A stretch of DNA of 64,000 nucleotides, from IMG/VR virus record IMGVR_UViG_3300040770_000293, positions 20,449-84,448 of that record; one strand, written 5' to 3'. The position numbers were made by a program, and so were the translations under genes. Shown piece by piece: positions 1 to 64,000 of this stretch. Under the pieces are notes generated by a model that saw only the letters and a program-made list of their open reading frames with translations, searched no databases and was not told where the DNA came from. Source of the DNA: a virus. The number at the start of each line of letters is the position of its first letter. Position 1 is the stretch's first letter.

Positions 1-103
1 CTAGGAGAGCTTTCAATAGGCGTGTAGATAGAAATGGAGTTAAGCAAAAATTCCTAGGTAAGAAAAATATATTTAAAAATAAATAAATTAAAAACCAATA
101 AAT

Positions 104-532
104 ATGAATAAATATTTCGATTGTTCTGTAAAATTTAGAAAAACAGACGAGCAAGGAGTTAACAAAGTAGTGACAGAAAGTTACATAGTTAGTGCTTTAT
201 CATTTAGTGAAGCAGAAAGCAATATTAATGAACAAATGAAGATTTATGTAGGAGAAGATTTTAAAGTAGTAAATATTAAACTCACCAACTATTCAGAGAT
301 TACTGCTTTTGAAGATACTGATAAGTGGTTTAAGTCGAAAGTTTCACTACTGTTTTTTGACGAAGATTCTGGAAAGGAAAAAAGACAAAATGTATATATA
401 CTAGTTCAAGCAAACAACGCTAAACAAGCCTATGAAAATACTGTTATTACTATGAAAGGAACAATGGATTTTTCTATTCCCTCCGTTTCTGAAACAAAAA
501 TCGTTGAAGTTTTTCAGCACTTAGTAGAATAA
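104..532 (+). CDS. DUF4494-like protein (Bacteroidota/phage)
   Basis: Two-repeat pattern YFDCSVKF...TESYIVSALSFSEAE / WFKSKVSL...ILVQA recognised as DUF4494-like. Confidence 0.75.
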   Translation: MNKYFDCSVKFRKTDEQGVNKVVTESYIVSALSFSEAESNINEQMKIYVGEDFKVVNIKLTNYSEITAFEDTDKWFKSKVSLLFFDEDSGKEKRQNVYILVQANNAKQAYENTVITMKGTMDFSIPSVSETKIVEVFQHLVE

Positions 533-539
533 AAATATA

Positions 540-690
540 AACCTTGTACTATGTAACGACACGTGAAATTAATATCGACATATACTGCCTGAAAGGTCAG
601 GCTACAAGGTTTTAAGAAACGAGGCTGTTTTCATTTGAATAACAGCACGCTACCTCGGACTATGATATAGTGACCGCACAATCGCGGTAA
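540..690 (+). ncRNA. Candidate structured RNA, 5' of HNH gene
   Basis: Stems 540-548/603-611, 550-554/578-582, 587-592/597-602, 620-624/653-657, 624-629/641-646, 659-663/667-671, 673-677/684-688; GC-rich for an intergenic region. Confidence 0.55.
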
Positions 691-701
691 ATTTTTAAAA
701 T

Positions 702-1196
702 ATGAGTAAAAGCAATGAAGCCTTATTACAGGCATACAAATTAGGATATAGGATAAGTACATGTGGTGTAAAACTACAAACCCCATTTAATTTAATAGAA
801 TTAAGAATACTAAATAATGATGGGTATCCAATATTCTCAACTAGGGTGTTTGGAGAACCTTTCCCGATATCTTGGCACAGATTACAAGCCTATCAAAAGT
901 ATGGAGAAAGAATATTTGAAAAAAATACAGTTGTAAGACATAAAAATAACATAAAAACAGATTGTAGTTGGGACAATATTTTAATAGGTACTCAAAAAGA
1001 AAATGTAAATGACAATCCAGCAGAAAAAAGATTAAAATACTCTTTAAATGCTACAGATAAATGGAGAAAGTACAACGCTACTGAAGTAAAAGATTTTTAC
1101 AAAAATTGCAAAAGCTATAAACAAACAATGGAAAACTTTGAAATATCCTCTAAAGGGACTTTACACTTTATACTAAACAATGCAAAATATAGTTAA
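702..1196 (+). CDS. HNH homing endonuclease
   Basis: WHRLQA...VVRHKNNIKTDCSWDNILIGTQKEN beta-beta-alpha-metal motif. Confidence 0.85.
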   Translation: MSKSNEALLQAYKLGYRISTCGVKLQTPFNLIELRILNNDGYPIFSTRVFGEPFPISWHRLQAYQKYGERIFEKNTVVRHKNNIKTDCSWDNILIGTQKENVNDNPAEKRLKYSLNATDKWRKYNATEVKDFYKNCKSYKQTMENFEISSKGTLHFILNNAKYS

Positions 1197-1385
1197 AACA
1201 GTCTTATATCTCAGCAAAAGAGGTGTCAACCTAGTGATTGACAAGAGAAGCTGTCTTGTAAGTTGTATTTTAAAGAAACAGATAAACCCAATCGTGAGGG
1301 GTTTTATAGAGGACAAAGCGAATAAGTCGGATATACTATTTTAGGAGAGGTAATTTAAAGAGTTATAAAATCTTCTGTTTCTTTA
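1197..1385 (+). ncRNA. Candidate structured RNA, 3' of HNH gene
   Basis: Multi-stem junction 1198-1254; 11-bp long-range stem 1272-1282/1374-1384 enclosing hairpin 1284-1289/1299-1304. Confidence 0.5.
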
Positions 1386-1392
1386 TTTTTTA

Positions 1393-1424
1393 TTTGCGGA
1401 ATTAAAATTAATATTATATATTTG
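1393..1424 (+). promoter_or_regulatory. Bacteroidota sigma-A-type promoter
   Basis: TTTG-N20-TATATTTG. Confidence 0.8.
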
Positions 1425-1444
1425 CACAACAAAAACTTAAAACT

Positions 1445-1663
1445 ATGACAACAACAGAATTCTTATTCAGTTTTACATTTGTATTTGGAGTAATATACTT
1501 ACTATCACATACAACACTATTTACAAAAAGTTTAGAGACTTTTACAGAAGCCTTTACTATTAAAACTCCTACATGGTTAAAGTTTGTTGGTTATTGGGGA
1601 GTCTATGTATCTCTTTTTTATCAATCTTTATTTTGGGCTAAATATTTTAACATTTTAAATTAA
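1445..1663 (+). CDS. Hypothetical membrane protein
   Basis: Two hydrophobic segments; first gene after promoter. Confidence 0.65.
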   Translation: MTTTEFLFSFTFVFGVIYLLSHTTLFTKSLETFTEAFTIKTPTWLKFVGYWGVYVSLFYQSLFWAKYFNILN

Positions 1664-1668
1664 ACATT

Positions 1669-1998
1669 ATGAATAAAGTTTTCACACAAAAAAGTAAAAT
1701 AGAGTTAGACCTTAATTGGGATTTAACCTCAGATGGGGATTATGGATTAGTCCTAACTTTCTCAGAGACAAGACAAAGAGATAAAACCGTAAAAGAAAAC
1801 GGCAAAACAATTAAAACAGGAGAAAAAGAAGACTACTTATATGAAAGTAAAACATACCATACAAGAGTAGCGCAAGCTTTAAGATACTATGTAGAAAAAT
1901 CCTTAAATAAGTGTAAAACTTTAGAAGAGATAATTAGTAAGGAAGATAAACTATTAAGTATTATAGAAGATTTAGATAGAAATTTTAAACAATTTTAA
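1669..1998 (+). CDS. Hypothetical protein
   Basis: ORF in tightly packed operon. Confidence 0.7.
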   Translation: MNKVFTQKSKIELDLNWDLTSDGDYGLVLTFSETRQRDKTVKENGKTIKTGEKEDYLYESKTYHTRVAQALRYYVEKSLNKCKTLEEIISKEDKLLSIIEDLDRNFKQF

Positions 1999-2000
1999 TT

Positions 2001-2207
2001 ATGACATTAGGAGATTTAGTATTAGGTATTATTATGATTGCGATATTAATAGAAGCTTTTATAAACATTAAAAAGTTAGGTTTTGAAAAATATTCAATAG
2101 GTAGAAGTTTTTCATATTGGATGATATTTTGTGGTAAACTTGTATTCTTAATTATTGCACTTGTTTACTTTTTAGATAAAATAAATTGGAACTATAAAAT
2201 ATTTTAA
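2001..2207 (+). CDS. Hypothetical membrane protein
   Basis: Two hydrophobic segments; TAATTATG junction. Confidence 0.65.
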   Translation: MTLGDLVLGIIMIAILIEAFINIKKLGFEKYSIGRSFSYWMIFCGKLVFLIIALVYFLDKINWNYKIF

Positions 2208-2209
2208 TT

Positions 2210-2449
2210 ATGATAATAGCAATTTTAATATTATTTTACATTGGTTCTATTTTTCTTTGCCGATATGCTTTTAGAATGCAATATATTTGGCATGATTGGC
2301 TTAAAAAAGATGTAAAATTAAATATACTGTGGTTTATTCCTTTTGGTAATTTTATTGTAGGTATTTTATTTTTAATCGTTGGGTACCCTTTTAAAAAAAT
2401 AAGTTTTACAAATAAATTTTTAAGATGGTTTAGTAATCAAGATTTATAA
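2210..2449 (+). CDS. Hypothetical membrane protein
   Basis: Hydrophobic segments; TAATTATG junction. Confidence 0.65.
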   Translation: MIIAILILFYIGSIFLCRYAFRMQYIWHDWLKKDVKLNILWFIPFGNFIVGILFLIVGYPFKKISFTNKFLRWFSNQDL

Positions 2450-2534
2450 AAAAATTAGACATACTTTAATTTAAAAACTAAAGTATAATCTATTTTATAA
2501 TTCAATATAAATATTGTACTTTTACAAAACATTA

Positions 2535-2603
2535 TATAAGAGGTTGTCCGAGACACCTGAATTACAGTAGACTTTAACGAGTGCTGAGAGTTCAAATAAA
2601 TAC
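2535..2603 (+). ncRNA. Candidate structured leader/sRNA upstream of nrdB
   Basis: Hairpin 2541-2558; nested stems 2558-2563/2589-2594 and 2565-2569/2582-2586, directly followed by a terminator. Confidence 0.4.
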
Positions 2604-2637
2604 AAATCCTCAACGTTAATTCGTTGAGGATTTTTTT
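2604..2637 (+). terminator. Intrinsic terminator
   Basis: 12-bp stem AAATCCTCAACG/CGTTGAGGATTT with T-tract. Confidence 0.85.
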
Positions 2638-2643
2638 ACCACC

Positions 2644-2766
2644 AAAAATATATGAAAAGATTAAAGAGCTCACATAAAAGAAGTAGCAAATATTTGGAAG
2701 GATAAGATAACAGACCAAGTTTATCAAGCATTAATAAATTACGAAGTAGACATAACAAATTTATAA
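2644..2766 (+). pseudogene. C-terminal remnant of an HNH endonuclease
   Basis: Reads HIKEVANIWKDKITDQVYQALINYEVDIT; 2716-2750 is identical (35 nt) to 27192-27226 in the intact HNH gene; frameshifted, no start. Confidence 0.8.
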
Positions 2767-2785
2767 CTATAAAACAATTAAATAA

Positions 2786-3769
2786 ATGAGTATTTTTGAC
2801 AAGAGGGTTGCAGTTAAGCCCTATGAGTATCCAGAATTACTACACTACATGAACGCCATTCGAGGCACTATATGGTATGTAGATGAATTCAGAGAAAGAT
2901 TAGATAGAGATGTAAGCGATTATCACAATGTATTAACTGATAAAGAACGAGGAGTTATAAAAAGAGCCTTATTAGCTATCTCTCAAATTGAGGTTTCTGT
3001 TAAAACTTTTTGGGGTAAAGTTGGTGATAATTTACCTAAACCAGAAGTTTATATGGTAGGATACACCTTTGCTATGAATGAAATTATTCACCAAGAAGCT
3101 TATAGTGAGCTACTTACGAGATTAGGTTTAGAAAATGAGTTTGCAAAAGCTTTAAAAGAACCTGTTATAGAAGGAAGGGTAGAATACCTTACAAAGTATA
3201 TAAAAGGAGCTTCTGAGAACAAAAGGGAAAATTATGTATTAAATTTATTATTGTTTAGTTCTTTTATAGAGTCGTGTTCTTTATTTAGTCAGTTCTATAT
3301 TGTTAAATCTTTTTGCCAAAAAAGACAGAAACTTAAAACTATCGACAATATCATCATGGCTACAGCTAAAGAAGAAGATGTGCATTTTCAGTTTGGTGTG
3401 GCTCTTATCAACATTATTAAGAAAGAATACCCTGAATGGTTTAATGAAGATTTCTATAATAAGATTAGAAGAGCATGTAAAAAAGCTTATGATGCAGAAT
3501 TAAAGATTATAGATTGGATATTTGATGGCGAAGACTTAGATTTTATATCTAAAAATGATGTAGAGTTGTTTATTCAAGACCGCTTTAATAAAGCTTTAAA
3601 TGCTATAGGTATAGAAAGTATGTTTGAAATAGATGTAAATCAATTAGGTGAATCTACAAAATGGTTTGAAGAAGAAAGAATTTTAGATGTAAGAGTAGAT
3701 TTTTTTGATGTACAATCTCCAAATTATACAATAGGTCAGCAAGATATTTCGGCTGATTCGTTGTTTTAA
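2786..3769 (+). CDS. nrdB: Ribonucleotide reductase class I beta subunit (class Id-like)
   Basis: Ferritin-like ligands QIEVSVK, NEIIHQEAY, IESCSLF, EEDVH. Confidence 0.95.
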   Translation: MSIFDKRVAVKPYEYPELLHYMNAIRGTIWYVDEFRERLDRDVSDYHNVLTDKERGVIKRALLAISQIEVSVKTFWGKVGDNLPKPEVYMVGYTFAMNEIIHQEAYSELLTRLGLENEFAKALKEPVIEGRVEYLTKYIKGASENKRENYVLNLLLFSSFIESCSLFSQFYIVKSFCQKRQKLKTIDNIIMATAKEEDVHFQFGVALINIIKKEYPEWFNEDFYNKIRRACKKAYDAELKIIDWIFDGEDLDFISKNDVELFIQDRFNKALNAIGIESMFEIDVNQLGESTKWFEEERILDVRVDFFDVQSPNYTIGQQDISADSLF

Positions 3770-3784
3770 AAATTAATAATAAAA

Positions 3785-5443
3785 ATGAAAAAAGAATTTG
3801 AAAAGTGGTATTGGTTAAATGAACAAAGTAAATTATTCTTACAAAACGGGTACATAAAAGGAGACGAAATAGAGCACTTTAAAAAAATAGGGGATAAAGC
3901 AGAGGGTATTTTAGATAAAAAAGGTTATTCTGAAAAGTTTTTAGACTATTTATCAAGAGGTTGGTTTTTACTTCCTACGCCAGGTATAACTAATTATTTA
4001 GATAAAAAAGAAAGTGCGATTTCCTGTTTTGGGAGCTATGCAGAGGACTCTGTAGAAGGGCTATTATTTACAGACGCTGAAGTTGGAATGCTGTCAAAAA
4101 TTGGAGGAGGGACTTCAGGAGATCTTTCTGCCATTAGAAAAGAAGGTGCACCAATAACGGGCGGAGGTTTTGCTGATGGAGTTATGAGATATGTAAAAAG
4201 ACTTCAAGATACGACTAGTTGGATTAGTCAAAGAAGTAGAAGAGGTAAGTTTGCAGCTTATTTAGATGTTGAACACCCAGACATTGATAAGTTTTTGACT
4301 ATTAAAGATAAAACTTCTGATATACATGAAGTGCCTTTTGCAGTAAAAATAGGAGATGAATGGATAAGACAGTTAAAAGAAGGAGATATTGATAAAAGGA
4401 ATATTTGGGCTAAAATAATTAAGAAGAAGTTTGAGACAGGGTTTCCTTATATAATGTTTAAAGACAATGTTAATAACAACAGACCTGATATTTACAAAGA
4501 ATTAGGTAAGTATGTAAATAACAGTAATTTATGTACTGAGATACTTTTAAATAATGATCATAAAAACACTTTTGTCTGTTGTATTGGAGCTATGAATCTA
4601 GTACACTTTGATGAGTGGAAAGATACAGATGCTGTAGAAGTTTTACTTAATCTTTTAGATACTTTTTTATTAGATTTTATAGCTAAAAATGAAGACAATC
4701 CTTTAATGCAACGAACTGTTAGATTTGCAAAGGATCAAATGGCAGTTGGTATTGGAGCTAGTGGATACCACTCTTACTTACAGATGAATATGATTCCTTT
4801 AGAAAGTATGGAAGCTAAGTTTAAAAATACAGAGATATTTGGTAAGCTTAGAGAGATGTCTTATAAAGCTTCTGAAAAGATGGCTTTGGAATATGGGAAA
4901 GCTCCTATGTTAAAAGATGATAAATACAAGAGAAGACATGTCACTTTAAATGCTATTGCTCCTAACACTTCAAGTAGTGAAATTGTTGGACAATGGTCTC
5001 AAAGTATAGAGCCCGTTTATAGTAACTACTTTATTAAGGCTTTAGCTAAATCAAAACACTCTCAAAAAAATGTATTCTTAGAAGAGTTATTAAAAAGTAA
5101 AGGTAAAAACACAGAACATGTTTGGGAAAGTATTAAGAACAATAATGGTTCAGTTCAACACTTAAGTTTTTTAACTGATATAGAAAGATCTGTTTTTAAA
5201 ACTTTTCCTGAAGTAAGTCCTATGGAACTTTTAATACAAAATGCCACTAGAACAAAGTTTATTGACCAAGGTATTTCATTTAATACTATGATTCCTTTTG
5301 GTACATCTGCTAAAGAAGTTAGTGATTACTACTTAAAAGCACATGAAATGGGTGTAAAAACTTTGTATTATCAATTGAATCAGAATGCGGCTCAAAACTT
5401 TACAAGAAAGTCAATACTAGAATGTGACAGTTGTGCTGGATAA
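3785..5443 (+). CDS. nrdA: Ribonucleotide reductase class I alpha subunit, no ATP cone
   Basis: ISCF, SNLCTEI, IAPNTSSS, DQGISFN, KTLYY and C-terminal CDSC motifs; only 552 aa. Confidence 0.95.
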   Translation: MKKEFEKWYWLNEQSKLFLQNGYIKGDEIEHFKKIGDKAEGILDKKGYSEKFLDYLSRGWFLLPTPGITNYLDKKESAISCFGSYAEDSVEGLLFTDAEVGMLSKIGGGTSGDLSAIRKEGAPITGGGFADGVMRYVKRLQDTTSWISQRSRRGKFAAYLDVEHPDIDKFLTIKDKTSDIHEVPFAVKIGDEWIRQLKEGDIDKRNIWAKIIKKKFETGFPYIMFKDNVNNNRPDIYKELGKYVNNSNLCTEILLNNDHKNTFVCCIGAMNLVHFDEWKDTDAVEVLLNLLDTFLLDFIAKNEDNPLMQRTVRFAKDQMAVGIGASGYHSYLQMNMIPLESMEAKFKNTEIFGKLREMSYKASEKMALEYGKAPMLKDDKYKRRHVTLNAIAPNTSSSEIVGQWSQSIEPVYSNYFIKALAKSKHSQKNVFLEELLKSKGKNTEHVWESIKNNNGSVQHLSFLTDIERSVFKTFPEVSPMELLIQNATRTKFIDQGISFNTMIPFGTSAKEVSDYYLKAHEMGVKTLYYQLNQNAAQNFTRKSILECDSCAG

Positions 5444-5467
5444 ATTATACAAATAAACAACAAGACT

Positions 5468-5496
5468 AAGACTCACCTAAAAAGTGGGTCTTTTTT
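5468..5496 (+). terminator. Intrinsic terminator after nrdA
   Basis: AAGACTCAC/GTGGGTCTT stem with T-tract. Confidence 0.8.
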
Positions 5497-5500
5497 ATTT

Positions 5501-5550
5501 TTATTAAGTTTTTCTTGCGGGAATGGAAAATAATACATATATTTGTAAAA
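5501..5550 (+). promoter_or_regulatory. Promoter cassette copy 1 (50-bp repeat)
   Basis: CTTG-N20-TATATTTG; near-identical to 15541-15590 and 20289-20338. Confidence 0.85.
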
Positions 5551-5571
5551 GAAATTTAAAACAATAACACT

Positions 5572-5859
5572 ATGAAGAATATATTTTTATTACCAACAGA
5601 TAAACCGAGTAAGTTATTTATAGACGTAGATAACAATAAATTAACTATAACTGATAGACCTATTGGTGGTGAGCATTTTAAAAACCAAAACATTTATATT
5701 ACTTCTGATGAAGAAATTAAGACAGGAGACTGGTATAAGTCTGGTAAGTATATTTGGAAAATGAGATACTTTAAGTGGGGTAAAGACTCTTGGGATACTT
5801 ACGAAGAATCTGAAATAACTTGTTTAAATAAATTAATAGAAATAGTAAAAAATAAATGA
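5572..5859 (+). CDS. Hypothetical protein, possibly chimeric
   Basis: MKNIFLLPTDKPSKL...QNIYITSDEEIK start typical of flavobacterial phage ORFs. Confidence 0.65.
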   Translation: MKNIFLLPTDKPSKLFIDVDNNKLTITDRPIGGEHFKNQNIYITSDEEIKTGDWYKSGKYIWKMRYFKWGKDSWDTYEESEITCLNKLIEIVKNK

Positions 5860-6053
5860 AACGGGTAGTATTTGAGATACATCCTTTGTATCGTTGTTTA
5901 GGAGATAAGTATGAGTTACCTGAGTTTTATATTGTTAAATCAGTTTATTATTTTAATTTTTTATTTCGTCGAAAAACAATAGGACAAGACTTAATTAACA
6001 CACCATTCCAAGACATAGAAAGTGTTGAAGAATATTTAAAAATGATATTATGA
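5856..6053 (+). CDS. Hypothetical protein
   Basis: ATGA overlap with previous gene. Confidence 0.6.
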   Translation: MKRVVFEIHPLYRCLGDKYELPEFYIVKSVYYFNFLFRRKTIGQDLINTPFQDIESVEEYLKMIL

Positions 6054-6062
6054 AGATAGCTA

Positions 6063-6236
6063 ATGGAAGATAGAAAAGAAAAAAGAGCCTTTAATTCTGA
6101 AGCGGAAGCTAGAGAGGAATTAGAGAGAATAATAAATACAAACTATAACACATGTAAAGCTGTAAAACCATGTAGATATTATGAGGAAAATGGGTTGTGG
6201 TATTTAACAAGTAAGAAAAAAATAATTATATATTAA
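6063..6236 (+). CDS. Small hypothetical protein (57 aa; not in ORF track)
   Basis: MEDRKEKRAFNSEAEAREEL...KPCRYYEENGLWYLTSKK fills the gap before the ligase. Confidence 0.55.
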   Translation: MEDRKEKRAFNSEAEAREELERIINTNYNTCKAVKPCRYYEENGLWYLTSKKKIIIY

Positions 6237-6241
6237 AAACT

Positions 6242-7504
6242 ATGAAATTAGAAATTAAAGAGGGAAGTAAAAATTACGCTTGCTCAGTAGTAGAGATTAA
6301 AGATTTGTTTCCTATTGAGGGAGCAGATGCGATTGTTAGAACAGTGATAAATGGAAATAATGTTGTCGTACCTAAAACAACACAAGTTGGGTCTAAAATG
6401 CTTTACTTTTGTAGTGGCACAAAATTATCAGCTGATTATTGTAAAATGAATAATTTGTATGATAAAGAAGAAAACAATTTAGATACCACAAAACGTGGTT
6501 TTATAAGTTCTAAGCAGTCTAGAGTTAAAAGTATAAAATTAAGAGGTATTATATCAGATGGTATGTTACTTCCTTTAGATAGTCTATTTTATTTTTTAAA
6601 TAATGTGAGTTGGTTAAAATTAGGAGATGAGTTTACAGATATTGATGGTATTTCTATTTGTGAGAAGTATGTTGTTGCAGTTAGGGAGTCTAGTCAAGGC
6701 GGTCAAAAAACAGTAAAGACAAATAAACTTAAAGACTTAATTTTAGAGTCACAGTTTCGTTTTCACCATGAAACAGAGCATTTTGTAAAGCATCAAGATA
6801 AATTTACACAAGAAACTGAAGTAGTTATAACAAGAAAGTTACATGGTTCTTCTTTAATATTATCTAATGTTTTAATAAATAAACAGTTGGCTTTTAAAGA
6901 AAAAGTTTTTAAGTTTTTTGGTGCGGAAACTCCAACGTCAGAATATGGTATTATATGGTCGAGTGGCAAACCTAGAGGAAGACTTCCTAAAGGGATTGAA
7001 TCTCAAACTAACAAATGGGAAACTCCAAATCCAAGCTACTATACTTCTGATATTTGGGCAAGAGCTTATAAAGAGATTGGACATACAGTAGAAAAAGGAG
7101 TTTCAATATATGCAGAAATAGTAGGTAAAGGTATTCAAGGAGATAAATTTACTTACAATCAAGAGTACGGGATTCATATTTATAGAATCACTCAAACTTC
7201 AATTGATGGTAATGTTATAGAGTTTTCTTGGGAACAAGTAAAAAAATACTGTGAAAAATATGGTTTAAATCATGTTCAAGAGTATTTTATAGGTAAGATT
7301 AAAGAAATGGTTGTAGATGATAGCAGTTTATTAGGCTATTTACAACAAACTTATCTGAACAAAAGTTACAGTGATTGTAAGATTGATGAAGGTATTTGTG
7401 TTAGAATAAGAGAAACTGATGAAATATTTAAATTGAAGTCACCAAATTTTATTAAGATGGAAAGTGATGACCAAGAAAATGAAGTAGAAGAAAAAGAATC
7501 ATAA
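6242..7504 (+). CDS. RNA ligase (Rnl2-like) with N-terminal OB/tRNA-binding-like domain
   Basis: Motif I TRKLHGSS, YAEIVG, EGICVR, FKLKS; N-terminal PIEGADAI...LRGIISDGMLLP. Confidence 0.85.
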   Translation: MKLEIKEGSKNYACSVVEIKDLFPIEGADAIVRTVINGNNVVVPKTTQVGSKMLYFCSGTKLSADYCKMNNLYDKEENNLDTTKRGFISSKQSRVKSIKLRGIISDGMLLPLDSLFYFLNNVSWLKLGDEFTDIDGISICEKYVVAVRESSQGGQKTVKTNKLKDLILESQFRFHHETEHFVKHQDKFTQETEVVITRKLHGSSLILSNVLINKQLAFKEKVFKFFGAETPTSEYGIIWSSGKPRGRLPKGIESQTNKWETPNPSYYTSDIWARAYKEIGHTVEKGVSIYAEIVGKGIQGDKFTYNQEYGIHIYRITQTSIDGNVIEFSWEQVKKYCEKYGLNHVQEYFIGKIKEMVVDDSSLLGYLQQTYLNKSYSDCKIDEGICVRIRETDEIFKLKSPNFIKMESDDQENEVEEKES

Positions 7505-7507
7505 ATT

Positions 7508-8131
7508 ATGAAAGTTAAAATACTAACAAGTTATCCAAAACAAACTTTAGAGATTAATAATATTTTCTTCAGTTCTGATTTACATTTAGATCATCAAGCG
7601 GTTATAGATTTTGGACGCAATTTTCAAAATTTAGAGTGGATGAATAAATACATTACTGATGAAATTAACGCTAAAGTTGGTAAGAATGACTTGTTAGTTT
7701 TATTGGGAGATACAATGATGGCTGAAAAACAATACGCTAGATTTTTAAGTGATATTGTTTGCGAGAATGTAATCATCTTATTTGGTAATCACTGTAACAT
7801 AGGTAAATTAAAAAAGGTAGAAAAGGATTGTCAGTTTGACAAGTTATTGTATATTGGCTATTATTTAGAATTAAATATAGAGGGGCAAATTATATGTTGC
7901 TCTCATTACCCCATGTTTAACTGGAATTATCAAGATGATGGTTCTATTAGTTTACACGGACATCTACATGCAGATGAAAGCGACGTAGTAAAAGAAATCC
8001 ATAAATATAAATCTATGGATGTTGGAATTGATTCTTACTATAATATGTTTGGAGAATACAGTATATTTTCATTTGAACAGGTAAAAGATATTTTAAAAGA
8101 TAAATTAATTATTGGAAGACATGAAAACTAA
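7508..8131 (+). CDS. Calcineurin-like metallophosphoesterase
   Basis: SDLHLDH, LGD, GNH, CSHYP, HGHLH, DVGID. Confidence 0.9.
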   Translation: MKVKILTSYPKQTLEINNIFFSSDLHLDHQAVIDFGRNFQNLEWMNKYITDEINAKVGKNDLLVLLGDTMMAEKQYARFLSDIVCENVIILFGNHCNIGKLKKVEKDCQFDKLLYIGYYLELNIEGQIICCSHYPMFNWNYQDDGSISLHGHLHADESDVVKEIHKYKSMDVGIDSYYNMFGEYSIFSFEQVKDILKDKLIIGRHEN

Positions 8132-8513
8132 AGAATTATATATCCTAAGAGGCTGTCCTGGGGCTGGTAAAAGTACTCTAGCTAAATCTTTAGGTGGAAA
8201 ACACGTTGAAGCAGATATGTATCACATTAATAAAGATGGAATATATAATTGGAAACCTGAAAAAGTTAAAGACGCTCATTCGTGGTGTCAAAACCAAGTA
8301 GGGGAATGGATGGTAAATAAAGAAACTAAGATTATAGTTAGTAATACTTTTACTCAAGAATGGGAAATGCAGTGGTATTATGATTGGGCTGAAAAGTTTG
8401 ATTATAAAGTTTATTCCTTAATTGTTGAAAACAGACATGGTGGAATTAATCAACACAATGTACCTCAAGAAAGTATTGATAAAATGAAAGGTAGATTTGA
8501 AATAAAACTTTAA
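8121..8513 (+). CDS. Polynucleotide kinase-like P-loop protein (AAA_33-like)
   Basis: RGCPGAGKST, IIVSNTFT, HNVPQESIDKM. Confidence 0.85.
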   Translation: MKTKELYILRGCPGAGKSTLAKSLGGKHVEADMYHINKDGIYNWKPEKVKDAHSWCQNQVGEWMVNKETKIIVSNTFTQEWEMQWYYDWAEKFDYKVYSLIVENRHGGINQHNVPQESIDKMKGRFEIKL

Positions 8514-8518
8514 AAATA

Positions 8519-8550
8519 GTTGCACAATCAAAATAAAAGTAATACATTTG
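8519..8550 (+). promoter_or_regulatory. Bacteroidota sigma-A-type promoter
   Basis: GTTG-N20-TACATTTG. Confidence 0.75.
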
Positions 8551-8579
8551 TAAAATAAATTTAATAAAAACCAATAAAG

Positions 8580-8864
8580 ATGAACAGAAAACAATTATTA
8601 GAGTCAGCAATGACAGAAGAAAAAAACGTAGCAACAGTAGTTACAACTACTTTGAAAAAAGATGCTAAAGTATTAAGTAAAGCTAAAAGAGATTTAGAAG
8701 ATGCTTTGGATGAAGCAGACGAAGCTTTAGAGGAAAGGTTATCTTCAAACGTACCTTTAGACAAATCAGTAGTTGAAGTGTTGTTTGCTAAAATACAAGG
8801 TTTGAGAAAGCTATTAGATTTGTATGACGAATTTGAAGAGGCTTATTTTACAGATTTAAAGTAA
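8580..8864 (+). CDS. Hypothetical coiled-coil protein
   Basis: Monocistronic, between promoter and terminator. Confidence 0.7.
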   Translation: MNRKQLLESAMTEEKNVATVVTTTLKKDAKVLSKAKRDLEDALDEADEALEERLSSNVPLDKSVVEVLFAKIQGLRKLLDLYDEFEEAYFTDLK

Positions 8865-8876
8865 TTAGTTGTTCAC

Positions 8877-8910
8877 TCCCCTTTGAAATATTTTCTTAGG
8901 GGAATTTTTT
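8877..8910 (+). terminator. Probable intrinsic terminator
   Basis: TCCCCT/AGGGGA stem with T-tract. Confidence 0.6.
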
Positions 8911-8924
8911 AAAATTTAAATAAT

Positions 8925-10277
8925 ATGAAAATATATTTTTATACTCCCACTTTAATATCACACATAGATTTAATGTCTATGGGAGGAAGTGAAAAAGCCT
9001 ATGATGAAACTAAATTAGGCAGATATTGTTCAGGATTAAAACATGCCATAGCTTTATTTTTGCGAAATAAGGTAGACATGTCAATTAAAGTTTTAGACTC
9101 TGCTTACTCTGATAATTTTGATAGAGAAAGAAAGACTTATTATAACTTTAATAAATATGTAGCTTGTTGCGAACAAACAGGTAAAGAGAAAGAGCTTATT
9201 CAAATTAATAAAGATGTTAATCTAGAATCTTTTTTTAGTGTTCATTGTGAAGATTTAGGTGGAGGTGACTTAGATACTGAAATCATAGAAACAGGGTTCA
9301 GTACAGCCCTAGGTATTGACTGGGAGTTGTACATGGGACTTAGGGAAATCTATAGTAATATGATTGATGAAGCAGGTTACTACAGCCTAGAAAAAGATTT
9401 AACTTTTAAATATGGAACTGTAGTAGAGTTAGAGTTTGAAGAAGGCTCTGATTTTTATAATATTTGGCAAGATAGGCATCTATACATTAACGAAAAAGAG
9501 CCTCTTTTTAAAGTTTCAGATAAAGTTGAGATTTTAGAAAACCCTGAAGGTTATTTAAGAATCTATAAACAAAACATCTTAGTTTATGAAGACAGAAAAA
9601 AAGTAAGTAGATTTGCTTTTAATGTTAAATTAGGAACTATAGATGAAAGAAGAATTTTGTCTAATGTATATGAAGTTGAAGGTAGTGTTTGTAATGCTAT
9701 AATGTATTCTTCAAATGAAGAATTTTTAAGACAAATTATTACTTCTGATTTTAAAGTTTCTGAAAATGAATTTTTATCTGATAGAGGGACTTATGCTGCA
9801 GCTTCTGATTTATTACATAAGATAGCTTTTGAAGTTCAAGAAGAGTTTGGTCAAGTTAATTCTTATTCATGGTTAATGGATAAGATAAAAAGCATGAAAG
9901 GTTGTAAAATTGCTGGAAAAACTCTGTCTAATATAGGAGATCATGTATGGTCATATTCAAGTAAAGTGACTGTTGAGTCTGTTCCTGAACCTTATGCTGA
10001 GCCTGCTATTATAGTTGAAGATGTAGAATATATATGTCCTTTTTCGGCGGAAATAAAAAAATACTACAACTTTGATTTGGATGTAGAAGTTAAAAAAGCT
10101 AAATTATTAGGCTCAAAAGCTATAGCAGATAAATTTGATAATTGTATAATTATAGATGAGAATTTTAATGTAAGTGAAGACTTTTATCTGTTCTTAGTAC
10201 AATATCTAGATTTAACAAAGAAAGGAAATATAATTGATAATCTTAGTCACTATATTTGTGGCTTAATAAAAAAGTAA
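8925..10277 (+). CDS. GHKL-type ATPase-like protein with permuted motif order
   Basis: G2-box-like GRYCSGLKHAIA near N-terminus; N-box-like LREIYSNMIDE further downstream. Confidence 0.6.
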   Translation: MKIYFYTPTLISHIDLMSMGGSEKAYDETKLGRYCSGLKHAIALFLRNKVDMSIKVLDSAYSDNFDRERKTYYNFNKYVACCEQTGKEKELIQINKDVNLESFFSVHCEDLGGGDLDTEIIETGFSTALGIDWELYMGLREIYSNMIDEAGYYSLEKDLTFKYGTVVELEFEEGSDFYNIWQDRHLYINEKEPLFKVSDKVEILENPEGYLRIYKQNILVYEDRKKVSRFAFNVKLGTIDERRILSNVYEVEGSVCNAIMYSSNEEFLRQIITSDFKVSENEFLSDRGTYAAASDLLHKIAFEVQEEFGQVNSYSWLMDKIKSMKGCKIAGKTLSNIGDHVWSYSSKVTVESVPEPYAEPAIIVEDVEYICPFSAEIKKYYNFDLDVEVKKAKLLGSKAIADKFDNCIIIDENFNVSEDFYLFLVQYLDLTKKGNIIDNLSHYICGLIKK

Positions 10278-11182
10278 TGATAAAAGCAGATAAATACTTA
10301 AAGGAAACAATTTATGAAATTCTTGAAGAAGGGCAGTGGGACAAAAATCCTAGAACACATTGGGCTGATGGTACGCCTGCACATTCAAAGTTTGTAACTC
10401 AAAAAGTATTTCAATACGATATTAGTAAAGGAGAATTTCCTATTAACACTTTGAGAACAACTGCTTTAAAAGGGGCTTTTCACGATATTGAAGCTATTTA
10501 TATTAAACAGGTTAATTATTTAGAAGCAATGCACTCAAGTATCTATAGTTGGTGGAAAGATTTTAGTTGGAGAGAAAAGTTCTGTGCTTCGGGGATAGGT
10601 AGGGAAAGTTATATAAATACTATAGGTAAAACTTACGGAGACACAGTAAAACGTTATAAGTTAGTTGATAAGCTGTTAAACGGTTTAGAAGAAAATACGT
10701 TTGGTAGAAGACATAAAATTAGTTTGTGGCAAGAACAACAGGTTATTGATGACCCGAAAGCTTTAGAGCCTTGTGCTGGACTTACGTTTTGGAGTGTTAG
10801 AGATTACGATAAGTTTGAGGTAAATAAAAGATACCTTGATATAACTTTAATGCAAAGGTCAATGGACTTAGCTGTCACAAGTTCTATAAATCCTGCTCAA
10901 TACGTAATGTTTGCTATGATGGTCTGTAACCACTTGACATTTAAAACAGGTATTAAACATGAAGTTGGTAAATTGTTACATGTAGTTCAAAACTGCCACA
11001 TATATGATAGACATTTAGATTCGGCAAAAGAGGTATTAAAAAGAAAGCCTACAAAGTTACAGCCTAAAATAGAGTTGATTTGTGAACCTAAAGATTTTTA
11101 TTCTCATATAGTTGAAGATTTTAAATTTACTAATTTAGAAGATATTAAAGCACTAACAAAAAAATTAGAAATTGCAATATGA
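10277..11182 (+). CDS. thyA: Thymidylate synthase
   Basis: RHKISLW, ALEPCA (catalytic Cys), QRSMD...SINPAQY, NCHIYDRH; start placed at TAATG overlap. Confidence 0.93.
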   Translation: MIKADKYLKETIYEILEEGQWDKNPRTHWADGTPAHSKFVTQKVFQYDISKGEFPINTLRTTALKGAFHDIEAIYIKQVNYLEAMHSSIYSWWKDFSWREKFCASGIGRESYINTIGKTYGDTVKRYKLVDKLLNGLEENTFGRRHKISLWQEQQVIDDPKALEPCAGLTFWSVRDYDKFEVNKRYLDITLMQRSMDLAVTSSINPAQYVMFAMMVCNHLTFKTGIKHEVGKLLHVVQNCHIYDRHLDSAKEVLKRKPTKLQPKIELICEPKDFYSHIVEDFKFTNLEDIKALTKKLEIAI

Positions 11183-11409
11183 AAAAAGAACTATTTATTC
11201 AATGTGAATGTCAAGGAGAGATTTTAAAAATAGATAAGTTTGAAGATGAAAGTGAATATTATTTGACTGTTTTTAAATATTATTTTCCTTCTTTAACCCT
11301 TTTCCGCCGAATTAAATACGCTTGGAAAATTCTAAAAGGGGAGGGAATAAGAACTGCAGATATAGTTTTAAGTCAAGAGAGTTTTAACAAAATAAAAAAT
11401 TTTAAATAA
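11179..11409 (+). CDS. Hypothetical protein
   Basis: ATGA overlap. Confidence 0.65.
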   Translation: MKKELFIQCECQGEILKIDKFEDESEYYLTVFKYYFPSLTLFRRIKYAWKILKGEGIRTADIVLSQESFNKIKNFK

Positions 11410-11410
11410 A

Positions 11411-11818
11411 ATGCAAAAACAATTAACACAAGTTGCAACTTTCCAAAGTGCTTTTGGTCAGAATATAGAGCCTAGCCCTACTTTAATAACCAAAGACACA
11501 GCTCATCTACGTTTTGAGTTAATGAAGGAAGAGAATGAAGAATATTTAGAAGCTATTGAAAATAATGATTTACTAGAAGTAGCTGATGCACTTACAGATC
11601 AGCTCTATATTCTATGTGGAACTATTTTAGAACATGGAATGCAGAACATAATAGAAAAATGCTTTGAAGAAGTTCAACGTTCAAATATGAGCAAATTAGA
11701 TGATAATGGTTTACCTATAATCAATGGAGAAAATGGGGTATTAGACACTAAAAAAGCAATAGGTAAAATTCTAAAATCTAAAAATTTCTCAGAGCCTAAC
11801 CTTAAACAGTTTTTATAA
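11411..11818 (+). CDS. MazG-like NTP pyrophosphohydrolase
   Basis: EENEEY...EVADALTDQLY, EVQRSNMSKL. Confidence 0.88.
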   Translation: MQKQLTQVATFQSAFGQNIEPSPTLITKDTAHLRFELMKEENEEYLEAIENNDLLEVADALTDQLYILCGTILEHGMQNIIEKCFEEVQRSNMSKLDDNGLPIINGENGVLDTKKAIGKILKSKNFSEPNLKQFL

Positions 11819-11960
11819 TGGACACAAAACATTTTAAATACGCAAACGATTTAACTGATTGGGTTCACAGTAACATACAAATTAGTCAGATTATATCAAT
11901 AGCTTCAGCAGGTGCACATTCTGAAGGATATGTACTATTTTATAAATTAAAACCTTAATT

Positions 11961-12158
11961 ATGAATTACTATTACGACCCTATATTAGGGCTACAATACG
12001 ATTTTTTAGGAAATTGGATAGTTATAGAAATAGAAGCTTTACCCAAGAATTTAGAGTTTGATGTAACACTTTGGAAGAAATATACTAACCAAAAAGGTAT
12101 TAGCCTTTTAAATACAAAACCTGAAGAACTTGTAAAAATAACAGATTATATGCTATGA
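11961..12158 (+). CDS. Hypothetical protein
   Basis: ORF in operon. Confidence 0.55.
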   Translation: MNYYYDPILGLQYDFLGNWIVIEIEALPKNLEFDVTLWKKYTNQKGISLLNTKPEELVKITDYML

Positions 12159-12246
12159 AATTTAAAGACTTTATTTTAGGATCTATACCTTACATGGTTA
12201 TATATGGGTTGTGTTACTTAGTGTTTAGAGTTATTGCTTATTTAAT

Positions 12247-12275
12247 AGGAGAGATTTAAAAGTTTCTCCTTTTTT
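12247..12275 (+). terminator. Intrinsic terminator
   Basis: AGGAGA/TCTCCT stem with T-tract. Confidence 0.7.
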
Positions 12276-12276
12276 A

Positions 12277-12308
12277 TTTGTTTTCGGCGAGAATTAGTTA
12301 TACATTTG
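12277..12308 (+). promoter_or_regulatory. Bacteroidota sigma-A-type promoter
   Basis: TTTG-N20-TACATTTG. Confidence 0.75.
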
Positions 12309-12325
12309 TAAAAAATAAAAACAAT

Positions 12326-12583
12326 ATGAAAAATAAAATACTAGAAAATTGGACTGCACTTGAAGATATTGAAAAACAAGTAAAAGAACAGACCAATGAT
12401 CCTGATGCTGGGTTTAATGCATCAACTTTCTTTTTTGGAAGTGAGGGTCGTCATTTAATGATTCCCGCAATGTATAGAACTAAAAAAGGTGAAAACTACT
12501 CTAAGTAATATAAAGAAATGATGGTGCATGCAAAATTTTGCCCTTTTACTGGAAAACCTTTATATAAAGAAGATTTAACCTAA
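12326..12583 (+). pseudogene. Small gene interrupted by in-frame TAA (12506-12508)
   Basis: Frame continues YKEMMVHAKFCPFTGKPLYKEDLT* after the stop. Confidence 0.6.
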
Positions 12584-12585
12584 AA

Positions 12586-12680
12586 AAGGGTTGTACTAAG
12601 TTAAATCTTAAAACCCATCATCAGAACCCTTGAAAGACCCGATAAAGAATGAAAATTCAGTAAAGCTGTTAATGGTGGGT
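12586..12680 (+). ncRNA. Candidate structured intergenic RNA with alternative pairings
   Basis: 9-bp stem 12613-12621/12672-12680 plus 12622-12624/12666-12668; AAGGGTT 12586-12592 can pair with AACCCTT 12625-12631. Confidence 0.4.
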
Positions 12681-12698
12681 ATTTAAAAATAAAAAGTT

Positions 12699-12965
12699 AT
12701 GAAAATAGAATTCAAAGGTAAAAGAAGTAATTGGAGCATTAACCCTAGAGCGTTAAGAAATATTAAGTGTGGAGAAATTACTATTGCTAATTGCTCTGGA
12801 GGTCAAAGTGGGGACAATGAAGAAGAAGAGATAGCCAACGCTGTATTAATTTCACAGTCTCTAAACATGTTTGATATGTTGAATGATATTTTAGAACAGG
12901 AAAATATAAGCCAATCTGCACACGATGAAATAGTAAAATTAATCACAAAAGCAACAACAACATGA
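12699..12965 (+). CDS. Hypothetical protein
   Basis: ORF in operon. Confidence 0.65.
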   Translation: MKIEFKGKRSNWSINPRALRNIKCGEITIANCSGGQSGDNEEEEIANAVLISQSLNMFDMLNDILEQENISQSAHDEIVKLITKATTT

Positions 12966-13207
12966 AAACTAAATTAATTTTTGATAATGACAGTCCAGAT
13001 GATGCTTTACAGTTAAAACGCTGTTTAGCTTCCAACCATTTAGTTACCGCTTTGTGGGAAATAAATCGGCTTAAAAAGAAATTAGAACAGAAATTTGAAA
13101 ATCAAGACAATAATAACGATTTGTTTGATGGAATAGAATTAAGTTTCTCTGAAATACAAAAGATATTAGATAATTGGAATATTAATGTTGACGAATTAAT
13201 AGGGTAA
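12962..13207 (+). CDS. Hypothetical protein
   Basis: ATGA overlap. Confidence 0.65.
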   Translation: MKTKLIFDNDSPDDALQLKRCLASNHLVTALWEINRLKKKLEQKFENQDNNNDLFDGIELSFSEIQKILDNWNINVDELIG

Positions 13208-13210
13208 GGT

Positions 13211-13834
13211 ATGAAAAAACGAGTTTTAAATCTTTATGCGGGATTAGGTGGAAATAGGCAAAAATGGGATGACGAATTATATGAAGTAGTTTCTGTTGAA
13301 CTTGAACCTAATATTGCATCAGTCTATGTTAAATTGTATCCTCAAGATACTTTAATAGTTGGAGATGCTCATCAATACTTGTTAGACCATTATGATGAAT
13401 TTGATATTATTTGGAGTTCTCCTCCTTGCCAAACTCATAGTAAAATGATGAAAGCAACTAGACATAAAAAGAGAAGGTACTCTGACATGAGTCTGTATCA
13501 AGAGATTATATTTTTACAACACTTCTTTAAAGGTAAGTGGATTGTAGAAAACGTAAAGCCTTACTACGAACCCTTAATTCCACCTACAAAAACTTTAGGT
13601 AGACATTATATTTGGAGTAATTTTGAAATAGCTGATTTTGATTTACCAAACATAAAAGGATTTATAACTAAAGGTACAGTTGCTGAAACTCAACATTTAA
13701 AAGACTGGTTAGGTATTCAGTATGAAGGAAATTTGTATTATAAAGGGAATCATTGTCCAGGTCAAATATTAAGAAATTGTGTTCATCCTGATATGGGTAA
13801 ACATATTATTAATCAAGTAGAACTATGCATGTAA
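13211..13834 (+). CDS. Orphan C5-cytosine DNA methyltransferase (short form)
   Basis: LNLYAGLGG, SSPPCQ, VENV, RHYIWSN. Confidence 0.88.
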   Translation: MKKRVLNLYAGLGGNRQKWDDELYEVVSVELEPNIASVYVKLYPQDTLIVGDAHQYLLDHYDEFDIIWSSPPCQTHSKMMKATRHKKRRYSDMSLYQEIIFLQHFFKGKWIVENVKPYYEPLIPPTKTLGRHYIWSNFEIADFDLPNIKGFITKGTVAETQHLKDWLGIQYEGNLYYKGNHCPGQILRNCVHPDMGKHIINQVELCM

Positions 13835-14415
13835 ATTTTAAACTATTAAATGGTAGAGGAATAAGTCCAAATGAATTTATGTTTCTTTTGGCGGCAAAAA
13901 CAAATAAAACAGAAGATAATTCAGGTATAATAGAATACTACTTTAAAGACATTCTAAGCAAGTTTAAAGAGACAAACCTAATAACATTTGTAAAAGCTAA
14001 AAACAAGTCTGAAAATGAATATAATACTGTTCGTTTATCTTCTGTAGGTAATGATTGGATTGATGATATTACTACAGCAGGTATAACTGAAGATGATATT
14101 AAACTGTTTACTTGGTTGGAGAATGTATATAAATCTATGGATAAAGAGGCTGGGAATAAAAGAAAATGTAAAAATTTTATTGCTCAGTTTAGGGCTAATT
14201 CAGGTATTTGTAAAAATCATCTAGCTTTTCTTTGTCAAACATTTATAAATGATGATAAAGAAATAGAATACAGTCAAAAACTTGAATTTTTATTTTTTAA
14301 GGGGGCTAATTTATTTGAAACTAAGTTTGACATTTATCAAAGCCGACTGTTTCAATATTATGAAAAAAGAAAAGAATTTTTTGAAGATGCTTTCACAAGA
14401 ATAAACAACAACTAA
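13825..14415 (+). CDS. Hypothetical replication-associated protein
   Basis: Abuts the helicase; role inferred from position only. Confidence 0.6.
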   Translation: MHVNFKLLNGRGISPNEFMFLLAAKTNKTEDNSGIIEYYFKDILSKFKETNLITFVKAKNKSENEYNTVRLSSVGNDWIDDITTAGITEDDIKLFTWLENVYKSMDKEAGNKRKCKNFIAQFRANSGICKNHLAFLCQTFINDDKEIEYSQKLEFLFFKGANLFETKFDIYQSRLFQYYEKRKEFFEDAFTRINNN

Positions 14416-15534
14416 ATGCAAGAAATTACCTTAGATAATAGAATAAGAAAAGTAGGAGATGCAGCTACAGAAGCTTTTTGTGAATTAAATAAAATACAGA
14501 AAAAAGAGAAGTTAATACTAAAGACAGGAGAAGAAATGATAGACTGCCATATTGGTGGGTTATTAGTAGGAGATTGTGTTTTATTAGCTGGTGCTCCAAG
14601 TTCAGGTAAATCTGAAACTCTTTATAGAATGATTGAAAAAATAATGAGTAAAGAAGTTAACTTTTTTGCTGATAATTTTGTTAGTCTAGAATTTAGTATG
14701 GAGATGAGGATGTTAAATAAATTACTTCGTTCTACTCACACTTTACTAGGAAAGAAAAAATCAGATATTCTATTTGAACCTTTTAATGAAGATGAAGCGA
14801 AAAAAGTAAAAGAATATTATGAAAATTTAAAAGATAACAGAAGATATGTAGTACAAGCTCCTGTAACTCCAGAAGAATTTTACAAAATGACTAAAGAGTT
14901 TTGCTTACTAAATACCTCAAAAGACGCTATAATTCTTTCAATTGACCACTTGTTGCTTTTTTCAGGCTCTGATAAACAGTCTGTTCTTGAAAGAATTTCT
15001 GAGTTTGTCAACTTATTAAAATTAGAATTCAAAAATATATATTTTATTCTTTTATCTCAATTAAATCGTTCTCACAATGCTATAATAAAAGTTAAATCTA
15101 ACGATATGATACCTACCAATTCTTTACTTTTTGGTTCGTCCTTTATGGAGCAATTAGCATCTTACATTGTGATTATAACTAACCCTTTTAAACAGTCTAT
15201 TGACCAATATTTAAAAGTTAATATTAATAGATACGACTATTTATCAGAGTTTTTTGGTGAAGAAGATAAAAATGACAGAGTTTCGTTTTCTACTGTTGGG
15301 AATCTGTTCTTTTTTGTTACAAAAACTAGGGAGTCAGATAATGCTTGGAAAGATTTATTTATTAAACGTTTAGATTTAAATGAGGATCAACTTAAAAAAA
15401 TGAAACAATCTGTTGTGGATAATTCTTTATCTTTACCTACTCCAAACTTTACTTCAACACCTGTATTTAATTATCCACCTGTAACTCCTAACTTTTATTT
15501 GGAAGATGCTTTTGGAGATGATAAGCCGTTTTAA
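14416..15534 (+). CDS. DnaB-like (SF4) replicative helicase
   Basis: Walker A AGAPSSGKS, SLEFSMEM, IDH, LSQLNR. Confidence 0.85.
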   Translation: MQEITLDNRIRKVGDAATEAFCELNKIQKKEKLILKTGEEMIDCHIGGLLVGDCVLLAGAPSSGKSETLYRMIEKIMSKEVNFFADNFVSLEFSMEMRMLNKLLRSTHTLLGKKKSDILFEPFNEDEAKKVKEYYENLKDNRRYVVQAPVTPEEFYKMTKEFCLLNTSKDAIILSIDHLLLFSGSDKQSVLERISEFVNLLKLEFKNIYFILLSQLNRSHNAIIKVKSNDMIPTNSLLFGSSFMEQLASYIVIITNPFKQSIDQYLKVNINRYDYLSEFFGEEDKNDRVSFSTVGNLFFFVTKTRESDNAWKDLFIKRLDLNEDQLKKMKQSVVDNSLSLPTPNFTSTPVFNYPPVTPNFYLEDAFGDDKPF

Positions 15535-15540
15535 ACTTTT

Positions 15541-15590
15541 TTATTAAGTTTTTCTTGCGGGAATAAAAGATAATACATATATTTGTAAAA
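15541..15590 (+). promoter_or_regulatory. Promoter cassette copy 2
   Basis: TTATTAAGTTTTTCTTGCGGGAAT...TATATTTGTAAAA. Confidence 0.85.
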
Positions 15591-15601
15591 AATAAAAAAT
15601 T

Positions 15602-15916
15602 ATGGAGATAAGTTTAAAATTAAATCATGGTTCTGCTTATTTAAAAGTAGAAGCAGATAACGTAAGAATAGAAGAACATATAAGTGAAACTATTTATGGA
15701 GTAAAGGAGGACGGCACTAAAGATTTTAGTCAAAGATTTGGCTATGATATAAGTGATGAATACTTAACTCAACTAGAAAGGGTCTTAGAAGATATGTTTT
15801 ATTATAGAGTTAAAGAGTATGACAGTAATGGTTTGATAAGGCAAGCCTTTAATAAGTTGCCTGAAGATGTGAAAAAAGATATGTTAAAAGAATTAAATGA
15901 GACTCATGGATTATAA
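15602..15916 (+). CDS. Hypothetical protein
   Basis: First ORF after promoter. Confidence 0.65.
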   Translation: MEISLKLNHGSAYLKVEADNVRIEEHISETIYGVKEDGTKDFSQRFGYDISDEYLTQLERVLEDMFYYRVKEYDSNGLIRQAFNKLPEDVKKDMLKELNETHGL

Positions 15917-16295
15917 AACAGCTTGGAATAAATACGTGGAAACCATACAAAGTTCTGCTTACATGCAAAGATTAACTCTTGCTAATGAAGAAAAGTTATT
16001 TAAAGCAGGATTTGAATATGCTAGAAATAATGAAAAGCTCTACACAGAAAAAGCAAAACAATTTCTAGAAAGTAAGCAAGAAGAGCATTTCAATAAGTTT
16101 GATGTATATGCTGATACTAACAGTAAGATAGCTGAATGGATGGAGGAGTATGCTAGAAACTTTAAAGTAGATAAATTAGAAATAATAGATCATACACCTA
16201 ATGGAGAAGGTAGAGCTTACATTAAAAGAGGAGATATAACGGGAGAAATACAATTACAAGACGAGGGTAAAAGTTTTAAAATATTTTTAAAATAA
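15906..16295 (+). CDS. Hypothetical protein
   Basis: ATG at 15906 overlaps previous gene. Confidence 0.6.
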   Translation: MDYKTAWNKYVETIQSSAYMQRLTLANEEKLFKAGFEYARNNEKLYTEKAKQFLESKQEEHFNKFDVYADTNSKIAEWMEEYARNFKVDKLEIIDHTPNGEGRAYIKRGDITGEIQLQDEGKSFKIFLK

Positions 16296-16644
16296 ATTAT
16301 TATGTGGGAATTAATTAAAAAATGGATTGAGAATAAGTCTTACAGATGTGAGCATAATTGGGAATTGCTTACAGAAAAAGATGTGTATTTAACTAGTAGT
16401 GATAAAATGCCACATATGACAAAATTTGTTTATAGGTGTAAAAAGTGTTGTAAATCTAAAACTATAAAGACTTAACTATGAAAGAAGTAAGGTTTAAAAC
16501 TATAAATATAGGAGAAGTATTTTTTATTAAAACTGAAGATTATAACCGTATCTCTCAATGTGTTAAAGTTGGTGATTTATTAGGAGAAGAGATTTTTGGT
16601 GGTTTATTTCCTTTGGCGGAAAGTGATTTAATACTTGTAGAAGA

Positions 16645-17109
16645 ATGACACAAATAATTCTTAAGGATGTTATACAAATAACAGATAAAGATATATTAAA
16701 CGCAATGGCTTACACGTTATATAAACTAAACTATGAAGAAGTTTTAAGGAATAATGAGCTAGAGTGGGAAGATGTTTGTCAAGAGTTTATAAATGCTATA
16801 GAAAGCCCTAAACTAATTGAATTTTATTTGTTGGGAGCTTTCGTAAAAAGTATGTCAAATATAGAAATAGCATGTATAAAATTTAATAGTTTTAAAGTTT
16901 CTATGTATATCACAGATAAATTTTTAGTTAATGAAGTTTATAAAGATTATTTTAAAGTGGGGTTATTAAACGATAGTGACAAAAGAGAGTTTAAAAGAGT
17001 GGGAAAATACGAGGAAATTATAAAATTCTTAAAAGAGTTACAATTCCCTTATGTATGGGAGTATGAGAAATTTTTTAGATTGGGATGTTCTTTTAATAAA
17101 AATAATTAA
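16645..17109 (+). CDS. Hypothetical protein
   Basis: ORF in operon. Confidence 0.65.
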   Translation: MTQIILKDVIQITDKDILNAMAYTLYKLNYEEVLRNNELEWEDVCQEFINAIESPKLIEFYLLGAFVKSMSNIEIACIKFNSFKVSMYITDKFLVNEVYKDYFKVGLLNDSDKREFKRVGKYEEIIKFLKELQFPYVWEYEKFFRLGCSFNKNN

Positions 17110-17111
17110 TT

Positions 17112-17801
17112 ATGTTAGAAAAATTTATAGAAGAGTGGCTTCCTAAAACAATACAATGGGATAATATAGGTAAATTTATATTAGAATCAGGTATAGAAAT
17201 TACAGAAGAACAGAATCCTAAATGGTTGACAGGTTATACAAACATTGGTAAAAGTCATAAACCACATCACAAAGATGAGTATGTGCGTTACATGGAAGAA
17301 AGTCTATTTGTGCTTCATGATGTAGTTCATCAAATATTTACCTTAGAAACTGAATGCTCAAAGGAAGAATATGTAAAACGTCAACTATACGGAGAGTTAT
17401 TTACCTTTTACTTAACAGAGTATGTGATACCTAGTTATTGGTATATTACTCATTCTAAATACCTAGATGACGATAGGGGATGTTTTTGGTTAATGTATGA
17501 TATACTTAAGGATAAACCTAAAGATATTAATATTATTGATTGGATGTGGGATATTTTTATAGATGAAAGTAGAGGAGTATGGACTATCAATATAAAAGGT
17601 TTAGAGAAATATAGAAAGATGTTCCAAGAAGATTTAGAAAACTCTAAGAAAAATTACAAGAATTTACCTAAGATTAAAAGTTATTGCATGGTTGGGGCTT
17701 CAAGTCAAAATCATATAGACTTTTTTGAAGCTGTTTCTTGTGGCGCAATAAAAAATATAAAAAGAGATTTTAATTTAGAACTGCCAAGTAATTGGATTTA
17801 A
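17112..17801 (+). CDS. Hypothetical protein with HDxxH motif
   Basis: FVLHDVVHQ...GELF, possible metal site. Confidence 0.65.
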   Translation: MLEKFIEEWLPKTIQWDNIGKFILESGIEITEEQNPKWLTGYTNIGKSHKPHHKDEYVRYMEESLFVLHDVVHQIFTLETECSKEEYVKRQLYGELFTFYLTEYVIPSYWYITHSKYLDDDRGCFWLMYDILKDKPKDINIIDWMWDIFIDESRGVWTINIKGLEKYRKMFQEDLENSKKNYKNLPKIKSYCMVGASSQNHIDFFEAVSCGAIKNIKRDFNLELPSNWI

Positions 17802-17961
17802 TTTCAGCAAAAAAAATAAAAACAGATGGAAGAGATAAAAGAATGTAACTTAAACGAAAATGGTAACTGTACTTGTTACTTGGAAAAGTGTTCTGAAATA
17901 AGTGATTGTGCACCAAAGTTGATTATAAAAAGAAATATGTTAACAGTAAATAAATTGATAA

Positions 17962-18294
17962 ATGAAAAGTAAGGCAACAAACACAGAGGTAATGTTATTT
18001 TTTATAGGTTTTATATTTTCGATTATTAGTTTATTCACTTTGAACGACTATGTAATTGGATTGAGTATAGGAATACTAAGTACTTTAAATGTAATTTGGT
18101 ATTTTTCAGATATCTTTAATAAAAAACCAGAAAGATACACTTATAAAGGCAACACCTACACTTTTAATTATTACTGTTCTTTTAAGCACCCTGAAAATAG
18201 AGGTTGGGTTACAGCGGTAAACTATTCTGACAAAGCAGGTAATAAATATATAAGAGAAGTTTCTGAATTTAATAAATTATTTATAAATGAGTAA
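17962..18294 (+). CDS. Hypothetical membrane protein
   Basis: Two N-terminal hydrophobic segments. Confidence 0.65.
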   Translation: MKSKATNTEVMLFFIGFIFSIISLFTLNDYVIGLSIGILSTLNVIWYFSDIFNKKPERYTYKGNTYTFNYYCSFKHPENRGWVTAVNYSDKAGNKYIREVSEFNKLFINE

Positions 18295-20248
18295 GTTTAA
18301 TTTAGATGGAGCTTTTGTAATTGATATTGAAACTAGAGGTCTTTTAGATAAGTTAAAGTCTAAGGAAGATTTACATGTAATGTCTGTTGGGTGGAAATCT
18401 GATGGTAAGTGGAATATTAAATCTACAAATAGAGAAGAAGATATTGCTAAGATATTTGAAAATCCTAACAATACTGTTGTTGGTCATTTTTTTATTGCCT
18501 ATGACTTACCTGCTCTTAAGATAATGTTTCCTAATATTAATTTTAGAGCAAAGATTATTGACTCATTAGCTTTAAGTCACTATCTATTTAATGATAGACT
18601 GAAGCATGGGCTTGAAGATTATGGTGTTGAATTTGGGTATGAGAAGGTTAAAATTAGTGAGGAAGAGTGGGAAAATCTTACCTATGATAAAGCTAAAGAA
18701 AGATGTGAAAGAGACGTTCAAATAAACTGTATACTTTGGGATAAACAGTTAACCCTACTTAGAGAGTTATATGAAACGGATGATGAAATTTATTCTCCCA
18801 TTGCAAGATGTAATTTTAAAATGGAACTTCTACACATCCAAGAAAATAATAGGATAAAGCTTGACCTAGAAATGTGTGAGAAAAATTTAGAATTCTTAGA
18901 AGATATTATAAGTAAAAAAGAGATTGAATTAAACTCTATACTTCCTAAAATAAAAAATATAGCTATAAGAAAAAAACCAAAAACTTTATTTAAAGCTAAT
19001 GGTCAACTTTCAGTAGTTGGAGAAAAGTGGGTAAATATGGTTAAATATTTAAGCTTGCCTGAAGATTATTCTGGAGATATTAATGAAGTAGTTTCAGAGT
19101 CTGAACCAAACTGCCAATCAACTAAACAAATGAAAGATTATCTTTTCTCAAAAGGTTGGAAACCTAAATTGTTTAAAGACGGAGCTAATGGTAAAGTTCC
19201 TCAGTTAAGGGATGATAGTAAAATGTTATGCTCTAGTATTAAATTACTAATTAAAACTGTACCTGAATTAGAGGCTCTTGATGGACTTTCAGTTGCTCAA
19301 CATAGGGCTGGATATTTAAAGGCATTTAGAGACACTGTAGATACTAATGGTTATGTTAAAGCAGGTTGGTCAGGTATGGCAAAAACCTTTCGTGTAAAAC
19401 ATAATAAACCCATAGTTAATTTGCCCTCTAATGGTTCTCAATATGGTGATTTAGTTAGGGCTGTATTAATCGCTCCAAAAGGTAAGGTTTTTGTCAATGC
19501 GGATTTGAGTAGTTTAGAGGATAAAACTAAGCAATGTTGTATATTTCCTTACGACCCAGACTATGTTCAAACTTTAAATACTCCAGGATACGATGCCCAC
19601 TTGCGTATTGCTAAATTAGGAGGTTTCATGTCTGACGATGAAATTGAGTTTTTTAAGTGGTATAAAACTAAAGATAAAAAACAGTCAGATTTACCTGAGT
19701 CATTTAAGTTGTACTCAGAAGAAGAATTATCGTTACAGTTCAAACGGTTGTCTAAAGTTAGGCATTCAGCCAAAACTACAAATTATTCAGCGACTTATGG
19801 CGCATCTTACAAAAAGATTGCAGAGTCAGCAGACATACCTGAAAAAGATGCAAAAGCTTTACATAGCACTTATTGGGAATTAAATTGGAGTGTTAAAAAA
19901 TTTGCAAATGATTTAAAGACAAAAGATGTTGATGGTAGAACTTGGATTTATTCTCCTTTTACAAAACTTTGGTTACTACTAACTTCAGATCATATCCGTT
20001 TTTCTGCTGTAAATCAAAACTTTGGAGCTTGTGTGTTTGATACTTTTTTATGGTTTTTAATTCAAGCAGGAGTTAAACCTATAATGAACATACATGATGA
20101 ATTATCTTTTTATATTAACGAAGGGCAAGAAGACTGGGCAAGAAGAGTTATTAAAGAGAGTATGGATAAAGTAAATGCAATCTTTAATCAACCTATAAAA
20201 TTTGAGTCTGAACCTGAGTTTGCAACATCTTATGGAAATGTCCATTAA
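18287..20248 (+). CDS. polA: Family A DNA polymerase with 3'-5' exonuclease (Tyr at the 762-equivalent position)
   Basis: Exo DIETRG; motif A NADLSSLE; motif B RHSAKTTNYSATYG; motif C NIHDEL. Confidence 0.93.
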   Translation: MSKFNLDGAFVIDIETRGLLDKLKSKEDLHVMSVGWKSDGKWNIKSTNREEDIAKIFENPNNTVVGHFFIAYDLPALKIMFPNINFRAKIIDSLALSHYLFNDRLKHGLEDYGVEFGYEKVKISEEEWENLTYDKAKERCERDVQINCILWDKQLTLLRELYETDDEIYSPIARCNFKMELLHIQENNRIKLDLEMCEKNLEFLEDIISKKEIELNSILPKIKNIAIRKKPKTLFKANGQLSVVGEKWVNMVKYLSLPEDYSGDINEVVSESEPNCQSTKQMKDYLFSKGWKPKLFKDGANGKVPQLRDDSKMLCSSIKLLIKTVPELEALDGLSVAQHRAGYLKAFRDTVDTNGYVKAGWSGMAKTFRVKHNKPIVNLPSNGSQYGDLVRAVLIAPKGKVFVNADLSSLEDKTKQCCIFPYDPDYVQTLNTPGYDAHLRIAKLGGFMSDDEIEFFKWYKTKDKKQSDLPESFKLYSEEELSLQFKRLSKVRHSAKTTNYSATYGASYKKIAESADIPEKDAKALHSTYWELNWSVKKFANDLKTKDVDGRTWIYSPFTKLWLLLTSDHIRFSAVNQNFGACVFDTFLWFLIQAGVKPIMNIHDELSFYINEGQEDWARRVIKESMDKVNAIFNQPIKFESEPEFATSYGNVH

Positions 20249-20257
20249 TTTATATCA

Positions 20258-20284
20258 AAGAGTCTAGTAATTAGGCTCTTTTTT
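20258..20284 (+). terminator. Intrinsic terminator after polA
   Basis: AAGAGTCTA/TAGGCTCTT stem with T-tract. Confidence 0.8.
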
Positions 20285-20288
20285 ATTT

Positions 20289-20338
20289 TTATTAAGTTTT
20301 TCTTGCGGGAATAAAAAATAATGTATATATTTGTAAAA
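20289..20338 (+). promoter_or_regulatory. Promoter cassette copy 3
   Basis: Near-identical to 5501-5550 and 15541-15590. Confidence 0.85.
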
Positions 20339-20352
20339 TAAAACTAGAAACT

Positions 20353-20610
20353 ATGAAAACAAGTGGATTTAAAGAGTATAGACTGAATAAAGAAGATAAG
20401 TACTATGCTACAGAGATTAAAGCTTTAGAAATATTTAATAAGGGCTATTTAGAAGATGCGGACTTAATTGTTTTTGGGCAAAAAGATGGAACTTGTATGG
20501 AAGCAAAAGATAGTTTAACTGACAGGGAAGAAAAAATAGTTTTAGGGGTCATACAATGGTTGGGGACTCCAGTAGGGCAAGGTTTTATCAGAGAATTAAA
20601 GGATGAATAA
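20353..20610 (+). CDS. Hypothetical protein
   Basis: QWLGTPVGQGFI motif; first gene after promoter. Confidence 0.7.
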   Translation: MKTSGFKEYRLNKEDKYYATEIKALEIFNKGYLEDADLIVFGQKDGTCMEAKDSLTDREEKIVLGVIQWLGTPVGQGFIRELKDE

Positions 20611-20864
20611 TGGGAGAAATAGAAAAAATTAAATAAAGATTTGAGAGAGGGTATACTGTAGCTTTATATGGTACTAGAGAATTAGTGCATGAGCAGATGG
20701 AAGAAGATATTAATTCTCTTTTAATTTTGTTTTCGGCGAAAAATAAAAATATAGAAGCTAAATTAGAAATGTTAAAGGAGGAGAGACTACTGTTACAAGA
20801 TACAAGTATAGTTGACAATTACTTTAGATATAGAATTAAAGAACTAACAAATTTATTAAAATGA
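20610..20864 (+). pseudogene. Small gene interrupted by in-frame TAA at codon 9 (20634-20636)
   Basis: TAATG overlap at 5' end, ATGA overlap at 3' end; frame open on both sides of the stop. Confidence 0.7.
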
Positions 20865-21211
20865 ATATAAAATTAAATCAAGAAGTAATAATAGTAGGTA
20901 TTGGAAACTGTGCTAGATATTCTACTCCTATACATAAAGGATTTGTAAACAAGATAGGTAGAAAATGGTTTGAAGTTGATACAGAAAATTATGTAGGAAA
21001 AAGAGAGAAGTTTTCATTAGAGGATGGAAAAAGTGATGGAGGTAATTTTATGTCAGAATGGAGAGCTTTTGAATCTGAAGATGCCTATAATGAACATTTA
21101 AACAAACCTGGACTAAATAACTTAATTGTAAATAGTTTAAAAGGTTTGTCTTTTAAAGATTTAGAAAAAGTATATGATTTAATAAAATTACTTAACTTAA
21201 ATAAATTATGA
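20861..21211 (+). CDS. Hypothetical protein
   Basis: ORF in operon. Confidence 0.65.
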   Translation: MNIKLNQEVIIVGIGNCARYSTPIHKGFVNKIGRKWFEVDTENYVGKREKFSLEDGKSDGGNFMSEWRAFESEDAYNEHLNKPGLNNLIVNSLKGLSFKDLEKVYDLIKLLNLNKL

Positions 21212-21359
21212 TTATACTAACATTATTACTTGTACTGCTTACAGAGATTTATTTTAAACCTAGATTTCAGTATTTAGATGAGCCAAAGCTGTTTCTTATT
21301 TTTTATTCAGCAAAATCTAAAGAGGGCGCAAAAACTAGAAAAAGACTAATAATTAAATT

Positions 21360-21761
21360 ATGAAATTAGAATTAAAACATTTAGCACCTTATTTGCCTTA
21401 TGGATTGAAAGGGTATTGCACAGATGATATGCAAGGCGAAGAAGTATTTTTAGGAATAGAAATAAAAAAGAGGCAAATACTTTTAATAACTGATAAACTA
21501 CCTATGGATTTAGAGTACTTTAAACCAATCCTACGCCCACTTTCAGACCTTACAAAAGAGATTGAAGTAAATGGAGAAAAGTTTGTGCCTAGAAAAATAT
21601 TAATTAGTCATTTTGATTTTTACTATTCAGATTTAAATAAATATGATTTAGATAAGTGGGAATATAGAGTAGTTGATAAACTACTAGAATGGCACTTCGA
21701 TATTTACGGATTAATAGAGAACGGATTAGCAATTAATATAAATACATTAAACTATGAGTGA
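21360..21761 (+). CDS. Hypothetical protein (flavobacterial phage family)
   Basis: MKLELKHLAPYLPYGLK...KPILRPLSDLTKEI...HFDIYGLIE. Confidence 0.7.
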   Translation: MKLELKHLAPYLPYGLKGYCTDDMQGEEVFLGIEIKKRQILLITDKLPMDLEYFKPILRPLSDLTKEIEVNGEKFVPRKILISHFDFYYSDLNKYDLDKWEYRVVDKLLEWHFDIYGLIENGLAININTLNYE

Positions 21762-21914
21762 TATAACAAAGTGTAATCCGAAAAATTGCCCACTAAAAGA
21801 AATGTGTTACAGGTTTACTGCGCCTGCAGATGATATGTGGCAAAGTTATTTTGTGGAAACACCTTATGATCAGGAGAAAAAAGAATGTAAATATTATTAT
21901 AAAAGATAAAAATT

Positions 21915-22127
21915 ATGCTATTTAAAGATATAGAAGTTTATGGAGTTTCACTAACTGTTTGTTATGTTGAACATGGAAAATATATGCCCGCCACTGAATT
22001 AGACCCAGAGGAATTTGCTGAAATTGAGATTATTTCAATTTGTGCTCAAGATAGTAATATTGATTTGCAAAATGTTATAGATGAAACTTTTGTTGATTAT
22101 ATAGTAGAGGAATTACATGAGCGTTAG
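21915..22127 (+). CDS. Hypothetical protein
   Basis: ORF in operon. Confidence 0.6.
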   Translation: MLFKDIEVYGVSLTVCYVEHGKYMPATELDPEEFAEIEIISICAQDSNIDLQNVIDETFVDYIVEELHER

Positions 22128-23028
22128 TTTTATTGACTCAGTGTCTTTTCAGTTTTTTCCTGCCCGAATTTGGGATGCTACTCCTCTTGGAGAATTAACT
22201 TTAAGGCAATTTTTAGACGTTCATAGAGAGCCAAAAGAATCTACGGTAAAAGTTATTGAAGAGATTAAAGAAGCAGCTAAAAACAATGATTTAAAGCTTA
22301 AGGATTCTCTAAAGCAAAATAATCTATATTCTTTTGTTCCGTCTGTTAAATTAGATGGTTTAGGTAGAGCGTATTCAAATGTTGTTGATTTTAATCCCGT
22401 AATGATTTGTGAGTTTGATAAAATTGACCACGCAAAAGAATTGAAAGAAAGGCTCTTTAATAATTTAAAATGTGTTATAGCTGCTTGGATTTCACCTTCA
22501 GGTAGAGGATTAAAACTTTTAATTCGTATAGAAAAACCTACTTCAATTGATAATTATAAAGAATATTATTGTGGTTTGGCTTACTATCTATCTCAATATG
22601 AGGGTTTTGACCCAGCTAATTTCAACTGTTGTTTACCTTTATTCTTGTCTTACGATAAAGAGATATTGATTAGAGAGGATGCAGAAGTTTGGACTCGACG
22701 AGGAGGTAAAATAAATGCTTTTCAAAATTATCATGGAGAATTTGAAATTCCCAACACTATTGATGATGAAGTAAAACAAAGAATAATAAATAAAATAACA
22801 TACTTAGTTGACAGAATTGATGACGGGGCACATCCAAAAATAAGAAGTATAGCAACTATTTTTGGAGGTTTTTGTTCCTATTACGGATTTTCCTTAGAAG
22901 ATGCAGATAATTTAATTTGTGAGTTAATATCAAATAATAAGTATATGCAAAAAGACATAAGGGGTTATTCAAAAACAGGTACAAGCTTTATAAGAAAAGG
23001 CATGTTGTCTCCTTTAGAATTGGATTAA
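22117..23028 (+). CDS. VirE N-terminal/BT4734-like (primase-associated) protein
   Basis: LYSFVPSV, CEFDKID, WISPSGRGLKLLI, LFLSYD. Confidence 0.65.
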   Translation: MSVSFIDSVSFQFFPARIWDATPLGELTLRQFLDVHREPKESTVKVIEEIKEAAKNNDLKLKDSLKQNNLYSFVPSVKLDGLGRAYSNVVDFNPVMICEFDKIDHAKELKERLFNNLKCVIAAWISPSGRGLKLLIRIEKPTSIDNYKEYYCGLAYYLSQYEGFDPANFNCCLPLFLSYDKEILIREDAEVWTRRGGKINAFQNYHGEFEIPNTIDDEVKQRIINKITYLVDRIDDGAHPKIRSIATIFGGFCSYYGFSLEDADNLICELISNNKYMQKDIRGYSKTGTSFIRKGMLSPLELD

Positions 23029-23050
23029 ATTTTGGCACGGTATTTGGTAT

Positions 23051-23086
23051 ATTGTAATTACAAACATATTAAAAATTAATTACAAT
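23051..23086. promoter_or_regulatory. Inverted-repeat operator candidate
   Basis: ATTGTAATTA-N16-TAATTACAAT overlapping the RHH start codon. Confidence 0.5.
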
Positions 23087-23222
23087 GAAAAAAGAATTAT
23101 TACAAATTAGAATTGATGAAGAATTATTAAATCAGTTAAAAGAATTAGCAGATTCAAATGCTATTTCTATTTCAGGTCAAGTTAGAATGCTAATTAAAAA
23201 AGCTGTTAGAGATGGGAAGTAG
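23085..23222 (+). CDS. Ribbon-helix-helix (CopG/Arc-like) protein, 45 aa; not in ORF track
   Basis: MKKELLQIRIDEELLNQLKELADSNAISISGQVRMLIKKAV. Confidence 0.75.
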   Translation: MKKELLQIRIDEELLNQLKELADSNAISISGQVRMLIKKAVRDGK

Positions 23223-24216
23223 TCGGATTATTAATACAAAGATAGCTATAGAGGAATCCAAGGCTATACACGGAAATAAATATGATTATAGCTTACTTGA
23301 ATATATTAATTATACTATCCCTTTAAAAATAATCTGCAAAGAGCATGGAGTATTTAAACAAAAATATCAAAAGCATTGTAAATTAGGAAGAGGTTGCTGG
23401 GAATGTGGAAAAAAATCTTGTATAGAGAATAGGTTAACTCTTACACAAGAGCTTTTAGTAGAAAGAGCTCATAAAATACATGATAATTTTTATAACTATG
23501 ATAAAACCATATATAAAAATTACTCCGATAAAATCACAATTATATGTCCTATACATGGAGAATTTTTACAATTGGTTAATACACACCTACAAGGAGGTGG
23601 GTGTGTTAATTGTGGCAAAATAAAGGCAGGAAAAAGTAGAAGAGTTGGTAAAGTACATATTTTAAATCTATTTACTAAAAAACATGGGGATTTTTACACT
23701 TATGAAATAGAGGAAGACTCTAAAACAGATGATATTATTAGTATTATATGCCCAATACACGGAAAATTTAGTCAAATAGTTAATGTCCATTATTATTGTG
23801 GTTGCCCTAAATGTGGTAACGAAGTAATATCTAAAAAGTTAAGAAAAATACCAAAAGAATTAGATAATCTATGTAATAATGTTAGAAGAAGAGTTAAAGG
23901 TTTTATAAAAGCAAAGGGATATAAAAAATCGTCTAAGACTTCAGAGATTTTAGGGACATCTTGGGAAAATTTAAAATTACACTTAGAAGATAATAATTAT
24001 GGATTTTTAATAAATTCTAAGGGTATAGATGTAGACCATATAATTCCCCTATGCTCAGCAAAAACTGAAAACGATATTTATAAGTTAAATCATTATACAA
24101 ATTTACAACTCCTCCCAAGTGAGTACAATCAGTTTATAAAATCAAATAATGATTTTAATAGATTGCATTTTGAGACTTGGTTAAAAAATAACCCAATACC
24201 TATTGATAATGTATAG
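23212..24216 (+). CDS. Zinc-ribbon-repeat HNH homing endonuclease-like protein
   Basis: Three C-x2-HG-x-F...GC-x2-CG repeats; C-terminal DVDHIIPL...HYTNLQLL...N. Confidence 0.75.
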   Translation: MGSSRIINTKIAIEESKAIHGNKYDYSLLEYINYTIPLKIICKEHGVFKQKYQKHCKLGRGCWECGKKSCIENRLTLTQELLVERAHKIHDNFYNYDKTIYKNYSDKITIICPIHGEFLQLVNTHLQGGGCVNCGKIKAGKSRRVGKVHILNLFTKKHGDFYTYEIEEDSKTDDIISIICPIHGKFSQIVNVHYYCGCPKCGNEVISKKLRKIPKELDNLCNNVRRRVKGFIKAKGYKKSSKTSEILGTSWENLKLHLEDNNYGFLINSKGIDVDHIIPLCSAKTENDIYKLNHYTNLQLLPSEYNQFIKSNNDFNRLHFETWLKNNPIPIDNV

Positions 24217-24289
24217 TAAGGATTTTAAACAGAAGTATTTTTTACTTTGCCGAGAAAAAAAGTTAGAAATAAAAAAATATTCAGATTTA

Positions 24290-24321
24290 CTTGCACAAGA
24301 AGTTAGAAAGCGTTATATTTG
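24290..24321 (+). promoter_or_regulatory. Bacteroidota sigma-A-type promoter
   Basis: CTTG-N20-TATATTTG. Confidence 0.75.
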
Positions 24322-24453
24322 TAAAGTTATTAATATAAAAGAGATTTAATTATGCCATACGTAGGAGAAGAGGGTAATAAAGGATTGCCAATATGGATTA
24401 TTATATTCTTTATTTGTTTAGTAATTTTTGGCGCAACAACATTAGTATAATTT

Positions 24454-24675
24454 ATGAAAACAGGTACTTTTTATTGGGAGACAAAAGAATATCATCATGA
24501 TAATACTTTCACTTTAAATGATTGGTTAGAAAATCAAATGGAAGAATTAGTAGAAATCACTTTACAAGACGGAGGTTATTGTGAAGTTACAAATGCCTTT
24601 GAAGAAAATTATTCTTTGATGGCTAGTGGTAATGGAAACAGTTTTAATCATCAAATTAAAATAAAAAAATTATGA
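24454..24675 (+). CDS. Hypothetical protein
   Basis: ORF in operon. Confidence 0.6.
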   Translation: MKTGTFYWETKEYHHDNTFTLNDWLENQMEELVEITLQDGGYCEVTNAFEENYSLMASGNGNSFNHQIKIKKL

Positions 24676-24905
24676 AATTAGAAGACAAATTAAGACATTG
24701 TTTATTAGGACATTTATCAGATGATAATACAGAAACAGATGTTACTATTGCTTCTCTTATAGTTAGGGAATTTGCAGTTTCTTTTTCAGTTTTTGTTGCG
24801 GAAAATACTTTAACATATTCGGATGGAAAATACAGGACGCGAGACTTAATACCTACATGTAAAACAACGGAAGAACTGCTCGAAATATATGAAGATGGGA
24901 TATAG
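24672..24905 (+). CDS. Hypothetical protein
   Basis: ATGA overlap. Confidence 0.6.
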   Translation: MKLEDKLRHCLLGHLSDDNTETDVTIASLIVREFAVSFSVFVAENTLTYSDGKYRTRDLIPTCKTTEELLEIYEDGI

Positions 24906-25077
24906 TTTATTTCAATTGGAAAGAAAGTATTTTAATCCATTAACTTATGTTGGAGAGGTTGGAAGTCAACTTGTAGAGAACTGTTGTATTCACTTAGGGA
25001 CATTTGATACTTTAGAACAAGCTAAGTTAGAGCAAAGAGAACGTGATTTTAAAACAATAGTATTAGAAAGTTATTAA
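24895..25077 (+). CDS. Hypothetical protein
   Basis: ORF in operon. Confidence 0.55.
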   Translation: MGYSLFQLERKYFNPLTYVGEVGSQLVENCCIHLGTFDTLEQAKLEQRERDFKTIVLESY

Positions 25078-25079
25078 TT

Positions 25080-25265
25080 ATGACAGATGTAAAATTAACA
25101 GGAAATTGGTATATTAAAAAGAGGCTCTTCGGTTTTAATATTATGGTTGAAATTGAGTATGAATTTATGGATGATTGTCCTTATACTTTTACTTGGCATA
25201 ATGTAAAGAAGTATAGAGTGGCAAAACCAAGTGATTTAATAGAATTAAAAATAAATATAATGTAA
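25080..25265 (+). CDS. Hypothetical protein
   Basis: TAATTATG junction. Confidence 0.55.
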   Translation: MTDVKLTGNWYIKKRLFGFNIMVEIEYEFMDDCPYTFTWHNVKKYRVAKPSDLIELKINIM

Positions 25266-25441
25266 ATTATGGAAATTAAAATAAGATATTATTTAGATAA
25301 CAATACTTGGTCTGATGAAGAATTTGAATACGCAGGAGATATTGAAAATGTTTTTACAATTACACAAGATATGATTATTGATTTAATTAGAGAAAGAGTG
25401 AGGCTAAACTCTGGAGATTTTATATCAGAAATAGAAGGATT

Positions 25442-25870
25442 ATGAAAGATATTAGATGGGTTGGTAAGCAAGTTTTTGATAATGTAGAAGAACTTGAAGA
25501 TGGTCATGTGGAAATAGTTGTTGATGTAAGTGATTTTCTAGATGAAGTAGATACAGATGTTCTTGAAAAATATGCGAAGTATCATTTAGATTTAATTCAT
25601 CTTGACAACTGTGATACTGTTGAAGATGCTTCTGTAGATGATCTAGTTTGGGAATTAAGTCGTAGAAACTCTTTTAGTTTTTTAGGCGAAATTGAAGATG
25701 AGGAAATGATTGAACATCTACAAGACTGTGGATATAAAGTTGTAGACAATGAAGATACTTTAAATGATAGTCTCGACTTTGTTCATCAAGGCATGTTAGA
25801 TGAAATAACTAAAAAATTTTTAGAAAGTTCTTGGGAAGAAAGGGATTTAATATATAAAAAGATTATATAA
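25442..25870 (+). CDS. Hypothetical acidic protein
   Basis: ORF in operon. Confidence 0.65.
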   Translation: MKDIRWVGKQVFDNVEELEDGHVEIVVDVSDFLDEVDTDVLEKYAKYHLDLIHLDNCDTVEDASVDDLVWELSRRNSFSFLGEIEDEEMIEHLQDCGYKVVDNEDTLNDSLDFVHQGMLDEITKKFLESSWEERDLIYKKII

Positions 25871-26490
25871 TGATTAAGTACAAATATTCAAAATTATATT
25901 GGTTTTTAAGATACTTTGAGTGGATGTCTGTATACTTCTCACCTTTTAGACCGCCAATTCCAATAGTGTATATTGGTAAAGTTGCCATAGGAACACCTTA
26001 TTTCTTTCCTCGTGTATGGAAAAAAGCTACTCCTAAAAAAGCTATAGAAGCTACTTTAAAAGAAATTAAAGAAGTTAGAGAGTATAATGAAAGAGAGCAA
26101 ACTTATAAACGTACAATTAGGACTTTTGATGAATTGTATGAACAGAAATTAAAGGGTTCTTTTGCGCAACCTAAAAAAATAGGTTTTGACTTTGTTCAAC
26201 TTGGATGGAAAACGAAATGGGAAAGAGATAACTATAGATTTGAATGGAGTCCTATGTGGAGTTTTGTTTTCTTTGGTTATCAAATTGCCATAACTTTTGT
26301 AGCTGTTGATATGTATCGCTTTTGGGAATGTTGGCTTACTTACTCTCGTGAGACAAATAAAAAGTTAAGTGTTAGAGCCCGTTTAGATGATTGTATTAAA
26401 CGTTATCCTTGTAAGTGGACATCTTACTCAGGAGATAAAAAAGAAACAGTAGATTATTGGACTAAAATACTTAAAAACAAGTGGTTATGA
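25870..26490 (+). CDS. Hypothetical protein
   Basis: TAATG overlap. Confidence 0.7.
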   Translation: MIKYKYSKLYWFLRYFEWMSVYFSPFRPPIPIVYIGKVAIGTPYFFPRVWKKATPKKAIEATLKEIKEVREYNEREQTYKRTIRTFDELYEQKLKGSFAQPKKIGFDFVQLGWKTKWERDNYRFEWSPMWSFVFFGYQIAITFVAVDMYRFWECWLTYSRETNKKLSVRARLDDCIKRYPCKWTSYSGDKKETVDYWTKILKNKWL

Positions 26491-27239
26491 AAAATCTAGA
26501 AAGAATAGGTGAAGAATATCTAACTCTTGAAGGAGATAAAGTTAAGGTTGTAGACTATAAAGGTATTCATGGTACAGATGTAAAACTTGATAGTGGTCAT
26601 ATTTTTACTGTTCAATATGGTCATTTAGTAAGAGGGAAAGTTAAAAACCCTTACCACCCCTTAATTTTTAGTGTGGGATTTATAGGTGTTGGTAAATATA
26701 AAACAAAAGACGGTGGTAAACATTTTAAATCTTATACAACTTGGAGAAATATGTTAGAAAGAGGTTGTAGTGAAATATATAAAAAAGAATTTACCTCTTA
26801 TAAGGAAGCAAGTGTTTGTGAAGAATGGTATAATTTTCAGAACTTTGCTAAATGGTTTGAAGAAAACTACAACCCTGAAACAATGCAAGGTTGGCACCTT
26901 GATAAAGACATTCTAGTTAAAGGAAATAAAATTTACAGTCCTGAAACTTGTTGTTTTGTACCAAGAGAAGTTAATTCCTTTTTTGTAAAAGGTAAGAGCA
27001 GAAGAGGAAATTACCTAATAGGTGTATATTTACATAAGGATGGTAAATTTATGGTAAGTTGTAATGTAAATAAAAAAATTAAAAATTTAGGCTATTTTAC
27101 ATTAGAATTAAAGGCTTTTCAAGTTTACAAAACTTTTAAAGAAAATTTAGCAAAAGAATTAGCTAACAAATGGAATGGGCAAATAACTGAGCAAGTTTAT
27201 CAAGCATTAATAAATTACGAAGTAGAAATAACAGATTAA
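26487..27239 (+). CDS. HNH-family homing endonuclease
   Basis: VCEEWYNFQNFAKWF...WHLDKDILVKGNKIYSPETCCFVPREVN. Confidence 0.85.
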   Translation: MKNLERIGEEYLTLEGDKVKVVDYKGIHGTDVKLDSGHIFTVQYGHLVRGKVKNPYHPLIFSVGFIGVGKYKTKDGGKHFKSYTTWRNMLERGCSEIYKKEFTSYKEASVCEEWYNFQNFAKWFEENYNPETMQGWHLDKDILVKGNKIYSPETCCFVPREVNSFFVKGKSRRGNYLIGVYLHKDGKFMVSCNVNKKIKNLGYFTLELKAFQVYKTFKENLAKELANKWNGQITEQVYQALINYEVEITD

Positions 27240-27242
27240 ATT

Positions 27243-28829
27243 ATGAGTAAAAAGAAATATACAGAAGAAGAGATTAATTTTGTAAAGGATTTAGTCGAAA
27301 AAGGAAGTGATGTAACCCCTGCGGCTAGGTTAATGTGTGAGTATTTTGGAAAGTTTTTCACTGATTCTATTGGGCGTAAAATGCGAGATAAGATGCAGAA
27401 AATGAAAGTAACTAATAACGTACAAGTTATTGAAGATACCGATGTATTTAAAGAAGCGCAAAATAAACAACATGATAACACAAAGAAAAGGTTTTTAGTT
27501 ACTTGGGCACAATCAGATACAGCTGTTCATAAGGGATTTCTTAAAAATATAGAATCCTATGCTAAATATGTTGATGCTGATATTTTATGTATTGCTGGAC
27601 GATATTCTAACCCTTCATCTCTATCTGCAAGCAGAGCTATAAAATCAAAAGAAAAAGCTATTAAAAACACTTGGGATAATTCTATTTTACCTTATCTTGA
27701 TGCTAACCGTCATAACTTACATCAACATTTAGCTGTTCTTTCAGATGTTAAAATTCAGCCTACTGCGTCTACTCCTTTATCAGGCATGAATGGTATAACA
27801 GGGGTAGAAAGTTGTATTGTGGGTCATCCTCGCGTACAACTTCAATCTTTACCTGTTATGGAAGGTTATCCTAATAAACTGTTAGTGACAACAGGAGCAT
27901 GTACTTTACCTAATTATACAGATACAAAAGTTGGTAAAAAAAGTGAGTTTCATCATCAATTAGGTTTTGTAATTGTAGAGGTAGATGGTAAAGATTTCCA
28001 TATTAGACAAATCGTTGCAGATAAAAAAGGTAATTTTTATGATTTAATTTTTTGTGCGAAAAATGGAGAAATTAGTGAATGTGGTGAAGGTGTACCTGCT
28101 TTAATATTTGGAGACTTACACTTGCACGAAGAGGATAAAAAAGCTGTAAAAACTTCTTTTAAAATGGCAGAATTATTAAAGCCTGAAAATATATTCTTAC
28201 ATGATTTAGGAAATGGGCATTCAGTTTCTCACCACGAACAAAGAGATCCTTTTATATTATTGGAGAGAGAAGAAGACGGTTCCTGGAGCTTACAAAAAGA
28301 ATTAGATAATATTGTAGAATGGTTGAACAGCTATCCTCAATATAATTTTGTATCCGTGCAATCCAATCATAATGAATTTATTGATAGATGGTTACGAAGT
28401 GAAGATTGGCGTAAGACTAAAAATAAAAAATTGTATTTAGAATTTTCAAATGTAGTGGTTAAAGGATTAGCTCCAAAAGGTATATTAGCTTATTATTTAA
28501 ATAATCATGTACCTCATTTGTACTCTTTAGGATTAGATGAGTCTTACAATGTTTTAGGCTTTGAACTGGGAATACACTCTCACGTTGGTGTACATGGGAG
28601 CAGGTCTTCTCCTATACAACTAAAAAACTTGCCAATGAAGAGCGTAGTTGGACATAGTCATGTCCCTCACCGATATGATGGGTCATTGTCTGTAGGTACT
28701 TTAACTAAGTTAAGATTAAATTATAATAAGGGTTGTTCGGCTTGGTTGCACTCCAATGTTGTTATTTATCCTAATGGTAAAGCTTCTCACATACATATTA
28801 CTAATGGTAAGTTTACTACCTTAGTTTAA
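27243..28829 (+). CDS. Large metallophosphoesterase-like protein
   Basis: C-terminal half GDLHLH, HDLGNG, SNHNE, HSH, GHSH. Confidence 0.75.
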   Translation: MSKKKYTEEEINFVKDLVEKGSDVTPAARLMCEYFGKFFTDSIGRKMRDKMQKMKVTNNVQVIEDTDVFKEAQNKQHDNTKKRFLVTWAQSDTAVHKGFLKNIESYAKYVDADILCIAGRYSNPSSLSASRAIKSKEKAIKNTWDNSILPYLDANRHNLHQHLAVLSDVKIQPTASTPLSGMNGITGVESCIVGHPRVQLQSLPVMEGYPNKLLVTTGACTLPNYTDTKVGKKSEFHHQLGFVIVEVDGKDFHIRQIVADKKGNFYDLIFCAKNGEISECGEGVPALIFGDLHLHEEDKKAVKTSFKMAELLKPENIFLHDLGNGHSVSHHEQRDPFILLEREEDGSWSLQKELDNIVEWLNSYPQYNFVSVQSNHNEFIDRWLRSEDWRKTKNKKLYLEFSNVVVKGLAPKGILAYYLNNHVPHLYSLGLDESYNVLGFELGIHSHVGVHGSRSSPIQLKNLPMKSVVGHSHVPHRYDGSLSVGTLTKLRLNYNKGCSAWLHSNVVIYPNGKASHIHITNGKFTTLV

Positions 28830-28837
28830 ATTATTTT

Positions 28838-28867
28838 AAACCCTTGCAAAAATTTGTGAGGGTTTTT
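28838..28867 (+). terminator. Intrinsic terminator
   Basis: AAACCCTTGCAAA/TTTGTGAGGGTTT stem. Confidence 0.8.
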
Positions 28868-28899
28868 GTTGTTTAAACCATTTTTTATGTTTATCTTTG
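28868..28899 (+). promoter_or_regulatory. Bacteroidota sigma-A-type promoter
   Basis: GTTG-N20-TATCTTTG; leader contains AAAAGGCTGTTTT. Confidence 0.75.
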
Positions 28900-29124
28900 C
28901 TTTTCAAATAAGTAAAAAGGCTGTTTTTATTCTTTTTTGCGCAAAAAATAAACATAAAAAATGGAATATTACAAAATGATGATAAATAATGCTAAAGAGT
29001 ATTTGAAAAATGCAGATACTTTAAGTGAAGATTATGTTAATGCTTTTACTATTAGCGAAGCACTAGCTATTTGTACAGGTAGGTTAAAAGAAGAAATAGT
29101 ATTAGATTTAATAAATTAGAAATT

Positions 29125-29316
29125 ATGAAAGTATTAGGAATAGAACTAGGTGGAGGTGTTGATACATCTGCTTACGATTTTAGAGATGATTTAATAACCG
29201 AATTAGAAAAATGTATTGAAATACCTTTTGCTATGAACTCTTTTACAGAGAGTAGACTATTTGGTCAGCAAGAGTGTTTGAAAGATATTATAGAATATTT
29301 AAAACAAATAATATGA
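29125..29316 (+). CDS. Hypothetical protein
   Basis: ORF in small-gene cluster. Confidence 0.55.
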   Translation: MKVLGIELGGGVDTSAYDFRDDLITELEKCIEIPFAMNSFTESRLFGQQECLKDIIEYLKQII

Positions 29317-29576
29317 AAACAATTTACAAATACGTTATAGAAGTTGAAGATGAACAAGAATTAAATCTTCCTTTAGGTGCAATGATATTATCAGCTGCTT
29401 TTCAAGGAAAAACTCTTTGTATGTGGGTTTTAGTTGATAAAGATGAAGACTATAGTAAAAAACAAACTGTTTACATATATGGTACAGGGCATAATATTGT
29501 AGAAGAAAATAGTAGATTTATAAATACTGTTTTTATGGACTATTTAGTTTTTCACGTCTTCGTTAGAAATTATTAA
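29313..29576 (+). CDS. Hypothetical phage protein
   Basis: MKTIYKY...LPLGAMILS...IYGTGH...VFHVF. Confidence 0.7.
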   Translation: MKTIYKYVIEVEDEQELNLPLGAMILSAAFQGKTLCMWVLVDKDEDYSKKQTVYIYGTGHNIVEENSRFINTVFMDYLVFHVFVRNY

Positions 29577-29578
29577 TT

Positions 29579-29905
29579 ATGAAAATATACAAATTTGAAC
29601 ATAATATACCAGGAGGTGAAACTGATTGGGTATGTGCTCCAAACATTAATAAAGCAATAGATTTTTATTACGACCACACAGGGATAAATTATTTTGAAGA
29701 TATTATTGTTAAAGCATTAACTAAAAAAGAATTAGAAAGTAGTTATCTTTTAGATGTGAGTGAATAAGAGCCTGATTTTGATGATGACTATAGTGGAAAT
29801 TTAACAGAAGAAGATTTTTGTAATGGATATTTAATTATAGAATCTTTTGCCGAATATTTAAAAACAGCTAAATCTATTGATATAGTAGCTACAACAGCAT
29901 ATTAA
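29579..29905 (+). pseudogene. Small gene interrupted by in-frame TAA (29765-29767)
   Basis: 45 further sense codons with no Met follow the stop and fill the gap to the next gene. Confidence 0.7.
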
Positions 29906-29917
29906 AAAATAAAAATT

Positions 29918-30190
29918 ATGAAAAAAGTAGATTTAAACATTTGTAAAAAAGGAGATATTTTAATATCAAAACATGGAGCTATTTTAAAATATTTAGAGCC
30001 ACTACCTGAAGAACATTATTATGACCATAGAATAGAATATTTGTGTTTAGATGGAGTTTTAAATGAAGGTCAACTTGGTAGTGGTACTAGAAATAATGAT
30101 GGAACTGTATTTAAAAATAAACATTTAGATACTGACCATGATATTGTATCTATAATACCTTTGGAAACCTTTAAAAAATTATATTTATGA
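29918..30190 (+). CDS. Hypothetical protein
   Basis: ORF in cluster. Confidence 0.65.
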   Translation: MKKVDLNICKKGDILISKHGAILKYLEPLPEEHYYDHRIEYLCLDGVLNEGQLGSGTRNNDGTVFKNKHLDTDHDIVSIIPLETFKKLYL

Positions 30191-30495
30191 AATTAATAGA
30201 AGAATTTGACGAGATTTGTAATAAGATTGGAAAACACGTAGGTTATGATGGATACGTAGAGAATCATTCTCTTGACACATCTAATATTAATAATTTTTGG
30301 CAATCTTGTTCAAATGATGATAGTATTTATTGGGCAGAAACCAAAGAAGACATATTAGAAGATACAGGAGATATTTATCACTCTGATACAAGAGGTATAC
30401 ATAGAGGAGAAGAAATTACATTAGCTTTAGTTACTAGTGATTTTGGAGATGGAGACTATTGGTTAGTTTTAGATACTAAAAATGAAATAAAATAA
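30187..30495 (+). CDS. Hypothetical protein
   Basis: ATGA overlap. Confidence 0.65.
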   Translation: MKLIEEFDEICNKIGKHVGYDGYVENHSLDTSNINNFWQSCSNDDSIYWAETKEDILEDTGDIYHSDTRGIHRGEEITLALVTSDFGDGDYWLVLDTKNEIK

Positions 30496-30497
30496 TA

Positions 30498-30725
30498 ATG
30501 GCAAACAGACATTACGCAGTAGACAGGGATTATGATATTACTCTAAATTTTAAAGTTAAAGTAAATCATATTAGTAATTATTATAATTTATCAGAAGAAG
30601 ATATTAAAAATGTTCTTGATAATTTAGAGGAGGATTTTAAGTCTTATTTTTTGTGGAAAATTAGAAATGAACACAGATTAGAAGATGCTGGAGTAGATTT
30701 TGTAACTTTTGAAGTGAAAGATTAA
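30498..30725 (+). CDS. Hypothetical protein
   Basis: ORF in cluster. Confidence 0.6.
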   Translation: MANRHYAVDRDYDITLNFKVKVNHISNYYNLSEEDIKNVLDNLEEDFKSYFLWKIRNEHRLEDAGVDFVTFEVKD

Positions 30726-30727
30726 TT

Positions 30728-30982
30728 ATGAATTTTACTAAAGATGAATGGAAAGAACTGGCTAAAAGATTTAACGAGAAAAAGTTCTTAGGTAAATTAT
30801 TACTTATAAAACAAAATCCTACTTTATTTAAACTTGAAATAGATTCAGGTTGGATGATGTTAAGGCTTCACAGTGAAGAAGCTATGCAACAGGAATTTGA
30901 CATGTTATTTGAATTCTCAAATGAATTATCTTCAAGTGATATAAATGATTTATTTTGGGCGGCAGACATAAAAACTTATTAA
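30728..30982 (+). CDS. Hypothetical protein
   Basis: TAATTATG junction. Confidence 0.6.
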   Translation: MNFTKDEWKELAKRFNEKKFLGKLLLIKQNPTLFKLEIDSGWMMLRLHSEEAMQQEFDMLFEFSNELSSSDINDLFWAADIKTY

Positions 30983-30984
30983 TT

Positions 30985-31212
30985 ATGATAAAATGGAAAA
31001 CAACAAAACCCACTGATAGAAGCGGGTTAACTTACTACGATGAAAGAGAAGTAATTTGTAGCAAACCTCTTTTAGTTAAATACAGAGTTGGGAATTACAC
31101 TTTCTTTGCCAAAGCTACGTATATTCCTTGTAAAAAAGAGTGGCAAGATTGGGAGTCTTTTCAACTAGAAAATGTAATTGGATGGTATGACTTAAAAGAT
31201 GATTTGAAATGA
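30985..31212 (+). CDS. Hypothetical protein
   Basis: TAATTATG junction. Confidence 0.6.
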   Translation: MIKWKTTKPTDRSGLTYYDEREVICSKPLLVKYRVGNYTFFAKATYIPCKKEWQDWESFQLENVIGWYDLKDDLK

Positions 31213-31526
31213 AAAAATTAATTGAAAATATAGGGTCAATATTATTTGAACCTTACAAAGATTTACCTTGGGAAAAAATAAATAATGTATTATTGTGGAG
31301 CTTAAAACTTTATAGTCTTGTATTAGTACCTTATTTAACTGCTGTTTTTATTGGTACTCTGCTTTCTATTCTTTTTGGTGGATTTACAGATTTTATTTCT
31401 AATGTACCTAATTTTACAGTTAATTATTTTTATGATGGTCATCTTTTTAACCTTATAGCTTGGAGAGTACATTTGTTTTGGTTTGCTTTGTGTCTTTTAA
31501 TTAATATAAATGAAGAATTAAGGTAA
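31209..31526 (+). CDS. Hypothetical membrane protein
   Basis: Two long hydrophobic segments. Confidence 0.65.
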   Translation: MKKLIENIGSILFEPYKDLPWEKINNVLLWSLKLYSLVLVPYLTAVFIGTLLSILFGGFTDFISNVPNFTVNYFYDGHLFNLIAWRVHLFWFALCLLININEELR

Positions 31527-31527
31527 A

Positions 31528-31734
31528 ATGGAGATAGAATATTTACAAATTAGAGAAAAGGTTTTAGATGAAATATCTTTAGAAAATTTTAAGACTTGGA
31601 AGTTTTTAGATGAACATGGTAACTTACAAAATACAATTCAATTTGAAGATGACATAGAAAGAGAGCTCTTAAAAAGAGAGAGATATGATTTACTTATTGA
31701 TTTAAAAAACCCCCTAGAGATTGTTAGTCTTTAG
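31528..31734 (+). CDS. Hypothetical protein
   Basis: Last + strand gene. Confidence 0.6.
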   Translation: MEIEYLQIREKVLDEISLENFKTWKFLDEHGNLQNTIQFEDDIERELLKRERYDLLIDLKNPLEIVSL

Positions 31735-31747
31735 AGGGTTTCTTTTT
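31704..31747. terminator. Probable bidirectional terminator at the strand convergence
   Basis: Imperfect hairpin flanked by A- and T-tracts, overlapping two convergent 3' ends. Confidence 0.55.
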
Positions 31748-31920
31748 ATTTCATATATTGTGTCCATATTATAACCACTTGTCTCTTTAAATGCAATTCT
31801 CTCTTTTGTTTCTGCATCTATATAAAATGTTGCGTGAAACCATACACCTTGCGCTACCCTGTAATTTTTATCTTTTAAAAAGTTATAAAATTCTTCTTCA
31901 TTTACTTTTGTCCATCTCAT
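31714..31920 (-). CDS. Hypothetical protein
   Basis: Last gene of the - strand cluster. Confidence 0.6.
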   Translation of the reverse strand: MRWTKVNEEEFYNFLKDKNYRVAQGVWFHATFYIDAETKERIAFKETSGYNMDTIYEIKRNPLKTNNL

Positions 31921-32183
31921 AACTTATTTAATTTATTTTTTAGTTTTAATAATACCTCTATACAAGCTTTGTAATACACTTGTTTTTCAAAGTTATCTGT
32001 ACGTCCTAGTTTAGGAGTTTGTTCTTGAGAGAGCTCAGATTTGTACTTATTTAGACTGTCTAGTACTATTCGATTGAATTCTTTTTTGGCGGCTAAAAAA
32101 CCTGCTTCAAAATCATTAAAGGAAGACTCGTCATCTATACTTCTACTTCTGTATTTTGCGTAATGTGTTGCTATTGTTTTCAT
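31917..32183 (-). CDS. Hypothetical protein
   Basis: ATGA overlap. Confidence 0.6.
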   Translation of the reverse strand: MKTIATHYAKYRSRSIDDESSFNDFEAGFLAAKKEFNRIVLDSLNKYKSELSQEQTPKLGRTDNFEKQVYYKACIEVLLKLKNKLNKL

Positions 32184-32267
32184 TTTCTATGTATCCGTTA
32201 TGTATCCATTTTTTGTAGTGATATTTAAAGCACTCTGTTTTAGTTTTTTCTTGTGGCGGTTTTTCTT

Positions 32268-32555
32268 TCAAAGTTCTGCTTTTATTTTTACTAGTTGTTG
32301 TAAAGCTTCCTCAAATACTTCATCAAAATGCTGTTCACTTGTAAGATTACTTATTATTTGATACTCTTCGTAAAAAGTATTACTGTTACACTCAATTTTA
32401 AAACCAAAAGAGTCGTACTTAACTATCACTTGATATTTAGGATATACTTTTACAAGCTCATCTTGACATAACTCATCTTGAAAATATAAGTAATAAGGGT
32501 ATTCTAAGTCTAATTCTTTTTCTGTTATTTCTCTAACTTTGCATTTTACTTTCAT
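32268..32555 (-). CDS. Hypothetical protein
   Basis: ORF in cluster. Confidence 0.6.
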   Translation of the reverse strand: MKVKCKVREITEKELDLEYPYYLYFQDELCQDELVKVYPKYQVIVKYDSFGFKIECNSNTFYEEYQIISNLTSEQHFDEVFEEALQQLVKIKAEL

Positions 32556-32920
32556 ATAGTAATTATTTTAATTGGTAATCCTCTTTTAATTGCTTTGTTT
32601 ATTGCGTTTTGCGTACCTCTTGAGTTGTACTGTTGCATTGCTATAAAATAGTCTGAGTTATCTACTATGGTTTGATTTCTTAAGATAGGTGCTACTTTTG
32701 GATTATTATTTTTATAATCGGGTAAATATATCTCTGTCTTTATTCCTTTTTCTTGCGCCCATAGCTCACATAAACTATCAAACCCTTTAGCTCCTCCGTG
32801 AACTATTATACATTCGTTATCTTTTAAAAGGCGGCTCAAATAAAAATCAAGTTGTTGAAAAACAAAATCTTTATCTGTGATTGTACGTGAACCTGAGACT
32901 CCTATTCTAACTGTTCTCAT
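32552..32920 (-). CDS. SLOG-superfamily protein (DUF2493/YspA-like)
   Basis: IGVSGSR, IVHGGAKGFD, APILRNQTIV, SRGTQNAI. Confidence 0.85.
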   Translation of the reverse strand: MRTVRIGVSGSRTITDKDFVFQQLDFYLSRLLKDNECIIVHGGAKGFDSLCELWAQEKGIKTEIYLPDYKNNNPKVAPILRNQTIVDNSDYFIAMQQYNSRGTQNAINKAIKRGLPIKIITI

Positions 32921-33336
32921 AAATAGATTTGCCCTTTAATTTCTACTTCTCTTAAAAAATTGTGTAATTCATCTTTTTTAGTAATTACTTCTTTCTCATC
33001 ATCACTCCATAAAATACAGTTATTTTTATGTAAATCAGGAAGGTAGATATTTAAACGGTAAATGATTGGAAAAATATAACCTCCTTTTCCATCATCTCTT
33101 TGCTCACCTCTACTTGTAATTTCATCTTCTGAGAGTTTATTAGTATAAGGTAAAGTAAGAATATTATTTTTAATTCTGTTATACAGTAAAATTAATCTTT
33201 CGGGTCTTTTACCACTAATTAAGCACCACCCTAAGACATCATAATTAAAGTGATTATAATATCTTTCGTCTTTGGCTCTTAACGATTGCATTACAATCGA
33301 TTTAGTCACTTTTGTCTTTTTTAACTCTACTGTCAT
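32917..33336 (-). CDS. Hypothetical protein
   Basis: ATGA overlap. Confidence 0.65.
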   Translation of the reverse strand: MTVELKKTKVTKSIVMQSLRAKDERYYNHFNYDVLGWCLISGKRPERLILLYNRIKNNILTLPYTNKLSEDEITSRGEQRDDGKGGYIFPIIYRLNIYLPDLHKNNCILWSDDEKEVITKKDELHNFLREVEIKGQIYL

Positions 33337-33462
33337 TATAATTCAAATTTATCACAGATTTTACTTTTTAAAGTTAAAGGTTCTTCTGTTAAGTTACATT
33401 TATGTTGTTTTCTTTTTCCTTTATAATGGTAATCAAACCACTTACAATGTTTACACTTCGCT

Positions 33463-33810
33463 TCATATATTATCTCTACTTTCATCTCTTAAAATATAAT
33501 CTGTTGGTTTTAAATTTAATTTGCGTGCCAAAGTTTGAAAACTGTCACTAGCTGAATCATAGTGATGTTCCCCTAGCTCATAATCCATGTATAGTCTATT
33601 TTTACCTTCACTTACAATATCCTTAGAAAATGCTTCAGCATAAGGTGCGTTTATACATTCATCTGCTATTCCTAGTAGAGTATAATTTTTATGTGGTAGT
33701 TTTACTCTTTCACCACTTGTGGAAGTTAAATATCCATCTGAAGTATCCGCATTAACTCCTTCTTGACTGTTTGGTAATTCTACAAAGATGTAGTTTTTAT
33801 ATTTTTTCAT
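33463..33810 (-). CDS. Hypothetical protein
   Basis: ORF in cluster. Confidence 0.65.
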   Translation of the reverse strand: MKKYKNYIFVELPNSQEGVNADTSDGYLTSTSGERVKLPHKNYTLLGIADECINAPYAEAFSKDIVSEGKNRLYMDYELGEHHYDSASDSFQTLARKLNLKPTDYILRDESRDNI

Positions 33811-33979
33811 TTAATTAGTTGGTTTTTTGTGTCTAAACAACTCAATCTTAAATCTTTCTTTCTCTCTTACTTCTAGTTCATCAAATAAATGACTAGCTAC
33901 GTTGATTAAGTCTTGAAATATTTCTATGGTAGTTTTATCAGTATTTATACCAAGTCTTTTTAGTTTTTGTATCTGTTGT

Positions 33980-34570
33980 TTATCCATTGAGTCTATAAGT
34001 TTTTAATCTTTCTATTTCTGTTTCTTTTGCGGAAATTTTTAAATCTATTTCTGAATTAAATTGTTTTATATCTAAAAGTCTGACTGCCTCTTGTCTATCA
34101 TAGCTACTTCCTCTCACAATTTTGTAAGCTTCTTCTGTGGTATACTTTCCTGCAAATGATATGTTTGAAGAATAGCCACTATGATTTGCACCCCAATATT
34201 GTCCGTAACAACCTGCGTAAACTACAGCTAAATCTTGAGGATTAGAAATAGTTAATAATCTTGCACTTTCATCTCTTTCTTTACACCATAAATAGCTTTT
34301 TAAATCTCTACGTCTGAGTTCTTTACCTTCATATAGTATTACATCAGAATATTTATCTCGAGTTGCTATTACATCTATATATTTAATTTCGTTATCTTGA
34401 TACTTATGAATTGCATCTATAGTTGCCCCTTGATATATTAATTCGGATAATCCTTTACTTCTGGCTTCTCCTCTTGTTTCTGCCAAAACTATAATTTCGT
34501 CATAATACCAAGGTTCAAACAAGTCTTTTGCAGTTATTTTCCAAGCTTTCTTTAATATTGTCTCTTTCAT
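33980..34570 (-). CDS. Hypothetical protein
   Basis: First gene after promoter. Confidence 0.7.
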   Translation of the reverse strand: MKETILKKAWKITAKDLFEPWYYDEIIVLAETRGEARSKGLSELIYQGATIDAIHKYQDNEIKYIDVIATRDKYSDVILYEGKELRRRDLKSYLWCKERDESARLLTISNPQDLAVVYAGCYGQYWGANHSGYSSNISFAGKYTTEEAYKIVRGSSYDRQEAVRLLDIKQFNSEIDLKISAKETEIERLKTYRLNG

Positions 34571-34619
34571 ATTTTTAGTTTTTTTGGCGGGAATAAAATT
34601 AAAACAGCCTTTTCAAACA

Positions 34620-34651
34620 CAAAGATAACAATAATAAATCTATTAAACAAG
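34620..34651 (-). promoter_or_regulatory. Bacteroidota sigma-A-type promoter
   Basis: CTTG-N20-TATCTTTG on - strand; leader contains AAAAGGCTGTTTT. Confidence 0.75.
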
Positions 34652-34691
34652 AAAAAAGCCTGTAAATTACCAAAGAGGCTTTTTACAGGCT
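34652..34691 (-). terminator. Intrinsic terminator after the 1848-aa gene
   Basis: AGCCTGTAAA/TTTACAGGCT stem with T6. Confidence 0.8.
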
Positions 34692-34712
34692 AATTATTTT
34701 AAGATTTAAATT

Positions 34713-37700
34713 CTATTTCTTATCTTCCTTGTCTTCTGATAATAGGTAAGCTGGAGTGAAATACATAAATGTACCTGAATTTAAAATGTATTGATCTTTT
34801 ACTCGTTGCACGTTTTTGAGGTTAAAATATTCCTTGACCAATCCCGTATTGCGTCCCCAATACCTAAGATTTTTTGTAGCTCCAGTCCATTTACCACTTG
34901 AAACTATTTCATCGCTTCCGATATCTGTTACAGCTAATACATCAGGGATAACATTTAAGCCAACAAAACTTGATTCCACAACTTCGTAATATGTTGCTGG
35001 TAAAGCTACACCTACAGATGCCGTTTCATTTGTTAATCTGAGCATTAGATAATTTGCAGCCTGTATTAAAAAAACGTCTTTATTTTCTTCGTCATCAGCT
35101 AATTTAGCTAGTAAAATACTTAACCCTGCTATAAGGTTTAACATTATAAAATCTTTACCATTACGTTGCATGTTCATTTTAGCATTAACATCATCTTGAG
35201 TAAATTCTGCCCAATAGGTTTTTATATCCTTACCTAAATTCTTTACGTCGTCCTTAGTAAACTGTTCAAAATAACCTTTAACAAATCTCCCTAAAGTTCT
35301 GTAAGAGCCTTCTTCAACTTGTCCTGACATTAAAGAAGTATGTTTATTTTTAAATCTCCTTGCTGTGGCTATCGGAATGAAGGATCTGTGAACGGTAAGT
35401 AACTGTAAAAATAGGTTACGAGCCGAAATGCTCTTCTCTTCTTCAGGCATTTGACCATCTATATTCTGAACTGCATAACTAATTCTTTGATAGATTGCTT
35501 CGTTTTTAAGCTTTAAATACTTTTCTAAGTCTTCTCCAGATCTGTTTAATAAGCCCTCCATTTTAGCTTTGTCATAATTAAACTTTCCATCATCTGTAAG
35601 CATAAAATTATACATGGTATTTTGCTCATTTGCATTCCAAGTGTTTTTAAGCTCTAGACTTGATAATGTTGGGTTAGCTTTTTTAAACTCGTTAAAGTTT
35701 TGAATACTCCCATTTACAATTCTGTAATCATACATTACGCTTAAAGCTATTCTAGGAATAACTGGAAAGTTACCCATAGAGTGTGTAGCATAAGGTAGTT
35801 TTACCATATTTCTCATAACCTTTCCAAAGGATGAGTTTTTCAATCTCTCTGCTTTATTATAAACTAAGAAATTTTCCAATAGTATATTTAACCTTGCTTT
35901 TGAATTTATTTCGCCCGTTTCTGCTATAGCTTTTCCTGCTAACTTTCTAAACTCTTTATTAGCCATCTTAGTGGAGGTCATATCTACATGCTCTCCTACT
36001 TTATTCTCCAAATAAAACTGACTTTGAGCTGTTATCCAGGATGTTGCTGGAGAAATAACTGCAAAACCTAAGTTTCTAAATCTTACAAATGTTGAAAATA
36101 TTCTTAAAAGTTTTGAAACATTTATATTGTAATTCTTAAAAAAGTTTATATTGTAATCAATATCTTCCTTAACTCCAAAATAGGCTTCATCCATGTGAGA
36201 ATTAAACATCTTTAAAGTTGCTGTAGCTGCAGCTTCTTTATTTGAATAAGTATCATTCAAAACAGAACTTTGCAACATTAAAGCTTGTCCTATATGCTCT
36301 TTCCTTGCTCTATATAACATACCTTGCTCATGCATCCAACTGTAGCTTGTTAGAAGTTCATCTGATAAGTCATCCTGATTGGCTAAATCTCTAAAGCCGT
36401 ATTTAGGTATAATTTTCATATCTTGGACCTTAAACTTTTCGCTTCCCTCTATAACTTCACCTGTTGCTATGTCTTCCTCTCTATAACCTACTGAATCTTT
36501 TATTCCCTCTCTAATTTTACCAAAAGAAGGTTGTTTTGCAAAGGCTTCCACTTTTCTAAGGCTTGACTTACTCTGTTGAGGTAGCTTAAATAAGTTGTGT
36601 TGATTTAAAGTGTCTGTTGCTTGTAAGGACTCTTTATGATAATCTAATAAGGCTTGTCTAGCTTTAAATAGTTTTTCATTTTTTGTTGCGTTTCTATTTT
36701 TATCTGGCGCAAAAAGATTTACATACTCTGAACTTTTAAAATCATTTCCCTTAAATTGATACCTTCCTCCTTCATAATTTTTAATGTATTTCTCATTTAA
36801 ATCTGTTCTTTCCTCTGCTTCAAAGAAACTATAATTTGGAGTTACAGTTAAAGGAGATTCTCCATTTGAAACTTCCTGTAATAGTTGAGAAACTTTTTTA
36901 GTCCCTTCTCCTAGTTCTTGAATTAAACTGTCATAACCTACAGGTGAAAATTTAGTGTAGTAGGGTAATAATTTTGTTTGAGAATATTTTACTAAATCTT
37001 TATAAACAGCTATTTGTCTTTCCTCTAAATCTTTAGGGTAGTTAGAACTAAAATGTTTTTCAAATTTTTTAGGTATATTCACCAATTGACCTTTAAGTAA
37101 CATATTTACAAATGTTTTAGCTGAATCTATGTCTGCTTTGCCATTTGAAGTTGTATGTTCTCTAATAAAATCAAGTTCCTGTATACCTCTTATTCCTAAA
37201 TCTTTTAAAGAATCTCTATAAGCTTGATTAACTGTATTCTCTGTTGTTTCTTCAACTTCTTCCTCGTTTTTTTCTTTCTTAAAAAATGTTGAGGCTTCTT
37301 GATATAGCAGTTGTAACTTCTCTGTATACTCTTTTATGTATTCTTTTTCAGATGTTGACATTCTCTCTACGTCTGTCTCTGAAGGTTGGTTTAAAACTCT
37401 ATTACCTTTAATTATATTATTTCTCTTACTTTGTAACTCTTTAATAGAAAAAATTAATTCTTCTGCTCTTTGCTGATTATCTCCTTCAACATTTGACAGT
37501 CTGTCCATTAAGCTTTCTTTACCCCCCAAACTATCCCAAAATTCTCTATTAAACCCTAAATAAGAGTTTAGTTTCAAGTAGTCAAAAGCTCCTTTAAAAT
37601 CTCCTTGGGCTTCTAATTTTTCTATTTCTTCTATAAACTTAGTTGGAATACCTTGTTTATCTTTTTTATTGTCTTGCAGATCTTTCAAGAAAATTTTATC

Positions 37701-40259
37701 AAGTTTTGCAAGTTCATAAGCTCTTGAAGCTTCTTCTGAAGTGTCTCCAACTATAACTATTTCTAAATTACCCTCAGAATCTATAACTCCACTAAGACCT
37801 CTTTTATAACTACCATCTGTTGTGTAAGGACTTTTTGCAAAGGCTCTTTCTTTAGCTATTTGCTCTAAATTAAATTTTAAATCTTCTGTTAAAACTATAG
37901 TTCCACTTTCATCTTTAGCTCTTTGATATATTGAAGCTACATCACTAGATATAGTACTTAACCACTTTCTAGTCTCTAAAGAAATATTTTCTTGTTCGTA
38001 AAGAGCTTCTTTTTTAGTATAGTATTCATCTTTAAAAGGTCTCTCTAAATACTGATTAAGTTCGTCTTTAACTTCTTCTCTATATTCTTGAAATTTATCG
38101 TTTGGAACATCTGGTAAAACTCCCTCTCTTTTTTTAATTAAATATTCTTTAATATCTAAAGTAGCTTGTCCAGAGAATTGATTGTAAGCTTTAAGTTCTA
38201 TTTCATTTACCTTATCTTCTACTTTTTGGTGGTCTACTTCATCTATTAAAAAACTACCTCTCCTTAAAGAGTTTACTTCTTTTTGACTAACACCTAAAGA
38301 TTCTAAGGTTAATAACAAATCTGTTGTTGGATTAGCATGGTATCTGTAAGTCTGTAAAGTTACTTTTTTAATGTTTTCGCCAAAAAGATTTAAGAGAGGG
38401 TTTTCAGCATGATTTAAACTTCCAAAATAAGCATGTGCCCAATTAGTGTCTTTCTTTGCTGCTTTAGCTACTTTAAGATAATTAATTTTTGAATCTTCTG
38501 ACCAGTTGTGTTTTATGGCTAAATCGTCAACTAGATTTTCAAGTACTTGATAATTGTCAATTTTACTAACTTCTCCATATAAATCTTGAATACCTACTAT
38601 AGCTTGATCTATTTCTGCCTTAATAAGTCTATCATTGTATTTTGAAAGTTCTAGTAAACCTCCTACTTCACTTAGTATAGGTCTCATTTGGTTTAATAAT
38701 GTCATGTAAACTACATTCTCTTCTGTTGAGAAAGGGTGTTTACTTTTATCATTATTTTTTAAAGCTTTATTTAAATATTTAATTTGGGTTTTTACAGAAG
38801 CTGTGATCCCTGCAAAGGATGCTATTTTATTTTGTTCGTCAATATCATCTAAATTTCGTTTTAATCTTAAAACAGCCTCTTTACTTGAAGTAATTCCACT
38901 AACCTTTGAAAGTTGGTTTTGAGTTATTTCTAATATCTCTATAGCTTTCTTAGCTACAGCCACTTGTAGTGCCATAGGGTCTTTTGAGCTGTTTGGTACA
39001 CTGTATAAAGTTAACTTACTAGTTGATAACTGTTCGTTTGATAAATAGTTTTGTAGCTCATCCTGCTGTAATAATTGAACTACTTGGTTATTAAAACTTT
39101 GTAGATCTGAAATATATTGAGGTTTAAATAAAGCTTGTACTTTAGTAAAAAAGTTTTGAAAAAGTTTTCTAACTCTCTCAATAAAGTTTTGTTGAGTTTC
39201 TGTTTTATTTTCTGTTTGGAAATTACTTTGTATTGCGTTTTTTAATACTTTACCTAAAATTTCTTTTCTTAAAACTTTATCTAACTCTTCTCCACTATAA
39301 GTTTTAGAATATATATCTCTATAATTTTCACTTAACTCCGCCCACTCTTCTGTTCTATGTATATTCCTAAGTAAGTTTTCTATTTCTTCTGAATTCCAAC
39401 CTTCAACTATTAAGTGAGCTGTTTCTTCTGTTAAATCTTCAACCTCTATTTGACCTCCTTGAAAAGCTACTACTCTATTAGCTATATCAACTAAAGCTTG
39501 TGCTGTAGGCTCTACTCCGTTTTTAATATTATATTTTGAAATATATTCAGAAATACCCATAGTTTTAACCCCTAATTTATTAAGTAAGGATAATAATTGA
39601 ACCTTTAGATTGTCTTCATTGGGAAGTTCTACTTCGTCTTGAATAACTTTAGAATCTCCATAAGGTCTATACATAGGATCTGCACTCAACTCTTCTTCAA
39701 AAGTTTTGTAATCTTTTGGCAATTCTTTTTGTCCCTCTTCAAGAATTATAAAATTACCATTACTCAACCTCTTAATTTTATTAATTCCAATATAACCATA
39801 AGAACTATCTTGAAAAAGTTGAGATTTTATAGCTCTCATAACTTCCGAAGCTCCAGAAACTTGAATTACTTTTTGTCCGTTGTCAAATAAAGTCTCTCCT
39901 AAAATTACATCTTCCTTAATCATAGAGTTTAAAAAACCAGAAAGTGATTCAGGATTAGAACCACTGTCTATAGAAAACATTAAATTATCTCCACTATAAC
40001 CTTGAATATCTCCTGACGAGGTGCTATCTAAAGCGTCTTTAAAATTTTGAAATACTTCTCCATTAACGTTTCTATATTCTATTGGAAGTTGCTCACCTTT
40101 AAATTTTTTAGAGAAGCTGTTTTTATAGATATCTACTGCTTGTTCAACGGACAAGTGAGGGTTGGAAACTATAGAATTAAATAATGCAGAAGTTTTACCC
40201 TCTGCATCTTTTACCCCTGTTATTTTATTTTGTGCATTATATTCTAGTATACAGCTCAT
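34713..40259 (-). CDS. Giant putative virion/DNA-ejection protein (1848 aa)
   Basis: Helical, single Cys (C3), degenerate zincin-like EETAH, hydrophobic segment near C-terminus; function inferred from size and context. Confidence 0.6.
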   Translation of the reverse strand: MSCILEYNAQNKITGVKDAEGKTSALFNSIVSNPHLSVEQAVDIYKNSFSKKFKGEQLPIEYRNVNGEVFQNFKDALDSTSSGDIQGYSGDNLMFSIDSGSNPESLSGFLNSMIKEDVILGETLFDNGQKVIQVSGASEVMRAIKSQLFQDSSYGYIGINKIKRLSNGNFIILEEGQKELPKDYKTFEEELSADPMYRPYGDSKVIQDEVELPNEDNLKVQLLSLLNKLGVKTMGISEYISKYNIKNGVEPTAQALVDIANRVVAFQGGQIEVEDLTEETAHLIVEGWNSEEIENLLRNIHRTEEWAELSENYRDIYSKTYSGEELDKVLRKEILGKVLKNAIQSNFQTENKTETQQNFIERVRKLFQNFFTKVQALFKPQYISDLQSFNNQVVQLLQQDELQNYLSNEQLSTSKLTLYSVPNSSKDPMALQVAVAKKAIEILEITQNQLSKVSGITSSKEAVLRLKRNLDDIDEQNKIASFAGITASVKTQIKYLNKALKNNDKSKHPFSTEENVVYMTLLNQMRPILSEVGGLLELSKYNDRLIKAEIDQAIVGIQDLYGEVSKIDNYQVLENLVDDLAIKHNWSEDSKINYLKVAKAAKKDTNWAHAYFGSLNHAENPLLNLFGENIKKVTLQTYRYHANPTTDLLLTLESLGVSQKEVNSLRRGSFLIDEVDHQKVEDKVNEIELKAYNQFSGQATLDIKEYLIKKREGVLPDVPNDKFQEYREEVKDELNQYLERPFKDEYYTKKEALYEQENISLETRKWLSTISSDVASIYQRAKDESGTIVLTEDLKFNLEQIAKERAFAKSPYTTDGSYKRGLSGVIDSEGNLEIVIVGDTSEEASRAYELAKLDKIFLKDLQDNKKDKQGIPTKFIEEIEKLEAQGDFKGAFDYLKLNSYLGFNREFWDSLGGKESLMDRLSNVEGDNQQRAEELIFSIKELQSKRNNIIKGNRVLNQPSETDVERMSTSEKEYIKEYTEKLQLLYQEASTFFKKEKNEEEVEETTENTVNQAYRDSLKDLGIRGIQELDFIREHTTSNGKADIDSAKTFVNMLLKGQLVNIPKKFEKHFSSNYPKDLEERQIAVYKDLVKYSQTKLLPYYTKFSPVGYDSLIQELGEGTKKVSQLLQEVSNGESPLTVTPNYSFFEAEERTDLNEKYIKNYEGGRYQFKGNDFKSSEYVNLFAPDKNRNATKNEKLFKARQALLDYHKESLQATDTLNQHNLFKLPQQSKSSLRKVEAFAKQPSFGKIREGIKDSVGYREEDIATGEVIEGSEKFKVQDMKIIPKYGFRDLANQDDLSDELLTSYSWMHEQGMLYRARKEHIGQALMLQSSVLNDTYSNKEAAATATLKMFNSHMDEAYFGVKEDIDYNINFFKNYNINVSKLLRIFSTFVRFRNLGFAVISPATSWITAQSQFYLENKVGEHVDMTSTKMANKEFRKLAGKAIAETGEINSKARLNILLENFLVYNKAERLKNSSFGKVMRNMVKLPYATHSMGNFPVIPRIALSVMYDYRIVNGSIQNFNEFKKANPTLSSLELKNTWNANEQNTMYNFMLTDDGKFNYDKAKMEGLLNRSGEDLEKYLKLKNEAIYQRISYAVQNIDGQMPEEEKSISARNLFLQLLTVHRSFIPIATARRFKNKHTSLMSGQVEEGSYRTLGRFVKGYFEQFTKDDVKNLGKDIKTYWAEFTQDDVNAKMNMQRNGKDFIMLNLIAGLSILLAKLADDEENKDVFLIQAANYLMLRLTNETASVGVALPATYYEVVESSFVGLNVIPDVLAVTDIGSDEIVSSGKWTGATKNLRYWGRNTGLVKEYFNLKNVQRVKDQYILNSGTFMYFTPAYLLSEDKEDKK

Positions 40260-40266
40260 TTATCTT

Positions 40267-40701
40267 TTATTTTATTAATTTTAATGCTACTTGTAATCCT
40301 GCTTCTAAAGCTTCTTCGTAAGTGCTATAATTTATTTTACTATACTTATGATTTTGTAAGTTTTTTTTATTTAAATCTACATTTTTGTAAATCATAAAGT
40401 ATATTTCAAAAGAAAAAATATCTGTATTAGAAGAATGTAATTTTACATGAATATTCTGAACCTCTCTCAACCATTTTTGAAGTAAAGACTGTGTTGGTGC
40501 ATTACAATGGATTATATCCCATTTATCATAACTGCGACTAGAAAGTACCCTTGGGGATTGATAGGCAAAAGTACAATCTCCGCCTCTGCCCATTTCAAGA
40601 GTATGCTCTAAAGTCTCTACATATTTATTTTTACATTCAATATTAAATCCTTTTTCTTTAGCTACCTTAGCTGTCTCGAAACTTATTAATTGCTCTTCCA
40701 T
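40267..40701 (-). CDS. Hypothetical protein with its own promoter (moron-like)
   Basis: MEEQLISFETAK.AKEKGF...APTQSLLQKWLRE...TYEEALEAGL family. Confidence 0.75.
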   Translation of the reverse strand: MEEQLISFETAKVAKEKGFNIECKNKYVETLEHTLEMGRGGDCTFAYQSPRVLSSRSYDKWDIIHCNAPTQSLLQKWLREVQNIHVKLHSSNTDIFSFEIYFMIYKNVDLNKKNLQNHKYSKINYSTYEEALEAGLQVALKLIK

Positions 40702-40718
40702 ATATATTTATTTTTTTA

Positions 40719-40750
40719 CAAATATAGAAAGAAAATTACAAACATTCAAA
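40719..40750 (-). promoter_or_regulatory. Bacteroidota sigma-A-type promoter
   Basis: TTTG-N20-TATATTTG on - strand. Confidence 0.7.
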
Positions 40751-43114
40751 ACTTTCTTCATTTATTTTTTGTTCCTCCGCTTTGGAGTAGTATTTTTCAA
40801 TTTTTACTGGTGGAACTTCATCTAATCTTTCTGCTCCATAGTTGTCTAAGTTTACACTTAAAACAGGTTGAGATACATTAAAAGTTTTATACTCAGATGT
40901 GTTTACAGGAACTTCTTCATAAAAACTATTACCCCCCTTTGTATCTACAAGTTCAAACACTCTGTCTTTAACTCTTATAAAATTATCTATACTGTTGTTT
41001 TTTACTATTGTAGTGTCTGTTATAAACTTATATTCTCCCTTTACTTTGTCCAAACTCATTGGGTTGTTAATATAATTTGTTCTATAGAAATCTCTAGTGT
41101 AATCGGAACTAGGTTTTTCTAAAGTTTTTAAGTTTGGTATTTGGTCTGTTAATAATGAATAGTTCTCTAAATCTTTAGCTTGCTTAATGTTTTTTTCGGC
41201 TAAATAGTCCTTAATTTTCTGAACTGTTATTGCGTCATCATTTACAAGTACTATTCCTCTCTCATTTATTGAAAAGTTACTATAGAACTCTTTATATTTT
41301 TCACTGTCTTTTATTTTTTCTTGCAAAAATTCTGAATAGAAGTCAGCTATAAAATCTGTTTTTAAATACTCTTCGTTCCCATCAAAAGCTTCAAAACTGT
41401 TAAACTCTTCTTGAAAATCTACGTTCTTTTTAAAAGTCATAGGATGTCCAAAAGCATATTTATTAATAACCATTTGTTGTAAAACAGTATTATCTAAAGA
41501 TACTGAGGGTACGTCTAATTTTGACACTTCATTCTCTATAAATCTTTTTATGTCGGCAACTATTAATTCTCTATTTTCAATATTTCTTAAAGTTTCAAGA
41601 TTTAGCTCTCCTGCTTGATTTGCTAAAGGAAATGCCTCTTTAGGTAATATATTTTCATTGTATTGAGAAATAGCATAAAGTTTATTATATAATGTGTCTA
41701 AATCTTCTTTTTCAATTTGTTGATATATATTTTCTGATACCTTTAATAATCCAAAATCATTAAAAAGAGTGTACTCTGAAAGTTTAGTTTTTAGAGATAT
41801 TAAGCTTTTATTTAAATTATTTTCAGAAACTACTTCAACCTTTGTTATAGGAATTACTTCTGTTTCAAATACTATTTGATGTTGCCCTATGAAGTCGTTG
41901 AAAGACTGCTCTGAAGGCTCTAAAAGCAATGTGTTTAGACTTTCTAAAAGGTCATATATTTCATCCCTACTTTTTGAAAACACTTTACTTGAAAGCCCTA
42001 CTATATCAACTCCTTGTTTAGCAGATTTAACCTCTATTTCTTTAATTAATTCTTTTACATCTTCAATATTTTCATAGTATAAATCTTGACCTAATTCATT
42101 AAGGTAAATTATGTCAGAAGATATAGAAAGGTTATCACTTAAATTTAAAGTCTGTTCTAGTTGTACTCTTATGTCATTTTGATTAACAGCAGTTAAAGTA
42201 TCACCTTCTATTTTCATTTGGGACATTCGTTTAAACTCTTGCATTTTTTCAAATAGTGTTTTACTTTCTGAAGAACTATTTAAATTTTCTTGAGGTAATG
42301 CATTTACTTTATCATGTATATCTTTTAACTCTCTTCTGCTATATTTTTTAGTGTTTCCTGTATCATATCCCCATTCGTTTATGTCATTACCATCCCACCA
42401 TAAGTCATTTAATTTTACCTCTTGCTCAATTATTTTGTAAGTTTTCTCTCCAAATCTTGCTTCTCCATGATTTTCAGCGTACCCTTTTGAAAAAGTCACC
42501 CAATCATAATCTTTAAGACTATCTAAATCAATGTCTAAAGGGATAGCTCTATATGATGTAATAGTTACATTATCTTTACCTGCTTTTAAAGCTCTTATTA
42601 CATTGCTTATAGCTGTAAAAGACTGCATACCCTCGTTGTTGTCATAACCATAGTATCTCGCCCCTACTTTAGGCTCAAAATAATCAGAAGGTTGGTTATG
42701 GAATCCATTAGCTACTTCCATTAATGAGAAGTCACCTCCTGTTTCTAGCTTTTCTTTTGTTAACCCCTCATCTTTACTTGGTGCTGAATGTCCATCTCTG
42801 AAATCAGACATAACTTCTACAAAATTTTCAAAATCAGAATTTTGTTTTGCTTTTTCATAGACTGAATCTAAATCGTTATCAAAAACTTCCTCTACAACAG
42901 TTTCTTTTTGTAGTATTTCTGGAATTTCTAAGATTATTTTTTCTAGTAAAGGTAGTTCTAATTCTGCTCTTAACCTATTAACTTTATCAATTATTTTATT
43001 TGCTTGTTCTGTTATAACTTCTTTTACAGATTGTGCCTCCTCTATACCTTGAGATACCTTTAATTCAAATTCATCCTGTAAAGATGTTCCTTGAAAACAT
43101 TTTATTTTTGACAT
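40736..43114 (-). CDS. Putative virion protein with ADP-ribosyltransferase-like domain (792 aa)
   Basis: HSAP...YRAIP...DWVTFS..YAENHG...DLWWDGNDINEWGY (R-S/T-E pattern). Confidence 0.6.
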   Translation of the reverse strand: MSKIKCFQGTSLQDEFELKVSQGIEEAQSVKEVITEQANKIIDKVNRLRAELELPLLEKIILEIPEILQKETVVEEVFDNDLDSVYEKAKQNSDFENFVEVMSDFRDGHSAPSKDEGLTKEKLETGGDFSLMEVANGFHNQPSDYFEPKVGARYYGYDNNEGMQSFTAISNVIRALKAGKDNVTITSYRAIPLDIDLDSLKDYDWVTFSKGYAENHGEARFGEKTYKIIEQEVKLNDLWWDGNDINEWGYDTGNTKKYSRRELKDIHDKVNALPQENLNSSSESKTLFEKMQEFKRMSQMKIEGDTLTAVNQNDIRVQLEQTLNLSDNLSISSDIIYLNELGQDLYYENIEDVKELIKEIEVKSAKQGVDIVGLSSKVFSKSRDEIYDLLESLNTLLLEPSEQSFNDFIGQHQIVFETEVIPITKVEVVSENNLNKSLISLKTKLSEYTLFNDFGLLKVSENIYQQIEKEDLDTLYNKLYAISQYNENILPKEAFPLANQAGELNLETLRNIENRELIVADIKRFIENEVSKLDVPSVSLDNTVLQQMVINKYAFGHPMTFKKNVDFQEEFNSFEAFDGNEEYLKTDFIADFYSEFLQEKIKDSEKYKEFYSNFSINERGIVLVNDDAITVQKIKDYLAEKNIKQAKDLENYSLLTDQIPNLKTLEKPSSDYTRDFYRTNYINNPMSLDKVKGEYKFITDTTIVKNNSIDNFIRVKDRVFELVDTKGGNSFYEEVPVNTSEYKTFNVSQPVLSVNLDNYGAERLDEVPPVKIEKYYSKAEEQKINEESFECL

Positions 43115-43359
43115 TGTAAAAATATTTTTATCATTGTTAACATTTCATCATCTTCTCGAATTATTTTTTCATATAAGATGTTTTTTTCTATGTTCTGTAC
43201 AAACTTTTTACTGTGAGTGGTAGAACCTTTTATTACAGTTGGTTTTACAGGAATTCCCTGAGCCATAATAACCATTAAACCTAAAGTAGAATAAGTTAAA
43301 GCCTTTTTAACACTCTTACTTATTCTACCTCTTGTGGCTATGGATATGGGACTAATCAT
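43102..43359 (-). CDS. Hypothetical protein
   Basis: Overlaps both neighbours. Confidence 0.6.
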   Translation of the reverse strand: MISPISIATRGRISKSVKKALTYSTLGLMVIMAQGIPVKPTVIKGSTTHSKKFVQNIEKNILYEKIIREDDEMLTMIKIFLQCQK

Positions 43360-44656
43360 TTCTTGTAAATGTTGTTGAAGTTTCTCCGTCTCCTGTAATG
43401 TCTATAGTGATACTTCCTACTGAAATTTCATTAGCTGTAGTTGTGGCTGGATTTTCTGAATCAAGTCCTCCTACTTTATGAAGTTCATCTATTTTAGTTG
43501 TTTGATCTATGGCGTTTTGATTACTCCAAACATTAATTGGTATAGTTTCTAAAGCTAGTAAATGATTACCTTTTTCAGTCATTGTTCCATTATTATATAA
43601 AGTTCCATATCCTTCTAAATAATACTCTCCTCCTGTACAAGTAGTATCAATTTCTACTTCCCCACCTCTTAGATTAAATTCAGCTAGAGATCCTACAATA
43701 GCATTTTTTAATTTAAAATATCCTGAATCTACATCTAATGAAACAGTTGATGGTTGACTTAACATATTTATAGTTGTTAAATCTCCTTCAAAAACAATGC
43801 CTGTACCACTCATATTTCCTCCAGGTTTTATACTAATATCTCCCTCTAATATACAATTTGTGAGATTAGTATTTGCATAAACTCCTGATTTTAAACTACT
43901 GTTAGTTGCTCTTAAATCCACGTCCACAGAATCGTATATCTCACAATCCACAGCTTGTGCTGTAGACCCTTGTTTAAAAACACCAGTTACTGCTAAGTTA
44001 GTAGCTTTACAATCTGTTACTAGTACATTATTAAATGTAAGTGTGTATTTTCTATTTCCCGTTTCTCCTATAATATCTAATCCATTAAGTATCCCATCTG
44101 GAATTCCAACTAAATTTAGATCACTACGTAAATATATCTTCTTAAATCCCCTAGCAAGTCTTATAGCATAAGAATTTGAAGTTGTTTTACAAGGGTATAA
44201 AGGTGTTCCAAATGGATATGTCGAACTATTTGTACCATTTACTGCATCTATAGTAACTCCTCCATTGTAAGAAGCGTACTCTATTTCAGGTAATTGTTGT
44301 ACAGTACTATCTACTAAATTTGAAACTGAACTTAAAATAGTTACATTAAAAGCTCCTAAAACAGGTGCGTAAGGGCTTGACCCATCTTCCGAATATAGAT
44401 TACCATTAACTGTTAAAACTTGACTTTCTTCAAAAGGTTTTATTTTCCAACCATTAATCATAAAATAACTAATTCCTAATTCTTTAGCTCCTGGCAGTGG
44501 GTCTCCTCCAACGTTCCTCATAGCTAATAAGTATTTAGAATTATCTGAAGTTAATAACCATTCAATATATCTGCTCCACAAATCTCTAACATCAACAGTT
44601 ATTGTGCTTACATCAAAAGTTATTATTTTAGTTATTCCATTAAAGATATACGCCAT
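43352..44656 (-). CDS. Putative tail-associated structural protein
   Basis: Beta-rich; FMINGWKIKP...VLTVNGNLY N-terminal domain. Confidence 0.5.
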   Translation of the reverse strand: MAYIFNGITKIITFDVSTITVDVRDLWSRYIEWLLTSDNSKYLLAMRNVGGDPLPGAKELGISYFMINGWKIKPFEESQVLTVNGNLYSEDGSSPYAPVLGAFNVTILSSVSNLVDSTVQQLPEIEYASYNGGVTIDAVNGTNSSTYPFGTPLYPCKTTSNSYAIRLARGFKKIYLRSDLNLVGIPDGILNGLDIIGETGNRKYTLTFNNVLVTDCKATNLAVTGVFKQGSTAQAVDCEIYDSVDVDLRATNSSLKSGVYANTNLTNCILEGDISIKPGGNMSGTGIVFEGDLTTINMLSQPSTVSLDVDSGYFKLKNAIVGSLAEFNLRGGEVEIDTTCTGGEYYLEGYGTLYNNGTMTEKGNHLLALETIPINVWSNQNAIDQTTKIDELHKVGGLDSENPATTTANEISVGSITIDITGDGETSTTFTRND

Positions 44657-44672
44657 TTATTTGGTTTTATTA

Positions 44673-44694
44673 AAGGGGTGGGCTAACACCCCTT
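44673..44694 (-). terminator. GC-rich intergenic hairpin (weak terminator or stabiliser)
   Basis: AAGGGGTG/CACCCCTT 8-bp stem, short T-tract. Confidence 0.45.
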
Positions 44695-44702
44695 GATTTA
44701 TT

Positions 44703-46055
44703 TTAAGCTAAAAATGCACGATCATTTTCTGCAACTAAAGAGATACCTTGACCTGTTGCTCTAGTTATAGTATAATTTGTTACAACTGGTTTTGCACTTC
44801 CTGCATTACCTGCAACTACTGTTACTTGTGCATCTGTTGCTGCTGTACGACCTCCTTGTATATTTGAATCATAAGCAAAACTAAAAGGTATTGAAGAGCT
44901 TGAAATAGTTCCAAATATACCTGCTCCTAAAGCGTTATTAACTGTAATTGCTCCAGACAACCCGTAATCTGCGACACCTGCTAAATCTGTAAAATACATT
45001 CTGTAATATCCTGTACCACCTAATGTAAGAAAAGAATTAAAGTTTAACGTTCCTGTTGCTGTAAAAGGCTCAGTTCTTTCTATTCCATTTTTATCTTTAA
45101 ATACAAGTCTGTTTACATCGTTAGTGTTGTAGTTATCAATATAAACACCTGTTGTAGTTATTAAAGTATCTCCGACAAAGTTTAACAGCAAACTTGCTGT
45201 TTTACCTGTAACTGATCCAACTCCATTATCTATATCCCCTGATTGTCTTAGTAGATACTGTATTTTAGTATATATTTGTTCTGCTGTTGCATTTGCACCA
45301 TTAATAATAGTTCTAAAAGGGTAAGATACTCCTCCAATTGTTCTATTTTGGTCTGTTGCAAAATATTCAACATTAATCGTGGTGTAAGGTGTGTTAGCAA
45401 TTACTGTCGCATCCGAAGCTTGTATTTTTAAATCATCTTCATTAGATAGAAGTAAATTTACAATATTAGCTCCTGTACTTGTTTTACCCGTGTCTGCAAG
45501 AACAGAGTCTTTATACTTTTTACCTTGTTCTCTTACATACCCCTTAAAAAAAGTACGATTATCAAAATTACCATTAGTAATATCTCCAAAAACTTGAATA
45601 CCTTCATTTACTTCATCTACAAAAGTAAAATTAGAAGATGTTCCATTTAAAATTTTTTGATAGTATAGTTGAGCTCCTGTACTTACTTCTCCCAAAGATA
45701 CAATACCTACATATTGTCTAAGTAAAGAACCTGAAGCTGAAAATTCAGACCAACCACCATCTCTAATCATTTGTCTAGTTGCATCATTAGATGGTTTCCA
45801 TCCGTTAAATGTTTGACCATTTGTACCTATTTGGAATTGTCCTGATAATGCATCAATGGCGTAAAATCCAAATTCAAATTTATTATAGGCTGTTGTTTCC
45901 CAAAGTTGTATAAATTTTGAGTAAAGTGCTTGAAAAGATACACCATCTTTTGCTACAAGATTTCCAGCTACATTTAAAGTAAATGTTTTTGCTGTTGTGT
46001 CAATTGTTAATTCTGTTCCAACATTTAGTTGCGAAGGGCTAATTATTTTAGGCAT
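44703..46055 (-). CDS. Putative tail-associated structural protein
   Basis: Thr/Gly-rich beta protein; GVSFQALYSKFIQLW. Confidence 0.5.
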   Translation of the reverse strand: MPKIISPSQLNVGTELTIDTTAKTFTLNVAGNLVAKDGVSFQALYSKFIQLWETTAYNKFEFGFYAIDALSGQFQIGTNGQTFNGWKPSNDATRQMIRDGGWSEFSASGSLLRQYVGIVSLGEVSTGAQLYYQKILNGTSSNFTFVDEVNEGIQVFGDITNGNFDNRTFFKGYVREQGKKYKDSVLADTGKTSTGANIVNLLLSNEDDLKIQASDATVIANTPYTTINVEYFATDQNRTIGGVSYPFRTIINGANATAEQIYTKIQYLLRQSGDIDNGVGSVTGKTASLLLNFVGDTLITTTGVYIDNYNTNDVNRLVFKDKNGIERTEPFTATGTLNFNSFLTLGGTGYYRMYFTDLAGVADYGLSGAITVNNALGAGIFGTISSSSIPFSFAYDSNIQGGRTAATDAQVTVVAGNAGSAKPVVTNYTITRATGQGISLVAENDRAFLA

Positions 46056-46701
46056 TTTTATTTATTTTTGTTTTATAATATTCAATTGTCTCTTTTTCAA
46101 ATTCTACTCTGCATTCTCCTGCTAATTTTTCAGCCATACCTCCTAAAATACTTATTGTAAAGGTTTTAGTTTTTATCTTACCATCAACATATATAAAAGC
46201 TTGAAAAGCATTGTCTTTTTTATTAAAACGAACGCCTTTTTTAGTGTTTACATATAAGTTATGTAACAATTTTCCTAATTTTTGCTTATAAATCGAACTT
46301 TGAGAGAGTTTTAAATTTTTTTTGGATGCTATTATTGCATTAATAGTCTCCACAGAACGTTTTTGAACTAAATTAGCAAGACGCATTTTTTGTTTTGTAG
46401 TATCAGATACAATATAGTTTAAACCTCCACATGTTAAATTATAACCATTAGGGCTCATCGTGTTTAATAACTCTATGTAATATTTTTCAAGCCTGTTTAA
46501 ATCTTCAATATCTATAATATTTTCATCAATTATCTCAAAAGTAAAGTTTTCTTTTTTATATTTTTGAATTGCAAAAGATATTGCTGATACGTTTTTCTTT
46601 GATTTCTTACAATGCTCTCTCCATCTTTGCTCGACTTTTTGTATGGTTTGCCCAATATAAGATTTATTGTTTGTTTTATTTGTAATTTTATATATTACCA
46701 T
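46048..46701 (-). CDS. GIY-YIG homing endonuclease
   Basis: MVIYKITNKTNNKSYIGQT...RWREH...E.YYI...NGYNL. Confidence 0.9.
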   Translation of the reverse strand: MVIYKITNKTNNKSYIGQTIQKVEQRWREHCKKSKKNVSAISFAIQKYKKENFTFEIIDENIIDIEDLNRLEKYYIELLNTMSPNGYNLTCGGLNYIVSDTTKQKMRLANLVQKRSVETINAIIASKKNLKLSQSSIYKQKLGKLLHNLYVNTKKGVRFNKKDNAFQAFIYVDGKIKTKTFTISILGGMAEKLAGECRVEFEKETIEYYKTKINKNA

Positions 46702-46703
46702 TA

Positions 46704-49256
46704 TTAAGTTATATAATTTCTATCTATTATTTGTGCTATTGGTAAAGTTGCGTTTGAAGATTGTAGTGTAAAATTTCTAATGTAAAATGGAACAAATCCT
46801 GCTTTTGATACAAAAATATCTACGTTGGTTGGCGTTTCATAAATGTAATCCCAAGTACTTACGCTATTTTGGTCGACTTGTCCTAAAACCGTATCCGTAC
46901 CTGCTTGCAGTATAACCACGTCTGAACCGTTAACTATTCCACTAAACGTTAGCTTAAATGTATCTAAAGGGTATTGAAAATCTTGAGAAGTTGTTGAACT
47001 TACTGTTGTTAAAAACACACTTGTTATTGCGGTTGCATTGGTAACAGAAGTGGTAATTTCTAACCTTAATTTAATTCCTACACTAGGGTTTATTGCTGTT
47101 TCTCCGCTTAACGCCGTAGCTAACGTTGTCGCTGTTAAAACTGCACTGAACGCTCCAAAACCTGCTCCTTTATCTATTTGATACCTATATGTATAGTTTG
47201 TTGCTGTTCCTCCTGCCATTATTAAAGCAGTATTCGTAAAGGAGTTGTGACCAATTATGTAACTAGGAGTTTCAAATAACACTTTATGTCCAATAATAGG
47301 CATGTACAAACTTCCCCCAGAAGTGAACGCTGCTCCATTTGTTAGTGTAACTTGTGTAGCTGTTTCTGCCGTAGGTTCGTTCATAAGAACCGCTATTCTA
47401 CCTGCTGTTGCTGAAGTAAAACAATTTAACCAATGTGTTCCATAAACAGATACTTGTCCACTTAATGCACCCGTACCTCCCATTCCTTTACGCTCCATGT
47501 TCAGAACCGCCATAACGTCGACGGCATCTGCGTAATCTCCAAATACATTTTCTTCTACAAGACCTTTTGAAGAGTTATCCCCTGTCATAATACCTGTTCT
47601 TGTGTTACTTACGTAAACTCGTTGAATTTTAGTGTCAAAACAAGCTGAAACTATTGTGTAAATTAAACCACAGTTATTTACTGTTCCCATACTTATTGGC
47701 ACAGCTCTTGTACCGATACTTCTAAGCTTGTTATTTGAACAACCTGTTGTCAATTGCAAAAGTCCCGTAAAAGGTTGCGTGTTCAAAACAGGCATTGTTA
47801 ATCCAGATATTTTACAGTTTATTGTATTCGTACTTAAACTCCATACGTAACCTGCTTGAGTTGCCAATGTGGTTCCCGAAATCGCTTCACAGTATATTGT
47901 GTTTGTTATTTGTATATTGTCACAAGTAGTAAATGTCATAGCTCCTTGTATAATCGTAGGAGTCGTCCAAGTACAATTTTTAATACGTGTGGCATTTACA
48001 GAAAACGTTGTTGCATTTGCTCTAATAACTCCCGCAACTATTTTATCTCTTACAAAATCAAATCCTGAGCAATCTGATAAAGTGTTTGTGTGCGCACCTG
48101 AAGCAGCCATAGAAACTCTTTGCCAAACACAGTCTGTAAATGTTCCTCCTGCAAAGCAAAAAGTCATTGTTAGTGGTGATGTAAGTAATGGAGTCGTTGG
48201 TTTGTTCCCAACTCCAACTTTGCTAAAAGTCATAGCGGTTGCTATTTCTGATAGAAATATTGAGTCTATAAATGAAGAGTCTGAAATATTTACGGCATAA
48301 GCTTGAGCGCATGATAAATACCAAGCGTAGGTTGATTTTGTAATATTCACAACTCCTCCACCTGTAGTAGTAAAATCATATCTTGTAGCTAATGTAGCAC
48401 TAGGTATTACGTTCGCTGTTCTTGCGGCAACGGTGCAATTCTCAAAAAATATATTCCCAACAACTACTTTTAACCCTGCTATTGGAGTAAAGCCGTTTGT
48501 AGCAGCACCAGAGTTTCCTATTCTCACAAGTCCCGTGGCGTCAATCCAAACTAGCTTTCCTCTAGTAGCTTCTGTACCTGTTGTTGTGTTTGTCCCGTTA
48601 TTCGGATAGAATTCAAAATCATTACTACCTACAGTTTTTTCTATGTAAACTCCACCACAATATCTTTGCAAACCGTTGTTAGGAATTTGCATAGTTTGGT
48701 TAGAAACTCCCGAAGTCGTACCTACTTCATACCAAGCACCATTAGAATTATAAACTCCTAAACGGTTAGCGTTTATAGTACTTGCTTCGTCACCAACGAT
48801 TTCTATCCATCCAATACGCCCTGCATCACCTGCAGTAGCTCCTATACCTGTTAAAGCTCCTGCTATGTACGTTCCTGTTTTTTGCTTAACTCTTAAAAAG
48901 CCTGTTGCGGGCATTACAGCACCCGAAGCCGTAGAAGCCGAAGCAAGTGTAGCATGAACTCCAATTAATTTACCACTTCCAGAACCATTACTAATAACTG
49001 TATTAAATGCGGGTACGTTTCCTGTTCCTGCTGTAAACGGAATCATCCATATAGCAGTACCGTCAATATTTACCACTCCACCCAAAGAAGCAGATAGAGT
49101 TATACTCCCTAAACTTGTAGAAGTCGTTTGGTTTAAACCTGTTCTACTGTCATTATCTATAGTTAATGTACCTCCATTTATTGCATAGGTATCACCACCA
49201 GTTTTTCCTGTAATTTGATCTATGTTTTGTGCCGTAGTTACTGTAAATGCTGCGAT
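46704..49256 (-). CDS. Putative tail fibre/spike-like beta-rich protein, probable ATC start (850 aa)
   Basis: Frame open 57 codons above the tracked TTG, to ATC-GCA-GCA-TTT (xAAFTVTTAQNIDQ) behind an AAAACCAATAA leader; in-frame TAA just upstream. Confidence 0.6.
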   Translation of the reverse strand: MAAFTVTTAQNIDQITGKTGGDTYAINGGTLTIDNDSRTGLNQTTSTSLGSITLSASLGGVVNIDGTAIWMIPFTAGTGNVPAFNTVISNGSGSGKLIGVHATLASASTASGAVMPATGFLRVKQKTGTYIAGALTGIGATAGDAGRIGWIEIVGDEASTINANRLGVYNSNGAWYEVGTTSGVSNQTMQIPNNGLQRYCGGVYIEKTVGSNDFEFYPNNGTNTTTGTEATRGKLVWIDATGLVRIGNSGAATNGFTPIAGLKVVVGNIFFENCTVAARTANVIPSATLATRYDFTTTGGGVVNITKSTYAWYLSCAQAYAVNISDSSFIDSIFLSEIATAMTFSKVGVGNKPTTPLLTSPLTMTFCFAGGTFTDCVWQRVSMAASGAHTNTLSDCSGFDFVRDKIVAGVIRANATTFSVNATRIKNCTWTTPTIIQGAMTFTTCDNIQITNTIYCEAISGTTLATQAGYVWSLSTNTINCKISGLTMPVLNTQPFTGLLQLTTGCSNNKLRSIGTRAVPISMGTVNNCGLIYTIVSACFDTKIQRVYVSNTRTGIMTGDNSSKGLVEENVFGDYADAVDVMAVLNMERKGMGGTGALSGQVSVYGTHWLNCFTSATAGRIAVLMNEPTAETATQVTLTNGAAFTSGGSLYMPIIGHKVLFETPSYIIGHNSFTNTALIMAGGTATNYTYRYQIDKGAGFGAFSAVLTATTLATALSGETAINPSVGIKLRLEITTSVTNATAITSVFLTTVSSTTSQDFQYPLDTFKLTFSGIVNGSDVVILQAGTDTVLGQVDQNSVSTWDYIYETPTNVDIFVSKAGFVPFYIRNFTLQSSNATLPIAQIIDRNYIT

Positions 49257-49279
49257 AAGGTTATTGGTTTTAGATTATT

Positions 49280-49684
49280 TTATCTTGCTGTGACTGTTTC
49301 TATAAATCCTTGAGTGTCTCTTTTTATGTCAAAAACCCAATTCTTTTTTTGCTCTTCTTTTTTTAAGAGAGGTTTTAATTCTTCTACGTCTAAAGTTACA
49401 GGACTATTTAAATTATTTTTTAATTCTGTAAGGTTTGTTTTAAACTCTTGAGTTAATTTTGCTAGTTCTCTAATAACTAAATCTTGATTGACTTCTACTA
49501 TTATATCTGCAGGAACTTCTTTATTTATCTCTTGAAGTTTTTCTATAAACTTTTCAAGTGTTTTTGTGTTAGCATCAACTATTTCAACTATACCTTTATT
49601 TACTGTATTTGTATTTGAAAGTAATGTCAGTATCTCTTGATGTCTTTTATCGTCAAGTGCTTGTTTAAAATCATCTAACTCCAT
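49280..49684 (-). CDS. Hypothetical protein
   Basis: C-terminal WVFDIKRDTQGFIETVTA. Confidence 0.65.
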   Translation of the reverse strand: MELDDFKQALDDKRHQEILTLLSNTNTVNKGIVEIVDANTKTLEKFIEKLQEINKEVPADIIVEVNQDLVIRELAKLTQEFKTNLTELKNNLNSPVTLDVEELKPLLKKEEQKKNWVFDIKRDTQGFIETVTAR

Positions 49685-51108
49685 GCGCAATTATTTAATT
49701 CTTCTAAATCTTGCCACTCTTTTTTTAACTTTTCTTGAGCTAATTTTATTCTTGTCATATCTTTAGAAGTTTTTGCGTTTGTTATTTCAGATACAGATAT
49801 TAAAGGTAACTTAATAAGTTCTAATTTACTTACTTCTGGCAAAGGTAATACTTCTTCTTCAATTATCCTAATTTCTTTTACAATTTTTTTAGGTAATTCT
49901 TTTTTTGGAGCTTCTACTTCTTTAGATTCAACTGTAGCTTGTTTTAAAACTTGTGGTAATTCTAAAGATTCTGCTTTACTTATGAACTCTTCTCTATCTT
50001 TAACCCCTCCTAATTCTTGTATTACGTTTTTTTCTGTTGCTAAAGGATTATTATTTACAAGCTTTCCTAAACTATTAATTGTTGATCGTTTTACTAGAAA
50101 GTCATTTGAAAAATAAGTTTCTTTTGTAAATACTTCATCTATGTTTCTTAGAGATTCAATTATATTTTTTATGCTTTTTTGTAATTCTCTATCTGTTTTT
50201 ATGTTTAAGATTTCATAACTTGTGTAAAAATCTTTTAACTTTTTTTCTTCGACTTTAAACTCTCCATTTTCATCATAGAAAGATTTTTCCAAAGCGTCTG
50301 CCATTTCTTGAGAGTCTTCAAAAGGTAAAGATAATAGTGAGTTTTTTATATCTTGTTTTTGCTCAAAACTTAGTTTTTTACCTTTAGCTTGCTCCCCTCT
50401 TAAATAATTAAATAATACTTGAGGTAAAACTTCCCCATTGCTATCGAAGTGACTGCTTGGAGTACTTTCTATTTTATTCCTACCATCTTCTCTTTTTACA
50501 ATTTTAGTAGACTTTAACTTATCCCACACTCCGTTTGCGGCAGGTGTTTGGTTTGCATCTGAATAGAAAGGTTTGTTTTGACTAATAACTTTTAATATTG
50601 CGTATTTATACATTTCTGTACCAATACCTTTACCTTGTAAACCTTCTATATTTCCCTGATTATAAACTTGAGCTGTACTTAAATTAGTGCTCTCTATAGC
50701 TAAACCATTTTTGTAAGGTTTCATTCTTACTTTACCTAACATTACATTTTCTTCTCCTGCTTTAACAAAAGCTTGTATAGTAGTAAATCCATTGACTTCT
50801 ACTGTTTTGTAAAGTAGGTTTTTAATGTCTGCAGAATACTCTTTACCCTTATGTAAAAGGTTTATAATACTGTTACTTGGTTGTAAAGTATCTAAATTTC
50901 TTTTTATAGCTGTTTTGTATTTACTTTTTAGAGGTGATATAACTTGTTCTACAAATTTTTCTGTATAAGTAAGAGCTACTAAATCAGCAGCTCTTTTCTC
51001 ATTTCTTACTTTATTTAGAACTTCTGGAAATAATTTAGACGTTTCTTCTTTCGGAGTTTGCGTCCCAACTATACTTCCATTATCTCCATATATTACTATA
51101 CAACTCAT
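49675..51108 (-). CDS. Putative virion protein with GNAT acetyltransferase domain (477 aa)
   Basis: LQGKGIGTEMY...FYSDANQTPAANGVW; N-terminus resembles that of the 1848-aa protein. Confidence 0.65.
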   Translation of the reverse strand: MSCIVIYGDNGSIVGTQTPKEETSKLFPEVLNKVRNEKRAADLVALTYTEKFVEQVISPLKSKYKTAIKRNLDTLQPSNSIINLLHKGKEYSADIKNLLYKTVEVNGFTTIQAFVKAGEENVMLGKVRMKPYKNGLAIESTNLSTAQVYNQGNIEGLQGKGIGTEMYKYAILKVISQNKPFYSDANQTPAANGVWDKLKSTKIVKREDGRNKIESTPSSHFDSNGEVLPQVLFNYLRGEQAKGKKLSFEQKQDIKNSLLSLPFEDSQEMADALEKSFYDENGEFKVEEKKLKDFYTSYEILNIKTDRELQKSIKNIIESLRNIDEVFTKETYFSNDFLVKRSTINSLGKLVNNNPLATEKNVIQELGGVKDREEFISKAESLELPQVLKQATVESKEVEAPKKELPKKIVKEIRIIEEEVLPLPEVSKLELIKLPLISVSEITNAKTSKDMTRIKLAQEKLKKEWQDLEELNNCAWS

Positions 51109-51124
51109 CTACTGCTATTTTTTA

Positions 51125-51156
51125 CAAATATATAATTAATTTTTAACTGTTGCAAA
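51125..51156 (-). promoter_or_regulatory. Bacteroidota sigma-A-type promoter
   Basis: TTTG-N20-TATATTTG on - strand. Confidence 0.75.
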
Positions 51157-51160
51157 TTAA

Positions 51161-54100
51161 TTAATCACAATCTGTTATATTTTCTACTTCTTCCAAATCT
51201 TCTGCGGGGATATTGTAATTTTCATCTCCCTCTATCAAATCGTCTATTTTATTTTGTAATTCAACTATTTCATCGTCAAGAATTTCAGTTTCTGCGTCTA
51301 ATTTAGCTAAAGCTAAGTCTCTAGACTTCTCTATTCTATAATACTCAGAAGCCTTTGCTCTTTTGTTTTGCAACACCTTTACTTGACTTTGATATATCTT
51401 TTCTATTTTATCAATTTTTTTGTCAATGGTCTCCTGTTTTTTTAAGATTTTAGCTATTTCCTTATTGTATTTTTCAACTTCTTGATTTACACTTTCATCC
51501 ACAACTTCTACTTCTGGAGCTATAAACCCTTCACCTGAATAGTTTGAAAAGTCTAAAACTAATTTAGGTGCAGTTATAGGTCTATATATTAAATTTATAG
51601 CTATTTGTGCTTGAGATATTAGTGAATTTTTATCATAATCTTTATCAGCCAAAGTTTCAACATTTATAAAGTCTTGAATACTATTCATAGCTTCTGCAAT
51701 ACTTCTTAGTTTTACAGGGTCTAAGCTTGTTAATTGAAATAGTTTAGGTTCTATGTTATTCTCTACAAGTTTTGCGTTAATTTTTTTTATTTTTTCCGCT
51801 TCAGACAACTGCTGATTATTAAATATATCCTCTACCTCACTACTTTTTTCTAATGTAGTTGTTACTAAACTTATAGGATATGCTACTTTAACACCTTTGT
51901 ACTCAAATACAATTACAGGTATTTTAGTAGTTTTATTCTTTTTAGACAATTTTGTAGTAAAATCAAATCTTACCCCTTTTTCATCTTTTGAAAGAAAGCT
52001 TTTACCATTTAAAACATAACCTGTATTTACCACCACTCCTAGACTTTCTTCTGTAAAGCCTACATTTAGAGGTTCATAACCCTGATCTGTTTGTTGAGTA
52101 TTCATATTTGGAAACCCTAAAACTATATTTTTAACTTGTACTTTTGAATTTAACTTAAATCCTATAGAACCATTATTAAGATTTTCTAGAACTGCTAAAT
52201 ATGCATTCTTTCTAACTTCTAAGAATTTGTTATCTGTTACTCCCTCTCCTATAGTGCTATGAGTTGCTTTCAAAGATCCTGAAATTTGATCTCCTTTTAA
52301 AGTTGTAAAGATAACTAAAGATTTTTCTACTTTTTCAGCTAACTCTTTACTTATTTTTTTACCTGATTTTCTAAGCTCTTCTATTAATGATGCATTATAT
52401 GGGTCGTCAAATCTAACTTCTAACTCTACATTTTCGCCTTCTGAAACTTCATAATTTGCTTCTTGATTGTAAGATATTGGAGATGATGGGGTAAAATCGG
52501 AAGGTACTTGAACTACTTCTTCTCCTGCTTTTTGATATACAGGTGAGTAAGTGCTATAAGTTAAATTTGAAGACAATGGTATTAAATTTAAAGTTTCTTT
52601 TACAATGTTGTAATCAGTTTCTTTTATAGATATTCTACCTCTATCTTCTATAGTAAATGTTGCTTCTCCAAAATTAAATTGTGTTCCTTTAACTTTTCCA
52701 AACTCTTGTACTAAGGCTTCTGTAGCTTGTCTACTTTGTCCATCTACTGTTATTATAATAGGTAGTACTTGTAATCTGTCTATAACTGTTCCTATGTTTA
52801 AATCACTAAATCTTACAGCATTTTCTTTATTTATAGTTACTATTTTAGCAGTAACATTATCATGAACTTGAGTGAAACTATTTTGAGTTACATCGTTAGA
52901 AGCTTGTACTTCATCTGTCTCATTTATAGTTACAAATTCTTGACTAGTAATATTATTTTTAGTGTCTTCTTGTTCAATTGAAATTTTCATTTGATTTAAT
53001 ATTTCAATTAAATCCGCTATACTTTCACTTTCTCCACTTACTGCTCCGTCAAGCATTCTCCATTGAGAAAGTTTTAGATTTAAGTTTTGAAATTTTACAA
53101 GTTCTTCTTTTGTTAAACCTATTTCAACTTTAGTATTTGAAGAAAAATTAGGGTTTACTCTTGTAGCAAAATCTTTATCTTTTCTTTTGCTATTATTAAT
53201 TTTTTCTAAATATTCTTCATACTCTTCTAATTCTTCTTGATTGGGTTGAGCATTAACAATGTCGTCATAACTTTCTCCTACATAAGTCATAGAGATACTG
53301 TTAGCTTCTATAGCATCTTCTATTCTTTTTACAAGCTGTTCTGTAGAAGATAATATAGGTTCTTCAGATTTTGGAGGTGTAACTTCTATAGTATCCTTTA
53401 TTGCGTCAATCTCCTCTTTATTACTGTCATAGACTTCTTTTTCTCTAGGTAATAAAGTTTCATTACTTTTAACTTTTTGCGAAATTTTAGTTAAAAGTTC
53501 CTCTGATACTTCTTTATTATCTTTAAAACTCTGATATTCTTCATTAGAAATGTCAGCATTTATTTCGTCTGCTTGCTCTTTTAAGTATGCATTTTTTACG
53601 TCATTATAATTTTTAATAGTGTCTATAAAAAACTCTTTAGTAAATTCGTCCATAGACTTTTTACCATTAATAATTTTTGAAAGAAAACTACTTTGATCTT
53701 TAGGTTTGTACTTAGGGTCAGAAAGTTTTTTAGCTGTATTGTCAAACTCTTTAAACTGCTCTACTGAACGGTTGTACTCCGAGATTAACTTGCTAATTTT
53801 TAAGTGTGCTGGTAAATTAGTTTCTTTTAAGTTTTCTACTAAATCATTTAAATCAGATAATCTTTTCTCTGTACTATCTAAATCTATAGAAGATACAGAT
53901 GTATCATCTTTTATAAAAGGATTTTCTACTTTAGCTGCTTTGAATAAAACATCTCTTTCTTGCTTAAGCTGAGCATACTCTTCTTCTAATTCTAATAATC
54001 TACTTGATACTTTAGTATATCTTTGATTATATGTTGTATTATCCTCTTTACTATTTTTATTTCTTTCTAAGCTTAAAAGTTCTTTATTTAAAGCTTCCCT

Positions 54101-56305
54101 TTTAGTATTTGAAGTTTTTATTCTTCTACTTACATTTTGATAAGTTTTCTTTGTTTTCTCACTTGAATTTAAGAGCACTCTATCTATATCTAAAGCATCT
54201 ACCAGTTCATTACTTTGAGTAAAGTTTCCAAGTATTTCTTTTTTAATACTTGTCAATAAATCAGTTTGTAATCCGCCTGTAACTTCTCCCATTGTGAGGT
54301 TATAAGTTAAAGCTTCAATAAGTACTGATTTATTTGTTAACCCTGCTTCGTTAGCTCCTACAAAAGTTCCTTTACCTATAATAGCTTCGGCAAACTGCCT
54401 GTTTTTTTCAAAGGATTCAGATAGTGTTTTATATTCTTCAACAGTATTTGTTTTGAACTGTTCTATGTTTTCCTCTTCTATTCCTGCCTCTTTAAACTGC
54501 TCTACAGACATTAAATTGATAGAGTCTTGCAAGTCTGAAATATCATCTTTAGAGTCTCTCTTAATGTTATAGTTGAAGTTGAGTCGGGAAAACATACTAT
54601 CATTTCTAGCTATTTCTCCGCCTACTATATCTCCTTTAGCGTCTGCCTCTGCTTTACGTTCATTAGCTCCCTGTATTTGATTAGTCATAGCTAATCTCTT
54701 AACAAATATATCTCCTGCAAATGTGTTTAATCCACTTGCATTGTATTCCATATCTTTTCTTTTGTTGTCAATATCTTTAGCTCCCCCGAATAAGTTTCCT
54801 GTTGCTGCTCCACCTATAAGTGTTGTTAAAGCTGCAGTTCCTAACTCTTTCCACCCTTCTTTAGTGCCATAAGTTTCTCCCATAGACTCATACACCATAC
54901 CCATCATGTCTAGATTTTCTGCTGTCTTTTTTGGATCGTAAGTACTATCTAACCATTTGTTAGCTGTTTTTGTAGTTACTCCTTGTAGTCCTTCTTCAAG
55001 TATAACTTCATTAAATAAATTGCTACTTACTCCATAAGCTTTCCCCGCAAAATTTTGAAATTTGGTAGCTTTTAAGGCTTGTACAACTTTCTTACCACCT
55101 ATTTCAACTGTTTGTGTACCTATTCCAAACAACCCTTTATTTACATCTTTAGATAGTGATTTTAAAGGATTTTTTATTCCAAATTGTCCTCCAAAAAATG
55201 CTAAGTTAGCTCCACCTACCAACAAATAGTTTGTAGCAAAAACTGCATTAGCAGAATTAGCTAAATCCTCTTCAAACTTACTAATTTCATCATCTGTAGG
55301 CTTTCTACCATTTAATGTTTCAAAGTTATTGTAGAAATTTTCTTTTGCTTCTTTTTTATAGTGCCAAGCTTCTATAGAGGCTTCTCCAGAAGCAGATGTT
55401 AATCCAAATCTTACAGTGTTTAATATTTCTCCTGCCTTGCTTCCTAATATAGCTCCTTCTCTGTTTATTACTCCCTTACTAGCTGTTGATTTTAAAGGTT
55501 GTTTTATAAACTGCTTCATTTTTTCTATTCCCGAAAGAGTCCTTTCTGCAACTATAGCCTCTTCTCCTACTCTAGCAGCTGTACCTAACTTAGATCCTAT
55601 TCTAGCTCCTTTTAGAGCCAAACTTGCTCCACCTGTAGCATAAGCCCATATTGCTTCAGAAGCTACCGTACCTAAAGTAAATGCTGTTCCTGCTAATACA
55701 TCATTAGCCCAGAAGTTAGCACTACCTAAACTATTTACAAACCCTGCATCTTTTTCTTGTTGAGTATAGTAATTTGGTAGTTTATAGTCTAATTTAGTGT
55801 TCCAATCATCAAGAGTTTTAGTAAAATCATTATCATAAACTGCTGAAATACTTCCTTGTTTAGCTGCTTCTATAAAACCATTAACAAAGCCCACTGTATT
55901 TCCTAATACAACATTACCTGTTTTTAAAACTAATTTTTCAAGTCCATTTATCCATTTATCAGAAGTGGATTGCCCTTGTGCTAGACGCTCTTCATTATTA
56001 GTTCCTTCTATATAATTTTCAAATTTAGATTGATAAGTATTATCATTTAATCTAATATATGTGTCTTCTATATTTACAGAGAACTCTTTTAATTTTAACC
56101 TATTATCTTTAAATGCATCTAAACTGTTAGGTTGATTTTCTTGTTGAAAGGAAGTTAAAAAGTCTGAATACCTAGGGCTACTTTTTAATCTTATATCCTC
56201 CGCAATTTGCTGAGTAGGTATGGGTTGAGCATTAGTATCGCTAGTTAAAAAGTTAGTTTGTCTTGGATTTGAGAGTCCTGAAAGGGGGTTTGTATTATCT
56301 AGCAT
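51161..56305 (-). CDS. Giant putative virion/ejection protein (1714 aa)
   Basis: Gly/Ala-rich hydrophobic helices in the N-terminal third, coiled coils, single Cys (C1713). Confidence 0.6.
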   Translation of the reverse strand: MLDNTNPLSGLSNPRQTNFLTSDTNAQPIPTQQIAEDIRLKSSPRYSDFLTSFQQENQPNSLDAFKDNRLKLKEFSVNIEDTYIRLNDNTYQSKFENYIEGTNNEERLAQGQSTSDKWINGLEKLVLKTGNVVLGNTVGFVNGFIEAAKQGSISAVYDNDFTKTLDDWNTKLDYKLPNYYTQQEKDAGFVNSLGSANFWANDVLAGTAFTLGTVASEAIWAYATGGASLALKGARIGSKLGTAARVGEEAIVAERTLSGIEKMKQFIKQPLKSTASKGVINREGAILGSKAGEILNTVRFGLTSASGEASIEAWHYKKEAKENFYNNFETLNGRKPTDDEISKFEEDLANSANAVFATNYLLVGGANLAFFGGQFGIKNPLKSLSKDVNKGLFGIGTQTVEIGGKKVVQALKATKFQNFAGKAYGVSSNLFNEVILEEGLQGVTTKTANKWLDSTYDPKKTAENLDMMGMVYESMGETYGTKEGWKELGTAALTTLIGGAATGNLFGGAKDIDNKRKDMEYNASGLNTFAGDIFVKRLAMTNQIQGANERKAEADAKGDIVGGEIARNDSMFSRLNFNYNIKRDSKDDISDLQDSINLMSVEQFKEAGIEEENIEQFKTNTVEEYKTLSESFEKNRQFAEAIIGKGTFVGANEAGLTNKSVLIEALTYNLTMGEVTGGLQTDLLTSIKKEILGNFTQSNELVDALDIDRVLLNSSEKTKKTYQNVSRRIKTSNTKREALNKELLSLERNKNSKEDNTTYNQRYTKVSSRLLELEEEYAQLKQERDVLFKAAKVENPFIKDDTSVSSIDLDSTEKRLSDLNDLVENLKETNLPAHLKISKLISEYNRSVEQFKEFDNTAKKLSDPKYKPKDQSSFLSKIINGKKSMDEFTKEFFIDTIKNYNDVKNAYLKEQADEINADISNEEYQSFKDNKEVSEELLTKISQKVKSNETLLPREKEVYDSNKEEIDAIKDTIEVTPPKSEEPILSSTEQLVKRIEDAIEANSISMTYVGESYDDIVNAQPNQEELEEYEEYLEKINNSKRKDKDFATRVNPNFSSNTKVEIGLTKEELVKFQNLNLKLSQWRMLDGAVSGESESIADLIEILNQMKISIEQEDTKNNITSQEFVTINETDEVQASNDVTQNSFTQVHDNVTAKIVTINKENAVRFSDLNIGTVIDRLQVLPIIITVDGQSRQATEALVQEFGKVKGTQFNFGEATFTIEDRGRISIKETDYNIVKETLNLIPLSSNLTYSTYSPVYQKAGEEVVQVPSDFTPSSPISYNQEANYEVSEGENVELEVRFDDPYNASLIEELRKSGKKISKELAEKVEKSLVIFTTLKGDQISGSLKATHSTIGEGVTDNKFLEVRKNAYLAVLENLNNGSIGFKLNSKVQVKNIVLGFPNMNTQQTDQGYEPLNVGFTEESLGVVVNTGYVLNGKSFLSKDEKGVRFDFTTKLSKKNKTTKIPVIVFEYKGVKVAYPISLVTTTLEKSSEVEDIFNNQQLSEAEKIKKINAKLVENNIEPKLFQLTSLDPVKLRSIAEAMNSIQDFINVETLADKDYDKNSLISQAQIAINLIYRPITAPKLVLDFSNYSGEGFIAPEVEVVDESVNQEVEKYNKEIAKILKKQETIDKKIDKIEKIYQSQVKVLQNKRAKASEYYRIEKSRDLALAKLDAETEILDDEIVELQNKIDDLIEGDENYNIPAEDLEEVENITDCD

Positions 56306-59188
56306 TTACTGTAAATTTTTAACTAGTTTAGTATAATAAGGAGAGTTTTCTCCTGTAGATTGTTTACTCTTAGCTTGTGCTTGAAATATGTCTTTAACCA
56401 TGTCTGCGTAGTAAACTTGAGGAGCGTTATCAATAACTGTTTTATAATTATCTACATCAGCTACGTTATTAACAATTTTTTTATAAATTGTTTCATTATT
56501 ATCGTTTTTCATAGTGAGTGTTAAATAGTAAGAGTTATCTACATCTTGAGTAACTTCTCCATTAATTGTAAAATCATTTGAATTATCTATAGCTCTATTT
56601 AAAACTTTGAATTCTTCACTGTCTTTTCCAAAAGTGCTTACTACTCCTTGACCTAAAAAAGCTTTTGTATCTACATTTGTTAAATAAGGTACAAATTGAG
56701 GTTGATTTTTTAATAGTACTTTAGCGTTCCATCTTAAATTTTCTTCTCTAGTTTCTTCAGTAAAAAACTTAACTTTTTCTGATATTAAATCCTCTTTTTT
56801 AACTCTATCTATTGTGTAGTGAGCTTGATTTGCATCGAAGTTAAGCTTTTTTGCTAAATCTGGCATATTTGCATTAAAAGTTTCAATATCTAAAGTTGAA
56901 GATGCTGAAACTATTGTTCCCTCTTTACTTTTAGAGTACTGAGAAATTATTACATTCTTACCTGTTGAATCTAATTTTATATTCATAGGATTGGCTTCGT
57001 TAAAAGCTCCTTGAGGATTAGTTACAAACTCGCTAGCAGATAAAGATTTTAATCTTTGGTAATTTACTTTATCAGTTGGTACTACTCCCACAGATTGATT
57101 TTGAGGTAATTTTCCAAATAATTTACCTATTGAACTTTTATAAGTTTCTGAGTTTTTATAATCACTTCCTTTTATAAATTTTGATATTGTATTATCATCT
57201 CCACTTAAAGAATTATCAGACCAACTGACAGTATCATATACTTTATTATCTCTTGCTTTTATTAAATATTGCCCTGTTTTTGTATTTGGATTTATTTTAC
57301 TAGATGTTGTAGTTGTTCCTGGAGCTCCTATTACAGATCCAGCCCCTGTAGATGCAGTAGTGTAAGTTGTAACAACATCATCTGGATTTTCATTAAACAT
57401 TCTAGCTAACTTAGATACACTGTCTTTTTTTAAATTGTTTGAAAGAGCATCATCTGCATAATAAGATTGTTGAAGTGCCTTTAATACGCTTGCTGTTTTT
57501 GCTTGGGTAATGTCTCCAATTTTATTGCCTTGTCTATCCATTAAGCCGTTATTGATTAAAACATCTCTAACACTAAATGCACCCTCTTTTCCACTCTTTC
57601 CTACCCATAACATTTTTGTATTAGGATTGTTAAAAAATGCAGAGAATGTTTCTTGATTGTTTAAAGTTTTATTTACATGCTCTACAGTTCCTTTTTTAAT
57701 AGCTTCTGCTCTTCCTATTAAGTAAGTGTCTCTTTTTCCTGAAATTTCTTTTATATCAGCCCTGTAGTTCTTATTATCTAGTATTGCAATATTACTATTT
57801 GTTGATACTTTCGATAACACTGCATTTTGAAAAGCTTCTTCTTCACTTTTTCCTGCTTTTATATTTTTTTGATATTCTGCTATAACTACTTTAGCTTCTG
57901 GGTTACCTTGTCCTGCTAAATCTTCTATTTTTGATTTATATGGCGTAGTTACAGCTTTTAAGTTTTCGCTTAAAGTACTTATTGTTTTATCTATCTCTAA
58001 CTCTTGGTCAATATTTTCTTCTCCTACAGTGGGGACTTTACCTGATATAAACTCTCCTGCTCCTGATATAAGTCCTTTATCTTTGTTTTTTGTATATTCA
58101 AACTTTTCAAGTTCTAACTCTTGAGATGCTTCTGCTCTCATATCAGCCCTTTTCTTCCAGAATATATCGTCCGCTTTATACTCAGTACTTTGAGTATACA
58201 GAGGGGCAAACTTAGCTACAGACTTATCTAAAAAATTTTCTTGCTCTAAGTATGTTGCTGCAGACACTTTATTTGACATAAGTACATCTTTATTTTTTTT
58301 AAAGCTAGATACTTGGGCACTTAAATCATCTTTTTCTTTATTTTTCTTTTCTTTTTGAGATTCTGTTAACCCTCCCTTTTTAAGATCTGCTTCAATTTCG
58401 AGGATACTTTGAGAGTTTGACTCTATTCTTGAATCCATTAATGACCCTACTTCTCTACTTATTTTTTCTCCGTCTTGGTATCCTCCTGTATTTGAATAGC
58501 CATTTATTTCAATCTGTTTTAAATCATTAACGTCAAGCATTCCGTAGGCTACTTGTCTAAGTTGATTTGGAGAGAGTCCACTTATTGTTACTTCTTGAAT
58601 ACCTCCCTGATTATCTCTATACTGAACTTTCTCATCTTTCTTTTTAGCCTCTAAATCTAATACAAAATCACTGACTTTTTTATCAATATCTTTATATGGA
58701 GTATAACTTAAATTTCCCATAGTATCTGTTTTACCTTCTATCCAATCTTGATAGCCAGCTTTATACATACCATAGTTATAATTTATGTCAGAATATAATC
58801 CTTTTTCTTTCTCTTTTATAGCACTAACTTCAGAGTTATATTTTGAAACTTTACTACTTTGAGATACTGCATTTATAACTGTTGAATCTAAAGCTGATTT
58901 TATTTGACTTTGAATGTTTCTAGTTACCCCTGATTTAGATAAATCTAATTTACCGCTGTTATTAACTACATCTAATAAACTCTTAACATTGTTAGCTAAA
59001 TACTCTCTATCTTTGTCCCTTAAAAGCATTCCATCAATACGTCCTAGTTCTCCTAGAGCAGAGTCAATTGCAGCAACTCCTTGGTCAAATTTTCCTTGTT
59101 TTGCCGAAAGTACTGTATTGACCAAATTAATGTTAACAGGGTCGATTATTTTATTATATTGTTGCTTTTCTGATAGAAAGTTTGCCAT
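56306..59188 (-). CDS. Large putative internal virion protein (960 aa)
   Basis: Cys-free, helical; context. Confidence 0.55.
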   Translation of the reverse strand: MANFLSEKQQYNKIIDPVNINLVNTVLSAKQGKFDQGVAAIDSALGELGRIDGMLLRDKDREYLANNVKSLLDVVNNSGKLDLSKSGVTRNIQSQIKSALDSTVINAVSQSSKVSKYNSEVSAIKEKEKGLYSDINYNYGMYKAGYQDWIEGKTDTMGNLSYTPYKDIDKKVSDFVLDLEAKKKDEKVQYRDNQGGIQEVTISGLSPNQLRQVAYGMLDVNDLKQIEINGYSNTGGYQDGEKISREVGSLMDSRIESNSQSILEIEADLKKGGLTESQKEKKNKEKDDLSAQVSSFKKNKDVLMSNKVSAATYLEQENFLDKSVAKFAPLYTQSTEYKADDIFWKKRADMRAEASQELELEKFEYTKNKDKGLISGAGEFISGKVPTVGEENIDQELEIDKTISTLSENLKAVTTPYKSKIEDLAGQGNPEAKVVIAEYQKNIKAGKSEEEAFQNAVLSKVSTNSNIAILDNKNYRADIKEISGKRDTYLIGRAEAIKKGTVEHVNKTLNNQETFSAFFNNPNTKMLWVGKSGKEGAFSVRDVLINNGLMDRQGNKIGDITQAKTASVLKALQQSYYADDALSNNLKKDSVSKLARMFNENPDDVVTTYTTASTGAGSVIGAPGTTTTSSKINPNTKTGQYLIKARDNKVYDTVSWSDNSLSGDDNTISKFIKGSDYKNSETYKSSIGKLFGKLPQNQSVGVVPTDKVNYQRLKSLSASEFVTNPQGAFNEANPMNIKLDSTGKNVIISQYSKSKEGTIVSASSTLDIETFNANMPDLAKKLNFDANQAHYTIDRVKKEDLISEKVKFFTEETREENLRWNAKVLLKNQPQFVPYLTNVDTKAFLGQGVVSTFGKDSEEFKVLNRAIDNSNDFTINGEVTQDVDNSYYLTLTMKNDNNETIYKKIVNNVADVDNYKTVIDNAPQVYYADMVKDIFQAQAKSKQSTGENSPYYTKLVKNLQ

Positions 59189-59209
59189 TTCTTTGAGTTA
59201 TTTAAATGC

Positions 59210-59233
59210 AAAAATACCACATTTCTGTGGTAT
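59210..59233 (-). terminator. Probable intrinsic terminator
   Basis: ATACCACA/TGTGGTAT stem followed by T-tract on - strand. Confidence 0.6.
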
Positions 59234-59257
59234 ATAAAAATTGCTTAAATTGAGAGA

Positions 59258-62209
59258 TTATATTTTACCTCCAAATCTTTTTTTAGTTGTTTTCTTCTTT
59301 GTATTTGTTAGAGGAATACCATTTGGTGCATAGTTAAATTTTGGCGCTCCTTGTGTTTGTTCTACACTACTTCCATTATAACCGTAGTTTTCATACATTT
59401 GATTTAACAAGTTTGTATTATTTACTGCATTATAATTTGCCAAATCAATCGCCTGCAATTGGTTATAGTAGCCTCTTCTATCTGCATCAGTTGTTGCTTT
59501 AGCTCTCATAATTTTATTCTCATAACTTTGTAAGTCTACTCCTCTTGCATTCTCTTCTTGAGCTTGAGTTTGAGCGTTAAATTGTTGAGCTTGATTGTCC
59601 GCTACTAAATTTGTTCTATTTACGTCAGAATATACTTTTGCTAAGTTCTCTTGAGTTATAGCTGATAAATTAGCTAAAGCTCCTGCTCTTTGAGATTCAG
59701 GTAATTGATTTATTTGCTCCATAGCTTGAGCCTCTTGTCCTTTAATTGCTCCTAATTGTTGTTCTGGAGAAAATTGCATAGGGTCTACTCTATCATACCT
59801 TCTAGTGATTTTTAAAGCTCCTTCTAAGCTATCAGGCATCATAGGCGATTGGTTTGGAAGCGTCATAAGATTTAAACTCTTTCTTGTATCTTCTTGCTGA
59901 TCTTTAATTTTACCTACTTCTGTATTTTCTGTTGTTGGTGACTTTTCAGGTTCTTTATAAAAGTTTGGTAATTGTGGAGCAGATATTTGTTGAATATTTG
60001 CACCTACTGCTTTTAAATCTGTTGGTAACACTGGGAATCTATAAGCTCCTAAATTATCATTAAATTGCTCTAACCAAAATCCTTGAGGTGTTGTTCCTGT
60101 CTCTACTAAAGCTGTTTTTAATTTATCTGTTTCTTCTTGTGAGTATTCTGAATCTTTTTTATTTAATGGTATGTTTAAAGACTTAAATAAATCGGGTCTA
60201 GACTGTTTTAACATAGTTACCCCTTTTGCTGTCATTCTTGCACTTTTAGCGTAAGCTTCTGTCTCTTCAGGTTTGTTGCTCCTCATATAAGCTTGCAACT
60301 CTCCCCAAGATTTATCTATATTTGATTCTTTACCTGTAAGATTACCTTCATATCCCGAAAATCTGGCTTGTTGTAGAAATCCTAAATATCTTTGTTTCTT
60401 ATCTTCATTTGTCCAATTTTCTCCATAAGGTTTTGATGTTCCTCCTATCTGGAATTGTTCTTGTGAACTTTCTTCCGCAGGTTTTGAAGCCTCTTGTCTT
60501 TGAAACACATCATCCATTAGGGCTTTTCTAGCTTCTAATAATGGTGATTTTTCTTGTTCTAATTCAGATAATTTTTCTGAGAGAAACATTTTATTAAGAT
60601 TATTTGTAGATTCAGATATACTACTTCCTTGAACAGATTCCTCTGATTTTTTCAATTGCTCTATAACTTTTTCTTGCTCGTCAACAATTTTTTGTAAACC
60701 TGATTTTTTTGTAAATCTATCTAGTACTTTTGCATAAGTGTCAGTAGCTTTTACTTCTAAGTCAAAATTTTCTTTATAGTGTTTTGCATTTACTCCGCCT
60801 AGTTTTAAGTGGTCAGATACTATGCGTGTTCCTCCTTCTAAATTTACTTTTGTGCCATTTTTCTCATGAGTTTCCCCTAGTGCACGTGTAATTTCACCAT
60901 CAGGTGATTGTAAGTATTCATCTTTTTCAACTTCGGCGTTTATAGTAGGGTCATTCTCATCTAAGGGGGTTGTGTATTCCCCCGTAAGCTTTTTTGCGAA
61001 TTCGCCTCCCTTCTGAAACTGCTGTTCCTGTTGAGGTTGTTGTAAAGATTGAGCCATTTGTTGAATAGCTTGTTGCTGTTCTTCTGGAGACATTTGTTGT
61101 AATTGTTCCATTATAGCTTGAGGGTCTTGTTGAGCCATTTGAGCATACATTTGAATTATTTGCATAACTTGGTCTTGAACTGCTTGTCCTCCTTCTTGAA
61201 ATTCTGCTACTCTAGTATCTCTATTCTGAAATTTATTATATTCAGGGGTCATCTTGTAATTCTCCCATTGCTTATAAGGAACTGTTGTGTAATCTCTACC
61301 TTCTATAGCTTCTTGTTTACCTACGTACCATTCTGGCTTTTGATTTCTCCAGACTTTTCTATCTGTAAACTGTCCGTCTGAAGTAATGTCCAACACGTTT
61401 GTGTTTTGTATTTTTGGTTGAGAATTAACTGTTTGTGTTGGTGGTGTAAGTTCTGTTGAAAAATAAGCTTTGGCAAACTCCTCATCAAATTGTAAGCCTA
61501 ATCCTTGTAAGTTCTTATTAACTTGTTTTACATCATTATTGTTAAGATCTATATTACCTGTCTTGTTATAATTGTACCCTCCCTTTTGCATAAAGTCAAT
61601 CATTCCTCCGTCTTCTAGGGACATTGTTCTTGGAGTCATTGATTTGTTTACTTTATCATTATATTCATTCATAATATATTTTTCTCTATTTCCTGCAGCA
61701 TATGCTCCCACTCCTGTTCTAGCTATTCCTAAAGCTCCAGAAGCAATACCTAGAATACCTTGAGCTGTATTTCCTTTACCTAATTGATTAGCTCCATAAG
61801 CAAGTCTTGATTCTATATCAACCCCACCATAATTGTTCATAAATTGTTGTGGTTGCGTTGTATCTTCACTAATTGTATTGTTTGAAGAGGACTGCTCTTG
61901 GTTTTGTTTTAGTATGTCTGATGGAACTTCGTTCAAGTTGCCTACAGCGTTTGGACTATAGCTAAAACCATTCATGCCCATTTGTGGTAATGGATTGTTG
62001 TTAGCCCAATTTTCTCCATAATTTAAACTGTTTGGGTCTAATTTATTTTCTTGAGCTTGTAAGTTCATAGGAGATTGTTTAAATCCTAGTGTAGATGATA
62101 AAGTGGTTTGTGTTCCCATTTGATACATAGGTAGATTAGCCATTTTATCACTTACCCAACTTTCTCCTCCTTTTTTATATGCAGGTTTTCTATTTAGTTT
62201 TTTTTTCAT
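59258..62209 (-). CDS. Putative internal virion polyprotein (983 aa) with repeated xxxGG motifs
   Basis: YKKGG, YQMGT, LEDGG, MQKGG, FQEGG, FQKGG, FQIGG, RFGG; Gln-rich segment. Confidence 0.55.
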   Translation of the reverse strand: MKKKLNRKPAYKKGGESWVSDKMANLPMYQMGTQTTLSSTLGFKQSPMNLQAQENKLDPNSLNYGENWANNNPLPQMGMNGFSYSPNAVGNLNEVPSDILKQNQEQSSSNNTISEDTTQPQQFMNNYGGVDIESRLAYGANQLGKGNTAQGILGIASGALGIARTGVGAYAAGNREKYIMNEYNDKVNKSMTPRTMSLEDGGMIDFMQKGGYNYNKTGNIDLNNNDVKQVNKNLQGLGLQFDEEFAKAYFSTELTPPTQTVNSQPKIQNTNVLDITSDGQFTDRKVWRNQKPEWYVGKQEAIEGRDYTTVPYKQWENYKMTPEYNKFQNRDTRVAEFQEGGQAVQDQVMQIIQMYAQMAQQDPQAIMEQLQQMSPEEQQQAIQQMAQSLQQPQQEQQFQKGGEFAKKLTGEYTTPLDENDPTINAEVEKDEYLQSPDGEITRALGETHEKNGTKVNLEGGTRIVSDHLKLGGVNAKHYKENFDLEVKATDTYAKVLDRFTKKSGLQKIVDEQEKVIEQLKKSEESVQGSSISESTNNLNKMFLSEKLSELEQEKSPLLEARKALMDDVFQRQEASKPAEESSQEQFQIGGTSKPYGENWTNEDKKQRYLGFLQQARFSGYEGNLTGKESNIDKSWGELQAYMRSNKPEETEAYAKSARMTAKGVTMLKQSRPDLFKSLNIPLNKKDSEYSQEETDKLKTALVETGTTPQGFWLEQFNDNLGAYRFPVLPTDLKAVGANIQQISAPQLPNFYKEPEKSPTTENTEVGKIKDQQEDTRKSLNLMTLPNQSPMMPDSLEGALKITRRYDRVDPMQFSPEQQLGAIKGQEAQAMEQINQLPESQRAGALANLSAITQENLAKVYSDVNRTNLVADNQAQQFNAQTQAQEENARGVDLQSYENKIMRAKATTDADRRGYYNQLQAIDLANYNAVNNTNLLNQMYENYGYNGSSVEQTQGAPKFNYAPNGIPLTNTKKKTTKKRFGGKI

Positions 62210-62211
62210 AA

Positions 62212-63999
62212 TTATTTTGAAAATCTTTTTGTTTTTATTCTCGATTTTGTTTGTGGGATTTCAAGTACATTTTGAGTATTTGGAAAGAAGTACTCTTTTT
62301 CAGGTTTCATTAAAATTTGTTGACCTGTTTCTTGTGATATTCCTAATATATCATGAGGAATATTTTTCATTGTTATTGATCCATTAGTAGGTACAATAAC
62401 CTCTTGATTTTGGTATTCGTACATTCCTTGTGAGCTTATTGGTATTGCCCCACCATCTTCTTTACGGTTTATCTTTCTCTCCTGTTTCAACATTTCTTTT
62501 GTTGGCTTTTTGCCTGAACCTCTGTTGGCTCTTATGTTTTTCCAGAGTGAGTTTTTTTCTCCTCCGTTTTTAAATTCTTCTTGCTGTGTTGCTAAATATG
62601 ATGCTCCTGCTATTGGAACTATTGATTTGTATATATTAGGATTTGTCATGTCAAACATTCCGTTGTTTCCCCAAACAGACTTTAGATAGTTATTAGGTTT
62701 ATGATTAAAAATAATTTCTTCTTTTATAAGCCCTGCGTCATCGACATTTTTTATTTTAGCGTAGGCAATATCATTTTTCTCTACGTATTTTGCAATATCA
62801 TCGGTACTAACTCTTGATTTACTACTTATATCTTGAACGTTTTCTGGTAATAATTTTTTATCAATATTTCTCCAATTGCTATTTTGTGCGTCAAGTAGGA
62901 AACTATTTTCACTTTTTGGATAGTAAAGCTCGTGCAAACCTCTTCTATATTTTTCTGATGCGCTTTTGAAAATTTTTTCTGGCGCATAACTTTTTTTAAT
63001 ACTTTCTTCATCTCCTGTAAAAACAGCTCCTTTTGTATTATCTTCATTTAATCTTCCCTTATAAGATTTTTGAGACCAACTCCCTCTATATGTTTTATCA
63101 ACCCCTCTAGGAAAAGCTTTTTTAAAGTTTTCACTATTCTGCTGTACAAATTGTTCGGGAGTTCCTTGAAACTTTGAACCATCAGGATTTTTCATCCAAG
63201 TTTTATTTGCTTTAGAAGTTTGTTCTATTGCATTATACTCTTGCATTAATTGGGGATTATCTGGAATTTCTTTATTCCATTGACTCCAATTTATTTCTGA
63301 TTTAAAAGTATCTGTGTCTGAAATACCTATTTTTCCTAATCCTAAAACTGTATTATCTCCTTGTTGTGTTGGCATTTTTTTATAACCTTGTAGCCAATCT
63401 TTTTTGTATGTTGTAATATTAGGATCATTTATAGATAAAGGTTCTTTAGACACTCTAACAGAAGTGTTTTCAGTTGTTAGCTTTCTTGTTCTGCCGTTTA
63501 ATTTAGGAATGAACATTTCTTCTGGTAAATTAGCTTCAAATAAATAAGGTAAGTCTTTATTATCTTTATAGTATAAAGAACTTTTATTATAATAAGCGTC
63601 ATCTCCAAACGACCTATTTAAATTAATAATTCCCTCCCCTTGAGTCATATCTACATCTTGTTTTCCTCTTATTATACCACTTTCTAATCCTTCATTATAA
63701 GTTGTATTATCAACTTGTCTATAAAATTTATCTGCAGAAGGTTTGAAGGCTTTAGGATTTAACTTATAAGCATTAGGTAAGTATTTATTACCTAAATTAT
63801 TTACTAAATCCCCTGTTCCTGCTAAAGGATTTGCCAAGTTATTTACAAATTGTCCTGTTGTTTGTGTACCTAACCCTGCTAAAGCTCCTACTGTTAATGG
63901 AGCTCCAATTGATGTTACATAAGGTAATACAGAATCTGATTGTTCTGCTTGTAAAGGAGCTTGTCCTAAATTACTTGCCATACTTCCTATCATTACAGC
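62212..63999 (-). CDS. 5'-truncated polyvalent virion protein with ART-like domain(s)
   Basis: Frame open to window edge; GTPEQFVQQNS...YRG...VFT...NVDD...EEIIF...KSVWGNNGMFD. Confidence 0.6.
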   Translation of the reverse strand, partial: AVMIGSMASNLGQAPLQAEQSDSVLPYVTSIGAPLTVGALAGLGTQTTGQFVNNLANPLAGTGDLVNNLGNKYLPNAYKLNPKAFKPSADKFYRQVDNTTYNEGLESGIIRGKQDVDMTQGEGIINLNRSFGDDAYYNKSSLYYKDNKDLPYLFEANLPEEMFIPKLNGRTRKLTTENTSVRVSKEPLSINDPNITTYKKDWLQGYKKMPTQQGDNTVLGLGKIGISDTDTFKSEINWSQWNKEIPDNPQLMQEYNAIEQTSKANKTWMKNPDGSKFQGTPEQFVQQNSENFKKAFPRGVDKTYRGSWSQKSYKGRLNEDNTKGAVFTGDEESIKKSYAPEKIFKSASEKYRRGLHELYYPKSENSFLLDAQNSNWRNIDKKLLPENVQDISSKSRVSTDDIAKYVEKNDIAYAKIKNVDDAGLIKEEIIFNHKPNNYLKSVWGNNGMFDMTNPNIYKSIVPIAGASYLATQQEEFKNGGEKNSLWKNIRANRGSGKKPTKEMLKQERKINRKEDGGAIPISSQGMYEYQNQEVIVPTNGSITMKNIPHDILGISQETGQQILMKPEKEYFFPNTQNVLEIPQTKSRIKTKRFSK

Positions 64000-64000
64000 G

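Follow-up and report, generated by a model that had tools for sequence, protein, structure and literature searches.

We analysed 64,000 nt, hereafter the window, of a 98.5-kb IMG/VR viral contig of 30% GC (record IMGVR_UViG_3300040770_000293, positions 20,449 to 84,448), concentrating on the locus around an HNH endonuclease gene that is read on the plus strand. The gene is enclosed by two non-coding intervals, which we call the 5' flank and the 3' flank, and these are in turn bordered by two intact open reading frames (ORFs) (Table 1). The upstream neighbour is a whole gene and not an exon; it covers positions 1-139 of the 139 in the Pfam DUF4494 profile, and its ortholog in contig L047, the closest syntenic relative of the window, is 80% identical and has the same end position. 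In the GenBank phage collection, neither blastn with positions 1-3000 of the window nor tblastn with the 109-aa ORF gave a match, tblastn with DUF4494 matched only distant gut Bacteroidales phages, and a metagenome protein-pattern scan built from an alignment of the 109-aa ORF also gave none. ARAGORN called no tRNA or tmRNA in the window or in the whole 98.5-kb genome, and its low-threshold and intron modes produced no credible call on either flank.

Table 1. Features of the locus, in window coordinates.
Feature	Position	Strand	Remarks
DUF4494 ORF, 142 aa	104-532	+	Upstream neighbour, intact; Pfam DUF4494 5.9e-40
Upstream non-coding interval (5' flank)	533-701	+	
Branched hairpin	536-614	+	Outer stem 539-548/603-612, inner hairpin 586-601, UUUU next
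Module A, ~80-nt conserved RNA motif	612-695	+	Covariance models, covariation, folding
Module A, 5' strand UUAAGA..CGA	within 612-695	+	
Module A, P1 (plausible)	620-624/653-657	+	
Module A, P2 hairpin	625-629/641-645	+	
Module A, conserved junction (A)CGCUAC	647-653	+	
Module A, conserved single strand UGAUA(U)AGUGA	663-673	+	
Module A, P4 hairpin	673-677/684-688	+	3' UAAA next
HNH_3 ORF, 164 aa	702-1196	+	Pfam HNH_3 2.8e-8
Downstream non-coding interval (3' flank)	1197-1444	+	
Post-ORF extended hairpin	1197-1267	+	-17.9 kcal/mol, z -2.1; directly after HNH stop codon
Clamp element	1271-1391	+	12-bp stem 1271-1282/1374-1385, T-run TTTTTT 1386-1391
Predicted Bacteroidota-type promoter	1393-1424	+	-33 TTTG 1393-1396, -7 TATATTTG 1417-1424, spacing 20 nt
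72-aa ORF	1445-1663	+	Downstream neighbour, intact; L047 ortholog 73 aa, identical start
109-aa ORF	1669-1998	+	
nrdB	starts 2786	+	

The initial annotation described both flanks as densely folded and GC-enriched, and the other intergenic gaps as short and AT-rich. Dense folding was borne out for the 5' flank (-42.3 kcal/mol against -28.3 +/- 3.5 in shuffled sequences; z = -3.98, with 0 of 200 shuffles as good) but not for the 3' flank, which as a whole does not stand out from shuffled sequence (z = -1.26, equalled by 24 of 200 shuffles). Folded separately, the branched hairpin (536-614) and module A (612-695) each score z = -3.3, and positions 1197-1267 and 1268-1390 each score z = -2.1. The enrichment in GC is modest: the 5' flank reaches 37-39% and positions 1201-1300 reach 38%, against 30% for the window, but positions 1351-1450 fall to 18%. 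As for the remaining gaps, they are AT-rich as described but not all short, a crude ORF map giving 23 gaps of at least 120 nt, one of them of 2.2 kb; the 5' flank is the most GC-rich gap, since the others all lie at 23-30% GC. Both long stems named at the outset are present and 100% complementary, the upstream one over 10 bp and the clamp stem over 12 bp, as is the GCCTGA-AAGG-TCAGGC hairpin, which lies inside the former.

The branched hairpin that opens the 5' flank (-20.4 kcal/mol) is more stable still, relative to shuffled sequence, when its minus strand is folded (z = -6.0), and no relative examined carries similar sequence; in L095 and L167, a hairpin and U-run stand directly 5' of module A. 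It is probably a terminator or insulator after DUF4494. Because comparators are lacking for this hairpin, for the post-ORF hairpin and for the clamp insert described below, the functions given for these three rest on folding energy (z of -2 to -3).

Module A, which follows the branched hairpin, was first seen by eye when the window was compared with L047 and L048. A covariance model (R1) was built from the window and L048, followed by two pattern scans of viral contigs and one of metagenomes, and copies are now recognised in 10 phage or metagenome contigs: the window, L167, L048, L166, L095, L161, L067, L073, L159 and L047. The last of these lay outside the training set and scores E = 6.4e-6 with a second model, R2. 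The consensus runs in the order UUAAGA.UCGA, P2, (A)CGCUAC, the strand that closes P1, UGAnA-AGUGA, P4 (whose loop is ACA) and UAAA, with approximately 35 conserved unpaired nucleotides arranged around three short helices. In an alignment fitted to the model, and comprising only 9-10 sequences of which some are closely related, base pairs form in 95.3% of cells, compared with 28-50% when the partners are slid (nine sequences). Changes on both sides of a pair occur in 5 of 5 pairs of P2 and 3 of 4 pairs of P4, eight in total across the nine sequences, and the covariation score was reached by 0 of 500 shuffles; covariation, which the initial annotation had proposed as a check, is thus found in two module A helices in the model-fitted alignment of 9 sequences. 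Both P2 and P4 also form in every member folded singly, and the small number of G-U pairs fits an RNA transcribed from the plus strand. P1 is plausible only, because it is short and its register is shifted in the window and L048 (CCUCG) relative to the other members (CGAA).

Searched against Rfam 15 at E values up to 10, module A has no match, and the wider check of the flanks that had been recommended (evalue mode, window 1-3000, E up to 10) returned chance-level matches only. Relative to Rfam 15, module A is a candidate RNA motif that has not been described before. It is single-copy in the 98.5-kb genome, and a strict form of its pattern has 0 matches in bacterial genome contigs. Two further model matches in the genome were rejected: an R2 match at 30852-30929, which lies inside an ORF and lacks the conserved strands, and an R1 match at 23013-23077 (E 0.3-2.1), discarded on the same grounds. 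A pseudoknot between the P2 loop and AGUGA, seen by eye, was also set aside as inconsistent across members. No host-type promoter was found by reading within either module A or the branched hairpin. P4 and the U-run after it are listed as terminator-like by a simple terminator scan. In the three ORF-linked copies, P4 and this U-run could possibly act as an attenuator, or the U-run may simply be an A/U-rich translation leader.

The surroundings of module A differ between contigs. In L073 and L159 it lies 2-3 nt after tRNA-Cys and is followed by a T-arm-like hairpin and then tRNA-Leu, within arrays of 8 to about 20 tRNAs. In L048, L166 and L161, an element that combines an acceptor stem with a T-arm of the GGUUCGA type, not called a tRNA by standard tools, stands 0-7 nt after module A. 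In L067, module A overlaps a stop codon, that of a small ORF which is a homologue of the HTH-like ORF of L048, and is followed by a tRNA-Met-like gene and by the same kind of tRNA-like element as in those three contigs. In L047 there follow a second conserved module, which we call module B, and then an RNA of cloverleaf-like form whose central arm is branched (z = -2.6). The remaining copies precede ORFs: a PRA-PH/MazG-like ORF begins about 23 nt after P4 in L095, another ORF about 24 nt after P4 in L167, and the HNH ORF 13 nt after P4 in the window, behind an A/U-rich leader. The 3' half of the motif in L167 is 87% identical to that of the window. Their similarity ends no more than about 3 nt from the HNH start codon, and we take this point as the 5' border of the HNH cassette.

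On the basis of these contexts in ten contigs, we regard module A as an autonomous unit that stands ahead of RNA genes or ORFs; nine of the ten copies have no adjacent HNH gene. Its conserved unpaired bases, together with its position at the 5' ends of tRNA-like elements, suggest a structured leader with a processing, stabilising or sensing function. A more specific proposal would give module A self-cleavage or another catalytic activity in RNA processing, by which it would define the 5' end of the tRNA-like RNA or mRNA downstream or the 3' end of an upstream tRNA, and would make it the leader of the HNH gene. Small ribozymes are common in phages, the roughly 35 conserved unpaired nucleotides would be expected in a ribozyme or aptamer rather than in a plain leader, and module A lies within 2-7 nt of tRNA or tRNA-like ends in five or six contigs; however, no known ribozyme family in Rfam matches it, a cis-regulatory role fits equally well with its place before ORFs in three contigs, and RNase P alone could process a structured leader. 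We consider catalysis by module A decidedly unlikely. A small chance attaches to module A being either a new class of phage RNA, in the form of a self-processing or ligand- or protein-binding leader that determines the expression or 5' end of tRNA-like RNAs and accessory genes in marine Bacteroidota phages and that was captured by the HNH gene, or the conserved 5' domain of a new large ornate RNA that the HNH gene has split.

The ORF downstream of module A was initially annotated as an HNH endonuclease, and Pfam (HNH_3) and PHROG (HNH families) agree. Its product carries a single HNH_3 domain and no RuvC domain in either database. Aligned with six homologues (41-50% identity), the protein shows the residues of an HNH beta-beta-alpha-metal motif without variation, namely the catalytic His80 together with Asn92 and Asn101; a C-terminal block, SYK.TM..F.I.S.G.LH, is likewise invariant. 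Positions 702-1196 are an intact gene for a predicted free-standing HNH_3 homing endonuclease, an ordinary mobile gene. We fetched 44 homologue loci from viral contigs (34-50% identity); in the 40 that were tabulated, the spacers around the gene are mostly 0-60 nt, the gene being packed between ORFs. The family to which the enzyme belongs normally sits between phage genes without special flanks. The flanks of the window share no sequence similarity with those of the homologue loci, and the post-ORF hairpin has no similarity in either the relatives or the homologue loci; it is probably part of the HNH cassette, where its predicted fold would stabilise the 3' end.

These homologue loci also bear on the suggestion that the flanking RNA is a guide or partner of the nuclease, as HEARO/omega RNA is of IscB. 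The adjacency of an HNH ORF and a structured RNA is the one observation in its favour. IscB is a RuvC-HNH protein of about 400-500 aa; the enzyme here has 164 aa and HNH_3 only, and the HEARO model has no match in positions 1-3000 of the window (Rfam, E up to 10). Because module A occurs in 0 of the 44 homologue loci with both covariance models (R1 and R2), and because the protein has no RuvC domain, we removed the guide-RNA reading from consideration as having a next to negligible probability; that nine of ten copies of the RNA occur without the nuclease argues in the same direction.

The 3' flank ends in a structure that is shared with relatives. The two arms of the clamp stem, AAAGAAACAG and CTGTTTCTTT, and the T-run behind them are identical in the HNH-less contigs L047 and L048, of which L048 was found with a pattern made from these two arms. 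In L067, the clamp has the arms AGAAACAG and CTGTTTCTTT, so that its 3' arm, with the T-run, is identical to that of the window. What the clamp encloses differs: the insert of 91 nt is private to the window, L047 and L048 share an insert type of 64-66 nt, and L067 carries module B in this position. As in an intrinsic terminator, a stable stem stands directly before a U-run; a simple terminator scanner omits the element because the enclosed part is 91 nt long. We read the clamp stem and T-run as the predicted terminator of an RNA island, after which the next promoter follows. The promoter call downstream (Table 1) uses what we take to be the Bacteroidota consensus, TTTG/TAnnTTTG; in L047, both the -7 region of this promoter and the 72-aa ORF are retained at 83% nucleotide identity.

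The initial annotation asked for HNH-less alleles in related phages, and these exist. In both L047 and L166, DUF4494 is followed by module A and no HNH gene is present, and in L167 another ORF occupies the place of the HNH gene. L047 has a non-coding interval of 759 nt in place of the 872 nt of the window, with DUF4494, module A, module B, a tRNA-like element, the clamp terminator and the 72-aa ORF in this order. Between conserved boundaries on either side, approximately 570 nt of the window (696-1267, the HNH gene and the post-ORF hairpin) stand where L047 has approximately 550 nt of RNA (module B, a spacer and the tRNA-like RNA); either the HNH gene took the place of the RNA genes, or they took its place. 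None of the relatives found has the same HNH gene at the same site, so that homing at this locus is argued by analogy.

Such alleles, together with folding of the joined flanks, allow us to weigh whether positions 540-1385 could be an intron, either group I-like or, as was also suggested initially, of a new class, whose core the flanks would form and which would carry the HNH ORF in a loop. Flanks of approximately 160 and 190 nt around an HNH ORF do fit the size and layout of an ORF-bearing group I intron, and both flanks are structured. An intron would interrupt a host gene; here the neighbouring ORFs are intact, ARAGORN found no tRNA or tmRNA halves flanking 540-1385, and Intron_gpI, the covariance model that would recognise a group I catalytic core (P3-P9), has no match in window positions 1-3000, nor has any other intron model (Rfam, E up to 10). 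Helices between the flanks are also absent: joining the flanks gains approximately 4 kcal/mol, all of it through pairs of A and U, and when the complete transcript of 868 nt is folded, neither flank pairs with the other. The HNH-less relatives do not have joined flanks, module A and the clamp being kept apart in them by other RNA modules, and the nine other contigs with module A have it without an ORF insertion or a 3' partner. We judge an intron to be highly improbable.

Of the three readings offered initially, a non-coding RNA split by an endonuclease comes closest. Positions 612-695 do hold a conserved, covarying RNA that is absent from Rfam, and the arms of the 3' long-range stem are kept in relatives without the HNH gene; what does not stand is the single RNA, as the flanks appear to be separate elements and other RNA modules lie between them in the HNH-less relatives. 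A stronger form of this reading takes the whole interval from module A to the clamp, approximately 650-760 nt in the HNH-less relatives, as one large ornate RNA comparable to GOLLD or ROOL, into whose variable internal region the HNH gene invaded. L047, L048 and L067 do have approximately 650-800 nt of non-coding sequence running from module A-side sequence to the same clamp, these stretches contain tRNA-like elements, and GOLLD can embed tRNAs. A related precedent is the crAss-like Cellulophaga phage phi14:2, which makes abundant early long non-coding RNAs, expressed above most mRNAs (bioRxiv 10.1101/2020.03.07.982082). Against one large RNA, the modules reorder, with module B after module A in L047 and inside the clamp in L067, and module A stands alone before ORFs (L095, L167) and between tRNAs (L073, L159); moreover, the long folds are not significantly stable (z of -1.4 and -1.6) and long-range pairing between the flanks is absent. 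Rfam was searched in evalue mode, with E allowed up to 10 for the window (positions 1-3000), L047 and L048 and up to 0.1 for L067, L073 and L095. For the flanks these searches gave only chance-level matches, and GOLLD and ROOL matched in none of the six sequences. A single large RNA consequently seems to us unlikely on these data, and we think it rather probable that the flanks are separate elements, neither halves of one RNA nor dependent on the nuclease.

Our favoured interpretation, which we hold with a little more than even confidence, is that a marine Bacteroidota phage has a stable-RNA island at this locus, whose variable cargo in this genome is a free-standing HNH homing endonuclease gene. 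Transcription arriving from upstream would then make module A the structured 5' leader of the next unit, which in the window is the HNH mRNA, with processing, stabilising or attenuating as the likely roles of the leader, and the clamp stem with its T-run would end the transcription unit. During co-infection, the endonuclease would cut HNH-less alleles of the island and repair would copy the gene in, with the boundary sequences (module A on one side, the terminator arms and promoter on the other) as recombination homology. Exchange of the cassette for the RNA genes that L047 has in its place would follow from such homology at the boundaries.

Phages are known to carry free-standing homing endonuclease genes amid their stable-RNA genes. 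In phage T4, segB sits in the tRNA gene cluster (PMC2330249) and mobE is a free-standing HNH gene among the nrd genes (PMC2790892). Both resemble the HNH gene of the window in being small intergenic endonuclease ORFs that involve no intron and are patchily distributed among relatives, and that gene likewise lies among tRNA-like or stable RNA genes and near ribonucleotide reductase genes (nrdB). The parallel has limits: SegB is a GIY-YIG enzyme whereas that of the window is HNH, and segB lies between tRNA genes whereas the HNH gene here stands in the place of tRNA-like genes, with homing by analogy. For the boundaries, the nearest likeness is to the conserved promoter-terminator (PeSL) cassettes that bound shuffled modules in T4-type phages (PMC2839356, PMC4122927). 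There too, a stem-loop terminator and a promoter bound variable cargo and are identical between phages whose genes have diverged; the sequences and the type of host promoter differ, the window-type stem closes a structured insert of 64-95 nt instead of a small loop, and a role in recombination for the window boundaries is a matter of inference only. The locus shows that exchangeable cargo of Bacteroidota phages can lie between conserved RNA and terminator boundaries, much as cargo in T4-type phages lies between PeSL cassettes.

Phage phi14:2 resembles the source of the window in that it, too, is a marine phage of Bacteroidota whose small early genes are interspersed with long, structured non-coding intervals, one of which encodes a tRNA-like RNA; in its genome (NC_021806), ARAGORN calls a tmRNA at 4031-4500, within a non-coding region. 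It has no sequence or model match to module A, and a candidate homology between its g004 and the proteins upstream in the window was rejected, none being found. It serves as an analogy only, because it lacks module A and its neighbouring proteins are not homologous. GOLLD, ROOL, HEARO and group I introns with HNH genes are likewise phage-borne structured RNAs near tRNAs or an HNH ORF; the window differs from them in having no Rfam match, modular independent elements, no exons and no RuvC-HNH protein.

What is new at the locus, relative to Rfam 15, is module A, a compact and information-rich candidate RNA that associates with the tRNA and tRNA-like genes of uncultured marine phages. A published catalogue of structured RNAs from IMG/VR holds 8,495 candidates (PMC10690425), and module A may be among them. 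The relatives of the window reveal, in addition, tRNA-like RNAs that combine acceptor stem and T-arm with an expanded central domain and are missed by standard tRNA finders.

Acceptor-stem and T-arm elements recur as tRNA-like RNAs in three HNH-less relatives of the window (L047, L048 and L067) and in two further contigs that carry the covarying RNA motif module A (L166 and L161; see table). Their central domain is expanded or branched (100-145 nt), and the central arm of L047 itself resembles a second tRNA-like unit in permuted form. A comparison of L067 with L166 shows covariation in both the acceptor stem and the T-arm. Neither default ARAGORN nor Rfam called any of these RNAs, and they showed no conserved reading frame for a tag. 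In the marine crAss-like Cellulophaga phage phi14:2 (NC_021806), ARAGORN predicts a 470-nt tmRNA with the tag GSSVQKLAMVA* at 4031-4500, within the non-coding interval preceding g006. Abundant "long non-coding RNAs" have been described from the g004-g006 region of this phage (bioRxiv 10.1101/2020.03.07.982082), and the predicted tmRNA may be one of them.

Coordinates of features in the window's genome and related contigs; each tRNA-like RNA combines an acceptor stem with a T-arm of the GGUUCGA type
Feature	Contig	Coordinates	Strand
tRNA-like RNA	L047	4928-5050	
tRNA-like RNA	L048	1399-1499	
tRNA-like RNA	L067	2993-2848	-
tRNA-like RNA	L166	398-252	-
tRNA-like RNA	L161	10745-10668	-
Module B, conserved ~85-nt block	L047	4525-4610	
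Module B	L067	2765-2690	-
~300-nt non-coding stretch upstream of DUF4494, about 150-450 nt before window position 1	L001 (window's genome)	577-880	
224-aa ORF	L047	3256-3930	

Module B, which starts CUGU.ACUAGGCUUAAUAGCGCAGAUUCCGAACAGU, lies 3' of module A in L047 but within the clamp-terminator stem in L067, a difference in placement that looks like shuffling of RNA modules. The non-coding stretch upstream of DUF4494 ends 3' in a hairpin and U-run, and its 3' part is found again immediately 5' of module A in another module A contig (L167:4520-4655, minus strand). A second non-coding block 5' of module A is common to L048 (1155-1200) and L166, where it is on the minus strand and precedes module A by about 90 nt; it reads AAACGCC.UAUCUUAG.CGAAAGG..AAAUAGU.CAGC.ACGGG.

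The 224-aa ORF of L047, which has no Pfam match, occupies a site that in the window's genome holds a non-coding stretch and a 57-aa ORF, and the adjoining upstream sequence is shared by both genomes at 94% identity. The ORF is a further replacement in this neighbourhood. Both borders of the HNH cassette (694-702 and 1266-1274) coincide exactly with one arm of a perfect inverted repeat, TTTAAAATA / TATTTTAAA; its 9-nt arms consist of A and T only, and it may be due to chance. Beyond the clamp terminator, a short motif, TTT(C)GGCG(C/G)AAA, lies 3' of the T-run in the window (1393-1399), with matching sites in L047, L048 and L067, and the -33 TTTG of the window's next promoter forms part of it.

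Follow-up and report, generated by a model that had tools for sequence, protein, structure and literature searches.

The window, a 64,000-nucleotide stretch of a viral genome (IMG/VR record IMGVR_UViG_3300040770_000293), belongs to a large phage akin to Cellulophaga phages phi4:1 and phi17:2 (Lightbulbvirus). Its minus strand carries a run of giant genes, listed here in gene order together with intervening ORFs and the codons of their terminal cysteines; A, B-N, B-C and C denote the members of a proposed protein chain.

62212-63999, minus strand: upstream giant, the C-terminal 593-595 codons of a 966-aa protein; cysteine-free, not a chain member
59258-62209, minus strand: 983-aa virion protein, cysteine-free (phrog_36695, virion structural protein, E 3e-67)
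56306-59188, minus strand: 960-aa virion protein, cysteine-free (phrog_32131, E 1.5e-31)
51161-56305, minus strand: A, 1,714 aa, putative first link (phrog_32390, E 1e-159)
51167-51169, minus strand: TGT codon of A C1713, the penultimate residue and sole cysteine
49675-51108, minus strand: B-N, 477 aa, middle protein (split in two here), N-terminal half
51100-51102 and 49687-49689, minus strand: codons of B-N C3 and C474, respectively
43352-49690, minus strand: cassette between B-N and B-C, with ORFs of 136, 793, 217, 450 and 434 aa
40736-43114, minus strand: B-C, 792 aa, middle protein (split in two here), C-terminal half
43097-43099 and 40742-40744, minus strand: codons of B-C C6 and C791, respectively
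40267-40701, minus strand: 144-aa ORF between B-C and C with three internal cysteines (phrog_12005); not a chain member
34713-40259, minus strand: C, 1,848 aa, putative last link, sole cysteine C3 (phrog_37651, E 2.5e-230)
40251-40253, minus strand: codon of C C3

A preliminary description of this DNA had reported six cysteines close to the termini of four of the giants, and translation of every ORF bore this out. A, B-N, B-C and C (4,831 residues) contain six cysteines, all terminal: the first protein has only a C-terminal one (C1713), the last only an N-terminal one (C3), and the 477-aa and 792-aa proteins have one at each end (C3 and C474; C6 and C791). The three upstream giants (966, 983 and 960 aa) contain none. 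The first of these had been described as a cysteine-free protein of 593 aa; cysteine-free it is, but that length reflects the cut at the end of the window, and the protein has 966 aa in the genome. The seven-protein block thus holds 6 cysteines in 7,740 residues (0.086%), compared with a background of 1.32% outside the block in G001, a complete genome 88% identical to the window (Poisson p ~8e-36). For six cysteines distributed randomly over the four proteins, the probability that all lie within six residues of an end is ~1e-12. In G001, the only cysteine-poor proteins with terminal cysteines are the four chain members, with three N-terminal and three C-terminal cysteines between them; among its cysteine-rich proteins, terminal cysteines are about as frequent as the background predicts.

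The 1,714-, 477-, 792- and 1,848-aa proteins are probably internal virion proteins, either ejection proteins or polyvalent cargo, that are packed and injected. In phi4:1, the GenBank annotation of gp035, gp037, gp038, gp039 and gp040, orthologues rather than proteins of the window phage itself, derives from MS/MS virion proteomics; gp040 and gp039 correspond to the 983-aa and 960-aa proteins and are likewise cysteine-free. B-C matches virion structural protein phrog_29175, bears an added effector-type N-terminal region and matches a ParB-C-terminal-like PHROG over residues 97-256 (E 1e-18). Homologues in the B and C families carry the precomputed Pfam domains ART-PolyVal, Kinase-PolyVal, LPD23 and MuF_C (PF18760, PF18762, PF18838 and PF18819). 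C has one hydrophobic segment (residues 1703-1721); as a lead only, Atlas features put it near LPD38, LPD39 and PLxRFG clusters. Pfam returned nothing over the cut-off for eight window proteins, megablast of A plus the 477-aa region gave no match in phage records, and tblastn with the 477-aa protein gave a single weak, partial match.

The preliminary description had looked to orthologues for a test of its pattern, and there the terminal cysteines are conserved in more than 340 homologues, down to 21-35% identity. Within the A family, 119 of 120 homologues have the C-terminal cysteine and none of the 120 has an N-terminal one; only 2 internal cysteines occur in 207,825 residues. The one exception (P0162) is explained by an in-frame stop; a 129-aa ORF downstream of it ends ...NCK and so still has the terminal cysteine. 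The C family mirrors this arrangement, with an N-terminal cysteine in 76 of 81 homologues and a C-terminal one in 0 of 81; the five without it look N-truncated. Both terminal cysteines are present in 17 of 18 B-family homologues and in 127 of 146 further 50%-cluster representatives, and the 792-aa (B-C) family keeps exactly two terminal cysteines. Internal cysteines make up 0.001-0.015% of residues in the A, B and C families. Homologues are numerous: the first member is matched by at least 321 clusters (90% identity), the middle one by 472 of 1.84 billion representatives (50% identity). The general risk of mis-called starts is the one argument for chance or a gene-calling artefact; given the positional p value and cysteines invariant in >340 homologues with conserved N-terminal starts, we regard this explanation as having a negligible probability.

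The A-B-C layout recurs in 12 further contigs and genomes at 23-57% identity, including phi4:1 and gut phage csAssE-Sib; two of the 12 (L003 and L004) end upstream and leave the first member only partly visible. In phi4:1 the three members are gp038 (C1957), gp037 (C4 and C516) and gp035 (C3), 4,388 aa in all. Across chains of two, three and four members, the number of N-terminal cysteines equals that of C-terminal cysteines and is one less than the number of members. The total is accordingly twice the number of members minus one: two in L023, four by default and six in the window. An additional link, from the C-terminal cysteine of a cysteine-rich 1,894-aa protein to the following protein, which begins 'MACNC...', was considered and dropped; that C-terminal cysteine is kept in G001 (88%) and is absent from seven more distant relatives checked and from phi4:1.

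The cysteines sit at the very extremities of the proteins, 0-3 residues from the C-terminus or at position 3-6 from the N-terminus, and at most junctions a conserved connector domain of ~100 aa follows the N-terminal cysteine. The N-terminal 170 residues of C have a predicted fold with pLDDT >90; across its N-terminal 240 residues only C3, V16, G21, S24 and L26 are (nearly) invariant. Foldseek found no match for the confident N-domain model in the PDB (best E 0.5). The N-terminal pattern reported as common to the 477- and 1,848-aa proteins is real, as the 1,848-aa family N-terminal profile matches the 477-aa protein (E 1.4e-6) and the connector domain is common to the B and C families. Because it is shared, sequence alone cannot fix which C-terminus partners which N-terminus. 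The window's 792-aa protein has no such domain, and its junction would therefore have to work in another way. Two proposed likenesses among the C-terminal tails fell away: acidic helices before the C-terminal cysteine are not general, the flanks being acidic or basic in the 1,714-aa family, and the similarity of the 477-aa tail to the 1,714-aa tail is not significant (11 of 500 shuffles reach its score).

Co-folding of one junction, a check that the preliminary description had proposed, combined the C-terminal 260 aa of B with the N-terminal 130 aa of C. The resulting ipSAE was 0.47 (0.47, 0.47 and 0.54 in the runs), with a best value of 0.02 for the control; the runs had at least 37% of contacts in common and the partners had pLDDT of at least 70. 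The mark was reached by 58 of 80 solved complexes and 2 of 110 mismatched pairs; the tool's verdict was weak support, with no interface returned. The models are weakly suggestive of docking between the B C-terminus and the C N-terminus.

What chemistry might join such ends? Phage assembly takes place in the reducing cytoplasm and some relatives inhabit the anoxic gut, both of which speak against a disulfide; a bridging metal ion of the zinc-clasp or zinc-hook type could form in that cytoplasm. The default three-protein systems, moreover, have exactly four cysteines, enough for one Zn(Cys)4 site among three proteins, and no thiol oxidase was found, although the Erv1 profile (PF04777) that was silent in five genomes was equally silent in every control genome and is uninformative. 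A search of the five genomes for thioredoxin (PF00085) also found no phage-encoded one. Against a metal, a cysteine count of twice the members minus one fits pairs rather than a single tetrahedral site, and two-thiol sites are uncommon for zinc. Near either terminal cysteine there is no conserved histidine, aspartate, glutamate or second cysteine, and histidine is depleted, which together favour a two-thiol bond over a metal site. We therefore consider a metal bridge improbable and a disulfide the better candidate for the link.

The preliminary description had paired the ends in gene order. The complementary ends hold, but the paired genes are not always adjacent: the five cassette ORFs separate the 477- and 792-aa genes, and three of them have 3-14 cysteines. 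Among these, the 793-aa ORF has 14 cysteines and the 217-aa ORF is a GIY-YIG homing endonuclease. The 88% relative L002 keeps the same ORF order minus the homing endonuclease, with a last ORF of 185 rather than 434 aa. Between A and B, the cassette is absent from the other relatives examined (phi4:1, L003, L007-L014, L023 and csAssE-Sib); the L004 contig is cut upstream.

Relatives also contain the middle protein in one piece. P0006 has 897 aa with cysteines only at positions 3 and 896; residues 1-395 of the 477-aa protein are 62% identical to its residues 1-395, and residues 268-792 of the 792-aa protein are 61% identical to its residues 377-897. By these alignments, the window's 477- and 792-aa proteins are the split form of a single P0006-type protein, and both ends newly made by the split carry a cysteine. 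The reverse event is seen in P0294 (2,380 aa, sole cysteine at position 3), a natural B-C fusion in which ~33 profile positions at the end of B and ~104 at the start of C are missing, and with them both cysteines and both junction modules. It retains B's own N-domain and Cys 3, and the A protein upstream of it retains its terminal cysteine. The joint loss of the B tail and the C N-subdomain suggests that the two are a functional pair. In three other proteins (P0234, P0241 and P0283), the B module and the tail are separated by ~170-280 additional residues, with the cysteine still at the extreme end. The co-variation anticipated in the preliminary description is thus apparent: a split adds a cysteine pair, a fusion deletes one, and chains of two to four members stay balanced. 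The split, the fusion and the chain counts all fit head-to-tail pairing.

These events also bear on how the thiols might be used otherwise. Disulfides could close B from end to end and join A directly to C, or could build mixed polymers of the type A-(B)n-C, capped by A and C. The cysteine counts fit such arrangements as well as they fit an ordered chain, two-cysteine proteins all have one cysteine per end, and with the same connector domain in B and C a B tail could bind the N-domain of its own protein. Yet P0294 lost the B tail and the C N-subdomain while keeping the B N-domain and Cys 3; a protein closed in this way could get through the tail channel only as a hairpin; and the window's split B halves would gain nothing by closing separately. 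We judge these arrangements unlikely, on a par with the metal bridge.

Alternatively, the terminal cysteines might not pair with one another and instead serve for attachment to the portal, the capsid or a host protein, for lipid or other modification, or as a redox sensor. Unconserved flanks around the A-family C-terminal cysteine are what a bare chemical handle would be expected to show, and the weak co-folding result points the same way. This reading, however, leaves unexplained why 0 of 120 A proteins have an N-terminal cysteine and 0 of 81 C proteins a C-terminal one, why the split gave a cysteine to both new ends although each half had one already, and why the fusion dropped both. Such uses seem to us a slim prospect.

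The reading we favour, with somewhat better than even confidence, is that the four proteins form a disulfide-linked train of ejected cargo. At each junction, one C-terminal cysteine would meet the N-terminal cysteine of the next protein, the C-terminal tail docking on that protein's N-terminal end. The thiols would then join as an intermolecular disulfide after particle assembly or outside the reducing cytoplasm, giving a near-unbranched thread of ~4,800 residues that starts with A and continues through B-N and B-C to C. Since the bonds would lie at the extreme ends, leaving stubs of at most six residues, the thread could travel single file through a narrow tail channel, its proteins always in the same sequence. 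Once they are in the host cytoplasm, reduction would release the individual cargo proteins. No description of an end-to-end cysteine link between proteins of this kind was found in the literature searched.

Large internal proteins that leave the virion by way of a short tail, ahead of the DNA or together with it, are known from N4-like phages (N4 gp50-52; Pseudomonas phage DEV gp71-73) and from T7 (gp14-16). No homology to T7 gp14-16 or N4 gp50-52 was found, phmmer and family-profile searches with A and C against all PDB sequences returning only coiled-coil noise. The positional equivalents of the 966-aa protein in relatives are cysteine-free and often carry SLT or lysozyme domains. Lytic-transglycosylase or lysozyme domains are thereby encoded in this operon of the relatives; T7 gp16 likewise has a lytic-transglycosylase-type domain. 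The cysteine suppression of the window block resembles that of the N4-like ejection proteins. In DEV and N4 this suppression is strong and has been rationalized by passage through the periplasm (PMC11445570). Cysteine is reported to be essentially absent from Schitoviridae ejection proteins, for which no terminal-cysteine rule has been described (PMC11445570), and the conserved terminal cysteine pairs are the new element relative to N4-like systems.

Polyvalent proteins of phages and conjugative elements are likewise large, modular, virion-packaged and presumably injected (PMC5512222). Each is one polypeptide, believed to be cleaved by peptidases within it, whereas here the string apparently consists of separate gene products joined through terminal cysteines; the paper describing them (Iyer, Burroughs, Anand, de Souza and Aravind, 2017) mentions neither disulfides nor terminal cysteines (PMC5512222). 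Outside phages, secreted eukaryotic proteins and toxins offer analogies only. Disulfides at chain ends build von Willebrand factor and gel-forming mucins into linear multimers of great length, and disulfide-linked A-B toxins let go of their cargo when reduced in the cytosol of the target cell. All of these proteins are unrelated to the phage ones; their links are made by cysteine-rich terminal domains in an oxidizing secretory pathway and run head-to-head and tail-to-tail, whereas those proposed here would use single cysteines head-to-tail.

The identical cysteine rule holds in the crAss-like Cellulophaga phage phi14:2, whose host phylum, Bacteroidota, is shared with the window phage. As in the window, consecutive giant virion proteins have cysteines only at facing termini: gp67 has only C1797 (its last residue), gp66 has C3 and C2179, and gp65 has only C3. 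Their virion location comes from proteomics-based record annotations. Residues 938-1403 of gp65 match positions 1386-1852 of the C-family profile (E 5.4e-35); this homology covers the C-terminal ~470 aa of C and leaves the N-terminal two thirds unmatched. The middle members differ, gp66 being a virion RNA polymerase and the window's a variable effector-type protein split in two. Profiles of A, the B module and the N-domain matched neither gp66 nor gp67, the C profile did not match gp66, and the A- and C-family profiles found no RNA polymerase in the PDB. In PhicrAss001, the counterpart of the RNA-polymerase cargo block is gp47, gp49 and gp50 (PMC10172136). The structural study of that phage does not use the word 'cysteine' and mentions disulfides in proteins of the tail, the collar and the portal vertex alone; such bonds do exist in the virion of this gut crassvirus (PMC10172136).

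We put at even odds the broader proposition that large Bacteroidota phages, both phi4:1/Lightbulbvirus-like phages and Crassvirales, share post-translational cysteine concatenation of cargo into a thread of 4,000-5,400 residues that is pulled through the tail in a set order and falls apart on reduction in the host cytoplasm. The cysteine pair would then act as a reversible stand-in for a peptide bond, leaving the genes free to split, fuse and swap.

How short-tailed phages get megadaltons of protein through so narrow a tail, and in which order, is an open question; the crAss001 study could propose only partial unfolding (PMC10172136). If true, a covalent head-to-tail thread would provide a simple physical account of how the cargo is ordered and pulled. 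The same thread would explain the tolerance of cysteine at chain ends only, and how a middle unit that is swapped, split or fused stays functional. The pattern of an otherwise cysteine-free giant with one end cysteine supplies a sequence rule for ejected cargo sets in metagenomic phages.

Very large genes form an operon on the minus strand at 32-64 kb of the window, in DNA of 30% G+C. Translation of every ORF confirmed the cysteine count given for the giant proteins in the preliminary description, with the following positions in the first (A), middle (B, here two proteins) and last (C) chain members and in two further proteins of the block:

51161-56305, minus strand: 1714 aa protein (A), single cysteine C1713
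477 aa protein (B, first piece): cysteines C3 and C474
792 aa protein (B, second piece): cysteines C6 and C791
34713-40259, minus strand: 1848 aa protein (C), cysteine C3
983 aa and 960 aa proteins: no cysteine in either

A further protein, described as Cys-free and 593 aa long, is indeed Cys-free, but the window ends inside its ORF, which encodes 966 aa in the 98.5 kb genome record. Nor do the paired cysteines lie on adjacent genes: a five-ORF cassette (136, 793, 217, 450 and 434 aa), encoding among others a homing endonuclease of the GIY-YIG type and a fibre-like protein rich in Cys, separates the 477 aa gene from the 792 aa gene, and a 144 aa ORF lies between the 792 aa and 1848 aa genes. 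The endonuclease gene (217 aa; 46048-46701, minus strand) is missing from an 88%-identical relative (G001, locus L002), where its flanking genes abut, and is probably a recent homing insertion. The 434 aa ORF (43352-44656, minus strand; 5 Cys) corresponds to a Cys-free 185 aa ORF of that relative (L002 6603-7160), with the same N- and C-terminal residues, and appears to hold an inserted Cys-containing domain.

PHROG profiles identify the 983, 960, 792 and 1848 aa proteins as virion structural proteins, and phrog_32390, which has no assigned function, matches the 1714 aa protein. The matching profiles equal the genes of Cellulophaga phage phi4:1 in length and order; phi4:1 and phi17:2 (Lightbulbvirus, 145 kb) are the closest isolates, at ~30% identity, and the phi4:1 orthologues gp035 and gp037-gp040 are annotated, per the record, from MS/MS virion proteomics. 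In relatives, Cys-free proteins with SLT or lysozyme domains head the operon, and ART-PolyVal, Kinase-PolyVal, LPD23 and MuF_C domains occur among homologues of B and C. Cys suppression is a hallmark of N4-like phage ejection proteins (PMC11445570). Given these annotations, domains and Cys suppression, we infer from family and context that the block is internal virion cargo expelled into the host. A single hydrophobic segment near the C-terminus of C, similarly positioned in the window phage (residues 1703-1721) and phi4:1 gp035 (residues 1764-1782), lies inside the part of C that is homologous to gp65 of phage phi14:2 and could be a membrane-inserting helix. The N-terminal third of A, the best-conserved part of its family, contains several Gly-rich hydrophobic stretches, in which many Gly, Asn, Trp and Glu residues do not vary across the alignment; it has no match in Pfam or PDB and could be membrane-active or pore-forming.

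The pattern of terminal cysteines is genuine, far from random and conserved over great evolutionary distance. Random placement would put all six cysteines within 6 residues of an end with p of about 1e-12. In G001, a complete 135.9 kb genome with direct terminal repeats, Cys content is 1.32% outside the block versus 0.086% inside, and no Cys-poor protein other than the four chain members has a terminal Cys. His is also strongly depleted in the four chain proteins (0.2-1.1%; window 34713-56305).

In phi4:1, the only cysteines are C1957 in gp038 (1957 aa), C4 and C516 in gp037 (517 aa) and C3 in gp035 (1914 aa), with none in gp039, gp040 or gp041. The rule is repeated in 11 further contigs at 23-57% identity, human-gut phage csAssE-Sib among them; two of these (L003 and L004) are cut upstream, so that their first member is seen only in part. 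Throughout, A has one Cys at or beside its last residue, B one per end and C one at position 3-6. Across the A family, 119 of 120 proteins have a C-terminal and none an N-terminal Cys, internal Cys number 2 in 207,825 residues, and nothing else is conserved near the terminal Cys; an in-frame stop interrupts the lone exception, and the part beyond it still ends in Cys. The C family is the mirror image (N-terminal Cys in 76/81, C-terminal in 0/81, 19 internal in 171,849 residues), and the five homologues lacking the N-terminal Cys look N-terminally truncated. Within its first 240 residues only C3 is invariant, with V16, G21, S24 and L26 nearly so. A profile of the B C-terminal module matched 472 representatives among 1.84 billion, and both terminal Cys were present in 127 of 146 new B representatives, the remainder being mostly fragments.

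Several loci carry peculiarities of their own. In metagenomic L014 (12100-12420), a TAA codon interrupts the A gene in frame, 178 codons ahead of its normal end, and the ~950 aa gene upstream of A is likewise in two pieces; decay, read-through or an error of assembly may be the cause. The part of A beyond the TAA still ends in Cys. The last member of csAssE-Sib (L006 29458-35860) is annotated as two overlapping CDS in different frames (281 and 1885 aa), the 281 aa one bearing the Cys-capped N-domain; the frameshift is either genuine or confined to the record. This gut phage tolerates a few internal Cys in its B and C. A Cys-rich ~310 aa protein starting MAC-x-C (within G000, the window's own genome record, 86564-93193, outside the window; L013 144-1067) comes after a giant protein of ~1900-2300 aa, which itself contains Cys and is encoded upstream of the Cys-free block, in G000, G001 and L013; the ~310 aa protein lies outside the chain and could be a metal-binding virion protein. 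A small conserved ORF (48-60 aa), absent there in the window, separates A from B in several relatives and might encode an assembly factor:

L010 15094-15240: small ORF between A and B
L012 14968-15150: small ORF between A and B
L013 15685-15861: small ORF between A and B
L023 9053-9235: small ORF between A and B

Natural rearrangements bear on what the cysteines do. The homologue P0006 is one 897 aa protein with Cys at 3 and 896 only; the window 477 aa protein matches its residues 1-395 (62%) and the 792 aa protein its residues 377-897 (61%), so the middle protein is in two pieces in the window lineage, with the cassette between. Both ends created by the split carry Cys (C474 and C6), and unsplit P0006 has none at that place. 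Conversely, P0294 (2380 aa) is a B-C fusion with a lone Cys at position 3, while the A upstream on the same contig retains its terminal Cys. Its B module ends at profile position 226/259 and its C family region begins at position 105/1890, so that B lacks its Cys-bearing tail and C its N-terminal subdomain of ~100 aa with the Cys cap; where a peptide bond makes the junction, neither the two Cys nor the two junction modules are thus needed. Chains have two (L023), three (the default) or four members (window, G001), and at every size N-terminal and C-terminal Cys each number members minus one. In P0234, P0241 and P0283, ~170-280 extra residues separate the B module from the tail, and the Cys is still at the very end.

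The proposed daisy chain, bridged by disulfides or metal, survives all comparative tests run (conservation, split, fusion, chain length and insertion). At the level of sequence, these data call for a pairwise link from the C-terminus of one protein to the N-terminus of the next; terminal thiols with an unrelated role are quite improbable. A disulfide would be the simplest chemistry, since there is one thiol per end, conserved accompanying metal ligands are lacking and His is depleted, Cys come in steps of two (2, 4, 6), unlike a single site of four Cys, and the removal of every other Cys would keep wrong bonds from forming. The second and third features likewise speak against a metal clasp joining the termini, which we consider unlikely; disulfides in topologies other than an ordered chain are unlikely too. 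A bond only a few residues from each chain end would leave the product nearly unbranched, as a thread through the tail channel needs. Gut crassvirus virions do contain intermolecular disulfides (PMC10172136). Against a disulfide chain, virions assemble in a reducing cytoplasm, some relatives inhabit oxygen-free settings, and no phage thiol oxidase was found in five genomes by a PF04777 search that was silent in control genomes too. On balance, the proteins are probably joined as an ordered disulfide chain.

Residues 1-170 of C (1848 aa) have a confident predicted fold (pLDDT above 90) with no PDB match, in which Cys 3 directly precedes the first beta-hairpin strand. This C-type N-domain also starts most B proteins and the window 477 aa protein, and is absent from the 792 aa protein. 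When the C-terminal 260 residues of B were co-folded with the N-terminal 130 of C, ipSAE was 0.47 (runs 0.47, 0.47 and 0.54; best control 0.02); 58 of 80 solved complexes and 2 of 110 mismatches reached the mark. The runs agreed in at least 37% of contacts, partner pLDDT was 70 or more, and no interface was returned. The models lend weak support to docking of the B C-terminus on the C N-terminus.

Neither terminal cysteines nor disulfide chaining of cargo is mentioned in the crAss001 atlas (PMC10172136), the DEV paper (PMC11445570), the polyvalent-protein paper (PMC5512222) or the full-text literature searched, which excludes subscription-only papers. The same rule holds in crAss-like Cellulophaga phage phi14:2, where the only cysteines are C1797 in gp67, C3 and C2179 in gp66 (annotated 'catalytic RNA polymerase subunit') and C3 in gp65. 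Profile comparison detected no relation of the other window chain members to gp67 or gp66, and searches of the PDB with the A- and C-family profiles found no RNA polymerase. The C-terminal ~470 residues of C are homologous to gp65 (E 5e-35). Together with the shared rule, this homology places the window in a second large phage group, which has both the Cys rule and one chain member in common with Crassvirales.
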